From: Monocercomonoides exilis PA203
Lineage: Eukaryota > Protista > Preaxostyla
Direction: 5' to 3'
Assembly: GCA_001643675.2 (NCBI GenBank)
Contig: LSRY02000029.1
Location: 558,001-622,000, forward strand
Length of the DNA: 64,000 nucleotides
The translations under genes were made by a program, and so were the position numbers. Below the pieces are notes generated by a model. The model was not told where the DNA came from. It saw only the letters and a list, made by a program, of their open reading frames with translations, and made no database searches. Positions 1 to 64,000 of this stretch are shown in pieces; the first letter of the stretch is position 1; every line of letters begins with the position of its first letter.

Positions 1-1
1 T

Positions 2-3000
2 GCAAGAAAAGCATTTCTTTTCTCTTCATCGTCGCTTTCCATCGCCAACTGTTGTGTGGAATTCTCTTCAGAAAATACGAATGATCCTGTTTCCTTCGGC
101 GTGATCTTTGTTGAAAGCGGGAATCTTCTGATAAGTGGATTCAAAATGGAACAAGCAACAACATTCACAACTTCGCCCATCTTTGCAGACAACTACAATT
201 CAATAAAGATAGAGAACAGCAACATAACTGGAACGAGGAGGATAAATGGAGATGGTGGATGCTTATATATCAATGAAGCAAATGGAGATGAAAAAAGAAT
301 CACAATCCAAAGTTGCAACTTTACTGGCTCATGTGACGAAGGGAATGGAATTCGAGGCGGGGGTGTCATGGGGAAGGTTGGAAGCGGGAACGTTTTGAGT
401 GTGAAAAGCACAAGTTTTGAGAACTGCATGGTGCCTTCGGATGGCAATGGAAATGGAGGGAAAGGATTGGGGGGTGGGATGCATCTCTGCTTGAAGGAAA
501 GCATCGGAAGCATCGCCTTCGATAATATCAGTTTCAGTGGTTGTAATGCTTGGAAAGGAAAACAGCTGTTTGTTGACGGAGAAGATCTGAGGCAGATTGC
601 CAGCAATTGGCTGCAGTGTTTCAAAACAGAAACCTTCTTGTCTGAGGATATGATGGGATTTGAGAGAAGCACAACAAATCGGGAATTCCACGTACCGCTT
701 GTGCTATATTTCCGAACATTTGTGGAACCTTGCTTTATTGGTGGAGCAGAGGAAAAGAGCCTTGATTACACAGGATGCGGATTTTCGGATTATCCGTGTG
801 GAACGCTGCCGTATGGGGGCTTTGTGCGATTTGGGGATTCGAAGGCGCATCTGAGGCTCACAGATCGCTTCTGCTTTGCAAATGCGATTGTTTTGAGTTC
901 GCAAGAGATGGACATTGAAGCAGAGACAAACGGAACACTGATAAATGTGATGTCTGATGGAACAGGAGAAGGCGAAGGACTCATCGAGACAAGCAATGCA
1001 ATCTCATTCAGTGGAATAGCATTCAATGTTTCGACAACATTCGCAGCAGCCGAAAGAAAGTGTCTGCTTCTGTGCAGCGGCTCCGCCCTTTCGCTGGTTG
1101 ATTGCTCGGTGAACGCGCAATCGAAGAAGATCGACTTTGGATACGTGATTGTGAGAGGTGGCAATCTCCATATTCTGAGGGGAGTGCTGAACGAAATAGA
1201 ACTGCTGGGAGCGCCAGTGGTTGAACTGAGCGGCGGTAACAGCCGATGCACACTGGAAGATGTGGAATGGAACAACCTGAAGACAGGGTCAATCGAAGGG
1301 CTTGTTGGTGCGAAGTCGAAGAGCCATGTTGAAATGAAAAACTCGAAAGTGTCTGGGCCGACACAGTTTGGGAATCACGGGGTCTTTTTCGTTGAGGAAT
1401 CTTCGAGCGCAACTCTGGAAAAGAGCAACTTCACCCTGTTGACAAGAAACGAAGGAAACGGAGCGATAATTGATGGAAGAGTTGGAAGTGGAAAGAGTTT
1501 GAGTGTGAGTTTTTGCTGGTTCACTTTTATCAGCTGCATGGGGAGTGGCTCGAAAGGAGGAAGCGTCGTTGCAACTGTGTCAGCCGATGGGGAGCTGCTG
1601 TTCAACAACAACACGGTTGAAGAGAGCAAAGTGAGGAAAGCGGATGGTTTGGGGGGAGGGTTGCACATGGAGTTTTTGAGCAGCGAGGTTGGATATTCGA
1701 TGAAAAACAACAAATTCCTGAGCAATGATGCGATGCTGGGATACGATGTGTATCTTGTGTGCCCAACGCCGCGGATTACAATTGACAGAAATAAATGGGC
1801 AGGATCAGCCACAGAAGGCCAGGAGGAGGAAACGATGTGGGTGATCGATCCATCATTTCCTGAGGGATCTGACACGCTTCTGAAGTATTTGTTTCCGAGA
1901 GCAGACGAAATAATATATGTGAACACGCTCAATGGCCACACAGACGGGTGCGGTGCTGATGATTATCCTTGCGAGGAGCTTTGGTATGCTTCAGGGAAGA
2001 TGACCGAGGAGAAGCGGATTCTGCGAGTTCTTTCATCGTGCGAGCTAAGCGGATCAATAGAGAGAGAAAACGATCCGATTACAATTGAAGGGAAAGGGGA
2101 GGACGGGAGTCAGGTGATTGTGGGGAAAGAGGGGCATTTGAAGATGGTAGTTGGAACCACGTTTACGACGCTGACGATTTCGAAGATTGGATTTGAGCTG
2201 CCGCGAATATCAGATTTTGCTGAGCTGGTGGAAGTTGGGGTGGGCAAAACGTATTTTGTGGAGTGCACATTCGGAAGCGCAGATCCGGAAGCAAACGCGG
2301 AGACAAGCATGCGGATAATAACAGGGAGAGGAGGAAGGATCTCGTTGGATGGAGTGATCATAAAGAACATGGAATATAAAACTGACGGCGGAATCTTTTT
2401 GAGTGGCAAAGTTGTGTGCACTTTTGATAATGTCGAAGTGAGCGATATTCGATCAAGCGGAAAAGGAATGGTTGTTGGAGAAGGCGGAAATGAGATTTTT
2501 CTGAATGAATTGAGAAGCACAAACTGTTCATTTGGAAATGGCGGATTTGTTGTGCTGAAGAAAGTGAGGACTCTGAACTGGAAGAATGGCACGAGTATAA
2601 CAGACAGCAGGAACGAAGGAGGAAATGGTGGGTGTGGGCTTATTTCTGTTGAAGGAGAAAGCGATGTTCAGATCAACGGAACAAGCATCAGCTCCTGTTC
2701 TGCAAATAAGGAAGGCGGAAGAGGAGGCGGGTTGTATTTGGACATTTCAGAGAATCCCCTGTTGAGCATGAAGTTTACAGAAATAGTATTTGCAGATAAT
2801 TGTGCGTTTGAAGGAAAAGACATGTTTGTTTTGAGCACAGATGTGAATGCAACTGTTGTGAGAGATAGGTTTGCGTTTCAGCTTCAGAACGGGAAAAACG
2901 AAAACATTGTTGATCTGAAAGGCACAGATGATGTTTTGCTGAAAGGATCTGTTGTTGATCTTCTGCTATTCCTGATCCAAAGGAAGGAGAATACAATCTT

Positions 3001-6000
3001 TGTTTCAAGGGATGGAATGGACATTTTGGGGTGTGGAAGCGCGGAATTCGCTTGCCTGTCGTTCTGGAGAGGATATGAAAACATCGATTTGGATGCACAG
3101 AATAGAGTTATACGAATTGATACAGAAGCAAATATCAAAAACCATTACGATCTCTCATCGTTCAAAGTGATGTCCAACAAGGCAGATGAGAAGTGTGTGG
3201 TGTTGTTCGAGAATGCCATGGAAGCAAGGGAAGAGAAAAATTCAATTATTCAGAACTCGAAAGAATTGAAGTTGGAAATGATTCAGTTTTCGCTTCCTTT
3301 TTCTTTCACAAACAACGAAAATTTTCTTCTCCATTCTGAATCAGCCGATTCTTGCCTTTCGCTCAATGGATGCGCCTTCAACAGAAACAGCGCATCAGAC
3401 TTGGAGTTCTGCCTCATTCATTCTGAAGCAGGTGACGTTCAGTTGCTGAATTGTGATTTCTCTTCGCTGTCTTTCTCGTCAACGCCTGTCCAGGTGAATT
3501 CTTCGTGTGAAATAATCGGATGCAATTTTTCGTCGATATCGGCAAAGTCGAGTCAGAAGGGAGGTGCTGTTTGTGTGGAGCTGTTGAATGAAGCGACATT
3601 TTCGATGAATCAGACAGAAACGGTTGGCTGTGGTTGCTCTGAAGAACATGGGAGAGGAGGATTTATATTTCTTGAATCCAAAGGTGCCCCAACGGAAAAT
3701 CCTTTTGTTTTTGGGGAAAGTGTTTCTTTTGCTGGCCACAAGGCGCAAATAGGGAAAAACATGTTCATCTCGGCAGATGATCTGAACAAAAGTGTGACAC
3801 TCTCAACACTCTGCTTTGACTTCAGGAAAAGCAGAGAAGACGTGCTGCTGTTTTGTGGAAGAGATTTGGTCTGGAAAGACACCACCCTGCTCCGTTTCTT
3901 GGAGGCATACACAAGCCAAACAATATTTGTGAGCTCTGGTGGATACGATATTATGAGATGCGGAAGCGAAGAGGATCCGTGCATGAGCATGTGGAAAGGG
4001 ATGATGCAGATAGAGCGAGGTGCTCCGCAGACGTGGATAAAAATAGTGGATGAGACGATTGTGCAGAACTCGTTCGTGCTCTCCAACTTTATTATTGAAC
4101 AAGTTGAAACAGAAGAACAAAATCAAGGGAAGCTGATTTTTGCAAACAAGACAGAAAGTGGCACCGATCCCGCAATTAGCAGCGAGGGCGTTTTGCAACT
4201 GAATAGGATTTCAGTTGTACTATCGGAAGGGTTTTGGAACGAGCGGCAGTATTCATTTGTTGGAAAAAGTGGGGTGATTGGGATAAGCGATTGTTCGTTT
4301 GTAGCTGAGACACGTGGAGATGCTCCAGCGAAGGTTGGGCTCTTGTTGATGGAAAGCGGAGTGCTGAATGTTTCGAAGCTGTCAGTTGAGAATGTGATGT
4401 CGGAGATGGGTGTGTTTGCGATCAGCAACGGATGCGATTGTGCAATGCAGCATCTTGCGGCTTCGGGATGTTCATTTTCTGGAGTAAGTTTTGTGAAAAT
4501 AGTTTCTCGCTCATACCAAAAGGAGAATGCTGCTGACTGCTCTGTCGCCATCAAAAACTCCACATTCCAGCTGATCACTCGGAATGGAAACGGGCCTGCA
4601 ATTATCAGTTCGTCTGGCTGTGCTTCAGTGATATCAATCAGCGAATGCACATTTGATTCGTGCAAGGCAGTTGGTTCAGAGAAGGGTGGCGATGTTTTTG
4701 AGGAGCTTCATAGCGAAGGAGCTCTGTCGATGAGCAAGTCATCAGTGATTCAGTGTGGATGCAACAACGACAACGGAAAAGGAGGAGGGATTTACATATA
4801 TGCAAATTTTGAGGGTTCACTCTCGTTTCTGTTTGAGAAGATGACATTCAAAGGAAACAGCGCGAAAGTGGGGAATGACGTCTTTGTTGAGTGTGTTGAC
4901 ATCGAGAACCAGATCAACGAAACGCAGTTTTGTTTTGATTTGCGAGAAACGGCATACACGCGGTTGAATGCCATCTACGGGATGGACACAAGGAACCACA
5001 AAAGCGACACGAATCTGATGGACTTTGTCACGATCCACCAGGCAGACACCATCATTTTGTCATCCGCTCCCTCCAAGAACGGGAAGAATGACAGACAATG
5101 CGGAACACTGAAGCTTCCGTGCCTGACAATCGGCTATGCGCTGAGCCATTTGACGAACGATGTGGAAAGCAGACTTCTGGTGGATGACGAGTCGTTTGTT
5201 GAAAAGGAGATGGATCTGGAAGATCTTTCAATCGCGTCTCGAAAGGAAGATCCCTCGAAACTCACCATATTCCGCGATATTGCGCACACAAGATCCAGCG
5301 TAGTATCAACATCAGGAAGCGTCTCTGTCTCGAAGATTGAGCTTTTCTTTGATTCAGATTTTTCTTCAGCGCACCACATTTTGCTCACTGCAGAATCTGG
5401 AAGCCTATCATTGTTTTTGTGCAGTTTTGCTCAATCGCAGGAAGAAAGAAGTGCTCAAACGATTGGACTGACGCTCATCTCAATCGAAAATGGGCAAGTG
5501 ACTGCTTCACAGATAAAAATATCTCACATGCACTTTTCTGCCGAAGCTTCAGTTCGAATCGCTCATTTGAGTGGCTGCGTGTTGCTCTCTGAAATGAAAG
5601 TGGAAGATGTTGTTCTAGATAGAGGAGCATTCATTCTAATAAATGGAGCGCTATCATTTTCTGAGCAGCAGAAAAGTGGAAGAGAAAGATCAGTTGAACT
5701 GAAAGCAGTGTCTTTTAACAATGTTTCTTCTGCTCAGGAAGGGGGAGGGGTTATTGGATGCTCATCGTTCAACGAAGGGATTTATTTTGGTAATTGCACT
5801 TTTTCAAACACATCTTCAAAATCTGAAAGAGGATGTGTGATGACTTTTTGCGGGTGCAACAATGTGTCAATATATTGGAATGTGCTTCGAGGTGAGTTGG
5901 GCTATTTGGAAAGATGTGGAAATAAGGAAGAAGCAGACATATGCCAATGGACATCTTCAGCTGTTTCGTTTGTTAACAGCTCAGCGAATATGAAAGACAC

Positions 6001-7996
6001 CACGATTGAGAATTTTTCAAAAGGAGGGATTGGCGTCTTTGGGGGATATGTTACGATTGAAGAGGGGAAATTTATGGAGAATGATCCGAGGATTGAGGGA
6101 TACCCATCAATAAGAAGGAACATTGTGTGCGGAGGCAAAGGGAATCTGAATATTTGGAGTCTGAAAGGCGGAGACGGGCAGGAAAGAAACGAATCGCTTT
6201 GGATGCTGAATGAAGGATGCACACTGAGCGGGATAGTGGAAGAAAGGAAAACTTCTTTGTTTGTCCCCACTTTGGAAAGTGTGGCTGTGGAAGAGGAAGG
6301 AGCAGAGTTGAAGGTGACATTTAAAGGGCAACTTCTTTTGCCTTGCAATTTATCGTTTCGGGTGGTGACAGCCATCCGATCAGAAGCGTTGGTGGTGCGA
6401 TATGAGTTTGAATCCGAAGGGTTTGTCTCGGAAGATGAGGCTTGGGGGAAAATACCTTCGAAATCAATTCGAGAGGCAGAAGAGGAAGCAGAAGTGAGTG
6501 CTTCGATTCTTTTTGGAGAAAAAGAGGGACCATCGTCCACCGAAGCAATCATTCTGAAGAACAAAAGTGAACCCCAGTCAAAGGGAGATAATATTGTTGC
6601 TGAAGGCGGAAAAGAAGAGAAATCATCATGGGCTGTTATTTGCGTGATATTTGTTGTGCTATTCGTGATTGTTTTGGTTGGATTTATTGTGTTTGTTGTT
6701 CGATGGAGGAAATGGAAAGAGGAAGCACAGAAATACAAAGAGATTGTTGAAGACACAGTGAAGAAGGATCCGAAAGCGTTTGAGATGGTGACGATGGAGA
6801 TGTCGCCTGAGGAGCAGTGGAGGAGAGCAGAAAGGGAGGCAGAGAAGAAGAACGATGAGAGGATGAAGAAGAGGGTGTATGAGAATAGCTTGGGACACTC
6901 AGAGTCATCTGAGCACCTTCTGTCTGAAAGTGGATCGACTGAATACATTCTGGGGAGAGATTCAGACAAGATCCCAGATTGGGCATTGGAAAAGGAGGAG
7001 GAGGAGACAAGAAAGCAGACTCCATCGCCATCGATTTCATCCACCTCAACCACTTCAACAACTGATTCAGATTCAACATTTGTTCGAGGGGAGGATATGT
7101 GCCCAACCACTTCATCGATGTCGAATCTGGTGGATGCAATGGCATGTTCATCTCCACATGAGAAACTGATTGTGGATCTGCGAGATTCATTATTCATGCT
7201 TCTTCATGGAAAGAACGAGAAGAAGGAGATGGCTATTGGGAGCTTGAAGGAAAGGGAGATGACGACTGCCCAGATCCTGTTCTGGGTGGCCAATCTTGCA
7301 CTTCACTCCTTTGATGAAATGGACAATCCACTTCAGTCATTGGCCAATCTGAGTCCTCACATTGTGTTATTCTCAGAACACATGGTTATCTGCATAGTGA
7401 TGCATTCTGATTTATTATCAGATGATGATTCAGACTCTTCTTCCATCTCTTCATCAACTATTGTGACTTCTGCAAGTGATGATGATGATGAAGAGGAATC
7501 TCTGCCATCCTCAGCGTTTGAGGATGAGGATGCCTTCAAAAAAGAGTGTCTGCGATGGAAGGCGCCAGAGCTGCTGATGAACAAGAACATGGGAGCAACG
7601 AAGCAGTCAGTGGCATTCTCAATTGGGATGATGCTGTGGGAGTGCTTGACACTTCAGATCCCATTTGGAGAGTTTGAGGCAGCAATTGCAGGAGATAAGA
7701 TTACAAAAGGAGAAAGGCCGAACTGCCAAATGCTCAGAGGACAGAAGTGGTGTGAGATGGTTCGAAAGTGTTTGTCGGCAGAAGCTTCAGAAAGGATGAA
7801 CCTGATGGAGATGAAGAGGGAATTTATCCAATTATTTCCAAGTGGATCTGCAATGCTAACAATGTCTGATGCAATTGACATTATAGAAGCATGTGCTGGA
7901 AATAAGGAGGAATCACAAGCATGCTCATACACAATTGATAGCGACGGGGCAATTCGGCTGATTCAAAAGTGTGGAACAAAAGAAATCACTCAATGA
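2..7996 (+). CDS. Giant single-pass membrane protein, copy A: repeated CG-x4-[PA]C / GG / FxxN beta-helix-like ectodomain, TM helix, TKL-like pseudokinase tail (5' end outside window)
   Basis: Frame is open from base 2 (ARKAFLFSSS...) to TGA at 7994-7996 with no introns needed. Five Cys modules: YTGCGFSDYPC, TDGCGADDYPC, ILGCGSAEFAC, IMRCGSEEDPC, DRQCGTLKLPC. TM segment WAVICVIFVVLFVIVLVGFIVFVV is followed by RWRKWK. Kinase subdomain VIII-IX motifs LRWKAPELL and FSIGMMLWECLTLQIPF. Confidence 0.85.
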   Translation, partial: ARKAFLFSSSSLSIANCCVEFSSENTNDPVSFGVIFVESGNLLISGFKMEQATTFTTSPIFADNYNSIKIENSNITGTRRINGDGGCLYINEANGDEKRITIQSCNFTGSCDEGNGIRGGGVMGKVGSGNVLSVKSTSFENCMVPSDGNGNGGKGLGGGMHLCLKESIGSIAFDNISFSGCNAWKGKQLFVDGEDLRQIASNWLQCFKTETFLSEDMMGFERSTTNREFHVPLVLYFRTFVEPCFIGGAEEKSLDYTGCGFSDYPCGTLPYGGFVRFGDSKAHLRLTDRFCFANAIVLSSQEMDIEAETNGTLINVMSDGTGEGEGLIETSNAISFSGIAFNVSTTFAAAERKCLLLCSGSALSLVDCSVNAQSKKIDFGYVIVRGGNLHILRGVLNEIELLGAPVVELSGGNSRCTLEDVEWNNLKTGSIEGLVGAKSKSHVEMKNSKVSGPTQFGNHGVFFVEESSSATLEKSNFTLLTRNEGNGAIIDGRVGSGKSLSVSFCWFTFISCMGSGSKGGSVVATVSADGELLFNNNTVEESKVRKADGLGGGLHMEFLSSEVGYSMKNNKFLSNDAMLGYDVYLVCPTPRITIDRNKWAGSATEGQEEETMWVIDPSFPEGSDTLLKYLFPRADEIIYVNTLNGHTDGCGADDYPCEELWYASGKMTEEKRILRVLSSCELSGSIERENDPITIEGKGEDGSQVIVGKEGHLKMVVGTTFTTLTISKIGFELPRISDFAELVEVGVGKTYFVECTFGSADPEANAETSMRIITGRGGRISLDGVIIKNMEYKTDGGIFLSGKVVCTFDNVEVSDIRSSGKGMVVGEGGNEIFLNELRSTNCSFGNGGFVVLKKVRTLNWKNGTSITDSRNEGGNGGCGLISVEGESDVQINGTSISSCSANKEGGRGGGLYLDISENPLLSMKFTEIVFADNCAFEGKDMFVLSTDVNATVVRDRFAFQLQNGKNENIVDLKGTDDVLLKGSVVDLLLFLIQRKENTIFVSRDGMDILGCGSAEFACLSFWRGYENIDLDAQNRVIRIDTEANIKNHYDLSSFKVMSNKADEKCVVLFENAMEAREEKNSIIQNSKELKLEMIQFSLPFSFTNNENFLLHSESADSCLSLNGCAFNRNSASDLEFCLIHSEAGDVQLLNCDFSSLSFSSTPVQVNSSCEIIGCNFSSISAKSSQKGGAVCVELLNEATFSMNQTETVGCGCSEEHGRGGFIFLESKGAPTENPFVFGESVSFAGHKAQIGKNMFISADDLNKSVTLSTLCFDFRKSREDVLLFCGRDLVWKDTTLLRFLEAYTSQTIFVSSGGYDIMRCGSEEDPCMSMWKGMMQIERGAPQTWIKIVDETIVQNSFVLSNFIIEQVETEEQNQGKLIFANKTESGTDPAISSEGVLQLNRISVVLSEGFWNERQYSFVGKSGVIGISDCSFVAETRGDAPAKVGLLLMESGVLNVSKLSVENVMSEMGVFAISNGCDCAMQHLAASGCSFSGVSFVKIVSRSYQKENAADCSVAIKNSTFQLITRNGNGPAIISSSGCASVISISECTFDSCKAVGSEKGGDVFEELHSEGALSMSKSSVIQCGCNNDNGKGGGIYIYANFEGSLSFLFEKMTFKGNSAKVGNDVFVECVDIENQINETQFCFDLRETAYTRLNAIYGMDTRNHKSDTNLMDFVTIHQADTIILSSAPSKNGKNDRQCGTLKLPCLTIGYALSHLTNDVESRLLVDDESFVEKEMDLEDLSIASRKEDPSKLTIFRDIAHTRSSVVSTSGSVSVSKIELFFDSDFSSAHHILLTAESGSLSLFLCSFAQSQEERSAQTIGLTLISIENGQVTASQIKISHMHFSAEASVRIAHLSGCVLLSEMKVEDVVLDRGAFILINGALSFSEQQKSGRERSVELKAVSFNNVSSAQEGGGVIGCSSFNEGIYFGNCTFSNTSSKSERGCVMTFCGCNNVSIYWNVLRGELGYLERCGNKEEADICQWTSSAVSFVNSSANMKDTTIENFSKGGIGVFGGYVTIEEGKFMENDPRIEGYPSIRRNIVCGGKGNLNIWSLKGGDGQERNESLWMLNEGCTLSGIVEERKTSLFVPTLESVAVEEEGAELKVTFKGQLLLPCNLSFRVVTAIRSEALVVRYEFESEGFVSEDEAWGKIPSKSIREAEEEAEVSASILFGEKEGPSSTEAIILKNKSEPQSKGDNIVAEGGKEEKSSWAVICVIFVVLFVIVLVGFIVFVVRWRKWKEEAQKYKEIVEDTVKKDPKAFEMVTMEMSPEEQWRRAEREAEKKNDERMKKRVYENSLGHSESSEHLLSESGSTEYILGRDSDKIPDWALEKEEEETRKQTPSPSISSTSTTSTTDSDSTFVRGEDMCPTTSSMSNLVDAMACSSPHEKLIVDLRDSLFMLLHGKNEKKEMAIGSLKEREMTTAQILFWVANLALHSFDEMDNPLQSLANLSPHIVLFSEHMVICIVMHSDLLSDDDSDSSSISSSTIVTSASDDDDEEESLPSSAFEDEDAFKKECLRWKAPELLMNKNMGATKQSVAFSIGMMLWECLTLQIPFGEFEAAIAGDKITKGERPNCQMLRGQKWCEMVRKCLSAEASERMNLMEMKREFIQLFPSGSAMLTMSDAIDIIEACAGNKEESQACSYTIDSDGAIRLIQKCGTKEITQ

Positions 7997-8578
7997 AGGT
8001 GATTATTGTTCACTCGTTTCACAACGATTTAGAGTCAATGTATTTTGTTTTCATGCGAATGCTCATGTGTGAAAAGTACTTTTAATGCATTATTATTTAA
8101 ACCTTTTCATCTCATTTGCACATCATTAATATTTTGACAAACGTGCCTTTTATATTAGTATGCCGTTTTTCATTCGTTTGTATTTTCATAGTCATATAAT
8201 TCTTAAGATTATTGCTGTGTTTTTTGGTGGTTTTAATCATCATCTTAATTGTTTCAGTGCTCATGTATTCATATTGATTTCTATTTATCTTTCCAAAAAT
8301 AAAACAAAATGAAAAATCACAGGACAATCACATTATTCTTTTTTTTTTCAGAGAGAAAGAATGATGAACAAATACTTGAAAGCTTTTCTGGAATCGATGA
8401 AAGATTGCAAGCAACTGGTGCTTCGAAAGCGGGAATGCATCAAAGCCTACCAAACAGAAATGATAGTTTTAACACTTTTCGAAGTTATTCTCAATTAGAT
8501 GATCCATTTCGAAAAATACAATAAAATGCTCCTTTTTAATAATAATTTGGAAATTTTCACTTTTTAAAAATTGTTAAA

Positions 8579-11500
8579 TCATTTTCTCAATCTTTCAATG
8601 TCATCTTCATCATCATCCTCTCCCCATCTTCTTCTCTCATCAACACCCGATCTCATCCTTCCCATTTTTCCCTGAGGAATCTTCTTTCCCACTTCTGTTG
8701 ATGCAAAGTAATGAGGAGCCACTTCATTCAGCCATTCTTGTTTGATTTCGGTTGCTTGCCTCATGTACTCTCTCTTTGTCATCACTGATTGGTGAAACAT
8801 TACCCACTGAGGAGGCGTTTTGAAGAGGAAAGATGTCGGATGCAGGTACACAGTATGTGGATGCTTGACAGTCGTGAACTGACAATCAGCACCAGCTGGT
8901 TTGGGCTTTTTCTTTCTGCTTGCATCTTCCAAGGACTTTGGAGCAATCTCTTCGCCTGCTTTTGCAGCTTTTTCTTTCCCACCGTGTTTCATCCCTGTAT
9001 TTTTGGCAACGTTAGCAAAGAAGCCAGATAGAAGAGCCTTTCGTATTTCCTCGTCGTTGTCTGGGTTAGTCCACATTTCGATGCCAAGCTTGTGGCACAA
9101 ATTTACCAGCTGCTCTCTGATTTCTCTGGCTCTGTTAAGCGAGCGCTGCTGTAGAAAGTTCTCGGCAGCAAAGAGAGATGAAAATCCGCTCTCTTCCCAT
9201 TCTGAATACACCCGCAGCAGAGACAGATGGTCGCCTGCGGGATGTGAAAAGGCAGCTGTACGTGCAGTGAATGCAGTATATGACGGAGCAGTCGAGGTGG
9301 ATGGTGTATCGCTGCTTTCTTCGTCGCCTTCTTGTTTCTTCCTCTCAAATCGAGGTCGCCAGAAAACAGCGTTTTCAACATCAAGCATTGCAGCAATTGT
9401 TATTACTTCATTCGTAACTTTCCTCTCCTCACCAGCAATTAGCGCGCGTGAAAGCGGCGGAGAAAGAGGGAAATCTCCCATTCGACGTCCGAGTTTTGTA
9501 AGCTCACCTTTGCTGTTGAGTGCCCCAAGAGCATAAAGATGCTGCAACGCATGGCGAAGACACTCAACTGGTGGCGGATCCAAATAATCGAAATCAACAA
9601 GATTATCAATTCCAAGTGACTTAAAAAATGGAAGAAAAAAATTGGTTTTGACATTTAAAAAAGAAATAAATTGATAAGAAAGCACAATCTTTAAATATAT
9701 TTAATAAAAAACAACAAACCATTAAAAGAAGAACGATCTGCGACAAGTCCGATCTTTGTATTTCTGGCGGGTTTTCTTCGGTTAGTTGAGCCTCAAAGGC
9801 GTATTTCGTGTAAAGGCGATAGCATTTTCCTGGTCGAACTCTTCCTGCACGCCCAGTCCTCTGCATTGCATTCGAGCGGGAAATCGGGTGGACCACAAGA
9901 GATTCCACTCCCGTCTTTGGATTGAACGTCTTCAGCTTGCAAAACCCACAGTCCACAACATACACCACACCATCGATGGTCAGCGATGTCTCTGCAATGT
10001 TCGTTGCAACAATGATTTTCCGTGCATTCGGCGGTGTTGGCTCGAAGATCTTCGCCTGCTGCTCTGAAGGCATTGTCGAGTAGATCGGGACCACGATCAG
10101 CTCTTTGATTCGGCTCTTCACCGAAGCCGTCCCGTCTTCAAATCCAAACTGGAGCTGCTTTGCTCGTCGGGTAATTTCTTCCACTGCAAATTCGATCTCT
10201 TCCTGTCCAGTCAAAAAGATCAGCACATCTCCTAGTGGCTGCGTCAAATGTATCTGTAGCGCTGTTGACACAGCGGCATCAGCATAGTCCAGCTCAGGCT
10301 GCTTGACATACATGACATCCACAGGAAACATCCTCCCAGGCACCTCGAGAATAGGTGCTCCGTCGAAAAACTTGCTGAATTTATCTGCATTCAGCGTAGC
10401 CGAAGAGATGATCAGATGGAAGTCAGTCTTCCTTAATCTGCAAACATCCTTCAGCAGTCCAAAGAGGATGTCTGTGTCGAGCGTCCGCTCATGAGCCTCG
10501 TCCAGCATCATAACTGAGTATGTCTCCAAGCCAGGATCAGACAGAAACTCCCTCAGAAGCATCCCATCTGTCATGTACTTCACAATCGTCTGGTCAGAAG
10601 TCTTTTCCTCAAACCGAATGGAGTACCCGACTTCTGCCCCAAGCACCACGCCCATCTCTTCTGCCACACGTGTCGCAACAGACATCGCAGCCACACGGCG
10701 CGGCTGGGTAATCCCCACTTTCTTCCCGTCTTTTGTGTAGCCAGCCTCGTGGCAGTACTGCGGAAGCTGCGTTGTCTTCCCACTGCCTGTCTGTGCCACA
10801 ACCACAATCACCTGGTTTTCCTTCAGCATCGACAGAAACTGCGATCTGTACTGGTACACAGGAAGGCCTCGACGGGTTTCTTGAAGCTTTTCGAAAGATT
10901 GTGCTTGCGTCTGCTCGGTAGATGGCACAGAGGAAGATGATGAGTGCTTTGAAGTTCCTAAATATGAGGTGTCTCCACTCTGAAGACGCTTCAATTTCTC
11001 TTCTTCGTCCATAAGTTCAACAAATCCGTGATCTTTCGATGAATCATGCTTGTGCTCTTCGCCAGATCTTGCTATTTTTTCGCTTTTTCGCTTATTTTGC
11101 TTAGCTTCCCATTTCAGAAGTGCCTCATGTTCGAACTGTTGTTTCATTGTGTCTTTGTTGTTTTCAATTTGCATTTTGCTTTGAGAATGTTCAGCTTTTT
11201 CCATCTTCTTTCTCACAAAGCGCATAACATAAAGCTGCTTTTCGAGGGCCTGAAGAAAACAAAAAAAATACATTCATTCAAAAAATTGTTAATAAATGTA
11301 CAACGGTTCATAAAGATATATGAATGACGTTTCAGAATATAAATTAAGAAAAGTCTTACTCACAAACACAAAATAAATCCAACAAATTCAAAAAAATTTA
11401 AGAAAACGGTCTCATCAACATTAAACAATCAAGTATTTTTATTCGATCAAAAACTGTACTTTTCAAACAAGGAAGCATCAAAACACCAACGAGATGCCTC

Positions 11501-12530
11501 CAGAAATAATACAAAGTCAAACCTCTTCTTCCACAAATTCAACTTGCCCAAGCAATTCTTTCTCAATAACAGACTCAACATCCTGAACATCTTGCGCACC
11601 ATATTTTGCAACACTTCTTTTCATTTGTATCTCTTCAAAAGTTGTCAATTCCCCCTTATCGAATCTTCTATCAACACCCAATTTCCTAAGATCTCTTTCG
11701 TTTGCAGCTCGAATTCTAGCTGCTTGAGTTGTTTGGCCCTTTTCATACATTTTTAACATTGATGTTTTATCTTTGAGTGATCTTAATGCTGCGTCAAAAA
11801 AGCCAGAGTTAATAAAAGAATAAACATGAACTGCAAACTGTCAGGCATTCGATACACTTCTTGCGACGAAAGTCTTTCTTCTTCTTCCATTTTACTAATC
11901 AATATAGAAAGTTCTCGTCTCTTTTTTTCATGTTCTTCCCTTTCTTGTTTGGTCAAATGAACTCCACTTCGAAAAAGAAGTCTTTCTTCATCTTCCAGCT
12001 CCTTCTTTCGTAAAAAAAGTTTTTTTTCTGAACGATCCTTCAAATAACTGGTAACGCGAAAATTTAAATGTAAAGAATTGCAATGAGATGTATAATTCTA
12101 ACCTTCTCCTGGAAATTGCACGAATTCTTTCAATTCGTTGTTCTTCAGTTTCAAATACTTCGTCTTTTGTCTGAAAAGTCAAAATGCATCGTAAAAAATG
12201 GCAAAGTTGTGCGTGAAGCATTATACCACACAATTTCATCTGCTGCACGTATTGATTCTCCGTATTTGCTCAATTTTTTTGGATTATGTTGAGCTGAATT
12301 TCCCTTGTCTTCTTTCATTCGTAAAATTGCTTCTTTCGAAGGTAAAACATCAAGCGGTGCTATTTCTTTTCCTTTATCTTCCTAGTTTTTCCAATATTCC
12401 ATTAATTAAAACTTAATCCACAATCTTCAAAAAAACAAAAAATAACCGTGAGGGTTAAACTGCTATCTGCCTCCGATGCTAAAGTTAAATATGAATCTTT
12501 TCGTTTTGAATTATCGTTAAATTCAGTCAT
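8579..12530 (-). CDS. PRP2: Spliceosomal DEAH-box RNA helicase Prp2/DHX16-like (multi-exon)
   Basis: Motifs [42 protein letters not shown], plus HA2 and OB-fold C-terminus. N-terminal R..SR..YL and YRMP segments are typical of Prp2/DHX16. GT-AG introns read at 9620-9719, 11250-11522 and about 11789-11838, with more upstream. The start near 12530 is approximate. Confidence 0.85.
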
Positions 12531-12921
12531 GTTCCAATTTTAATTGTTTTCTATTTTTTAAATTAAAAAAGCATGAAATATAATACGATATATGGGGCAT
12601 TTCACAATAATTTTTTATTATTTCTATAAATAAAGAAGAATTGTATATTACAAAAATACAAGAATCAACAATTATTTCATTTTCTGAAATTTTCAAATTA
12701 ATAACTTATTTTTTTAGATGAATGAAAAGAATTAAATAAAAATAATAACGAAAAGAAACGATGAAAATGTATCTTGAACCAAAAAGATATTCACTATTCG
12801 ACTTTGAATTTCAAAATTTCAAGAAAAACTTGAAATAATGAATGAAATTTTGCGCACATGGCTAAGAAATGTTGGAAATCCCTTTGAACAAATTTTCAAC
12901 AACAGAAAATTTTCAACAAAT

Positions 12922-12922
<1 letters not shown>

Positions 12923-12968
<46 letters not shown>
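12923..12968 (+). repeat. A46 homopolymer
   Basis: Uninterrupted run of 46 A between PRP2 and EF-1beta. Confidence 0.95.
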
Positions 12969-12970
<2 letters not shown>

Positions 12971-13228
12971 TTTACAAATAAACTTGAACTTATCAATATC
13001 ATTTGTTAAGAGTTTTCGTTGTAAATAGTTCAAAAAAAGTACTTTTATTCTCCAAAGCAAACTTAGTATTTGAACGCAAATTTTCTAATTTTTAACTATT
13101 TTTGTGTAATGAATAATAAATATTAAAATAGAACGTCTAAAAAATATATTTATTTCTTTTTGAAAAATTATGTTTGTATGCAAGAAGAAAATGGTAAAAA
13201 TGATTTCGTATATTAAAAATATACATCT

Positions 13229-13990
13229 TTACATCTTGTTGATGCTAACAGTGTCAGCTGATTGAACCTCATCAAATTCTTCAATTTGTTCCTGGATTTC
13301 TTCAGTCGATGGAACTTTTTCATCTTCAATGACAAATCCAATTTGCAGTTTCTTTGCTCCAAATGCAATCTCAACCAATTTGTCTAAAAAATAAATGAGC
13401 ATCATTCGCGAAATTAGGAATAAAACAAATTTACAAAATATTTATTTTCAAAAATAATAATTAAAACACAAACGCTCTCCCCATGTGAGTCCATCTTTTT
13501 GGATTGCTCTCACCTTTGCAGCAAGTTCTTGCAGATCAGTTTCATCATCATATGGTTTAACTTCCATGATGCACATTGACTTTGCAATGTCAACTTTTCC
13601 CTTTGCTTTGTTCTTTGCATCAATTCTTGCTTGAGCCTCCTTTGCTCTTCTGTCAAAATCTGCCTCACGTCTAGCTTCTTCCTCAGAATCTTCATCACCG
13701 AAAAGATCGAAATCATCTTCATCCTTTTTGGCTTCTTTCTTTTTGTCATCATCGAACAATTCAAAGTCATCATCTTTCTTTTCTTTTTCATCCTTTGATT
13801 TCCAGGATGCACGTTGGCATGGGCAGAAGCTTGCAATATGGTTATACCAACGGCGAACATGGGCATGATGCTTCAGATCAGCAAGATTAATTTTTTCGAA
13901 TGTTTCTGCATCTTTCTTTGATGGGTAGCATCCCTCAAGATAGCTAGATGCAGAGAGTGTAACGTTAAGTGTTGCAAGATCGATTGACAT
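13229..13990 (-). CDS. EF1B: Translation elongation factor 1-beta (eEF1B GEF subunit), 2 exons
   Basis: N-terminal SYLEG..PS..D and HVRRWYNHI, acidic DDFDLFG linker, GEF domain AKSMCIMEVKPYDDETDL...DGLTWG. Intron 13384-13473 (GT..AG) joins to HKLVEIAFGAKKLQI...VQSADTVSINKM, ending at TAA 13229-13231. Confidence 0.95.
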
Positions 13991-14127
13991 GGATTTGAAA
14001 CTTTTATTTAACACAAAATATCAAACAAAATATAAAAGATCAAAAAAGATCTCAATAAATATGTAAATTATGGTTATCATTCACCTTCAAGTCCTAATTG
14101 AAATCACATTGATAATTAAAATATTTT

Positions 14128-15888
14128 TTATCCAATATTTTCCGCAAAAATAACGAATAAATCCGATTGACTTGAAAACGAACAACCAGATGTAAAATAT
14201 GTTGGAAGAGTGACAGCTAAAGAAGATCCAGAACTTTGTAAAAGATGGCTTGGAGGAAATACTGAGTGGCGATCTGGGTGAATGTGAAAACGAATAAGGC
14301 GTCTCAAAAATAATGGAACAGAACGACACATATCCCCAGAAATGACAGAACTAGAAGGATGCATTAGATACGAACAAAGGATGGAAGTTATGTCAATGAA
14401 GAAAAAAGGAGACTGTTCAGAGGGTGAGATGGGCATTTGAGAGGATGAATCGAAAGGAATTTGCGAAGTCATCATTTTCTGTTGACTTTGTGAATGTTCT
14501 GAAGAAGAGAATTTTGCATATCGTCTGTGAGAAGGTGAACAGGTCAGTGCAATTGCTCTTCCATCATCTTTGCAAAAAGCAAAATATTTCAACAACATTG
14601 TTCGAATTGAAAGCATTAAAAATAAAAAAAATAAAAAAAAAAATTCGTTGAAAAAATAAGCAATATATGCAACACACAAAGCACAAAATACACAGGATTT
14701 GGAAGATATTGAAGAGGAAGAATTGAAAAGAAAGGAATTTGAAGAGGGTGTTGGCTGAGCTGGCGAGATGGAACGAATGAGGATGCTGATGAAGTGGTAG
14801 CTGGAAGGAGTTTTGCCGCTGATTGCTGATAAAGAATGGTGTGGTGAGCAACAAGCGACGGCGGGAGAGGAGGCGAAGTGGAGAGAAACGAGTTGATGAG
14901 TTCAGGCGCAAAGGGAAGAGTTACCACAAACAGAGGGTGGCTGATCCAATCAAAGAAAGAGGTCACAATGACAGGCGAATACATCCGAAGCAGTCTGTCT
15001 TCTGTGATGATGAATGAGGGAGACGCTTCGGTGAAATGAAGATGCACATCCACAACACGCTTCCCACCAAAGAACATCACAGGGCAGAGCGGGCTGATGG
15101 TTTCTGTGTCTGAAGAGGAATTGTTTCAGAACAAGGAAGATTTGGCACATACACACATACACACATACGCACGCACACATATACACATTCATACACAATC
15201 AACACATAAACATATATGTACAGATAATAATCATAAAACACAAATAATGATGATTATTATTAATATCAAAAACAAAAAAATTGCAAGAATTCAATCAAAA
15301 CAAATTTGTATCAAACCTCCGTTGATATGCACAAACAAAACACCCTGACTAGTCAGAAACGCATCGCTCTCAGGAAACCACTTCTGTATCCTGTGTGTGC
15401 CGAAGAGGCCAAATCTCTCTGCATTCTCCTGCGACGGCTTCTCCTTCCTCAGCGTGCCTATCAGCGCGTCGTCCACAAAAGGCTGCAGAATCGAAGGGTC
15501 GCTCAGCTCAATCAAAACACGCTCGCCTGCTTTCTCCTCCTTCATGTCGCTGTGCTGCTGCAGCAGCCGCCGAGAATAGCGCGACGGAAACCCAAAAAAG
15601 AACACTGCGCCGTTGTCTGCGATTGAGAGCAGTCATTCACATTCAGTCAAATGCGAAGTATTTTTGAGAAACTTGCAAGAAAAGGTATAATATACAAACC
15701 AAGCGTTATGATTAACGTGCCACGATAAGACTCAAACGAGTAAATATGGCCTTCTTTCCCCTTTGAGCTTCTGATGAAAGGCGTTGTATCAGAAAAGTAT
15801 TTAATCTTCACACAAAAATTAAAATCAAGTTTTCAAAAACACAAATACATTTTAAAAAATGAAATAAAACCCGTTTCCATCTTGTCAT
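14128..15888 (-). CDS. Multi-exon protein resembling the Vps11 N-terminal beta-propeller (no C-terminal alpha-solenoid or RING visible)
   Basis: Spliced reading: MTRWKR|IKYF...HIYSFESYRGTLIITL|DNGAVFFF...FIITEDRLLRMY...DDGRAIAL. From memory this resembles Vps11 W-R/K-x-F-x-FF and SGRG-x-hhhG-xx-G-x-h. Exons were joined by eye using GT-AG sites. Confidence 0.45.
15147..15222 (+). repeat. Imperfect (CA/TA) microsatellite in an intron
   Basis: catacacacatacacacatacgcacgcacacatatacacattcatacac... lies inside an AT-rich intron. Confidence 0.8.
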
Positions 15889-15972
15889 TTCATACAGCTG
15901 TTCGGCTGATTTTCCAGCTAAACTCTGATCAAATTCTATTTTAAATAACGCAATAAAAATAAAAATAAAACA

Positions 15973-16799
15973 TCAAAACTTAATATTCAAGTTAGTCGTA
16001 CCGGGAAGAATTTTTGAAAAATATAGCAATTGATCATCGAAAGTCCTGGCAACAAGAAGATCATCATCTCCTTTCAGTTCTTTGACTTTGTACTGATAGA
16101 AATCAAAAAGATTTCCACTTTTAATCCAACGTTCTTTCCAACTTTCATTGCCCTCCCCAAACAAAAATCCATCGCCAGAAACCATCTTTATTATATCACA
16201 ATTATCATTTCTTGTTAAGCCGATAATGCACTCTTTCGTTAGAAAGTCAAAACCTCGCGGATAAAGAGCTATAATATGAAAACAAATTTTTAAAGCAATA
16301 AATGCAATCAATGGTAATACCTGTAAATAGTGATGCAGAAGTAAATAAAGTTTTTGAAGAAATTAATGGATGATATTTTTGAGTATCTTGTCTGCTGATA
16401 GTTTGCATTCCCCAATGATGCTCGAGACCCAAAAAATCTTGATCGAGTAACGTTCTCAAATCTTCAATTTTTAAGAACGTCATTTGAGAAAACTCCGAAG
16501 AATGCATTGCTTATGAAAAACAAACTCCGATAAAAAGCAAAGTCATCAATCAAAAGAAGGACAAACAATTCCGCAAGCAGCAAAGCAAATCCTTATGATA
16601 CATTAATCTTGCAGTTGATTTTGCGATCAGAAAAAACTTTATTCAAAATACAAACGTAATTATGAAAAAAATAAAATAACTGTAAAAGAACTTCATGCAC
16701 ACATTTCTAACGTCTTTCATCGAAGTTAAGTGCTTTAATACGCAAAGAAGCACATAATCCGGCAAGCTTTTGAATGACAAATCTTGTTCCATCCCTCAT
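15973..16799 (-). CDS. Hypothetical multi-exon protein
   Basis: Coding-like ORF pieces (MRDGTRFVIQKLAGL..., MHSSEFSQMTFLK..., YPRGFDFLTKECIIG...) are separated by short AT-rich GT-AG-like gaps. No recognisable domain. Confidence 0.45.
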
Positions 16800-16854
16800 A
16801 TTTCATTTTCCTAACCCTTTATATTTTTATTCATTGTTTTCTAAAAAGTTATTC

Positions 16855-17228
16855 TACCAAAAAATAATCAAAACGAAACTTTTTGCGAACGAAATATTAA
16901 ATTTTTCATTTTAATAAATAATTTTTTGAAATCGAAATGAAATTATCTCTGGTTTTCATTGGATTTTTTTTTGAAAATACAAAAATTTTCAGGAAAAAAT
17001 ATTAAATTTAAAAAAACTGTTTACACATGCACACAAGATAACAATGACCACACAGAATTATTGCAGATTCAAAATTGATTAAATAATTTTCACAATAGTT
17101 CGTGAGAGAGTGGAAAAATATTTGTTAGGTTATACAAAATTATTTATTCGTCTGCAAAATAATTATTTTGAATGCAATTTTTATTTTTTAAAATGTAAAA
17201 ATTCTCGTTTTGAATAATTTTTGGTGTA
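16855..17228. mobile_element. MITE, family 1, copy a (degenerate left TIR)
   Basis: Right end ...CTCGTTTTGAATAATTTTTGGTG|TA and left end TACCAAAAAATAATCAAAACG. About 290 bp is the close reverse complement of 25611-25905. Confidence 0.75.
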
Positions 17229-17249
17229 ACAAATGCAATATCCGAAAAG

Positions 17250-18699
17250 TCAAAAAGAGAAAAAAATTATTTTGATTTTAACATTTACAAAATAATCAGA
17301 AATATTCAACGATAATGAATAGTCACGAAATTTTTGAAGGAGATAATCAAATATTTCATGAAAGCTTGCTGTGATATCTTCATATCCTTCTTCTTCCATC
17401 TTTTCAAACGCTTTTCTTTTCAACGCTTTTCTTTCCTCTTCTTCCTTTTCATCATCCTTCTCTTCTTTCAATTTCTGTGAAACATTTATTAAAAATATTA
17501 AGCAATCATGTGTAATATCGTTGTTCAACGTTGGCTGTTGTATCTCCTCCAAAAAAAGATCGATGACACCTTCCTTTATAAAAGAATCAATTTCCATTGC
17601 TTTGCTTTTCGCTGCTTTACTTAATGCATAAATGCATTGATGGCTAATTTCGATGTAATTATCCTTTGCTGCTCTAAATAAATTCACAATGCTTCCAATT
17701 ATCACAGAAGTCTCTTCGGTTCGCAATTCACATGAACAAAAGAAAAAGTTCAATGTTTAAAGCCATCTCATCAAAAGAAACATTTCATCCGTTTTTTGTC
17801 TCTTTTCATTGTCTTTCTTTATCTTCCAATTCGCACATTCCATCAGCTCATTCACTTCTCTTTTTTCATCTCTCACAAAATGTGGTTCTTTCGTAATCGC
17901 TTCTTCCAAACTTTAATCATCGTAAAATCTGTCTATCAAAAATGCCCAAGCTGATTGATAGGCAAGTCGTGTCAGATTGTGATGTTCCTGATGATATTTC
18001 AAAATCTCTTTGATTTTCTTCAAATACAGTTTTTGCTCGATAAACTCATAAAAAATATTAAAAAAAGTTTATGGCAAAAAGGAAATAATAATGTTCATAC
18101 ATGAAATTTTATGTTGCTTAAAGTTATCAGAGTCATTTCCACTTCCTTTTGAGACTCTTCGTTTTTTCTTTTCTTCAATGCAGCTTTCAGAAGGCAAGGG
18201 ACGCATTTTGAAAGCAATGCACATGAAAAATCACAACTTAGAGAAATACAGCATTCGCAAAGATCAACAAGAAGCTTTTTTTCTTTCCTTTTTTTTTCTT
18301 TTCTTCATCAACAATCATTTTCTCAAATCTTCTGAACAGTGAGGAATCATAAAACCAATAAACACTTATATCATTCAGCACATTGAAATATCCAATATGC
18401 TTCAACAACAAAATTGCATTTTCTATCGAAAGTTTCTTATCTTCAATCATTTTGTCGATTTTATTGAACAATAAAACTGTTAAAATTGATTCAAATTCTT
18501 CATTATTCTTTGCATTAATAAGTTCAATTATTTCTTCGATTTTCTTTCTCTGTTCATCTTCATTGCAATCTTCTAGCTTTGAAAATAATTCTACAAAAAA
18601 AGAAAGAAAGAAATCCAATCATCAAGAATTAAAATGAAACTGCAATTGAAGACCTGTGAAAACTTTTGTGATCATAGTTTCCTTCATTTTCGAAAACAT
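17250..18699 (-). pseudogene. Disrupted copy of a lineage-specific helical protein family (paralog of 23237-24552)
   Basis: Shares LTRLAYQSAW, FRAAK.NY.EI, EKMEEEGYED and LSLNI..YF with the + strand copy. It carries a frameshift at the A-run near 18290 and in-frame TAA codons near 17913 and 17757. Confidence 0.75.
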
Positions 18700-18892
18700 A
18701 TCGCAGTAAGAAAACAAAAACATTATTTCCATTCAAATTGAAAATTCGCACATAAGGATTGAAGAAATTGATGAAAAAGTTAAAATTGAAAAGAGTCATA
18801 CAAAATAACGACTTTCATACCACAGTTTTTTGCATATTTTTCTCCATTACTGCTGACAAAAAAATATATAACACTTAATTTCTTAAGTTTGT

Positions 18893-19728
18893 TACACCAA
18901 AAATTATTCAAAGTCGAAAAACTTTCAACCAAAGTCGAAAAACTTTCAAACGAAATCGAAAATTATTATTCAAAGTTGGAAAACTTTCATTCAAAGTCGA
19001 AAGTTTTCATTCTAAGTCGAAAAAGTTGCAAACGAAATCGAAAAACTTTCAAACAAAGTCGAAAGTTCGAAAAACTTCATATTTTCAAAAAGATGACAAA
19101 AATTAATTTTTGTCAAAAAACATAGTTGTTGTTGAAAAATCAATCACATTTGTAATGATAATGATTTTTCATCTTTTTTTCCGGTGTTTTTCTTTGCTTT
19201 CTTTTGACCAAATTCAAATTTCAAATTATGAGAGAAATTCTGACATATTTTTATCTCATTTCAGTTGAAAGCACTCTTCTTCACAGAAAATAAACTATAG
19301 AAAATTTTTATTTTTTTTTCTATTTTATGTAGAATGAAGAATGCATTATTGACTCTCTTGTTTAATGTTTTTTCATCACGAACAACTCATTACTTATTGA
19401 AGGAAACAAATGTTCTAAGATGTGTTTTGAGTTTATTCAAGAGTTTATTTGGTTCTAAATCTTCAAAATTTGCAGAAATCAACAACACAAACATTGCTGA
19501 TAATATTTCCAAAAACAAAAGAATATTTTTATCTTTTGTGGAACACTTTTTTTTACGTTTATTTTTTTTGTGAAATTTTTGATTTCGTTTGAAAGTTTTT
19601 CGATTTCGTTTGCAACTTTTTCGACTTTGAATGAAAGTTTTCCAACTTTGAATAATAATTTTCGATTTCGTTTGAAAGTTTTTAGACTTTGGTTGAAAGT
19701 TTTTCGACTTTGAATTATTTTTGGTGTA
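18893..19728. mobile_element. Non-autonomous TA-flanked DNA transposon with ~150-170 bp TIRs built of ~20-bp subrepeats (family 1 termini)
   Basis: TA|CACCAAAAATTATTCAAAGTCGAAAAACTTTCAACC... at 18893 has its reverse complement ending ...TTTTTGGTG|TA at 19728. The TIRs are tandem AAAGTCGAAAAACTTTCA-like units. No transposase ORF inside. Confidence 0.9.
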
Positions 19729-20029
19729 TTAAGGCAATAAAGATCGAATCAATAATACTGCTTGAATATCAATTGTTAAAATATGAGAACTGTGAGTGAA
19801 CATTTTCTGGTGAATTATAATAATTATTTTCTATGATGGCAGCTGGTAATGAAAGAAATTATTTGAATTTAGAATTTTGTGAGATGAATTTTGGTAATTT
19901 GATGAACAAGGGGAATACAACAATTTCATTAATAACACAAAAAGATGCACTGTACGCAATTTTTATTGTTCTATTGATTGTGAAGATATTTCTATCTGTA
20001 TCCCCTCCAAAGTGCAGGAATGTTAATCA

Positions 20030-22900
20030 TTGTTGAAATGGCCAATCTCCTCTTAATAGAGCAAATTCGATGAGAATGGGGATGTTACGAAATTCAATTT
20101 TGGAGAAGAGATTTTCATGGACATGGGCTATAACTCAGCCCAATTTCCATTTGAATATATGATTAAAAAACATTTAACTAATATTTAATTGATTGAAGAT
20201 AAAAGAGAAAGAAATTCTGTGAAAAATAAAATCAACACAAAATCAAGAAGTATCTTTGAACTTTATGAAAATAATCGAAAAGTTGTTGGATTAAGAATGT
20301 TATTGACTTTATTGAGGAGGTTCATTTACTATCAATGAAAAATCAAGGAAATAATGTTTAATAAGACTATCAACATATTATTCACAATGTTGACTTGCAC
20401 GTTTCTCTGACCGCACCAGGCGGATTTGGAAAGTAGTGATGCTCTATTTTTGATTCTCCTTTTTGCACAAAAGATAGAAGAAGCGCAACCACAACACGAA
20501 CAATTATCAGACGGAAATTGCTTATCAAACAGAGTTTGGGCCCATTGCCTCGGAACTTCTTTGCTCAAAGCATCTATCATTTGAATGAGAAAAGCAATTA
20601 ACATTTTTTTTTTAAATCTTCGTCCTCATCATTCATCAAAGTCATTGTTGAACTCCCATCTTTATGCAAATGAATGATTTATTGGATTTTGTGAATTGAT
20701 CATCAAAGATTGTATTTAATCCGCCTCATAATCAGCAGCATGTGAATTCCTGAATGAATGTCAACTTTTTTTTTTCTTCTCTCTTTCTCAATTTTGTAAA
20801 AGGACAGTCAATTCATTCTATTCATATTCGCATTTCTTTTCTCTTTTCTCTTCTTCTTCTTCTTTCATAACCTCGTTGACTGTTGATTCTTATCATTCAC
20901 ACAATGATGAAGAGCCGTGATTGTTCTTGGATTTCCTCACGTTTTGCATCTTAATCAGGTGATACGAAAAAAACAAAGAAGAGTGCAAGATGAATGGAAT
21001 CATTGAAAAAGAAGAAGAAGAAGAAGAAGAAGAGAATGAAGTTCCGTGTGATTGTTGGCGACGATGGGAATAGAAGTGAAATGAGTGGTGATTTGGTGGC
21101 TGGGTTTGAGGTTTAATTGATGATGAAGAAGAAATAGAAAAAATAGAAGAAGGTGTATAACAATATAATAATAAGATGATGATGAAATATTTGAAGGCTT
21201 TTCATTCAAAATCAATTTCTCTTCACTTTTTCTCTTTCTTCTCTTTCCCCTTCTTTTTTTTCTTTCACAATCCATTCCCTTCTCCATCTCTTTTTTCCTA
21301 TATATTTCTTCCCTATTCGCTCGAATCATCTGGTGCAAGATATAACTTTCTTCTCATTTTTCCTCTTTCCCCTTGTCTCATTCGCTTCTTCTTCTTCTTC
21401 TTCTGCAATAGCTTCAGTTGTTTGTCTAATTTTATGCTTTTATTCCTCCGGAAAATATTTTTCTTTCTCTCTCTTTCTCCAAAAAAATCTGGCAAAGTTC
21501 TTTCTCTTTAATTTCTTTCCTCATAATGAAGAACATCTTTTCTTCTTTCATTTCATTCATGAGAAAATACCCTATTCTTCTTTCAAAAATAGCTTATTTC
21601 CTCTTTCCCTCTTCTCTTTTCTTCTTCGCCTTCTTCAAATCCACTTTTCTTGTTAACAACCACTTTCCCCAGTTTTCTTGTTCAGCGCTGCATCTTCTCT
21701 TATTTTCTCTTCTCTTTTTGGAAGCATTCAAACTTTAATTTCTGTTTAAAATTTCATAGTTCCTTTCACATTTCATCCAATTGTTTATTCCACCAGAATT
21801 GTCAGTCTTGTTATAAAATCATCAGAATGGTTGTTTCCATCAAACAATTTTATGGAAATGACGATGAAGAAAGATAAGTAACAGAAATTTTCTTGCTTTT
21901 CTGAATTTGAATGCTTTAAAAGCTTATTTTCATAGACAAATCAGTCGCTTTTGTCAAACACTCTCAACAAATGAGCCAAACAAATTGCTTTTTCTCTCTT
22001 TCAAGCTCATGTCAAACATTGTCAGGCTATGCAGCATGCAAAACAGATGGCAGAAGTCACGAATGTTATCGTTGAATACGATGTTAACAAGAATAATCTC
22101 AAAACTTCTGGTTCTTTTGCAAAAGATTCCAGAGCTTCCCTCTCTTTGCGGTATTCCTGTTCGTGATCAATCTGCATCCATTGAAAGAACACCTTTAAAG
22201 AAAAATGAATGAAATAAAAAAACCCAAACCATCTTTTTGGTCTTGAAATATTTTCCCATCTCCAAGGGATTGGTAATTGTCTGTCAAACTGGTTTTCTTG
22301 CTCTTAGAATCCATTGTGAAGTTGGCTGTAATATCTGATGAAAACACATATCCTCCAAATTATCTCCTTTTCAAAAACTTATTCAATGTTAAGTCTTTGT
22401 TGATAGCTTTCCATCACGTTTCGTGTAAAATGCAAATGCGATTGTTGTTGAGGCCTGCTGAGTGTTTTGCTCTGCTCGCTTCCTCCATTGTTCAATCCCC
22501 AATTCCCTTTCCTTTTCCATAAAATAAATCCTGCGCAAAAGATACGTCAAGTAAACAACGTTTCCCTCGAAATGAACAAGCGATGCAATTCAATCTTTCT
22601 GATATTCTGCTCGCTTTTTGTGCATCTTGCTTGAGTTATTTTTCATTCAAAATATTGCATCCGATATTGCACCATATGTTTTGCAATACACAGCAAAGTT
22701 CAAATTTCATGCTGGCTTTCTCCACCAATTCACTTTTCGCAAGCAATCGATGCAAAACGGTCACTCGTTCCTCCATCTGTTAGCAAAATCCATTCCCATC
22801 TGCATTGCTATAACTTGCATGGGTGTATCTGAAATCGTGCATCTAAGCAGCTCAAACATGCTCTGGCGTCGAAAATCACCAATCAAAAATCTTTGCTTAT
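20030..22900 (-). mobile_element. Possible heavily decayed DIRS-like (tyrosine-recombinase) retrotransposon remnant
   Basis: Motif traces in different frames, in the order expected for DIRS: WILRA..LTDN (RNase H WIPxxxNxxAD-like, about 22313-22270), QFWW (about 21800), NHIFK (about 20160), LRGDW (about 20050). Many stops and frameshifts. Confidence 0.2.
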
Positions 22901-23236
22901 AAAATTATAGGTTGGCTACCATTATTTATTTACTCAAAAAGAAGATTTTTTAATTCAACGATTTGCTTGCTTTGATGCAAATGATATCGATGACAAAAGA
23001 AGATGTATAAATTTACATGATAATGTGAATTTTTTATTTAGTATTTTTAATTCTATTGATGCAAATATTCAATGAATATAACAAAAATGAATTTATCAAT
23101 TTTTTTGAAATTATTCCGCAATTTTGCAGCCACCTTCTTGGCGACGAGCATTTATTGGTATGTCTGTGTTTTGAGCAAATGATAATTTTGGAGATTAATT
23201 TTTTTATATTCAAATTTTTAAGAAAAACTGCTGCAA

Positions 23237-24552
23237 TTGGAAAAATGCACTAATGTCGATGATCGGAGAGAGAAAATTAAAGAAATGAGCAATATTTTGG
23301 AAGAAATTGACGAAGTGAAATGCTGTTCACTTTTATCAACAGATCTCTTCAATGAACTTGACAATATGATTGATAAAAAGAAAATATCCTTGGGAAATGC
23401 CATTTGGTTGTTAAAACGCATTGGATATTGCAAAGTGTTGAAAGACATGCATTTCTCAAACTTTGAAAAATCTTTGTTGAGAGAAAGATTTGAGAAGATG
23501 ATAAATGATGAAAATGAGAAGAAAGAAGAAAAGAACGAAAAGCATTTGGCTGATCTATGTGAATGCTATATTTTTCTTCACTGCTATCATCCATCAGAAT
23601 TGCTTTCAACCTGTGTGCCTTGCCTTTTGAAAGCTGCATCGAACAAGGAGAGAAACGAGGAAACCCAAAAGGAAGTGGAAATAGCGTTGTTAGCTTTGAG
23701 CAATGCTGGATATTATGTATGAAAATTACTCTTTCATTTTTTATATTTTTGCTTTTTTTCCTCTTATTATTTGATTAGAAAATGGTGAAAATTCTGTATC
23801 TGAATGAATTCAAAGAAATCAAAGAAATTATGCAATATCATCAAGTACATCACAATTTGACTCAACTTGCCTATCAGTCAGCTTGGAGGTTTTTTATTAA
23901 CCAATTGTATTACGATGAGAATTTGGAAGATGTCATTGTAAATGAACTTTATTTTGTGAGAGAAGCAAGAAGAGAAGTTTACGAGCTGACCAGATGTGTG
24001 GATTGGAAGAGAAAAGGAGGGGAGAAAGCAGAAAGTGAAGTGAAGGAAGTGCTTATCATCAGGAGATGGCTGAGCGCAATAGAACAATGCTTATCCTTGT
24101 GTTCATTGAGGAATGAAGAATACTTGATGCTTATCATCAACATTGTTCTCGTATTTCGAGCAGCGAAGTACAATTACGGAGAAATTTGCAAGGAATGCAT
24201 TTGTTCCTTGGCAAATGCAACAGAGAACGAAGCCATTGAAGTTGAAGTTATGTTGAAAAGCGGCGCTTTTGATGCTGTTTTGGAGGAGATTCAGAGTCCC
24301 ACGCTGAACAACAGAAAAGCATGTGAAAGCTTAATATTTTTTAAGAATGTTTCAAGGAGAATGAAATGGAAGAAGAAAGATGGAATTGATGAAACGAAAA
24401 GAAAGGAGACCAAAATTGAGACATATGAAAAGATGGAAGAAGAAGGATACGAAGATTTCATTGCATGCTTTCATGAAATATTTCATTTTTTCAACGATAT
24501 ATTTACCAAAAAATTATCGTTGAACATTTGTGAATATTTTATATATGTGTGA
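23237..24552 (+). CDS. Lineage-specific helical (ARM-like?) hypothetical protein; first exon not resolved
   Basis: ORFs 23237-23716 and 23779-24552 join in frame through GT-AG intron 23717-23778 (GYY|KMVKILYLNE). Paralog of the 17250-18699 pseudogene. Confidence 0.75.
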
Positions 24553-25608
24553 AGCGAATGTTCAATGCATTCCCATTCCTTTCATCTCATCTTAGAATGG
24601 AAGAAAACAGATAATAAAAAAAAAAAAAAAAAAGAAGAAGAAGAAGAAGATTACAGCAATTGAGCATGCGAAAAGGCAAATGATAAAATAAAAGAAGACA
24701 AACAAGCAAAGAAGAGAAGAGATTTTATTCTGAATCAACATTTTCAGCTGAACACGAAGAATATTCAACTAAAATTGTTTGTTCATTCGTTTCATTCAAT
24801 CTTTCGTTTTCATCTTCCAATTCAACTTCACTCACGCACTCTCCCTCATTCATTCACACATCCACGCAACGTCTATCTTCATTAAAACGATTGTGATCTT
24901 TTTCTTCTTCCTCCTTTTCTTCTTGTTCTGCTGCTGCTGATGCTTTTGCTTCTGATTCTGCTTCTTCATCGGAAATTCAATCATATTTCTCACTCACTTA
25001 TTTGAATCTTCAGCATTTCATCCATCTATTAATGATGCTGTTGATTTCTTATTCGTTGTTCATCTCTCTTGAAGCTATTCTCAATTAACAAAGATCATCA
25101 TATTTCTCCATAATCATCAATTAAGGCATCTTTTTGGATTCCTACAAATTCTTCATCTACATCAGAGAACATAAAAGAAAAGAAGAAAAGAAATGGATGC
25201 AATGTTGAGAAGAAAGTATAGAAAGAGAAGAAAGAGAAGAAAGATTTTGTTTTGAAAAATTCAAACGAAGAATGAATTGATTCAAAAGAAAGATGAAGAA
25301 CGCAACAAACGGTTGGAGAGAAATTCTGATTTATACATGTATTTTTGTATTTATATATCAATATATATTTTCTTGCTTATGTATTTATTTCTTCTCATAT
25401 TTATTTTATTTATTTTTATTTATTAATTTTTCCATCTTCGCTGTTGATTTTTTTCATTTCTCCCAAATCATATCTTGTTAGTGTAAGACTAACAAATTTG
25501 AGATGAAAATAATCGATATTTTGAAAGTTTTTCTTCAGATTAAAGAAAAAAATCAAATGTTACATTTTCTCAAAATAGAAGTTGCATTATTATTTCCATT
25601 ATGAAACA

Positions 25609-26007
25609 TACACGAAAAAATTATTCAAAACGAGAATTTTTATGTTTAAAAAAATAAAAATTGCATTCAAAATAATTATTTTGCAGACGAATAAATAATT
25701 TTTAATAACCTAACAAAAATTTTTCCACTCTCTCACGAAATATTGAGAAAATTATTTAATCAATTCTGAATCTGCAATAATTCTGTGTGGTCATTGTTAT
25801 CTTGTGTGCATGTGTAAACAGTTTTTTTAAATTTAATATTTTTCCCTGAAAATTTTTGTATTTTCAAAAAAAAATCCAATGAAAATCAGGGATAATTTCA
25901 TTTTGAACACAATAATTAGTATTAAGAATGAAAAAATTAACAATAAGTTTACAAAAATGTAAATTCGATTGCAAAAATTCTCGTTTTGAATAATTTTTGG
26001 AGTGTTA
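25609..26007. mobile_element. MITE, family 1, copy b (inverted relative to copy a)
   Basis: TA|CACGAAAAAATTATTCAAAACGAGAATTTT at the left end and AAAAATTCTCGTTTTGAATAATTTTTGGAGTG at the right end. The body matches 16930-17226 in reverse complement. Confidence 0.8.
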
Positions 26008-26677
26008 AAGTATTCTTGAATTAATATATTTATGATCTTAAAACAACTTACAAAATCAGTTTGTGAAAAAGAATGACTCCATTGAGATTCTGTTTATAAA
26101 AAACACTCAAATAGAAATGAATTACACAATTTGAAACATTAAAAAGATAACAAAAAATTGAAAACTGAGTTACTGCAGATGTTTCATGCACGTGAATGCT
26201 CCTTCTTCGTTGAAGAATAAAAGCGTAATTGTAACAGAGAAAAATAAATAAAATTCATTTTTCAGAATATTAACAGATATCATTGAAAAGATATATAAAT
26301 ATTTGGAAAAACGAAAAAAGAAAATTTTAAAAAGCAAACAAAAAATGCAAATCATTATAAAATTGAACTTAAAATGAATACCGAATTTCACAAAAATTGA
26401 ATACTAAAAATGGAAAGAAAAAACTGTTCAAAGAAATGAAACAATTGGGGTGATATTCTTAGAGGAGAAAAAAAGATATCATTTTTGTATGAACAAAAGT
26501 CAATGTTAAACATCAAAAGACAAGTTAGAAAAGTTAATCTTAACAGAAATATTTTGCAATATGTTTGTAAGAACGATAATAAAAAAGTGCTCTTTAATAT
26601 TCAAAGTATTTTTCATCAAATGACAATGCTCCAAGCAATTTTATTATTATTTTTTTTCATTTAATTTACTCGCTGTT

Positions 26678-29600
26678 TCAGTTTTCTCTCTTATCCACCT
26701 CTTCGCTTCCAGAAACAAGTAAAAGACTGACCTTTGAATTTTCTTTCTCTTCTGATTCATCCTCAAAATCAATTGCATCTGAAATCGTCAGCATCGCAGC
26801 CCCTTTCGGGAAATGCTGAATAAACAGCCTTTTCAGTTCAACAAGTGTTGGCCTAGCAGATGCTTCTCCAGACAGGCACACCTTAACAGCTTCAAAGAAC
26901 ACTGATTTTCTTATCGCAGAAGCGTTCGGCCTTTCTCCTTTTGTAATCTTATCCCCTGCTGTTACAGCTTCATAATCACCAAATGGAATTTGAAGAGTCA
27001 AGCACTCCCACAGCATCATCCCAATTGAGAATGCCACTGACTGCTTCGTTGCTCCCATGTTCTTGTTCATCAGCAGCTCAGGCGCCTTCCATCGCAGACA
27101 CTCTTTTTTGTAATAATCTTCATCCTCAAAGGCTGATGAGGGCAGAGAGTCCTCCTCATCATCATCACTTGCAGAAGTCACTACAGTTGATGAAGAGATG
27201 GATGTTGAATCAGAATCATCATCTGACAATAAGTCCGAATGCATCACAATGCAGATCACCATGTGTTCGGAGAAAAGAACAATGTGAGGACTCAAATTAG
27301 TGAGAGAAGAAAGAGGGTTGTCCATCTCATCAAATGAGTGAAGTGCAAGATTGGCCACCCAGAACAGGATCTGGGCAGTCGTCATCTCCCTTTCCTTCAA
27401 GCTCCCAATAGCCATCTCCTTCTTCTCGTTCTTTCCATGAAGAAGCATGAATAATGAATCTCGCAGATCCACAATCAGTTTCTCATGTGGAGATGAACAT
27501 GCCATTGCATCCACCAGATTCGACATCGATGAAGTGGTTGGGCACATATCCTCCCCTCGAACAAATGTTGAATCTGAATCAGTTGTTGAAGTGGTTGAGG
27601 TGGATGAAATCGATGGCGATGGAGTCTGCTTTCTTGTCTCCTCCTCCTCCTTTTCCAATGCCCAATCTGGGATCTTGTCTGAATCTCTCCCCAGAATGTA
27701 TTCAGTCGATCCACTCTCAGACAGAAGGTGCTCAGATGACTCTGAGTGTCCCAAGCTATTTTCATACACTCTCTTCTTCATCCTCTCATCGTTCTTCTTC
27801 TCTGCCTCCCTTTCTGCTCTCCTCCACTGCTCCTCAGGCGACATCTCCATCGTCACCATCTCAAACGCTTTCGGATCCTTCTTCACTGTGTCTTCAACAA
27901 TCTCTTTGTATTTCTGTGCTTCCTCTTTCCATTTCCTCCATCGAACAACAAACACAATAAATCCAACCAAAACAATCACGAATAGCACAACAAATATCAC
28001 GCAAATAACAGCCCATGATGATTTCTCTTCTTTTCCGCCTTCAGCAACAATATTATCTCCCTTTGACTGGGGTTCACTTTTGTTCTTCAGAATGATTGCT
28101 TCGGTGGACGATGGTGCCTCTTTTTCTCCAAAAAGAATCGAAGCACTCACTTCTGCTTCCTCTTCTGCCTCTCGAATTGATTTCGAAGGTATTTTCCCCC
28201 AAGCCTCATCTTCCGAGACAAACCCTTCGGATTCAAACTCATATCGCACCACCAGCGCTTCTGATCGGATGGCTGCCACCACCCGAAACGATAAATTGCA
28301 AGGCAAAAGAAGTTGCCCTTTAAATGTCACCTTCAACTCTGCTCCTTCCTCTTCCACAGCCACACTTTCCAAAGTGGGGACAAACAAAGAAGCTTTCCTT
28401 TCTTCAACTATCCCGCTCAGTGTGCATCCTTCATTCAGCATCCAAAGTGATCCGTTCTTTTCTTGCCCGTCTCCGCCTTTCACACTCATCACATTCACCT
28501 CCCCCATCTCTCTGCACACAATGTTCCTTCTTGCTGATGTGTATCCCACTATCCAAGGATTGTTCCCCACAAACTCTCCCTTCTCAATCACAACACTTCC
28601 CCCTTCCACACTCGCCCCTCCATCAGAGCTGTTCGCAATTGTTGTGTCCTTCATCACAACCCGGCTCTTCTGCATGTCTATCAGTGATCCATTCCAATTG
28701 CATAATTCTTCTGTTTTGCTGCTCCTTTCGTTTTTCATCTCAAAATCATTGCATCCATTAAAAGTGCAGAGATCAAGCAAAACTTCTGGACACTGAGAAA
28801 CCACAGCCAAAATTCCTTTTTCCAAAGTGTGTTTCTTCCCAATAAATGAACAATTTGAAAGAGTTAAGTTTCCAATGGAGATTCCTGCCAGAAGAGACGG
28901 AACATTTGCTGAAGACAAAGAAAGCGAGTTGTTTGCAAATGATGTGTGCATCATTAATAAATCTCTGCATTTTTCACAATTAATCAAAGTGCCCCCAGAA
29001 TTTATGGTGCCGAATTGGCAGAAGGATATCATGACAGAACAGGAAGCTGAAGCTTCTATCACCGATGATCGAAGAATTAGTGAGTTGAATATGCAGGAAT
29101 TTATCGATCCGTTTCCTTTGCTAAAATCAAAGAGAGAACGCAAAGGAAGACTCGCAGCCGATGAAAACGAGCAATTAGTCAGCTCAACAATCCCCGATTG
29201 AGGAGAAATAAAAGTCGAATGTGGGCACAAAAAATCTGCCTCAAACGAAAAGCAAAGATTCATGATAGAAACTGCGTTGAGAGTGGTGACCACTGCATCA
29301 GTTAATCCAGTGGCAATCGAGTGTATTGTGACATTGCCCACATATCTCGAGCGTGACGAGAGAAGCACGTTGTCAAGCCCAATTTCACTTTCAATCACAG
29401 ATGCCCCATCCACAACAACATGCGACTCAAAATCGGCAGTCACGTGTGCAATTGCATAATCTAGTGATAAACACGGTAGAGCATAAGTTCCGCATTGTCT
29501 GTCATTCCTTCCTCTGTTCTCATGTAACGATGACACAATAATCGTGTCAGCCTGATAAATCGTGATGAAATCTAACAGATTCGTGTCTTCTCTGTGATCG

Positions 29601-32600
29601 GTTTTGTCCATCCCATAAATCGCGTTCTGCCTCACGTAGATACCTTCTCTCAAATCGAACTTGAATTGGGTTTCATTGATTTGTTCTGATATGTTGTGGC
29701 ACGAAACATAAATGTCGTTACCAACTTTTGCCGTATTTCCTGTGAATGTAGCACTCTGGAACAAGAAATGCAGTGATCCACTTCCTGTTGCATCAATATA
29801 AAATGCACCGCCTTTCCCTTCATTCGAGCAGCAGCAACGGATCATCGTTGAATTCAAAACAGAAAATGAGCCCTCTTCTGGCAATTTTATAAAAGCAACT
29901 CCTCCTTTTTGACTTTCGACAGCTTTGCAGTCGCTCAAAGTTGTTCCACTCACATCAATAGAAATGTCTCTATCTCTTTGACAGTCAATCACTGATGCTC
30001 CGTTGTCTGCTCTTGTTACAGAAGTTATTACCGATTCATTCATCAAAAATTTGGATTTTTCATCAGAGTTCATTCCCTTTCCCATTTCTATTGATTCAAC
30101 AAATTCAAAAATGCTTCCATCAGAAATATTCACAAATGTACATGTGAAATTGTTAGCAATGCAAGTTACAGACCCAATTGCAATTGAGCTTTTCCCAATG
30201 CTCGCTGACTCCATTGACACTTCTGCAAGCAAAAGCTTTCCTTTTATGCAAGTTACAAAATTACACAATATTTCCCGCTTTCCAGAAGAAATACCTTCTG
30301 TTTCAAACGAACATTTTTCAAAAGACAACGCTCCATTCTCACACAAAATCAATTCTGATGCAGAATTGTTGAAGGATGATTCAATTACAAGTGTGATAAG
30401 CTTCAACGAAAGCTCGCCTTCGCATCGCAAAAATGGATCAGACATTTCTCCAGACTTTTCTCGAAAAGAAAGAATCGACTTGTAATCTTCGTCTTCATCC
30501 AATGAACTTGATCGAATTGTGAATGAGGAGAGATTGAATGTGTTTGCTACAGGAGTGGTTCTGTTGATTATGATCACTTTGACTATCTCTTCCTCGTCAA
30601 TTTGCTGCATTCCTTTCCAAAATGTTCGACACGGATCATCTGTGCTTCCACATCTCATCACATCCTCTCCGTCTTCCGATAGAAAAATCGAGGCTGCATG
30701 ATAAGAAACCAAATATCTGAATAAGTCCAGTTCTTCGCTTTCTCCTTCAATCCCCACAAACGCATTGCTGTCTTCTTTCATCGACTCGAATGAAAATGCA
30801 AATGCTGTCAAAGTGACTGAAGAGTTCAATTCAGTAGATGCAATAAATATGTTTTTGCCTAGCTGCGCATCATTTCTCTCAAACGTCATTTCACCTTCAA
30901 ATCGTAGTGGTGCTGTTGCTGTCGATTTCGAGCAATCTGCATACAAAAATCCCCCTTTCCCGTTTTTTATGGAGCATTTGCAAAGTTCTGTTTCACAATT
31001 CTTCACTCGTAGCAAATCTGATCGCTCCAAGTTGGCAGAAACTGCTCCACCCCCAATGCTCGAAGGCGTATTTATGTTTCGGAAGCAGCAATTTTCAAGC
31101 GTCACATAAGATGAAAGTGCTATCGGGCAACTTGAAAATGTCACAGAAGAAATTGAAACATTTAGCAGTTGCACTGTTCCTCCTTTGCTCAGAAGCAGAA
31201 TATATTCAAGCACAGTAGTATTAGAGCAAAGAAAGGTTGAATTAAGTGTAAGATATCCATCTGTTGAAGAAAACAAGGCAGATTGTCCACTTGTGAAGAG
31301 CGATGGTAGATGAAACTCCACCAAGGAAAACGTCAGGGAGTTTCTCGAACTGAAAATTGATGGGTTTGATCCGCTTGCTGTTTGAGAAACTATCAGCTTG
31401 GCAAATGAACGCAAAGCAGCTGATGAAGAAAATCCAATTTGAAGTTCAGCTAATTCAAACGCAAAGCACTCACTTATCAAAACCTCGTCCATCACTTCAA
31501 CGGAGCATGTCTGAGATTCTGAAGATGCCTCTAAATTGTTAACACCTCGCCACAACGAGTGGCAAGGTGTTTCTGCCTTTCCACACCCAATAAAGTCGAT
31601 TCCAGCCGATCCAACGCTTATCGTCGACGAAGAAAACTTCACCAAAAAATACAGCAGATCCGCAGATGCACTCATAAAATGTGTTTCATCTCTTCCTTTC
31701 AGATCGACTTTTGGTCGTTCGTCTTCTCCAAAATACTCGAAATCAAACAGAGATGGAATGATTGATGCGTTCAAATCAGCGCATCTCACAAACATGTCTT
31801 TCCCTTCAAATGCTTCATTTCTGCTAAATGTTATTCCAGAAAACAAATAATTATTTGTGCTTCCCTTCAAATCGAAATAGATGCCACCTCCTCTCCCATT
31901 AATCTGATTCACTTCACAAGTCACAATTGATGTTTTGTTCACAATCAAAGATCCTTCTGCTTCAAGAATGCAATTAAGAATTCCTCCATCTCCTTTTATC
32001 GAAGAGCATCCATCAAATGTGCATGCTCCGCTAACATGTACTGATTTCGGGCAAATAATTTCCATTGCATGTCCGTTTCTTGTTTCACAGTTAACGAATT
32101 CGGTGTTCTTAAGTGTAATATCACAATTGTCTCTTCCAACAATTAATCCGTTTGGAGCATCAGATGAAACAGAAGAAAAACTGCAAGACTCCAAAGAGAG
32201 CGATGCACCTTCAATCGAAGCTATTCCGCCTGACTGAAATGGAATCCCTCCAAGAGTGCAAGAGGCAAAGTGTACAACTCCGCCTTCTCCTGAAGCAATC
32301 CATTTCGAAGGGTTGGAATTACTGCTGCTTCCTTGTTCAAATGTGCAATCCAGAAACGAGCATTGACCAATGCTAACTTCCACAAGTGAACTCATTTCTG
32401 GTGAAGGATTGGGAGACGATGGAAGCACAAAGCAAAGCTTGGAAAATGTGAGGGTGGTTGAGCGAGTTCCTTCGACAAGCTCAAATTTTCCATTTCTTCC
32501 AAATATCATCGCTTTTGTTGTTGTATTACTTTGAACGGTGAGGGAGATTCCATGTCTGTTCACAATAGCATCGATGGGAGTATTTCCTTCGAGCTGGATG

Positions 32601-35600
32601 ATGGAGTGTGAAGAATCCATTTTCTGAAAACCCAGCTCCACTGAGGCGCATGGGTTTCGCTTCGGCCCACAGTTCTCAACAGCCGAGACAGCTCCATCCA
32701 CGAACACAAATGAGGTCTGAGGAGGGAACAGGAAGTCGATCATTGTGCTTCCTCCATCGATCGACTCAAAAGGACTGCGCACCCAAAAGCGTTCTGGTGC
32801 TGCCTCTTCAGAAACAGATCCGTTCCAATACATTAGCACAATCAAGGCACCCGGCTCTTCACAAACAACATATGCATCCTTCCCACGGAATGCTCCATTA
32901 TTCTCAAATGTGTTGTTTCTCATAGAATAATCGATGTGTGAAGAGGCAAACGTGAGGAACAGCCCTCCGCCAAATCCATCCCCACTAGACACAATGCAGA
33001 ACTCCACTTTGTTTCTCTCGAATCGGAAGACGCCTCCTTCTTCAACATCCATGAGCACACATCCTCCTATCGTTCTGGCTGAGTAACAGCTGCAGCGCGA
33101 AAATAAACAGTTTTCCACCTCCAGCTCTTCGTTCGATCCAATTCCGCCACTGATCACTGCGCCATCCCCATTTGTTCGCGTTAGGTTTCCAAATGTTATG
33201 TTTTTTAGAAAGCCATTCGACAAAGAATTAATTGAGATATGGTTACTGTTTGGAAGAGTCACATTTTCGATGCTGCTGTTCTCAATATTCAATTTTTTCC
33301 CTCTCGCAACCAAAATCAGTGCCCCATCCCCTTCTTTGCTCAAAATGGATGTTTCTATTCCCTCAATCGCACACTCGGCATTGCTCCCATCAAGTGCAAT
33401 AATCTCTGCATTTCCCATTGCAAGTTCATTTATTGAGCACCCATTCAATTCCACTTTCCCATTTGTCACATATATGATCCTGTACTCAACAGCTGAGCTG
33501 CTGCTGTTTTGAAACTCGCATCTGTCAATGGTGAGCGTGGCTGACGAACACAGAAACAGAGAAGTCCGCGAGGGTTCTTCAAAAGAGCATGGTAACCCAA
33601 ACACTATTTCACTGAACTTCACATTGACTGAAGAGAACAATAATCCAGCACCTTCTCCCACTCCGTCGCTTCTGACATCAAAAACAGCTCCAATTTGCTC
33701 AGCAATCACTTCGGTTGGCTGCGTATTAAATAATATGGCACTCTTGAAGGAAAAGTCTGCTGTCAACCTGATGGATGCACCAGATGAATCGGGTGCTGGA
33801 AAGCGCTTGGAGATTGCAAAGGGGATCGTTGCACAGGGATATATCGAAACACCGCACATGCGATAGTCAAACCCAAAGCTCCCTCCGACAATTGCTGGCG
33901 GCTCAAACGTCAGAAGAAACACAACCAGAGGAATGGCATACGAAATATTCCCATCTTCAAAACTACACAGCTTCCCAAATTCAGCTGTTGACTCTTTGTT
34001 GATATCAAACTTGAATGACTGATTGGTGATGATTTTGTCCAGGTTGTATCCTTCAACAAACACGTTGCTTCCTCCTCCCTCTGCTTCATTGCTTGTACCA
34101 TCTCCCTCGGTTCCGAAAGACATCGCTGCGAGGACAAGATCAGCCAGGCAATCTGCATGCTTCAGAAATATTCCTCCCCCAAATCCACATTCTGGCAAAG
34201 TGCCTTTTGCACTGCACCTGGCAAAGCTTGTGGTTGTGCCTTCCTTGCCAATCCGAACTTTGGCAGAGGAGCTTGTGCTGATGAACACCCCTCCTCCGCA
34301 TCCACTCACAGAAGAGCAGCAATCGACTGAAATATCGTTTAGCTCCAGTGACTCGCTTTCTCCAATTTCTGCCTTGATCACGCTTCCGTTCCCTTCGTTT
34401 TTGATTATCCCTGATAAAGTGTTGTTTTCAACAACCAGACTTTTGCCATGCTTGTCTTCCACAAATGAGCAGCATGAAGAAGCTGACTGGTTGATTGTTG
34501 TGTTGCGTATGTTCAGAGTGCCAGCTGAAGAATATGAGATGATTCCAGTATCAACAGCAGATGTGACATTTGTCCACGTGCAAGAGTCTATTGATCCACT
34601 TCCTTCGTTGTGAACTTTTATCACCTCAACAGATTGGAATCCAATTGAGTTTATTGTGAATCGGGTCATCGCAAATGAGCCTTCAGCAACAACCAAAAAT
34701 CCAAAAGAGCATTTTTCTTCACCTTGTTCAGTTAGTGCTGAGCAGTCCTCCAGATGAAGCATCACATTTGCACTACACTCAAGAAACACTGATGATTGAA
34801 GGCTGGGGATAGATGGCTGCAGATAAAAGTCGAGATACCTAAATGTTGATGTTTGGGAAACTGTTATCATTGCATTTGCCGTTGAGGATTGGGTTCCAAT
34901 CATTTTCATCTTTGTTTCCAATGCTTTGCCTTCGATTAAGATTTCGTTGGCAGACGAGAGAGAAACAACTTCTTCGAATTCATAATTAGGGAGAATGATC
35001 AGCTGAACAGAATCTTCACTTTGAAACATAGAAAATTCGATAGTTTTGCAAGCGTATTCTGCAAATCCACATACAGAAACGTCGTTCCCTTCTTTTGAGA
35101 CATAAACGCCTGCTTTGCGTGGTAGAAGATAAAACACAAGTGGTATTATCACATTTGGCCACTGTGAATCAATTCCAGCGCAACTTTCAAGGGAAAATGG
35201 TGCTTCTTGATTAAAGAATTGGAATGTGGTTGAAATAACACACCACTCCAGATGCAGCGAACATGCAAAGACATCGTCTCCGTGTTCGGCTGTATTAGAG
35301 ATAAATGAAAGCGATTTTGAGAGAACAAACTTAGCATTGGCTTCGTCGAAAATTATTTGTATGGCTCCACCTTTTCCACTTGATCCTAAATTTGGTTTTG
35401 GAGCCTGACACGAAGTGAAAGTGGACAACTCGAGTATTAGCGCTGTCTGACTATTGAGGTGAGTAGCAATCGCCCCACCTCCTTTTCCGTTTTCAGTCAC
35501 TTTGCATCTTGTGAATGTGCAATTGCTTGCTGTGAACGAGCTCGCATAGCTATTTCTTCCATTCAAATTCACGCACGAGCCGTTTCCCGTGGTTCTTTTG

Positions 35601-38600
35601 ATATCTTCGAAAGTGGAATTTTTGATTGTTAACAAATATGTTCCTGAGGAACTGACGATAAATGCAGAACTTGTCAAATTTGAGTTACGAAATGTGCTGT
35701 TGTTGATTGTTGTGATGTTCCCTGAGTCGACAGATATCAGCCCATTGCTACAAGATGTTGTCATTCCGTTCATATCCAAAGAATTAAAATCTGCAGAGGC
35801 ACTTCCACTGATAGCAACAAATGGTTCATTGTCAAAGTTTAACTTCTGTGCAAGAGGAACTGCAAAGTTGCTGATAGATAATTTTCCGTTAGTGATCTTC
35901 ACAAGGCAATACGAAATAGAAGCTCCCAAAACAGCTGGTATAGCCTCACAGTTGGACATCGACAATACATTGGCATTCGATAGAATAAAGGCACTCCTCC
36001 CATTCAAAGATGCCTCAAGCACAAATTTGATTCTGCTGAAACTTGTCTCCACAGAATTGATCAAAAGCCCTTCATTCTCTTTCACTTGTGATGAGCCAAT
36101 GTTGATGGGTGTGTTGTCTTCTTCAACATCAAATGCATACGATTGACTGTTGAGGAGCGTTTCTTTTCGGAAGGAGAAGGAAGGCAGAAAGCGAATGATT
36201 CTCTTCGCATTGGTAAATCGCGCAGCTGAAGCGCCTTCCACACTCTGGCACGGATAATCGCGATATCCGCAAAGGCGATAGTCTGAATCAGTGGTCTGCC
36301 CCGACACATAAGCAGGAGATGAGAAGTTCCTCAGAAACACAACAAGCGGGATGACTATGTTTTGATCTACGTTCTCCGTCCCGCTCAGTTCATCCAGATC
36401 GGTCGAATCAACAGCAACAGAAGGGTTGAATGCCAGCGTTGCTGTGTTGATAACCTTTGACAAATTTTTGCTTTCAATAAATACTTTTTTCCCTTTCCAT
36501 CCATTGCAATTGGAAAACTGAAGCATTTTGAGCTGGAAATCATCGGCTCCCTCCATAACATGAATATAGATTCCTCCTCCTTTTCTCTTTTTCTGGCTGT
36601 CTGTGGGAACAGTGCATGTGTCGAACAGGCAGTCAGAATCTACTCCAATTTGCGCATTGCTAAGTGCATTCAGCTCCAAATACAGCGCTCCTCCATTTCC
36701 ATCCAAGCACTTGCAGTTCTTCATCGAAACATTTGAAAGAACAAAGCTTTCTTCTGCTTGAACTGCCTTACTGAACACTGAGCCATTGCCTATCTTGCGG
36801 CTAATCATTGATATCTTCACATTGCTCAGAGCAAGATGTGCTTGCTTTTCTGTGGTAAATAGCGATGTGCTCTCAAAAACCACTGATGATATCTCGCAAC
36901 TCTCGAGTCTTGCCTCTCCTTTTGTAAGCAAAAAAAATGGTGCACTAAATGCAGAAGAAGTTGATTCTGCCTTTAACGAGCACTCGTTCAGCACAAGCAC
37001 AGAATACTCGTTGTTCTCAGAAAATATGCATTTATCTGGGGAAGATGTCGAGCTGTGAATAATCTGCATTCCGCGCATGTCCAACGATCCACCAAGAAGA
37101 GTGCAAAATGCGCCACTTGATGGATTCGTGAAGATTTTAACACTTGAAGAAGAAGTGTTCTTTTCAATGGTCATATGTTGGAACCCAACAGAAAATGAGG
37201 ATTCAGAATACTCTCCTGAATATAGCTTGACTGTCTTGTGATATGAGTTTATCCACTGACAGCATGAAAAGCAAACTGTGTGGCATTCGTTTGAAACATC
37301 TCCACATCCATCAATATCTCCTGATGTTCGCTCAGGATTCACATAAATAACATTTCCAGATGGATTTGGAAGGAAAGCATTTCGCTCTTCTCCGCTTGAA
37401 CAACTTCGAAATCCACTGGTGCACATCCATACTCTGTTTTGGTTGCTTTGTGAAAAGCAAAGCTGAAAGCACGATGAGTTTGTGAGATTAAAATAATGAT
37501 CTGTGAATGCAATATCTGTTCCTTTGGGTGCAGTATTGTTAATAAAAAAACTATACCTAAAAGAAACTGGGTTAACAGACCCGCTGATATCTCTCATAAC
37601 AAAAATAGCTCCTCCAACATTAACAGCTGAATTTGAATCACAAAGCCAATCAATTGCAATAAATGATGAAAAAGTTTGATATAATGCGATTGCTCCGGCT
37701 TCACCAATTCTGCTTTTGCTTTTTATCATTTTCAAACTTGTACAACACACAGGAGATGACGATCCAGCAATTAAACCCACTCCACGATAAGCACCTTCAC
37801 ATTCTGTTGAATTCATATCGGTAACAGTTACAGAACTAAATAAGTTTTCAATTCGCATGACTCCTTCTTGAGCAATTGCATTGCATTTTTCCGCAGTACA
37901 ATTCTGAATCAAAAGAGGTCCAACGTCAGTCATGTGAATAACACCTCCATAGCCATTGGGATGAGTATTGTTGCATCTGTCAAAGAAGCAATTTTTAATC
38001 GTGAATGATTTCGTGTTGGAAGCACAAATTGTTCCTCCTTTTGGTTGAGACGTTTCAACGTTGAATGTCGTTTGTTCAATAACAACATCCCCGTCGGAGC
38101 TACTGAAAACTTGTCTGTTTTGTTCGGTTACTGTACAAGCTAAAAACGAAGAATTGAGACAGAAAAACGATGATGTGTAACCTCCAATTGTGAGTACAGA
38201 GCAAAAGGGATTTTCAACTCCCAAAAAATTGCACCCAAAAACAATGCTCTCTTTCGATTTCAAATAAAGCTGATGCTCTTTATCAGTAGTTTGGAGATGG
38301 CTGATATTTTTGAAAAAGCAATCAGAAGTTTGAACGCAATCGAAATCTCCCGAGGCAAGAAGAGGATTGCTCATTTGAACAACAATTGAAGAAAATGATG
38401 ATGATTGTACAATCAGTGAACTCTCATTCCACAAATTCACCATGCTGTTTGACGCAATGTTTTTGTGTGAAAAAAACGAAAGCGACAGATTAACAAATTC
38501 AAGAGCGCTGCACGAAGAATATATTGGCTCTTTTGAATATTCCCTCAAATGAATAATACATCTGTATATTCTGCACTTTGAACCATGCTGCACATTAAAA

Positions 38601-38908
38601 AGTGCATTTCCCCCTTTTCCATGCAAGCATAATTGTGAAACGGATAGTGAAGAATTAATAACTTGGTTAATAGATGAAATAACTCCTATGCCAACGAGCA
38701 GCGTAGAATTCCAAGCAGTTGAAGATGTAGAAAATATTTTAAAGAAAAATTTTTCCGTGTTGCAGGAGTCTTCTATTGACTCTCTGCTTTGAGAAATTGA
38801 AAATGGAGAATATTTAATAATTTCGTCTTTCAGCAATTTATCGTGAATGTTGCACCATTCTTTCCTTGCCTCAAAAAATGTTAATAATAGTATCAAATAG
38901 ATTTTCAT
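26678..38908 (-). CDS. Giant (4076 aa) intronless single-pass receptor-like protein, copy B: signal peptide, 8 Cys modules with beta-helix-like repeats, TM helix, TKL-like pseudokinase
   Basis: Single 12.2-kb ORF with hydrophobic N-terminus MKIYLILLLTFF and recurring GGAI/GGG and FxxN motifs. Modules: DGCGDVSNEC, RLCGYRDYPC, SVCGFAEYAC, RMCGVSIYPC, ENCGPKRNPC, IGCGKAETPC, MRCGSTDDPC, RQCGTYALPC. Same TM and WKAPE tail as copy A. Confidence 0.9.
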   Translation of the reverse strand: MKIYLILLLTFFEARKEWCNIHDKLLKDEIIKYSPFSISQSRESIEDSCNTEKFFFKIFSTSSTAWNSTLLVGIGVISSINQVINSSLSVSQLCLHGKGGNALFNVQHGSKCRIYRCIIHLREYSKEPIYSSCSALEFVNLSLSFFSHKNIASNSMVNLWNESSLIVQSSSFSSIVVQMSNPLLASGDFDCVQTSDCFFKNISHLQTTDKEHQLYLKSKESIVFGCNFLGVENPFCSVLTIGGYTSSFFCLNSSFLACTVTEQNRQVFSSSDGDVVIEQTTFNVETSQPKGGTICASNTKSFTIKNCFFDRCNNTHPNGYGGVIHMTDVGPLLIQNCTAEKCNAIAQEGVMRIENLFSSVTVTDMNSTECEGAYRGVGLIAGSSSPVCCTSLKMIKSKSRIGEAGAIALYQTFSSFIAIDWLCDSNSAVNVGGAIFVMRDISGSVNPVSFRYSFFINNTAPKGTDIAFTDHYFNLTNSSCFQLCFSQSNQNRVWMCTSGFRSCSSGEERNAFLPNPSGNVIYVNPERTSGDIDGCGDVSNECHTVCFSCCQWINSYHKTVKLYSGEYSESSFSVGFQHMTIEKNTSSSSVKIFTNPSSGAFCTLLGGSLDMRGMQIIHSSTSSPDKCIFSENNEYSVLVLNECSLKAESTSSAFSAPFFLLTKGEARLESCEISSVVFESTSLFTTEKQAHLALSNVKISMISRKIGNGSVFSKAVQAEESFVLSNVSMKNCKCLDGNGGALYLELNALSNAQIGVDSDCLFDTCTVPTDSQKKRKGGGIYIHVMEGADDFQLKMLQFSNCNGWKGKKVFIESKNLSKVINTATLAFNPSVAVDSTDLDELSGTENVDQNIVIPLVVFLRNFSSPAYVSGQTTDSDYRLCGYRDYPCQSVEGASAARFTNAKRIIRFLPSFSFRKETLLNSQSYAFDVEEDNTPINIGSSQVKENEGLLINSVETSFSRIKFVLEASLNGRSAFILSNANVLSMSNCEAIPAVLGASISYCLVKITNGKLSISNFAVPLAQKLNFDNEPFVAISGSASADFNSLDMNGMTTSCSNGLISVDSGNITTINNSTFRNSNLTSSAFIVSSSGTYLLTIKNSTFEDIKRTTGNGSCVNLNGRNSYASSFTASNCTFTRCKVTENGKGGGAIATHLNSQTALILELSTFTSCQAPKPNLGSSGKGGAIQIIFDEANAKFVLSKSLSFISNTAEHGDDVFACSLHLEWCVISTTFQFFNQEAPFSLESCAGIDSQWPNVIIPLVFYLLPRKAGVYVSKEGNDVSVCGFAEYACKTIEFSMFQSEDSVQLIILPNYEFEEVVSLSSANEILIEGKALETKMKMIGTQSSTANAMITVSQTSTFRYLDFYLQPSIPSLQSSVFLECSANVMLHLEDCSALTEQGEEKCSFGFLVVAEGSFAMTRFTINSIGFQSVEVIKVHNEGSGSIDSCTWTNVTSAVDTGIISYSSAGTLNIRNTTINQSASSCCSFVEDKHGKSLVVENNTLSGIIKNEGNGSVIKAEIGESESLELNDISVDCCSSVSGCGGGVFISTSSSAKVRIGKEGTTTSFARCSAKGTLPECGFGGGIFLKHADCLADLVLAAMSFGTEGDGTSNEAEGGGSNVFVEGYNLDKIITNQSFKFDINKESTAEFGKLCSFEDGNISYAIPLVVFLLTFEPPAIVGGSFGFDYRMCGVSIYPCATIPFAISKRFPAPDSSGASIRLTADFSFKSAILFNTQPTEVIAEQIGAVFDVRSDGVGEGAGLLFSSVNVKFSEIVFGLPCSFEEPSRTSLFLCSSATLTIDRCEFQNSSSSAVEYRIIYVTNGKVELNGCSINELAMGNAEIIALDGSNAECAIEGIETSILSKEGDGALILVARGKKLNIENSSIENVTLPNSNHISINSLSNGFLKNITFGNLTRTNGDGAVISGGIGSNEELEVENCLFSRCSCYSARTIGGCVLMDVEEGGVFRFERNKVEFCIVSSGDGFGGGLFLTFASSHIDYSMRNNTFENNGAFRGKDAYVVCEEPGALIVLMYWNGSVSEEAAPERFWVRSPFESIDGGSTMIDFLFPPQTSFVFVDGAVSAVENCGPKRNPCASVELGFQKMDSSHSIIQLEGNTPIDAIVNRHGISLTVQSNTTTKAMIFGRNGKFELVEGTRSTTLTFSKLCFVLPSSPNPSPEMSSLVEVSIGQCSFLDCTFEQGSSSNSNPSKWIASGEGGVVHFASCTLGGIPFQSGGIASIEGASLSLESCSFSSVSSDAPNGLIVGRDNCDITLKNTEFVNCETRNGHAMEIICPKSVHVSGACTFDGCSSIKGDGGILNCILEAEGSLIVNKTSIVTCEVNQINGRGGGIYFDLKGSTNNYLFSGITFSRNEAFEGKDMFVRCADLNASIIPSLFDFEYFGEDERPKVDLKGRDETHFMSASADLLYFLVKFSSSTISVGSAGIDFIGCGKAETPCHSLWRGVNNLEASSESQTCSVEVMDEVLISECFAFELAELQIGFSSSAALRSFAKLIVSQTASGSNPSIFSSRNSLTFSLVEFHLPSLFTSGQSALFSSTDGYLTLNSTFLCSNTTVLEYILLLSKGGTVQLLNVSISSVTFSSCPIALSSYVTLENCCFRNINTPSSIGGGAVSANLERSDLLRVKNCETELCKCSIKNGKGGFLYADCSKSTATAPLRFEGEMTFERNDAQLGKNIFIASTELNSSVTLTAFAFSFESMKEDSNAFVGIEGESEELDLFRYLVSYHAASIFLSEDGEDVMRCGSTDDPCRTFWKGMQQIDEEEIVKVIIINRTTPVANTFNLSSFTIRSSSLDEDEDYKSILSFREKSGEMSDPFLRCEGELSLKLITLVIESSFNNSASELILCENGALSFEKCSFETEGISSGKREILCNFVTCIKGKLLLAEVSMESASIGKSSIAIGSVTCIANNFTCTFVNISDGSIFEFVESIEMGKGMNSDEKSKFLMNESVITSVTRADNGASVIDCQRDRDISIDVSGTTLSDCKAVESQKGGVAFIKLPEEGSFSVLNSTMIRCCCSNEGKGGAFYIDATGSGSLHFLFQSATFTGNTAKVGNDIYVSCHNISEQINETQFKFDLREGIYVRQNAIYGMDKTDHREDTNLLDFITIYQADTIIVSSLHENRGRNDRQCGTYALPCLSLDYAIAHVTADFESHVVVDGASVIESEIGLDNVLLSSRSRYVGNVTIHSIATGLTDAVVTTLNAVSIMNLCFSFEADFLCPHSTFISPQSGIVELTNCSFSSAASLPLRSLFDFSKGNGSINSCIFNSLILRSSVIEASASCSVMISFCQFGTINSGGTLINCEKCRDLLMMHTSFANNSLSLSSANVPSLLAGISIGNLTLSNCSFIGKKHTLEKGILAVVSQCPEVLLDLCTFNGCNDFEMKNERSSKTEELCNWNGSLIDMQKSRVVMKDTTIANSSDGGASVEGGSVVIEKGEFVGNNPWIVGYTSARRNIVCREMGEVNVMSVKGGDGQEKNGSLWMLNEGCTLSGIVEERKASLFVPTLESVAVEEEGAELKVTFKGQLLLPCNLSFRVVAAIRSEALVVRYEFESEGFVSEDEAWGKIPSKSIREAEEEAEVSASILFGEKEAPSSTEAIILKNKSEPQSKGDNIVAEGGKEEKSSWAVICVIFVVLFVIVLVGFIVFVVRWRKWKEEAQKYKEIVEDTVKKDPKAFEMVTMEMSPEEQWRRAEREAEKKNDERMKKRVYENSLGHSESSEHLLSESGSTEYILGRDSDKIPDWALEKEEEETRKQTPSPSISSTSTTSTTDSDSTFVRGEDMCPTTSSMSNLVDAMACSSPHEKLIVDLRDSLFMLLHGKNEKKEMAIGSLKEREMTTAQILFWVANLALHSFDEMDNPLSSLTNLSPHIVLFSEHMVICIVMHSDLLSDDDSDSTSISSSTVVTSASDDDEEDSLPSSAFEDEDYYKKECLRWKAPELLMNKNMGATKQSVAFSIGMMLWECLTLQIPFGDYEAVTAGDKITKGERPNASAIRKSVFFEAVKVCLSGEASARPTLVELKRLFIQHFPKGAAMLTISDAIDFEDESEEKENSKVSLLLVSGSEEVDKREN

Positions 38909-39433
38909 TATGTTACAAAAACAACAGTTTACGAAGGTCTTTTTGGATTCTTCTTTTGATCATGCCCATTTTAATATTAATAAGAATTTGTCTTTCAGAT
39001 AGAAAACACATTATTTCATGTTTTCTTTAAATTTGATTAAAATTCATAATGTTTAAAAGTCAATAATTAAGAATTACAAGAAGTTTTATATTTTTGGTTG
39101 TTGAATACACTTTTTGGTTTGTCGTAACTTTTATAACAACAGTTTTTTTTATCAAATTCTTTATTTCGCAGGGAGATACTTGGATAATAGACTTTCATTT
39201 CTATTCTGAAAATAGTTTAAATAATATTTTCAGTAAATCTCCAAAAATTCTTTGTGCTTTCAATAATTTTTTCACAAAAGAAAAGTAGGACTGTAATTAG
39301 TATGATGATATCACTCGAAGTGCAGAAAAAATAAACGGAAAAATCATATAAAATAAAGCATGTTTGTAAAGTCAAATAAGTTTTTATTTTTGAAAGGATT
39401 ATTTGGGAGGGAAAAAATAATATCTTATAAAAG

Positions 39434-42400
39434 CTAAATTCTTCCTTGTGTCACTTTGTGCATAATTAAAGATATAACTCTCACATCTCTTTTGAGTGCA
39501 TTTGCCTGAATAAGAGGAAGTTGCTCTTTTTTCTTCCCAAGAGGCAATCTTGTCTTGACCATTTCTTCGTTAAAGGCTGCTTCATCAATTGAATGCAGCC
39601 GAAGCACCCTCCTCAAAGCAATGTCTTCCACTTGCACTTCACATCCATCTATCATCCACTCCCAATCAGCTATTGCCTCTTTCGCTTCTTCCGCTTCCTT
39701 TGCTTTCTCTTCTGATGCCTCTTTCTCTTCTTCTATTAGTTCTTTCTTCTCTTCTTCTTCTTCTTCTTCTTCGGTTTTAAAGACTCCATCAGGAAGATTT
39801 GAATATAAATCATTTTGTTCCACAACTTCAACTTCGTCTGCACTTTCATTGTCAAGTTTGTCAATCTCATCATCCTTCTTATCTGATGCATCGTCAGATA
39901 GCAGACTGCCTTTGCTCATTTTAGATGATTCATCTTTTGGCATCACATTGGACGAATCAGCACTAATTTCATTGTTCTTCAATGTTTTCATTTTGGCTTT
40001 GCCTTCTTCTTCTTTATCATCATCATCATCATCATCATCAAAGTCATCTTCTTCAATTCGCATCCTTTTTTTTCGTGGAAAGGCGCTCTTTGCTTCAGAA
40101 AGATATCTCTTTTTCTTTGTGCCCTTTTCATACTCACTTAACTCCATCGGTTTAACTTCATTTTGTTCTATTTCATCAGAATCCTTTTCGAATTTCTCTT
40201 CCATTTTTCTTTCATTTGCCCGCTCTTCTTCTTCTTCTTCTTCTTCTTCTTCAAGCAATTCGATTTCTGGATCAGCAGCATCTCCTTTGCAGCAATCACT
40301 TTCTGCTTCTTCTTCTGCTTCTTCTTCTGAAGTTCCAGTTTGTTTGTCTATTTCATCGTTTTCATCTTTCGTTTTATCTTCACTACAGACAGTCTCATTT
40401 TTCTGTTCAATATCATCTTCAGAATTAATTGAGTCCAAATCAGAGTCTGAGTCTGAGTCTTCACCAGCGTTGTTCAATTTCCACAAAGGAAGTTGATCAT
40501 CATCGTCTTCTCCATCAGACGCACATTCTTCTGCATCTTCCTCTTCCTTTCCTTCTTCGTCTTCGTCTTCTCTTATTTGTCCAATTGGAGGTGAAAAAAT
40601 TCCGTTATATGTGGCTTCTGTTACTGTTCCGAATTGCTCATCTTCCTTTTGTGAAATGCTTTGAATCTCGTCTCTGTTGAAATTACATTTGTTGTTGTGC
40701 TCTTCATTTGCTAAGACTTCAAAATCCTGTCTATCTTCTTTATGTTTTTCCATGTCAACTTCTTCCATTTCATCCAAAAGATTCATATCTTCCAGTGAAA
40801 CCTCCTTTTTCATGTTTTCACTGCCTTCCTCTTCTTCTTTCTTGGATTCTTCTTTTTCCATAATCCTTGCAGACAACGGCGATACAAACATGAGTGGAGA
40901 GCGAGGTGAGAGCACATTGCTGACACGCGATGACTGAGAGAACAGCGCAGGCTGAGTGTAACCTGAGTGAGAGTCTGTCTGTGACTGGGAAAGGATGGAC
41001 GAAACAGAACGAGAAGAGCGAAGAGTCTTCATCTTCGACTTTGAAGCATACAGTTCGTATCTCTGGGAGCTTGTCTCTCTCACATCTTCGCCCACAATCG
41101 ACTTTGAAGTTGCTCGGTTAAAAGTTGATTGGTTTCCTTTCATCTGTTAGCGTTTGCATTCAACATAAAATAAAATTGACAATAAAGAAAAAAAAATTAG
41201 TTACGAAATAATAAAACTGCTTCAAAAGTTATGTTGATAAAAATGAATAACAAATTATTTTTAACTCTTTCTTTTCATTCTAAGTTCTTTTCCATGTGTC
41301 TCATACCAGAATATCCATCGTATCGCTCCTTGTATCAATGCGAAGCTGAAAGAGCTTTCTCAAATCTTCCTTTGAGAAGTGCTTGACAGTCGATGCAGAC
41401 AGATTCCCGCTTCCAACAGACGAAGAAAACTGACCCAAACTTTCTCTCTTTTTCGCTCCGTCCATCATCACATCTTCGCTCAGGCCAATCTTCATCAGCT
41501 GGCGCTGGAGGATCTTCTCTTCGATTGTGCCTGTTGTGATGAGGCGATAAATGTGCACCACTTTCTTCTGCCCGTGCCGATGCACACGCGCCATCGTCTG
41601 CTGGTCGGTTGATGGATTCCAATCAGGCTCAAAGAGAACTATGCGATTTGCTGCCATCAGATTGAGCCCAACTCCGCCAGCTTTGGCAGACAAGAGAAAC
41701 AGAACTTGACATTTGCAGAAATAATCGCAATAAAAGAGCAAAAGCAATGAAGAGCTTTTATTTTTTTTTTCATTGAAATTATTATTACACACATATTTTA
41801 CTTCCTGGTTGTGTGAATTTGCTTATGGCTTCTTGTCGCTTTTTTTCTGAAGTGTTTCCGTCTAACCGCACAAATGAGTACTTTCTCTTCAGACAAAGTG
41901 CAGATATATAATCAAGCATCTATAAAGAATAAGCACGATGATGAATAAAAATTATTAATTAAAAAATACACAAAAAGAAGAAATCATGAAATAAATAAAA
42001 GATAATAAAAAAAAAATTTTTTTTGAGATCTTTTGAAATGAAATATCTTTGTAATTGAGCAAACTCTAGTAAACATTGACGAAATAACAACTTTGTCATC
42101 TGGATACATTTGATGTATTTCGTGTAGCAAGCAATCTAACACCACAAGTTTGGCTTCATTTTGAAAAAAGAAGAAAATTAATGAACGAAAATTATCCGAA
42201 TTCCATGAAATATCAAAAGAATATATACACATTAAACATTTAATAAAAAAGGTATTATTTAAAGCACACAGGAATAAGTGATGTTTGAGGGATCTATTTG
42301 TTTCATTTCCTCTTCACTCACAGTTGATCGAAAGAGTGCTGTGTATGGATGCACTTTGACTCCATCATCTTGGCTTTCGTTTTCTGCCTCTGAATATTCT

Positions 42401-45289
42401 TCTTCTTCGCTTCCATTTTCATCGTCATCTTCACCTTCTTCATTCTCAAGCCTGCTTTTCATTCCAGGTTTCTTTGCTCCTTTTTGATTTGCTCCTCCCT
42501 TCGGACTGATTCCTATCTTTCCTTTCTCTGTGCTTGCACTTGTCTTGCTGAATCTTGACTGACAGCTCGAACTTCCTTGCTTTCCATATGAAATTCTAAT
42601 CGGCTTTTTCTTTTTTGAATTTTTGGCTTTTTCTTCTGCTTTTTTGAGATTCAGCTCATTTTGATCCACTGCCACAAGCCCTGGATGGTTTGAGAGGAAT
42701 CTAAGATACACAATCAGCAGCAATGCAGATGCCGTTGAGGAAAAAGCTTCACCCACTTTCATCGTCAGCACACGACGATATAACTCCTGCTGGACAGAAG
42801 ACGGAATGCAATAGATAATGTTTTCGTCTGAAAAGGCAATAATTTTTTTTTGACAAATTGAAATATTGAAATCGAAGTGAATAAGAAGCACACGTTTTGG
42901 TGGAAGCGAGATGACTTCCTTCGTTCTGCGCAGAATGAAACTGGATGTTCTCTTGGCTAATTCTTCCCTCAGATCAGCTGCTCTTTCGCGATCCTTCTTC
43001 GACGAGTTCTTTTCTTGAGCCAAAGTGATTGGCCGAGCAAAGACATGCTTGAAGACTTGATACTGTCCCAATGATTCTGGATTCACAAAGTCGCACATCG
43101 ACCAAAACTCGTCTGAAAATTGTGCATTTCGCGGTTCATCGTCAAAAGCATTGCATTTAAAATAATCACGGAATATTTCGGAATTATAAATGAAAGAAAT
43201 ATTAATATATATTTAAACAAAGTAATTCGAGTTAAGAGAGTTTCATCGTAACACAAAATAACAATTAGTGATATACCTAAATTGTTCTGAATTGGAGTGC
43301 CTGTGAGGATTATCCTCCGTCTTGTGTGGAGAATCTCCAAAGATTCAACAGTTTTCGTTTGGCGGTTTTTCAGCCGATGTCCCTCGTCACAGACAAGAAG
43401 TCCCACTTTTGCTTTTGCCAGCTTATTTGCATACTTTCTGAGTGACTCGTAGCTGATCACAATCACATCCAGCATCGATCCTTCGATGAAACGTGTCAAA
43501 ATGCTGTTTGAGACAGATCCGTTTCCGCAATTGGAAATGTAGCCGACTCTTATTCTGTTTGAGCCAAGCCATTGCTTAAATTCATTTTTCCAAGTCTGAA
43601 TGGAACATTGAAAACAAATAAAGAGGAAAGAAATACAGTAAAATGTTTGAATTAAACTTCATTGAAATTAGTAAAATAATAAAACTTTCCACGTAAAGAG
43701 TGGAAGTCATAAGTGCAATTCATGCAAACACAAGTCATTCATACCGAAATGAGTGAAAGTGGGCAAACAACCACTGCTTTCCGAACTAATGGCCCTCCTA
43801 ATGCACTTTGCTTCAGCGCAGTCCAAATCAATGAAATTGCCTGCATCGTCTTTCCGAGTCCCATTTCATCTGCCAGAATGCATCCTCCGTAGCCAACCCA
43901 TCCTCCTTCATCTCCGCCTGTGATGCACTTGTACATAAACTTCACTCCTTCCACCTGATGCGGCTCAAGAACATTGGCAAGAACTGAAAGTTTTGCATTT
44001 AAATTGAAGGTTTCGTGATTATTCACAAAAGATAAAATTTTTTCGTTTATAAAATAAATATTTCCGAATTTTGATCAAAAAAATAATGCAAATAAGTCAA
44101 ACCTGGATCAATCACAACAGACACAAGTTTTCTATTAAAGGCATCTTCTTCTGGATGTCCCTCATTCACAACAATTGCTCCCTTGGCATTCGGATCAAAA
44201 AGTGGTTGAGCATTTTTCTGTGTGTTCATAATTCCTTTGCCATGAAGCATCAAAGAAGCTGAAAACGATAAATAGTTCGAGAAATAAAGACATGATTTCA
44301 TATTTATCAAAATCAACAAACTTTGCTTACTTGCTTTCATCGGAAGTCTGCTTATTAATGAATTTCCTTTTGTACTGGATTTTTCTGATTCGGAATCTTC
44401 ATTTTTATTAGAAGAAATTTTATATTTTGAAACAAGACCCTTTATCTTTCCCAAGTTCGACACAACATCAGTTGGTAACAAAGGCTGACTTATTCCAAAT
44501 TCAGAACTTGTCAGGAAAGCTCTTCCACTTTTCACTTCTTCAATGGAAAGTGGTGAAAGAAACTTTTTTCGTAACAAAAATGAAATATAAAAGTGTTAAA
44601 GCTCGTATATTAGAATCGCCAACCTCTAATTCTTTTTGTTGTACACGAAGCGTGCTTCCAGGTGTAAATTTCTCTGGGTTCTCGCAAATTATCTGCTTTG
44701 CAACAACTTTTCCTTCTAAATCATATAATGAATAAGTTTTCTTTTCAATTGTCAAAATTCCATCTTCGTAGACTTTATGCTTTTTGTTGGACACTTTCGT
44801 GAACATAACACGAAAGCAGTATTCCTTTGAGTATTTTTCTTCCTCGTCAACTTTTTTCTTCAAGATTTGTTCTCGATATGACAACTGTTTATCAGGCACA
44901 TCTGTCAATGCATGTAATTGTTCGCTTTTTGTTGAAGGGGATGTAATGGAAGCAATTTTGACTTCTGAATGAGATGATATTTTTGAAGAAAGACCGATTC
45001 TTCGCACAGACGGTAATGTGTGCAAAGAATTCTTTATAAGTGGCTTTGTGGCATCAGATAAATTATCATCATTAACATTTTCATGCTCTTCGTCAACTTT
45101 TTTAACGCTAATTGGAATCTTTTGTTCGTCTAATTCTGAAGAAATTTTCGAATTAGGTAATTCACTGTTATTTTGAAGTGTTTGAGGTTTTGCAAATGGA
45201 GGAACAAAAGGTTTTTTTAAAAGTCCAATTTGTATCTTTCCATTACTTAATCCACTTTTGATAGACCTTATTGCCCCCGTTCGAAGCAT
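39434..45289 (-). CDS. RAD54B: Rad54B/Rdh54-like SNF2 DNA translocase (multi-exon) with a long acidic C-terminal tail
   Basis: GCILADEMGLGKT, VVVCPLSL, CDEGHRLKN, LTGTPIQNNL, FILRRT, LLSAKAGGVGLNL, PDWNPS, QTMARVHRHGQKK. The N-terminal F.VMF.K.S.KKHK.YE.DG segment is typical of Rad54B/Rdh54. The last exon is joined in frame (DIL|MKGNQ). Confidence 0.8.
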
Positions 45290-45749
45290 AATTTATCATT
45301 CACCATATGACTAATATTATTATGGGTATGTTGTTTACGAATCATTAGAATAATTTTGCATTCTAAAAATCGAAAGAAATATTTTTCAGGCAATGACAAT
45401 CACTTCAAAATAAAAATGGTAAACGGCACTAAATTAATTGAGGTTTAAAGAAATACAAAAAAAAATGCATTAATATCTTGATAATTCACAATGCTGCACA
45501 AAAATTCAACAGTAATTTTTGCTTTTTTCAAATTTCAAAAAATGAATGAGAGGAGATCATTGATTGGACTGAAATGATTTTTTATTTCAAATTTGGGATT
45601 TCGATTGAAAACAAACATTTTTTAAATGCATAAAATTTTCTCTGTGAATGAACCTTTTTTTCAAAAAAATTTGAATGAAATGAGAATATTTATTGAAAGA
45701 CTGAAATGTCATGAATTATCTTTTTTGAAATATCAATGATGAAAACAAA

Positions 45750-46159
45750 TATAGTTAGTGTTAATAATGGTGGACACTTTCAATAACTGTGGACAGTTGC
45801 ATTATCTCAACAACCATTGAAAGTTGTATTCGGATAATAAGTTTAACTATTCCTTCATAGAATATGAACTTATATGTGTTGTTTAAATGACTTTTTTAAC
45901 ACAGTGAAATTTCAAAATTATGATTTTATTTTTTCGGAGAAACCCGAAGAAATTAGATTCTCCGAGTTTCTCCGAAAATAGAAAATGTGTCTTTCTTTAT
46001 TCTTGGGAGTGAGTTGTTTCATTTTTATATGACTTATTTGTTTGCATTCAATGAGGGAATAATTGGGTAAATTGTCAAAAAGCTATAATCAAATGTTGTT
46101 GAGATAATGCGACTGTCCACAGTTATTGAAAGTGTCCACCATTATTAACACTAACTATA
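45750..46159. mobile_element. MITE, family 2 (~63-bp TIRs, TA flanks, central hairpin)
   Basis: TATAGTTAGTGTTAATAATGGTGGACACTTTCAATAACTGTGGACAGT(T/C)GCATTATCTCAACAAC at 45750-45814 has its reverse complement at 46095-46159 with one mismatch. Confidence 0.9.
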
Positions 46160-46900
46160 AATATAAAATTAAAATCTGAAAACTGAAATGTGTCCTATTT
46201 TTTCTTTTGAAAAGTTCAGATTGATTACTATTCATGAAATTATGCAAATTCTATATTTTCTTCAAAATTTCAGACTAATTCACTTATATTCACCCATTTG
46301 AAAGCAAATGCTTGACGATGATTCTATTTCCATAAAGGTGAAATTCGGTGAGTTGGTTCAGTAATAATGATAAAAATGAACAGTTTTCATTTTTGTTTGA
46401 AAATTGAACAAATATTGCTTTTCAAAAAAGTCAAGATATTTATTTATCATCACTTGATATTTCAACAAAAGGAACATTTTTCTAATAATCATGTTCTTTC
46501 AATTCCAACATTTTTTCTTCAGAAGCTAAATAAAGAACATTTTTATATCATAACAATAGAAAAATTCAACTTTAGAGAGTGATTATTTTTGTGATAAAAC
46601 ATTCTGAAAATGAATAATGTTTGATGACTGTTTGATTTCTTTCAAATTTATTTCAAAATTTTTAAAAAATTTCGTAGGTGATTATGTTTTTATTTTTCAT
46701 GATGATATATTAATCCCAGACTCACTAAAGCTGAATGTTAAACAAATAATTCAGTTTATTAATGTTCTCTTTATTTTATTTATATTCTTGTGATAATTTT
46801 TGAAAGATTTCATTAGTTTCCAGTTTCATTTCTTTTGAAAATATCTTTGATTGTTATGTTCAAAACATTAAAATAAATGAATGAAGAAACATTTGACGAA

Positions 46901-46908
<8 letters not shown>

Positions 46909-46930
<22 letters not shown>
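46909..46930 (+). repeat. (AG)n microsatellite
   Basis: About 11 AG units directly after an A-run. Confidence 0.85.
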
Positions 46931-46931
<1 letters not shown>

Positions 46932-47006
46932 AAGAAAGAAAATGAGAAAGAGAATCAGAAAGAGATATTTTTTTTGTGAATGAAACAAGAGCGTTTTCTT
47001 CATTTC

Positions 47007-47985
47007 GAATAGGGTTAGTAATTCATCGGTGCCTAAAAAATTAATCGGGACCAAAATTTTCTGGCTCTCTAGAGCACTTTAAGAAAAAAATAAATAATAG
47101 GAAACCTTCTAAATGTTAATATGTGCTATTCCTGAAAGTATTTTTTTATTTTTCAATTTTAGAAAAAAGATCTGGCATTTTTTGTTTTATTTTTTTTGGA
47201 TCAAAGACTTGTTCATATTTTAACGAGTTTTTTGTTTTGAGTGTTTTGAGTTATATCATTATTTATAAGCTTAACTTCTTTATAATTTTTGTGATTTTTC
47301 ATTGTTCAACACTTCTGTTTTTTATTTCTTTTTCCATTTCACTGAATTTCAACAAATTGAAGAATACATTTGAATAAATTAGTTTATTCGTTTGTTCAAA
47401 AGGGAAAATAATTGAATTTTCAACAAATTGAGATATATAAAAGGAAGAGAATCTTGAATTTTTTATGTTCGTGATTATAACACTAAAAAACTTGTCTTTG
47501 CGTTTTTTCACTTCCTTTGCTTTAAATCATATAGTTTTATTTCAAAAATTTTGTGACGTTCATTTCAATAATTTTTTCAACTATTTTTCAACATTAAAAA
47601 ACCAAGCAACTCAAATATCACTATTAATTCTTCAATTTGTTGAAATTCAGTGAAATGGAAAAAGAAATAAAAAACAGAAGTGTTGAACAATGAAAAATCA
47701 CAAAAATTATAAAGAAGTTAAGCTTATAAATAATGATATAACTCAAAACACTCAAAACAAAAAACTCGTTAAAATATGAACAAGTCTTTGATCCAAAAAA
47801 AATAAAACAAAAAATGCCAGATCTTTTTTCTAAAATTGAAAAATAAAAAAATACTTTCAGGAATAGCACATATTAACATTTAGAAGGTTTCCTATTATTT
47901 ATTTTTTTCTTAAAGTGCTCTAGAGAGCCAGAAAATTTTGGTCCCGATTAATTTTTTAGGCACCGATAATTTACTAACCCTATTC
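47007..47985. mobile_element. Foldback/TIR element, family 3 (~360-bp near-perfect inverted arms, ~260-bp spacer)
   Basis: 47007-47364 is the reverse complement of 47627-47985. The ORF track shows the same peptide on both strands (47123+ and 47869-). Termini are GAATAGGGTTAGTAA and TTACTAACCCTATTC. Confidence 0.9.
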
Positions 47986-48319
47986 AATTTGTGGAAGAAT
48001 GAATCGAAATTATTAAGGAAAAATTTTTTCATCAATTCCATCCCACAAACAAAAAAAAAAAAAAAAATTTTTTTTTTTGAAAGAGAAAATTCTTATTGAA
48101 TCAGTTTGTATATTATTTGAAAATTTTTTTGTTAAAAATAACCAAATTCAATATTTTAAAAAATATTTTCAAAAGTTGATAGGAGTGATTATTCAAAAAA
48201 GAAACAACAATTACCTGTTGCATCTTTCAGGTGAAAGATTAGATTGAATATTGATATATATATATATATAACTCATTTTCTGATTGTTTTTGATTTTCAG
48301 TGCCATAATTATTAACAAG

Positions 48320-50790
48320 ATGATATGTTATTGCTTTTATTTAATTGCCTTTGAATTCTGTGAAAATGAAAAATTTGATGAACTTTTGTCTAACGCAAAT
48401 CAAAATACACTTTATGGATTAACTTCTTCCGGAAATGCTTATTCTCTAGTTAAATTTCAAGGAGACGTTATCAAACGTGTTTTCAAAATTCCTGAAAAAT
48501 ATAGATATTGCACAAATACAACGTATTGCGTGCCAAACGATCTATCAACTGGTTCTTGGTCAAAGGGAGGATTTAAGTTGTCTGATTTTACAGCAAACTG
48601 CTCTTGGCAAAAGGCAATGAGTGAAGTCGCCACAGCATATCTTTTTGAAGTTTGGTATAGATTAATACCAAACACAAAAAAGATGAATGATGACGATCAA
48701 GTATCAGCAGCTTATCTTTCTGGTTGCGATGTTGCCTCGGGATTGGATCCAATTAACCTAAATAACACTATTTCTGCACAAAATTGTAAAACCCAAACAC
48801 ATATTATCACCTCCATCTGTAGTGCGTTTGACTTTACTCCTCCTCTAATGGATTGCGTGAAATTTACTAATACGGAGTCGCAAACTTGCCCGGAACTCTG
48901 CAATAACAATAATCTGAATACAGTTCCTCAACCGTTTCATCCTTTGTATCATTGGTATATACAAGGATTGCTGCTTAGCAAATTTCATGAAGAAGGGCTT
49001 AGAGAATTTATTATTGAAAGAGGCCCATTCGTTTTGGAAGGAAGAATTGTTTCATATGATCATATTGAAAATCCTGGTCAAAATTTTCCAAACGGTGTGT
49101 ATATGCCTCAATCAGCGTACACGCAAGTATGCAATAACGAGGATGAAGAAGAAGCTTCAAATGACGGGGAAAGAGTGTTTTTGACGGTTATTGGGTTTGC
49201 CGAAAAAACCATACCGGCTTCCTCTTCGCCAACTGGTCAAGATGAAACATGCCTTTGTTGGCTGATACGCAGCCCATTAAGTACAGTTGATTACGGAGCA
49301 GAACATGTTGGATACTTCTACACATGCATTTATACTCCTCAGCCTCTTGTTAATGGAGTCACAACCACCAATTCACAGACTTCATCTTCAAGAAGGATTT
49401 CTCAAAGTAATGGTTTGGATTTTAATAGGAAGTTAATATCAATCATCTTTGTTCTTAAAATGTGTTTTTTCCTTGTATATTTTTTTTAGCTGGACTGTAT
49501 TCTATCTTTCCGTATACTGAATATATTGGGTATTCTTTATACCCCGAAGAAGATCCCTTTGCCGATCCAGAGCAGATGCAGTCGAATACAACAAGTCAAT
49601 ACTCAGTCACATCGAAGATTGTATCCACAGCAACATATCGCGAGAGCTCTTATGTGACTATCCCGTCTGTAACTGCCACCTGCGAAGATCCCTCATTCAC
49701 AATCCTCCCCTTCGAAGAGTTGAAGAGTTTGAGGCAATCCAACACAAATTACGCACAAAAAGCACCTCCAAACAGAAAATTCGGATCGATTTACGCAGAA
49801 TTTGATGCGCTGGCCTGGACGCTTCATCTTCTGGACAGATCGGCAGATGACGCAATCTCAGCTGCAGCCACAATGAGCTGCCTTCCGATTGCTGGAGACA
49901 AAGTCGGAAACTACTTTGACTCGATTCTCGATGATGTCGAAGGGCGATATTCGATGTTTTTGCCAATGACGATTGGTACTTCGGGGTTCATCGACGAAGA
50001 CTGCATTCCACAGCAGACTACCCTGTCTGCAACATGCCCAACAAGTTGTGTGGCAACTGCTTTGTCAGCAAATCATGGCAATTTGTCTTTAGATTCATTA
50101 ATAAATAGCACAGACACCAATAAGGCGACCGCAGAAGCAAAAAACTTCAAACTAAAAGGACAAGGGATTTATAGCTTTACCACCAAGAATGCAACTGCGC
50201 ACATGCTGAAGCATTTCTTACTGTTCTATGGGCCAGCACAAGTGACATTTAAGTTCCCAACTTCTGCTTGGAATTCGTTCTCAAACTCACTTGTCCATGA
50301 AGGCGACATATACAAAGGAGGTGCACAGCCACGCTCACATTTTGATTTGAACACTCAGAAAAATAAAAGTGAGGAAAAGAATTATTCGGAATCTGACGAA
50401 GCTTCAGTGGAAGAAATCCAAACAATGTCAAACACTTCTATTTCTCCTCGTGTCAATGAAGAGGAGATGACTGATGTGCCATGTGTGATCTATGGATGGG
50501 ACATCAGTTCAACAGAAAATGAATTTTGGAGAGTGAAGCTTCCTTTTCCTGTGGGCTATGGTGAAGGCACAATGTGGATAAGCATAGAAATATCTCCTCG
50601 GCTGGGGACTGACAAAATCGAGAAGGCATTTTTGTTTGTGAAAAAGGTATCAGTTGGCCCAAGCGAGAAGAGAAGAGATTGGGAGGCTGGATTCATTGCA
50701 AAAGCACCATCTGCTAAATTTATAATTTCTTGTCTTTTCACTCTGATAAGCACAATGTTTTTATTAGCATCCACAGTTCAAATACGTTGA
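48320..50790 (+). CDS. Tandem two-domain papain/cathepsin-B-fold protein, probably catalytically inactive, with signal peptide and C-terminal hydrophobic anchor; 2 exons
   Basis: Intron 49413-49489 joins the two ORFs in frame. Domain 1: ANCSW, VSAAYLSGCD, FIIERGP, LTVIGF, CWLIRSP. Domain 2: FGSIYA, ISAAATMSC, GFIDEDCIP, LLFYGP, DIYKGG, CVIYGW, FWRVKLPF..YGEG. These follow C1A peptidase motif order. Confidence 0.7.
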
Positions 50791-51466
50791 GCCTGAAGCT
50801 TTGATGGCTTTTGCTTTCGTATTTTCTCTGATCTTTCTTCTTTCGCTGTTCTTTTGTGTATGTATTCAAACACCATTTAATGCGGCTCGATGATGTTTCC
50901 TTCTCGTCGAGTTTAACCAAATTTCAAAATCAGACAAATTCACAAACTTTACAAATGTGATTTTTTAAAGTTATTATCACCTTCATTTCTGTTTTTGATG
51001 ATTTTTACAAACACAAAGTGAAAAGGTTTTGTTAGTTTTTATCGTTTTTACTTCATTTTCGAAATGTTGCAGTTTTTGGTTTATAAAAATTTTAATCTAT
51101 CTCACATTAAATATTCAAATTTCTTTATTTATATCTGTGAAAGTCATTTAAATGTGCTTGCTTAACATTGATATTAGCTTTGAAATGATTAGTCTTTGTT
51201 ATTACTTAAGTATTAATTGTTTTATTTTTATATTCAATTCATGGAACAAAATATTATTTTTCTTTTCTTTTCTTTTCTTTTATATTAATCAAATTATATT
51301 ATATTTCTTTCCAATTGTAACATTAAAAATGAAAGAAAATATATTCACAAAAAAAGAACAAAGTTCTGCTTTTCAAACATTTTTTGATCACAGTGATACA
51401 TAAATTATTTATTGAAAAATCCTCGTTGATTATTGATTGTTTCTCCTTTCCGTCAAAATTTAGATA

Positions 51467-53103
51467 ATGACGGAGGATGATTTTCTGAAAAATGAAGATG
51501 ATCACTCAAATGTCTCAACAAATGAAAGTGTTAGCTCATCTCCAAACAAAGAAGATTCAACAATTGTGAATAATGATGAACTTCAGCAATTACAAAATGA
51601 AGCGAGCTCTTCACTTGCATCATTTCAATACTTGCAAAATTCAAATTCATTTTCGTCAATATCGACAACATCTTCATCGCCTTCAAATCAAACTCCTGAA
51701 CATTCATCAATTGGAGAAGACGAAACCGAAGCTGCAGGTTTGATATCAAAAATATGGAGGAATAAATCTGCTATTTCTTGTGCAAATGCTACATTATTAG
51801 CAAAAAGATCTCAATCTGCTTCAACGGCTGATCTGCCTTCCTCACAAATTCATATTTTCCATTCTGGTGCTTCTGGAAGTGCAATGGGTTTTGCCTCCCT
51901 TGAAGCGATAGAAAAGAAGAGATTACTTGTTGGACTCGATGAAAACCGACCACAGTCAACTTTAGAACCAGGAGAAATTTTTGGAGCTGCACAAACATCT
52001 TCGCTATTTAATTCTTCGTCTTCTTCTGTGACACTACCTCCAATACATTTTTCTCATACAAAATCTTCTTCTATGAGGCTTCCATCTTCCTCGATAAAAA
52101 ATCATGCAGATCTTTCAAAGCATCGTCTTGCTCTTTCATTCAAGAACGACACAAGAACATTTTCAACTATTACTTCAACAACTGTTGCTCCTTCTCATCC
52201 TTCCATTGCAGATATTTTTGCGCCCTCGATAAACCATTCCAGCAAAATAGCGTCCTCTCCTCCTAACGGAGAATTGTCGCATTCTTCGCCTGCATTTCCT
52301 CAGTTAGATCAGATGCATCATCTCACGCCTCATCACTTCAGCGGAGCTTCGGCCACAATGTGCAACACTTCTGTAGCTGCTCGCATCCGCCCGATGTCAT
52401 CGCTGGGACACAGGAATAAGCACGAAGGGAAGAGCTTTGCACAAACAGAGTCAAAAGAACATCTGCACAAAGAAGCTTCACAGTCAGGAATCGATCATCA
52501 TTCATCTCCATCATCATCGGTGACGTCATTGTCATTATCATCATCGTCTTCGTCTTCTTCTCCTTCTTCTGCAACATCTGAAACGAACGAGAGGGTTTCA
52601 CTGTCTGATCACAACTATGCATCTTCCACCACATTTTCAGGCACAGCTTCTTCATCAACCTCAGAGTCACCTCGGACATCTGCTTCTGAGCTGTCTCCAT
52701 GTGACGTTTGCTCATCGGATCCATCTTGTTCTCCTCTTCCTTCTCTCGTCACCACAACAACCTCTGTGCGCCGTGCAGACATTGGCTCTCAGTCTGCTCC
52801 GCTTGCACTTCCACTGGCCTTCCCGCCGAGCGACGGGCTGTCTGACGAAGAGGAAGGCGAAGGGTTGGACTCCATCTACCCAGACAGCAGCGAAGACAAC
52901 GAAGGCAACGGCAGAGAGCACGAGCAGAAGCACCATTCAGCCCATTCACGCACTCCCTCACACCTCAACAACCACCACAACAACCACCACCACCTCACAT
53001 TCAGCCTGTCCCGCTCCCCATCCCGCAGAGGCTTCCACAAAGAAGGACAGGCTGAGCACGCTGGAAGCACATCGCACAGCAGCTCCAGCTCTGCCTTGTC
53101 TGA

Positions 53104-53140
<37 letters not shown>

Positions 53141-54785
53141 GCTGCATTCACCGAGCAGCCTCTCCTCGACAGCAGCGATGAAGGCACTTCCTCTCTTTCA
53201 GAGTCTGCGCTGTTTGTAACGGCGCCGCTGCATCTCTCGTTCGGCTCTTCGGAGCTGACGCCGATTGAAAGCGCGCTTCTTTCGCGCATCCTCATCCACT
53301 CTGAACACACCCCATCACTTCACCGCCATCTCCAGTCTCTGACTTCCTCCGTCTCACTCCCAACAAACTCCATCCAGCTGTCTTCTGCCACTGTCTCGTC
53401 CCCTTTCCCTGCCTCTGCTGTTCTGATACCCCTTTCCGCCACTTCCGCTGTGCCGTCTTCTTCCTCGCTGACATTCCCACTTTCCTCGTCTGACAGCTCT
53501 GTGCTCTCCACCACTGCCAACTCTGCCTTCACATCGCATTCTGTGCTGTCTGCTGCAGACATCCTGGCCTCTCCATTCAGCGGCACCCGCTCCTCTTCCT
53601 TCGGCAAGTACTCTTCTGTCTCTCGCCTCCGCTTCACAAAATACCCACACTCCCAAAATCTGCTGTTAGTTACATCCCCTTCTTCTTCTTCTTCTTCTTC
53701 TTCTCACTCATCTTCCATTGCTCCCTCCTCCTCCTCATCTTCATCCTCTTCCTCCATCCAGCCATTCTCTCTCAACTCAACTTCCTTCAACTCGCCCAGC
53801 TCCTCTGTCTATCTCGAAGAGAAGACACTCGGCCCAGACTTCCTTCCGCATCGCTTCCGCCGCGTGAAGACGACGGCTGGATGGGACGCCCTCAGCGACT
53901 CCACACAACAGGAGCTCTTCCGCGCCATCCAGAGAGACCTCGAGCTCTCTCAGGAAGAGCTCACTGCTGCTGCTGCTGCTTCTGCTTCACATGGAGGCGC
54001 AGGAGGAAGAGGAGGAGCAGGAGGAGCAGCTGGTTCAGTGAATGTTCCACGTCTGCTGCCTCGCTCGCACCCAGTGATGGTCGGCAGGCACACGTCGGCG
54101 ATTCTGAACGAGCAAGAAATGGAGCAGCTGTCTCTTGCCTTGCCGCCGTCTGTGCGTGCATTCTCTCTCTTGCGGGTGTTCACCACTGCGGTCGATGGCG
54201 TCTCATTCTTCACATTCTTCGCCCGTTCGCAGTCGACGTGTGGTGCCATTGCCCGCCCTTCTCTGCTGCTCATCCGCGATAGCTTCCGCTGCCGCTTTGG
54301 CTTCTTCTGTCCGGTCCCTCTGCTTCCACACCCAACTTTTTTCGGCACCACACAATGTTTTCTGTTCGACTTTGCACCAAATTTGAGGGTGTTTCGGTCG
54401 ACTCGCTCTGATGCACGCTTCGTGAAGTGCACGAACTCTTCGATAACTATTGGATTTGGGTTTGTTGTGTTAGATAGTTGAATGAATGACATTATCTTTT
54501 TTTCTTTTTCTTTTTATTCTTTCATTTGTAATTATGTCATCTATTATTTCATTTTTTTTCTTTTCGATTGACATTTTAAAATGTGAATGAATTAAAATTT
54601 CTGATTCCTTCAGAGGGCATCCGGCGCTGTACTTTGCGAGTGATCTGTCTGAAGGTACCGGATATCCCTGCACCACCTTCAGCAACCCTCGTCTCTCGCA
54701 CGAGGAGAAGTTCAGCACATCAATTGTGGAATTGTGGATAGCCATCTCACCCCTGGATGTGCACAAGATACACATCCCGTCTTGA
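51467..54785 (+). CDS. TLDc-domain (Oxr1/NCOA7-like) protein with a very long Ser-rich disordered N-terminus; 2 exons
   Basis: VFTTAVDGVSFFTFF, LLLIRD...FGFF, FFGTTQCFLF. Intron 54460-54613 joins to GGHPALY..DLSEG..YPCTTFSNPRL..F....VELW, ending at TGA 54783-54785. Confidence 0.85.
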
Positions 54786-55480
54786 AAGGACTGCTTTTTA
54801 TTTTTCTTTTTTATTTTTACTCTTTTGTCTTCATTTTTTATAAGCAATTAGTTTTTTCTTTCTTTTTTTCTTTTTTCACCTGCAATTGTCATTGTTGTAG
54901 TATTTTTTGGGGGCAAATAATAATTCTCTTTCTTTTTTGAGTTGTTGTCAACTTTGTGTTTTTCTTTTTTTGAGCTCGTGATGCAGCATTTGCTGGTTGT
55001 GCGCAATAATATCTGTAATTGTCTTCTTATTCAACATGAGTTGAAAACTATTGTATATCTTACTAGATTATCAAAATTGTTTTAAATGTTAGGTTTTTTT
55101 CATTTTTATTTTTTTATTCGTTATTCAATATGTAAACCTCCAAGGAGAGATAGCTCTTTTATTTTTCTATTATGATTATAACCATCATTATATGTCTGTT
55201 ATTTTTAAACTGTTTGGCTTTTTTCACACATTTCATTCGCTACTATGTTAAAAAACGGATGAAAATGCGTAGCAATAGATATTTCTGTTACATATAAATA
55301 TTTTCTGTGCATTGAAAAATGTATAATGAAATTTGAGACAGTCAAATGAAAACAACAGGAATAAAGAACTCTCGATTCCACTTCACAGTGCTAATGGAAT
55401 TGAAGATTCGAGATAAAATATATTGTAAGAAAATTAAATTCCATACTCCTAACAGCTTTTAAGTTGTTGATTGGCATTTT

Positions 55481-56503
55481 TTATGCAGATCCGTGCAAAG
55501 CCTTGTATTGCTGCAAAAGTCCTTGGAAGGCTTTTGTCATTGCAGCATAGATCTTTTCAACGCTTTCCTTTGGCCATGTCGAAACATCACCTCTGCAGAA
55601 TGTTGTCAAATCTTCTCTGTTATCAAAGACACCAACTGGAATGTAGAAAATCTGCCCATCTTTTTTAGTAATCTTTAGGGTGTTCTCTTTGTCGCTCTTC
55701 TTCAGCAAATATTCGAAGTCATCGCAACCATAGTCAAATCGCATAACCATATCTGGAACGCAATGGAAGATATCGGTCGATCCGGTCCACCCAATAGGTG
55801 GTGCACGAGCCAAATTCTTCTCAAAGCTTTGAGCAGGAGTAACTTGGATGTACAGCATGGCACACACAGAGAGAATCTCGGGTGCCATTTGTGCAAGAGA
55901 ATACTGATATCCGAATGGTTCAGGAAGAGGGAAGAAGTCAGGATATCGCTCAGCACCACACCCTCCTCCACGTGCAAATTCGATGATGATGGTCCTTTCT
56001 GGTGTGTACGAAAGTGCATATTCGTTCTTTTCTTTCAGGAAATTAGCAACATGTGCGTCGAATTTTTCGCAAAGCTTTGAGATAACATCGGGTGTGTATT
56101 TGGCGAACGGGCGAGCCAAACCTCTCTCACCAAAAATTCTATCAATACGCTCAATCATCCACTTTGCTGGAGTTGTTGTTTCAATGGCCCTCTTGTTGAT
56201 GATATCAAAGTAATCCTCATTCAGCATTTGAATCAACACACCCCAGTAATAGTTTTCGATTGCCGGGAAATAATCACCCCAATAGAATGAACGCTTTTCT
56301 CCCATTTTTTGCAATTCGGTATCAAAATTACGCATCATTTCGACATAAGGATAGTCATCCAATTGAGTTGTTGGAAATCCAATTTTGAATTCGGCTCTTG
56401 ACTTCTCCACGGGCAAAGATCTCAAGAATGCACGAGATTCACTTTTTCCGCTAGCTGGAAGTGCGCAAAGAAGGACAACTGGAATAATTGGTTCACTGCT
56501 CAT
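55481..56503 (-). CDS. Intronless uncharacterised P-loop NTPase/kinase-fold protein (340 aa)
   Basis: ATG at 56503. N-terminal strand plus Walker A variant VVLLCALPASGKSE, then TQLDDYPY, Walker-B-like TIIIEFARGG, MLYIQV and a KNLAR lid-like segment. Confidence 0.75.
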   Translation of the reverse strand: MSSEPIIPVVLLCALPASGKSESRAFLRSLPVEKSRAEFKIGFPTTQLDDYPYVEMMRNFDTELQKMGEKRSFYWGDYFPAIENYYWGVLIQMLNEDYFDIINKRAIETTTPAKWMIERIDRIFGERGLARPFAKYTPDVISKLCEKFDAHVANFLKEKNEYALSYTPERTIIIEFARGGGCGAERYPDFFPLPEPFGYQYSLAQMAPEILSVCAMLYIQVTPAQSFEKNLARAPPIGWTGSTDIFHCVPDMVMRFDYGCDDFEYLLKKSDKENTLKITKKDGQIFYIPVGVFDNREDLTTFCRGDVSTWPKESVEKIYAAMTKAFQGLLQQYKALHGSA

Positions 56504-56768
56504 GATATTATCTGATCCTTTTGCTTGATTAATTCCCCAATTCAAAAAATTTTGATCAAACAAAATAAATTATTACTCTTGATCATTTTTGAAATAAAAA
56601 ATGTATAATTGTGAACATAAAATAAAGAAAAGTGTTGTGCAAAAGAGGTGTTAAATGAAATGATTTAGACAGACCAGTGCTGATTGTGACATGAAAACCT
56701 ATATGTTTTGTTATTAATGATTTTATTAACCTCATCTCCAAATTAATAGATCAAATTTTTTTATTGCT

Positions 56769-58607
56769 TCAACTATCAGAGTTATCTTTATCAGAATTAT
56801 TGCTTCCCGGTTCCATATCTCCCTCGGATTCGCCAAATTCTTTTTCTGTCTGAATATCATCTGCCTCATCGTCTCTTCCAGCGTCCTGTGAAGCTCCTTG
56901 CTCATTGGTGAATTCGTCGTTTGTTTCGCCTCTCTGCTTTTCTGAGTCTTCATTTGCATCTTCCCTTTCTTCATCGTTTGCTTCGTCTTTGGCATTTTTC
57001 TTTTCACTCTCAGCTTCAGAATGCAGTCTGTCATTAAAGTAATCTTCATCTTCCTGCTCTTCCTTTTGTTCAAAGTCTCTTGATCTCGCTTTCACTTCTT
57101 CCTCTTCCTTTTCATTTTCATTTTCACTTTCATTTTCATTTTCTTTCTTCTTCTCATTCTCATTGTCATTTTCAGAATTAGAATCAGAACGTTCTTCATT
57201 TCTTCTGTCATAATGATCGTCTCTTGTTTCTCCTTTTCCTTCTTCTTCTTCTTCTTTCTGTTGGTCTTTCTCGTTGCTGCTGCTTTCTTCCTGTTTCTCT
57301 TCTTCCTTTTCTTTCTTCTTCTCTTTTTCTTTCGTGTCTTTTCCTTCTTTTCTTCTCAAACTCGTCTCCTTTTCGTCCTTCTTCAGATCTTTTCCTTCTC
57401 TCCTAGGCGAATGAAGCGGAGGCAACGGCTTCTCATTCAAAGGCGATTGCTTCGCCTTGTCTGCAAATGTCAATTTCTTTGTTCCTCCTTTTTTCACTGC
57501 CTTCTTCTTTGGTGTCGCTGTTTTTGTGGGTGTGGCTGTGGATGAAGAAGACGTCAGTGTTGATGTTTTTTCTCTCTCATTAAAGTCTCTCGAAAGACGC
57601 TGCGCAAATGGCGATGAATTTGTCGCTGCGGAACCTTTCAAAGAGGAGCTTGTGCGTCTCACTGGAGTTGGTGTCGATGAAGGAGAAGCTGTTGATTGCT
57701 TTTGGCGTTGTTGGCTTTCACTTTGTGTATTTGTGCTGGAAAGTGGTTGCTTCAAGCCTCGTTCTTGGATACTATCATTAGTCTCCCCTTCATTTTCTTT
57801 TTTCTCTTCGCCTTCATCTTCATTTGAATAACTGTCTTTATTTTCATCAACGTTCGTTTCATTGAATTCAGTTTGAGATTCGCCAAGTTTAGTATCCTCT
57901 TTGTCAGTTGATTTTAAGCGGGTTGTTGTTGAACCTTCCGTAGATGGCCTCGCTGTTGCACCTTCCTTCTTTTTGAGCCCTTTTGTCGCAATTTTTTCGA
58001 ATTTAAATGGATATCGTCCACATCTATGTAAATATTCAACATTCTAATTTAAATTATTATTCGTTAAAAATGCAATTATAAATATAATATCACACGTGCT
58101 CCCAATCTGAATCCAATTTTTCAAAGTTCATAACTCCTTTCGGCTCCATAAGGACTTTCAAAACTTTCTAAAATACTCCATTAAAGAATTTTTTTATGTG
58201 AAAGTTAAAACCTGATTTTCGTGGTCAATCCTCTGAGACTCTCTCTTTTTGTATGGCAAACATAGAGAAGATGCCTTCTTTTTTGGAGGAGCCATGTCCA
58301 CACCTCCTCCTTTTGTGGAAATATCTGCGAATTTAGCGAGTAATATTGTATTATCTCGTTGAATAGTACTATTTCGTTCTATAATTCCATCAAAATTATA
58401 TGTTAATCAAATATCAATAATGTGAATGAATGTACCTTCTTCAAGTTGTCGAGTTTTCAATTTATGAACAAGATGCTTGTAGACAGGTGGAGGTTTGTTA
58501 TCGATAGCTGGCTTCATACGTCGCACATTATCCATGTGTCTTTTTTGGTCCATTTCCTTCCATTTCTTGTCGAGAAGTCTATTTGCAACTGGTATTTCGC
58601 GAGACAT
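56769..58607 (-). CDS. CFAP97/hemingway-domain ciliary protein with a long charged/acidic tail (multi-exon)
   Basis: MSREIPVANRLLDKKW...RHMDNVRRMKPAIDNKPP..Y.HL..KLK..QLEE|ERNSTIQRDNTILLAK...KKRESQRIDHENQ is the CFAP97 pattern. The last exon runs from CGRYPF to TGA at 56769. Confidence 0.8.
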
Positions 58608-59077
58608 AAAATCAAACGTCTCAACGATTTATTATTATGGTTATAAATCGTGAAATTAAACTTGTCATTTGAACATAGTTAAAATTTGAAATAAATTTAT
58701 TCTCAATTCTTTTTATTTCATTTAATACTAATATCAAATGTTAAAATGATTTGAAAAAAATTTTTGAAAAAAATCGAAACTTCTCTCAAAACATCTCATC
58801 TTTGCACAAAGAAATAATTTCACAAGTTAAATTGCTGAAACAATAATTTCAAATGTTCACATAAAAATCAACCAGTGAACAAGATTTATCAGTCAGTTAT
58901 TATTGATAAAATTTTTTTGTTATTATTTTCATGAACACGTTTTCCAAACAATTTCAAATAAATAAGTTAAGCATTCCAGATTGACAATAATAATCTTGTT
59001 ATCTTATATATAAATACAGATCTCGATAAGCAATTGAAGAAATATTGACAAAAAAATCCACGGCCCATAACAAAAAA

Positions 59078-62000
59078 ATGATTTTTATTTTTTGTTATTT
59101 GATATTTTGGGGAGCGATTGGAAATAAAACAGCGGATTATTTCCGTTGCCCTGAATTATTTAATGATAATCAAATAAATATTGAAACATTTAAAAAGTTA
59201 AACGAGGAGCAATTCCAATTTCAAAAATATTCAAAAAATCATGAATTGTTACTCAATTTGGAAGAAGCAACAGATAATTTGCAGATAAATGCTCGCAAGA
59301 ATTCTTCTCCGTTAAACACTAAATTGATCGTATCATGCAAATGGAACATTCATAACGCCTCGTCTTTTTTTTATGGAATGGTGCTCAAACAACCAAAGTC
59401 ACAAAATGTTTTTAACATCAGCAGAAACTCATTTTTAAGCATATATTCAAGCGTTTTAATGAGATCAATGAATTCTCCAATTTCTTTTGAAAATTACGAA
59501 TCTTATCTTCGCTTTACGAATTTTTCGCTGGAATATGAACAACATGAACAATCAGAAAGATTAATCTGTTTTTCAAAAGGAAATACTGCATCAATTTAGA
59601 TAGATTATTGCCTGTTAAGAAATATGAAATTCCGAGAAAGCGGGATATTTTATTCAACAGAATGCAGTTCTTTTTCCATCAAAAATACAATAATATACAA
59701 CATCTCTCGAGAAGGAAAACCACTGCAAATGGGAAACTCCAGCGATATTAGAAAAAATATGAAGGAAAGCTGCATTGAAAATTGTAAGTTAACTTCTTCA
59801 GTAAATGCATTTTTTGGAACAATAATTTTTGGACTGAAAAATTCTGTTCACTTTAACTGTAAGAATACATCTGTGATAAGAAATATTGATAACAATGATG
59901 GATATGCAAATCAAAGCAGAATTGACACTTCAGATTCGATTACTTTAAGCAATTCTGAATGGATTAATTGTAGCTCAACAACTCACGGAGGCGCCATTTC
60001 GTTAAAAGGGAACAATACATCAATCCTCACCCTTTCAAATTGTTATTTTGAAGACAATGTTGCACAAAATGGACAAGGAGGAGCAGTTTACGCAGAATAT
60101 TCATCTCATATTTCAATTTGCCACTCCATTTTTGTGGGTTGCAATGCACCAGTTGACTCATTCAATCAAGCAGGTGGAGCAATTTGCATTGCTATTCCTC
60201 AAGCAAGCTATTTGATTCAAAATGATTCTTTTTCCAATTGCTATGTCGGAAATGATGGAGGTGGATTATGCATTCACAGCAAAAACTCAATTTCTTTAGG
60301 TGACAATATAATTGATTGCTTATTTTTCAATTGTACAACTTCGAATATTTCTTCACCAACTGGAGGAGGAATAGAGATTTGGAATATGAGTGTTTCTCCA
60401 TTAATATCAAATTGCTTATTTAAGAAGAATTATGCACGATGGAGGTGGTGGAATAACTGTGCAATTTCTGAGTCAATTGACAAGCAACATCATGTATTTC
60501 TGTTTTTTTCACGACAACGTGGGACTTTGGGGAGGATGTGATGTTATTCTTTTTTGACAAAATACAAATTTAATTGATTTGAGTTGCTGCACAACAAGAA
60601 TTGATGGAATACGCGTCAGTAACGATTGCTCTTCAATTTCAGAAAGAAATGAATGGCTTCGGAATGATGGAGGAAGAATACGGTTTGTTTCACCAATAGA
60701 AACTCAATTAAATGCCAAAGACTCATATGCTTGCGGAATAAACGAAATTTATCCTTGCAACACAATCAGTCATTGCCTTACTCAACTTATTCCTGATTAT
60801 GTGAATGATATTGAGATTCTTACAGGAACAACAATTGAGACAAAAAGAGTGGATTGTTGTGATGATTCTTTCACAATATTTGGCCAAAGTGATTTGAGTT
60901 CAACAATCCGAACAGAACTTGAAGTATCTGATCTATCTCTTTTTTCAGTCCCAACGGGAACATTAACAGTCAGAGACTTTGTTCTTTTGCATGACTCGGC
61001 TCATCCGAATAACCGTGGGTCAAGGCTGTTTGAGATAAGTGGAGCAGGAGGAATGAGGATCAGCAGACTGAACATATCTGTTGGGAGCGGACAATCAGCA
61101 GAAACAGCATTTTCGACAGAACTGATAAATGTCCAGAATGGGATGTCTCAGATGGAACAGGTGAACTGGGAAAAGACGATTTCCAAAACCTCGTTGTTTT
61201 CACTTTCTTCAACAAATGAAATTTCATTGACTCTTTCTGAATGCACTTTTAATGAAATAGAAAGAACAACGAATGGATCAGCTGTGATGTCATTTCACGA
61301 TGACAAGGCAAACATTGATCTGAATTCGAGCATATTTTCAGGATGCGGAAGCATAATTTCGGAAAATGGAGGCTCGATGATGTGCGTTGGGAATGAAAAT
61401 GAGGTGAAAGTGAAAGGTGGCAATTTCGATGGGTGCTTTTGTTCGTCATCCAATGGTCTTGGGGGAGGAATTCTTCTTCAACTTTTGACTGGAAATTCCA
61501 ATTTCCTGATTTCTTCCTCCTTTTGAACAAACACAGCCAAACGGGGAATCGACATCTTCGTCATTTCACCAGATTTGGAAGAAACAGCAAAATCAGAAAA
61601 AATCACATGCGTGACAGCCACTTTGGATTCTTTTGACAAAGTGAGAGGATATGACAATGGAAACAACAGTGTTGCCATTCCTCTCTGCATCTATCTCCTT
61701 CCCACCCCAGAAGAAATATGTGTGAGCAACACCGAGGCATATGATCACTCACATTGTGGAATTGTCCAATTCCCTTGCTTGACAATGAAACATTCACTCA
61801 CACGACAAACAGGAACAAAGAAAATTGTTGTGAATGGAATGATTATGATGAGCGATGAATTGGCCTTTGCTGGACAGAAACACGAAATCAGAGGAAATGA
61901 TGATCAAAGTGGCTGGACAGTCTCTGATGCAAGTTCGACATCAAACTCAGCGATGATAACAGCAAGTATTGAAACAGAATTATCAGCACTTATCTTTTCT

Positions 62001-64000
62001 CTTCCTTTTTCTTTTTCATCACATTCCACTTTTATTTCATCTTCTTCACAACTAACTCTGTCTCATTGTTATCTTTCTCTTCAAGATCCTTTATCAGAAT
62101 TTGCATTTCTATTCTTATCTGTTGAATCTGGGACCTTGTCCATTGATTCATTTTCGGCTTCATCAATCACTTTGAATGGAAATCCATTGATATCTTTGTC
62201 TGGAAGTGGAATAAATACCGAGTTAATGAGCACTAAAAGGTTGAATATGACGAACTGCAATTTCACAGAAATAGAAAGAATAGTTGGAAGTGGGGGCTGC
62301 ATCAACATCTACAACATCGTTGATGAAAATTCAAATGCAGAAATAAATATTGAAGAATGTGATTTTGATGGATGCTCAGTGCTGGCTGATGAAAGCAGAG
62401 GAGGGGCCATTGATGGTCAGTTGAAAGGGAGCATTCAAATGAATGTTATTTCATGCACCTTCACAGGATGCACAGCACCAGCTGGAGAAGAGAAGAATGG
62501 GTTCGGGGGAGGAATTGCGCTGAAGTTAATCGATGGCGATTCTTCGTTTGTGATCTCATCCCCGACCTTTGATACAAGCAAGCCAAATGTTGCGAAATAT
62601 GGAAATGATGTGTTTGTTGAATCTTCCAACTTGACGAAGAGCATCACAAACACTTCTCTTCCATTTGTGCTCGAACACCTGGCAGATATTTCATTGAATT
62701 CCCTGAGAGGCTTTGATGGAAATGACACAACGAATGCCATTCCGCTGATTTATTTTTGGCTCTCACTTGGCTCAGAGTTATTTGTTGGGGGTGAAGGAAA
62801 AGATATTGGCGCTTGCGGATTCTCGGATTATCCTTGTTTGTCAATTGATTATTCATTGGAGAGAATACTTGTAGGAAATGAAAGAAAAATTAACATAAAA
62901 AGAAAAGGAATTCTTAAAAAATGTGTTGATCTCAGTGGTATTTCAATAAGCTCAAATAATATAGACATGTGCTCTTTGGAATGCAGCTCTTCGTTTGAAG
63001 GAGCAGAAGAAGCAGCAATGAAGATTTGTGGAATTACCAATTTCGAACTGATAAACTTTGTGATTCCATCTTCATTCACTAGTGGTGTGAATGTTTTGAT
63101 GCATGTTGGATCAAGTGAAGGGATATTGACTGTGAAAGATTGCTCATTCTCAAAAAATGAAGAAAGTGAAGAAGAAACGATTATATTTGGGATTATAAAG
63201 GCAGATGGTGGTACGGTTCAATTGGAATTTGTAACAATGCAATCTTTACACTTTTCAAAGGATGTTATTTCTGTGTTGTCAACAACGGTGCTGAATGTGA
63301 AGAATCTGACGATGAAGAATATTGAGCTTGAAGGAGCAAGTGGATTGAGGATATCAAAGAGATCAGCTGGAGAGAAGAGAGGGAGCAATGAAGGAGAACA
63401 AAACATTAATATTGATTGGAGTTTGTTCGAAGAAGTCACCCAAGACACAACAGAAAACATCTCTATCATTCTCATTTCGAATGATGATTCACCATTGAAA
63501 ATGGTGATTCGGAACACGACGATGAAGAGATGTGGAGGGTTGAAGTGTGGAAAGGGAGGAGGGATGTTTTGCATGCTGAATGAGGGAGGAAGTTTTGTGT
63601 GCTCATTTTGTACGATTTCTGAGTGCTTCTGCTCAATAGCCGGAAGAGGTGGGTGGCTGTATTTGGAATGCACCTCGACAGCCGAGCAGCCGCTGAATTT
63701 TGTGCTGTCGAATATTTCATTCAGAGACAACACTGCATTGAGAGGGAGAGATGTGTATGTTCGATGCCGCTCAATCGAATCGCAAATAGTTGAAGAGCAG
63801 TTCTTGCTAGATTTCAGAGCGCCATTTGTGAAGGAACTGGCAGTATGGGGCTGCACGACAGACTCGTTTGTGGGGGAAGAGGATCTGCTGCTGAGGGTTG
63901 TGAAATACCAGAGCGAGACGATATTTGTGTCTTCTGTTGCAGACAATCACGCAGACAGTAAGCAATGCGGAGAGTTCAGTGCGCCTTGTCGTTCATTGAA
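59078..64000 (+). pseudogene. Third giant ectodomain-family gene, copy C, disrupted; runs off the window
   Basis: Signal-like MIFIFCYLIFWG, GGAI/FxxN repeats, and modules YACGINEIYPC, SHCGIVQFPC, GACGFSDYPC, KQCGEFSAPC. Lesions: in-frame TAG at 59597, frameshift near 60440, TGA at 60555, TGA at 61524. The frame then appears open to the window end. Confidence 0.8.

Follow-up and report, generated by a model that had tools for sequence, protein, structure and literature searches.

Two giant genes in one stretch of the Monocercomonoides exilis genome encode proteins that differ along most of their length and are nearly identical at and just inside the membrane. The locus therefore raises the question of what kind of proteins these are, how large a family they represent, and why their inner parts agree so closely when their outer parts do not. 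The stretch analyzed here, referred to as the window, comprises 64,000 nucleotides (positions 558,001–622,000 of contig C24), and the genome searched comprises 82,301,135 bases on 101 contigs.

Gene A lies on the forward strand. Its stop-free frame at 2–7996 (annotated model P0002) is the 3′ two-thirds of a full frame of 4,005 amino acids, whose first ATG precedes the window by ~4,020 nt. Beta-helix modules of the ectodomain occupy 2–6100, the transmembrane helix lies at 6623–6700, and a pseudokinase remnant extending from the hinge to the C-lobe is found at 7160–7880. A conversion tract at 6185–7308, discussed below, covers the end of the stalk, the transmembrane helix, the juxtamembrane region, and the start of the kinase remnant. 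Gene B (MONOS_9996), on the reverse strand, is a single open frame of 4,076 amino acids at 26678–38908. Its upstream beta-helix modules and a putative signal peptide, recognized by eye, occupy 29500–38908, a region that shares 93% DNA identity with MONOS_7290, a sister gene on C24. The membrane-proximal beta-helix module and a conserved stalk with a terminal all-beta domain follow at 28025–29581, and ancestry switches within this zone. The transmembrane helix (27944–28021) and the cytoplasmic tail (26759–27943) complete the protein; the tail contains predicted juxtamembrane helices, a Ser/Thr-rich linker, a C-lobe remnant with an acidic/Ser insertion, and two conserved tyrosines. Both genes encode one strong hydrophobic helix, ~440 residues from the end. 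The initial annotation described two intact giant type-I membrane proteins, and the stop-free frames at 2–7996 and 26678–38908, each with one transmembrane helix, bear this out, the signal peptide being putative. Public gene models omit parts of both open frames (residues 2234–2289 of B as an in-frame intron, and residues 1–417 of A through a late start), so that annotated lengths understate the proteins.

A third, broken copy was also proposed, and it is real, but it does not lie in the region of A and B (2–38908). It occupies 59400–64000 of the forward strand and runs past the window end, covering ~59.4–66.8 kb in all. It belongs to the largest ectodomain class; its reading frame shifts near 60,430 and is broken by in-frame stops at 61524, 64533, and 66717, the last two beyond the window. 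A non-standard genetic code was ruled out as the source of these stops, which read TGA, TGA, and TAG inside gapless alignments. A search within the window for a further receptor copy between A and B found none.

The window contains several other genes and repeats. A DEAH-box RNA helicase at 8579–11273 (reverse strand), in two frames and probably with an intron, is convergent with gene A. Between A and B, a MITE-like element of ~840 nt (18893–19728) has 110–165-nt terminal inverted repeats of 21–23-nt subrepeats; the genome holds 40 or more copies of it (244 candidates). The segments 16900–18468 and 23348–25938 contain an inverted pair consisting of a 257-codon ORF (23782–24552), to which no known family was assigned, and a decayed copy, together with 323-nt arms at 91% identity. 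Hairpin-type inverted repeats are found at 45750–46159 (141-nt arms at 77%) and 46996–47996 (421-nt arms at 94%, 159-nt spacer). A spliced reverse-strand gene at 42259–45289 combines a ZGRF1-like N-terminal domain with an SNF2 domain and is Rad54B-like; the siting of such a recombination factor between receptor copies is probably a coincidence. The forward strand also encodes a possibly secreted, Cys-containing protein in two frames (48284–50790) and a 1,004-aa protein with a C-terminal TLDc domain (51467–54481), and the reverse strand a 360-aa ORF with a P-loop-like start (55481–56569); the first and last of these have no Pfam match.

Aligned end to end, A and B share mostly 20–40% identity over 3,300 amino acids, 98–100% over ~400 amino acids that make up the stalk, transmembrane helix, and juxtamembrane region, and then 75% and 46%. 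The ectodomains are thus collinear yet diverged, as first described. The companion claim of an almost invariant stalk, transmembrane helix, and juxtamembrane region holds for the A/B pair, but not for the family: identity among 111 paralogues is 50% in the stalk and 77% in the cytoplasmic part.

Each ectodomain contains eight beta-helix modules, with a Cys-pair cap every 310–400 amino acids (8 per gene versus 0.14 expected by chance). The cap is a better module marker than the GGA(I/L/V) and FxxN repeats from which the fold was originally suggested. GGA(I/L/V) is enriched, with 3 occurrences in A and 5 in B versus 0.3 in shuffled sequences, and 316 versus 22 across the family (14-fold, ~3 per protein). 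FxxN, in contrast, occurs 13 times in A versus 13 in shuffled sequences and 21 times in B versus 15 (shuffled maximum 26), and is enriched only 1.3-fold across the family. The proposed beta-helix fold itself is supported by AlphaFold modeling of the membrane-proximal module and stalk (pLDDT 84.7). Modeled residues 10–399 match right-handed beta-helices with VIA Z scores of 25.5–25.6 and an rmsd of 3.1–3.3 over 310 residues, and a roughly 100-residue all-beta domain follows the beta-helix in the model. The fold was modeled for this one module and is assigned to the remaining modules by repeat similarity; Pfam Beta_helix is found in 15 of 50 members.

Structural neighbors of the module include a PL6 alginate lyase, the epimerase AlgE4, and the pneumococcal adhesin PfbA, and the shared fold alone does not establish function. 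All 19 invariant columns fall in the stalk, and the module keeps almost no polar residues across classes, a conservation pattern that suits modules differing in binding specificity better than a single conserved enzyme. Feature and shape searches returned only the family's own cluster or weak matches. Painting of six proteins indicates that ectodomains are inherited largely as blocks. Module-by-module shuffling within ectodomains was rejected, its fixed-offset signal being mostly an artefact of annotated introns.

The cytoplasmic tail retains only part of a kinase. The match is confined to the C-lobe, from the APE motif to helix I (Pfam PF07714, PK_Tyr_Ser-Thr, positions 164–257, above cut-off), and PDB sequence matches are ILK (the best, E 9e-6), CSK, and ZAK. 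Among 120 tails, the glycine loop GxGxxG is present in two and the VAIK lysine in none. Aligned to the canonical motif, the HRD loop position reads L[AST]NLSPHIVLF in these tails, so that the aspartate is replaced by Asn or Ser and the asparagine by Ile. The DFG site reads VICIVMH in 94 tails, D[FLW]G occurs anywhere in only three, and the helix-F aspartate is absent. The APE motif is retained in 119 tails. A structural model of the cytoplasmic part is poor (pLDDT 45) and shows C-lobe helices only, so the absence of the N-lobe rests on sequence. The dN/dS ratio (Nei-Gojobori, 30 loci) is 0.10 for the juxtamembrane region, 0.07 for the core, and ~0.3 for the stalk and transmembrane helix, and the tail is under strong purifying selection. 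A conserved tail that is not an enzyme may most simply be read as a docking scaffold.

A 24-nt tail motif is found 904 times genome-wide with one mismatch allowed and 960 times with three, versus 0–1 in the reversed control. The copies lie on both strands and on every contig listed, about one per 86 kb. This collection is far more than a handful and agrees with the large repertoire that had been proposed. Of the best 100 tails, 70 sit in open frames 2,500 codons or longer, and frame lengths peak near 2,500–2,800 and 3,900–4,200 codons. Twelve of the same tails lie in frames below 1,000 codons; with many broken copies, the third copy of the window included, the family fits the suggested birth-and-death mode of evolution. 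At 60% identity, 111 long annotated members fall into 33 ectodomain classes, with mostly 20–40% identity between classes; this protein sample is biased toward long, well-conserved, annotated members, and its gene models contain doubtful introns. The A class comprises 11 copies on six contigs at 83–89% DNA identity, and the B class ~13 copies, some partial.

Inverted neighbor pairs with equal scores are common among the members listed for C6, C7, C9, C14, C22, C36, C58, and C73. One of them (C9:714482–722799) looks palindromic, its arms measuring 4 kb or more on either side of a ~230-nt spacer, and another (C36:844017+/852796−) has equal tail scores and frames of 2,661 and 4,059 codons, resembling A and B. 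A 7,937-aa relative, P0219 (MONOS_336), shares the family stalk, bears 12 or more caps, and ends in a tail of 51 amino acids.

Published analyses list 332 protein tyrosine kinase genes in M. exilis, 320 of them TKL (PMC6759080), and report that protein tyrosine kinases overlap unclassified repeats (PMC8767320). The receptor family is almost certainly this same family, because genome and Pfam match are the same and some members bear the name. These two papers do not mention the ectodomain, the transmembrane helix, the lost catalysis, the ~950 copies, or the tail exchange, and a search of the literature outside subscription journals found the family nowhere described as receptors or pseudokinases. 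M. exilis is a gut protist without mitochondria and serves as a model for amitochondriate eukaryotes; its largest gene family would thereby be recast, comprising not 332 enzymes but ~950 genes for giant receptor-like proteins that carry a dead half-kinase. If copies average 2,600 codons, the family would make up roughly 9% of the genome, an upper estimate given the many truncated copies, and would put a name to a share of the unclassified repeats.

The DNA of A and B is ~99% identical at 6250–7308, with perfect runs of 380 and 345 nt, and synonymous differences in the tract are 0–5%, versus 53–66% between contigs. Both genes are patchworks along their length. The ectodomain of A is 75–94% identical to two genes on other contigs, its stalk and transmembrane helix are 97–99% identical to B, and its C-terminal end is 87% identical to its own class, so that the matches of A to its own class flank the B-like patch. 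Compared with MONOS_7290, B is 92–100% identical in ectodomain and stalk, 58–92% in transmembrane helix and core, and 93% at the end. Such a patchwork is the signature of gene conversion: a related copy has overwritten one of the two genes, hence their apparent identity inside. The near-identity over stalk, transmembrane helix, and tail is thus a 1.1-kb conversion tract atop real purifying selection. The stalk part of the tract in A came from the B/MONOS_7290 lineage, an assignment that covers the stalk part only.

Conversion of this kind extends across the family. Of 88 proteins, 51 share a contig with their nearest tail, versus 3.9% expected, and DNA searches with C9 and C24 tails rank their own contig first. 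Tail identity is 0.805 for pairs on the same contig but of different class, versus 0.776 for pairs of the same class on different contigs, the pairs not being independent. Incongruence between tail and ectodomain histories had been anticipated, and separately built trees show it: of 46 supported splits among the tails, 40 disagree with the ectodomain tree. Tail identity follows contig more than ectodomain class, and the family offers a clean case of concerted evolution restricted to the inner part of a receptor. Nearest neighbors by ectodomain also share a contig in 33–45 of 88 cases, so local whole-gene duplication contributes as well.

The tail described above is not the only one. A stalk search returned M. 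exilis proteins with different tails, among them MONOS_1060, whose ectodomain is 82–97% identical to the A-class protein MONOS_1089 and which carries a second dead-kinase tail. This second tail resembles the main tail in the C-lobe only (29% over 102 amino acids). MONOS_1060 is one frame of 3,870 codons on C16 and is therefore not a fused gene model. On C60, a frame of 4,001 codons joins a B-class ectodomain to the type-2 tail, so both ectodomain classes of the window occur elsewhere with another inner end. The type-2 tail is present in ~85 copies and a kinase-free acidic, Lys-rich tail in ~19. The initial annotation envisaged a common non-catalytic signaling module; the loss of catalytic motifs holds in 120 tails, but the same ectodomain classes occur with three or more types of tail, so the module is not common to all members.

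Relatives are also found beyond M. exilis, their range being read from 20 named among 150 matches listed. Blattamonas nauphoetae BLNAU_14775 has a cap, stalk, transmembrane helix, and C-lobe without HRD, and further relatives lie on metagenome contigs, indicating that the dead-kinase architecture predates M. exilis. A metagenome scan with the tail gave no match, and one with the stalk matched one contig (L034:198–1205), whose stalk and transmembrane helix are 35–43% identical and whose tail is unrelated.

Four RNA-labelled runs hold 79–82% of gene A words, which suggests that gene A is transcribed. Their contigs also span the gap to the neighboring helicase gene, which either overlapping UTRs or DNA could explain. 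DNase-treated culture transcriptomes exist (PMC12308965).

Taken together, these proteins probably form a repertoire of type-I surface receptors with glycan-binding rods, scaffold tails, and a recombining stalk and tail, for which we infer the surface location, the ligand, and the scaffold role. Outside the cell, each would present a rod of ~4 to 8 right-handed beta-helix modules, a predicted fold, whose probable targets are polysaccharides or other structures on the surface of gut bacteria. The protist eats such bacteria, and its bacterivory is documented (PMC12308965). The ectodomain class would set specificity. Inside, a tyrosine-kinase-like C-lobe without catalysis may serve as a docking scaffold upon receptor clustering, and the Ser/Thr-rich stretches and two conserved tyrosines are possible substrates of other kinases. 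The family evolves by duplication and loss, to which recombination adds exchanges in the conserved parts, stalk and tail. Most conversion takes place within a chromosome and homogenizes the tails, and the same exchanges join one ectodomain class to different tail types, the A/B near-identity being the footprint of one such exchange. A bolder version is conceivable but doubtful, in which ~1,000 genes form a combinatorial system whose dozens of beta-helix classes are rewired at the stalk to at least three outputs, like paired activating and inhibitory receptors, so that a single-celled predator could distinguish gut bacteria, with expression perhaps differing between cells.

Some of the same observations could describe an antigenic-variation coat, in which one or a few members are expressed per cell and switched and the constant tail is an anchor or shedding signal. 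A variable outside, a constant inside, many pseudogenes, and conversion tracts would be expected of such a coat, and RNA-labelled runs fall below DNA runs in tail-to-single-copy depth ratio and in paralogue variants, a weak, contig-based signal that fits partial expression. However, the copies are dispersed on both strands at about one per 86 kb, conversion homogenizes the inner part rather than diversifying the outer, and proteins of 280–440 kDa whose conserved tail measures 420 amino acids do not resemble known coats, making this reading unlikely. It is quite unlikely that the modules are membrane-anchored lyases or hydrolases that degrade bacterial capsule polysaccharides. The top structural neighbors are lyases, epimerases, and tailspike depolymerases, and active sites could still differ between classes, but only one His and one Glu among the charged and aromatic residues of the module are at least 70% conserved between classes, the stalk is where invariant residues cluster, and the adhesin PfbA scores equally well.

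A largely functionless or selfish repeat, expanding like a mobile element and conserved through conversion alone, would account for ~960 dispersed intronless copies that overlap unclassified repeats (PMC8767320) and for the many broken ones. This is very unlikely given dN/dS values of 0.07–0.3 in all tail and stalk segments, frames of 8–12 kb that remain open, the absence of transposase or reverse transcriptase domains (Pfam), and the same dead-kinase architecture in Blattamonas. Thirty loci also lack a family-wide 3′ flank, shared flanks occurring only in same-contig sisters. Shared transposon ends were rejected on these 3′ flanks and on the 5′ ends of A and B. The A/B tract might instead be an assembly or polishing artefact, since the nanopore assembly was polished with short reads and a few tract letters differ in public contigs. 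Contigs from an independent study nevertheless bridge A-specific sequence into the tract (X1, 5493–6223, without differences; X3, 5493–6559), and chromosome-linked tail similarity is seen genome-wide, so an artefact is highly improbable. Least credible of all is the reading that the published name suggests, namely receptor kinases that are atypical yet active: the Pfam PK_Tyr_Ser-Thr match above cut-off, APE in 119 of 120 tails, and the published annotation speak for catalysis, yet the glycine loop, VAIK lysine, catalytic Asp and Asn, DFG, and helix-F Asp are missing. Read as a receptor repertoire, the family offers a testable route to the choice of bacterial prey by M. exilis and its resistance to axenic culture.

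Comparison with known systems helps place the family. Transmembrane kinases of Entamoeba histolytica have Cys-rich ectodomains; those of the M. exilis family are beta-helices with fewer than one CxxC per 1,000 amino acids. E. histolytica is likewise a gut protist whose receptor-kinase-like family has expanded; some of its members are truncated, and their expression is selective (PMC2880585). EhTMKB1-9 is, however, an active kinase, and B1 has 35 members (PMC2880585), whereas the M. exilis tails are catalytically dead by sequence. Chlamydial and trichomonad Pmps also combine a beta-helix with GGA(I/L/V), and trichomonad forms have one transmembrane helix and promote adhesion (PMC6701047, PMC11166332). 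The M. exilis proteins differ in their sparse GGA(I/L/V), barely enriched FxxN, and long pseudokinase tail; none has an autotransporter Pfam match, and ATPITK or NPx[YFW] occurs in 0 of 111 proteins. The early likening to Pmps therefore does not amount to identity: these proteins are not Pmps.

Among paired immune receptors, Siglec-11/16 have near-identical ectodomains on different tails and undergo gene conversion (PMC5701461). Conversion there homogenizes the ectodomain of a pair, whereas in M. exilis it homogenizes tails across ~950 genes, so the resemblance is one of analogy, without homology. Integrin-linked kinase, the best PDB sequence match of the tail, and other scaffold pseudokinases likewise have a dead TKL-type domain. 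In ILK and other scaffold pseudokinases, this catalytically dead domain serves docking. ILK keeps both lobes and binds ATP, whereas only the hinge to C-lobe is recognizable in the M. exilis tail. By analogy, the family would work like a receptor-kinase or paired-receptor repertoire, standing outside both active kinases and Pmps.
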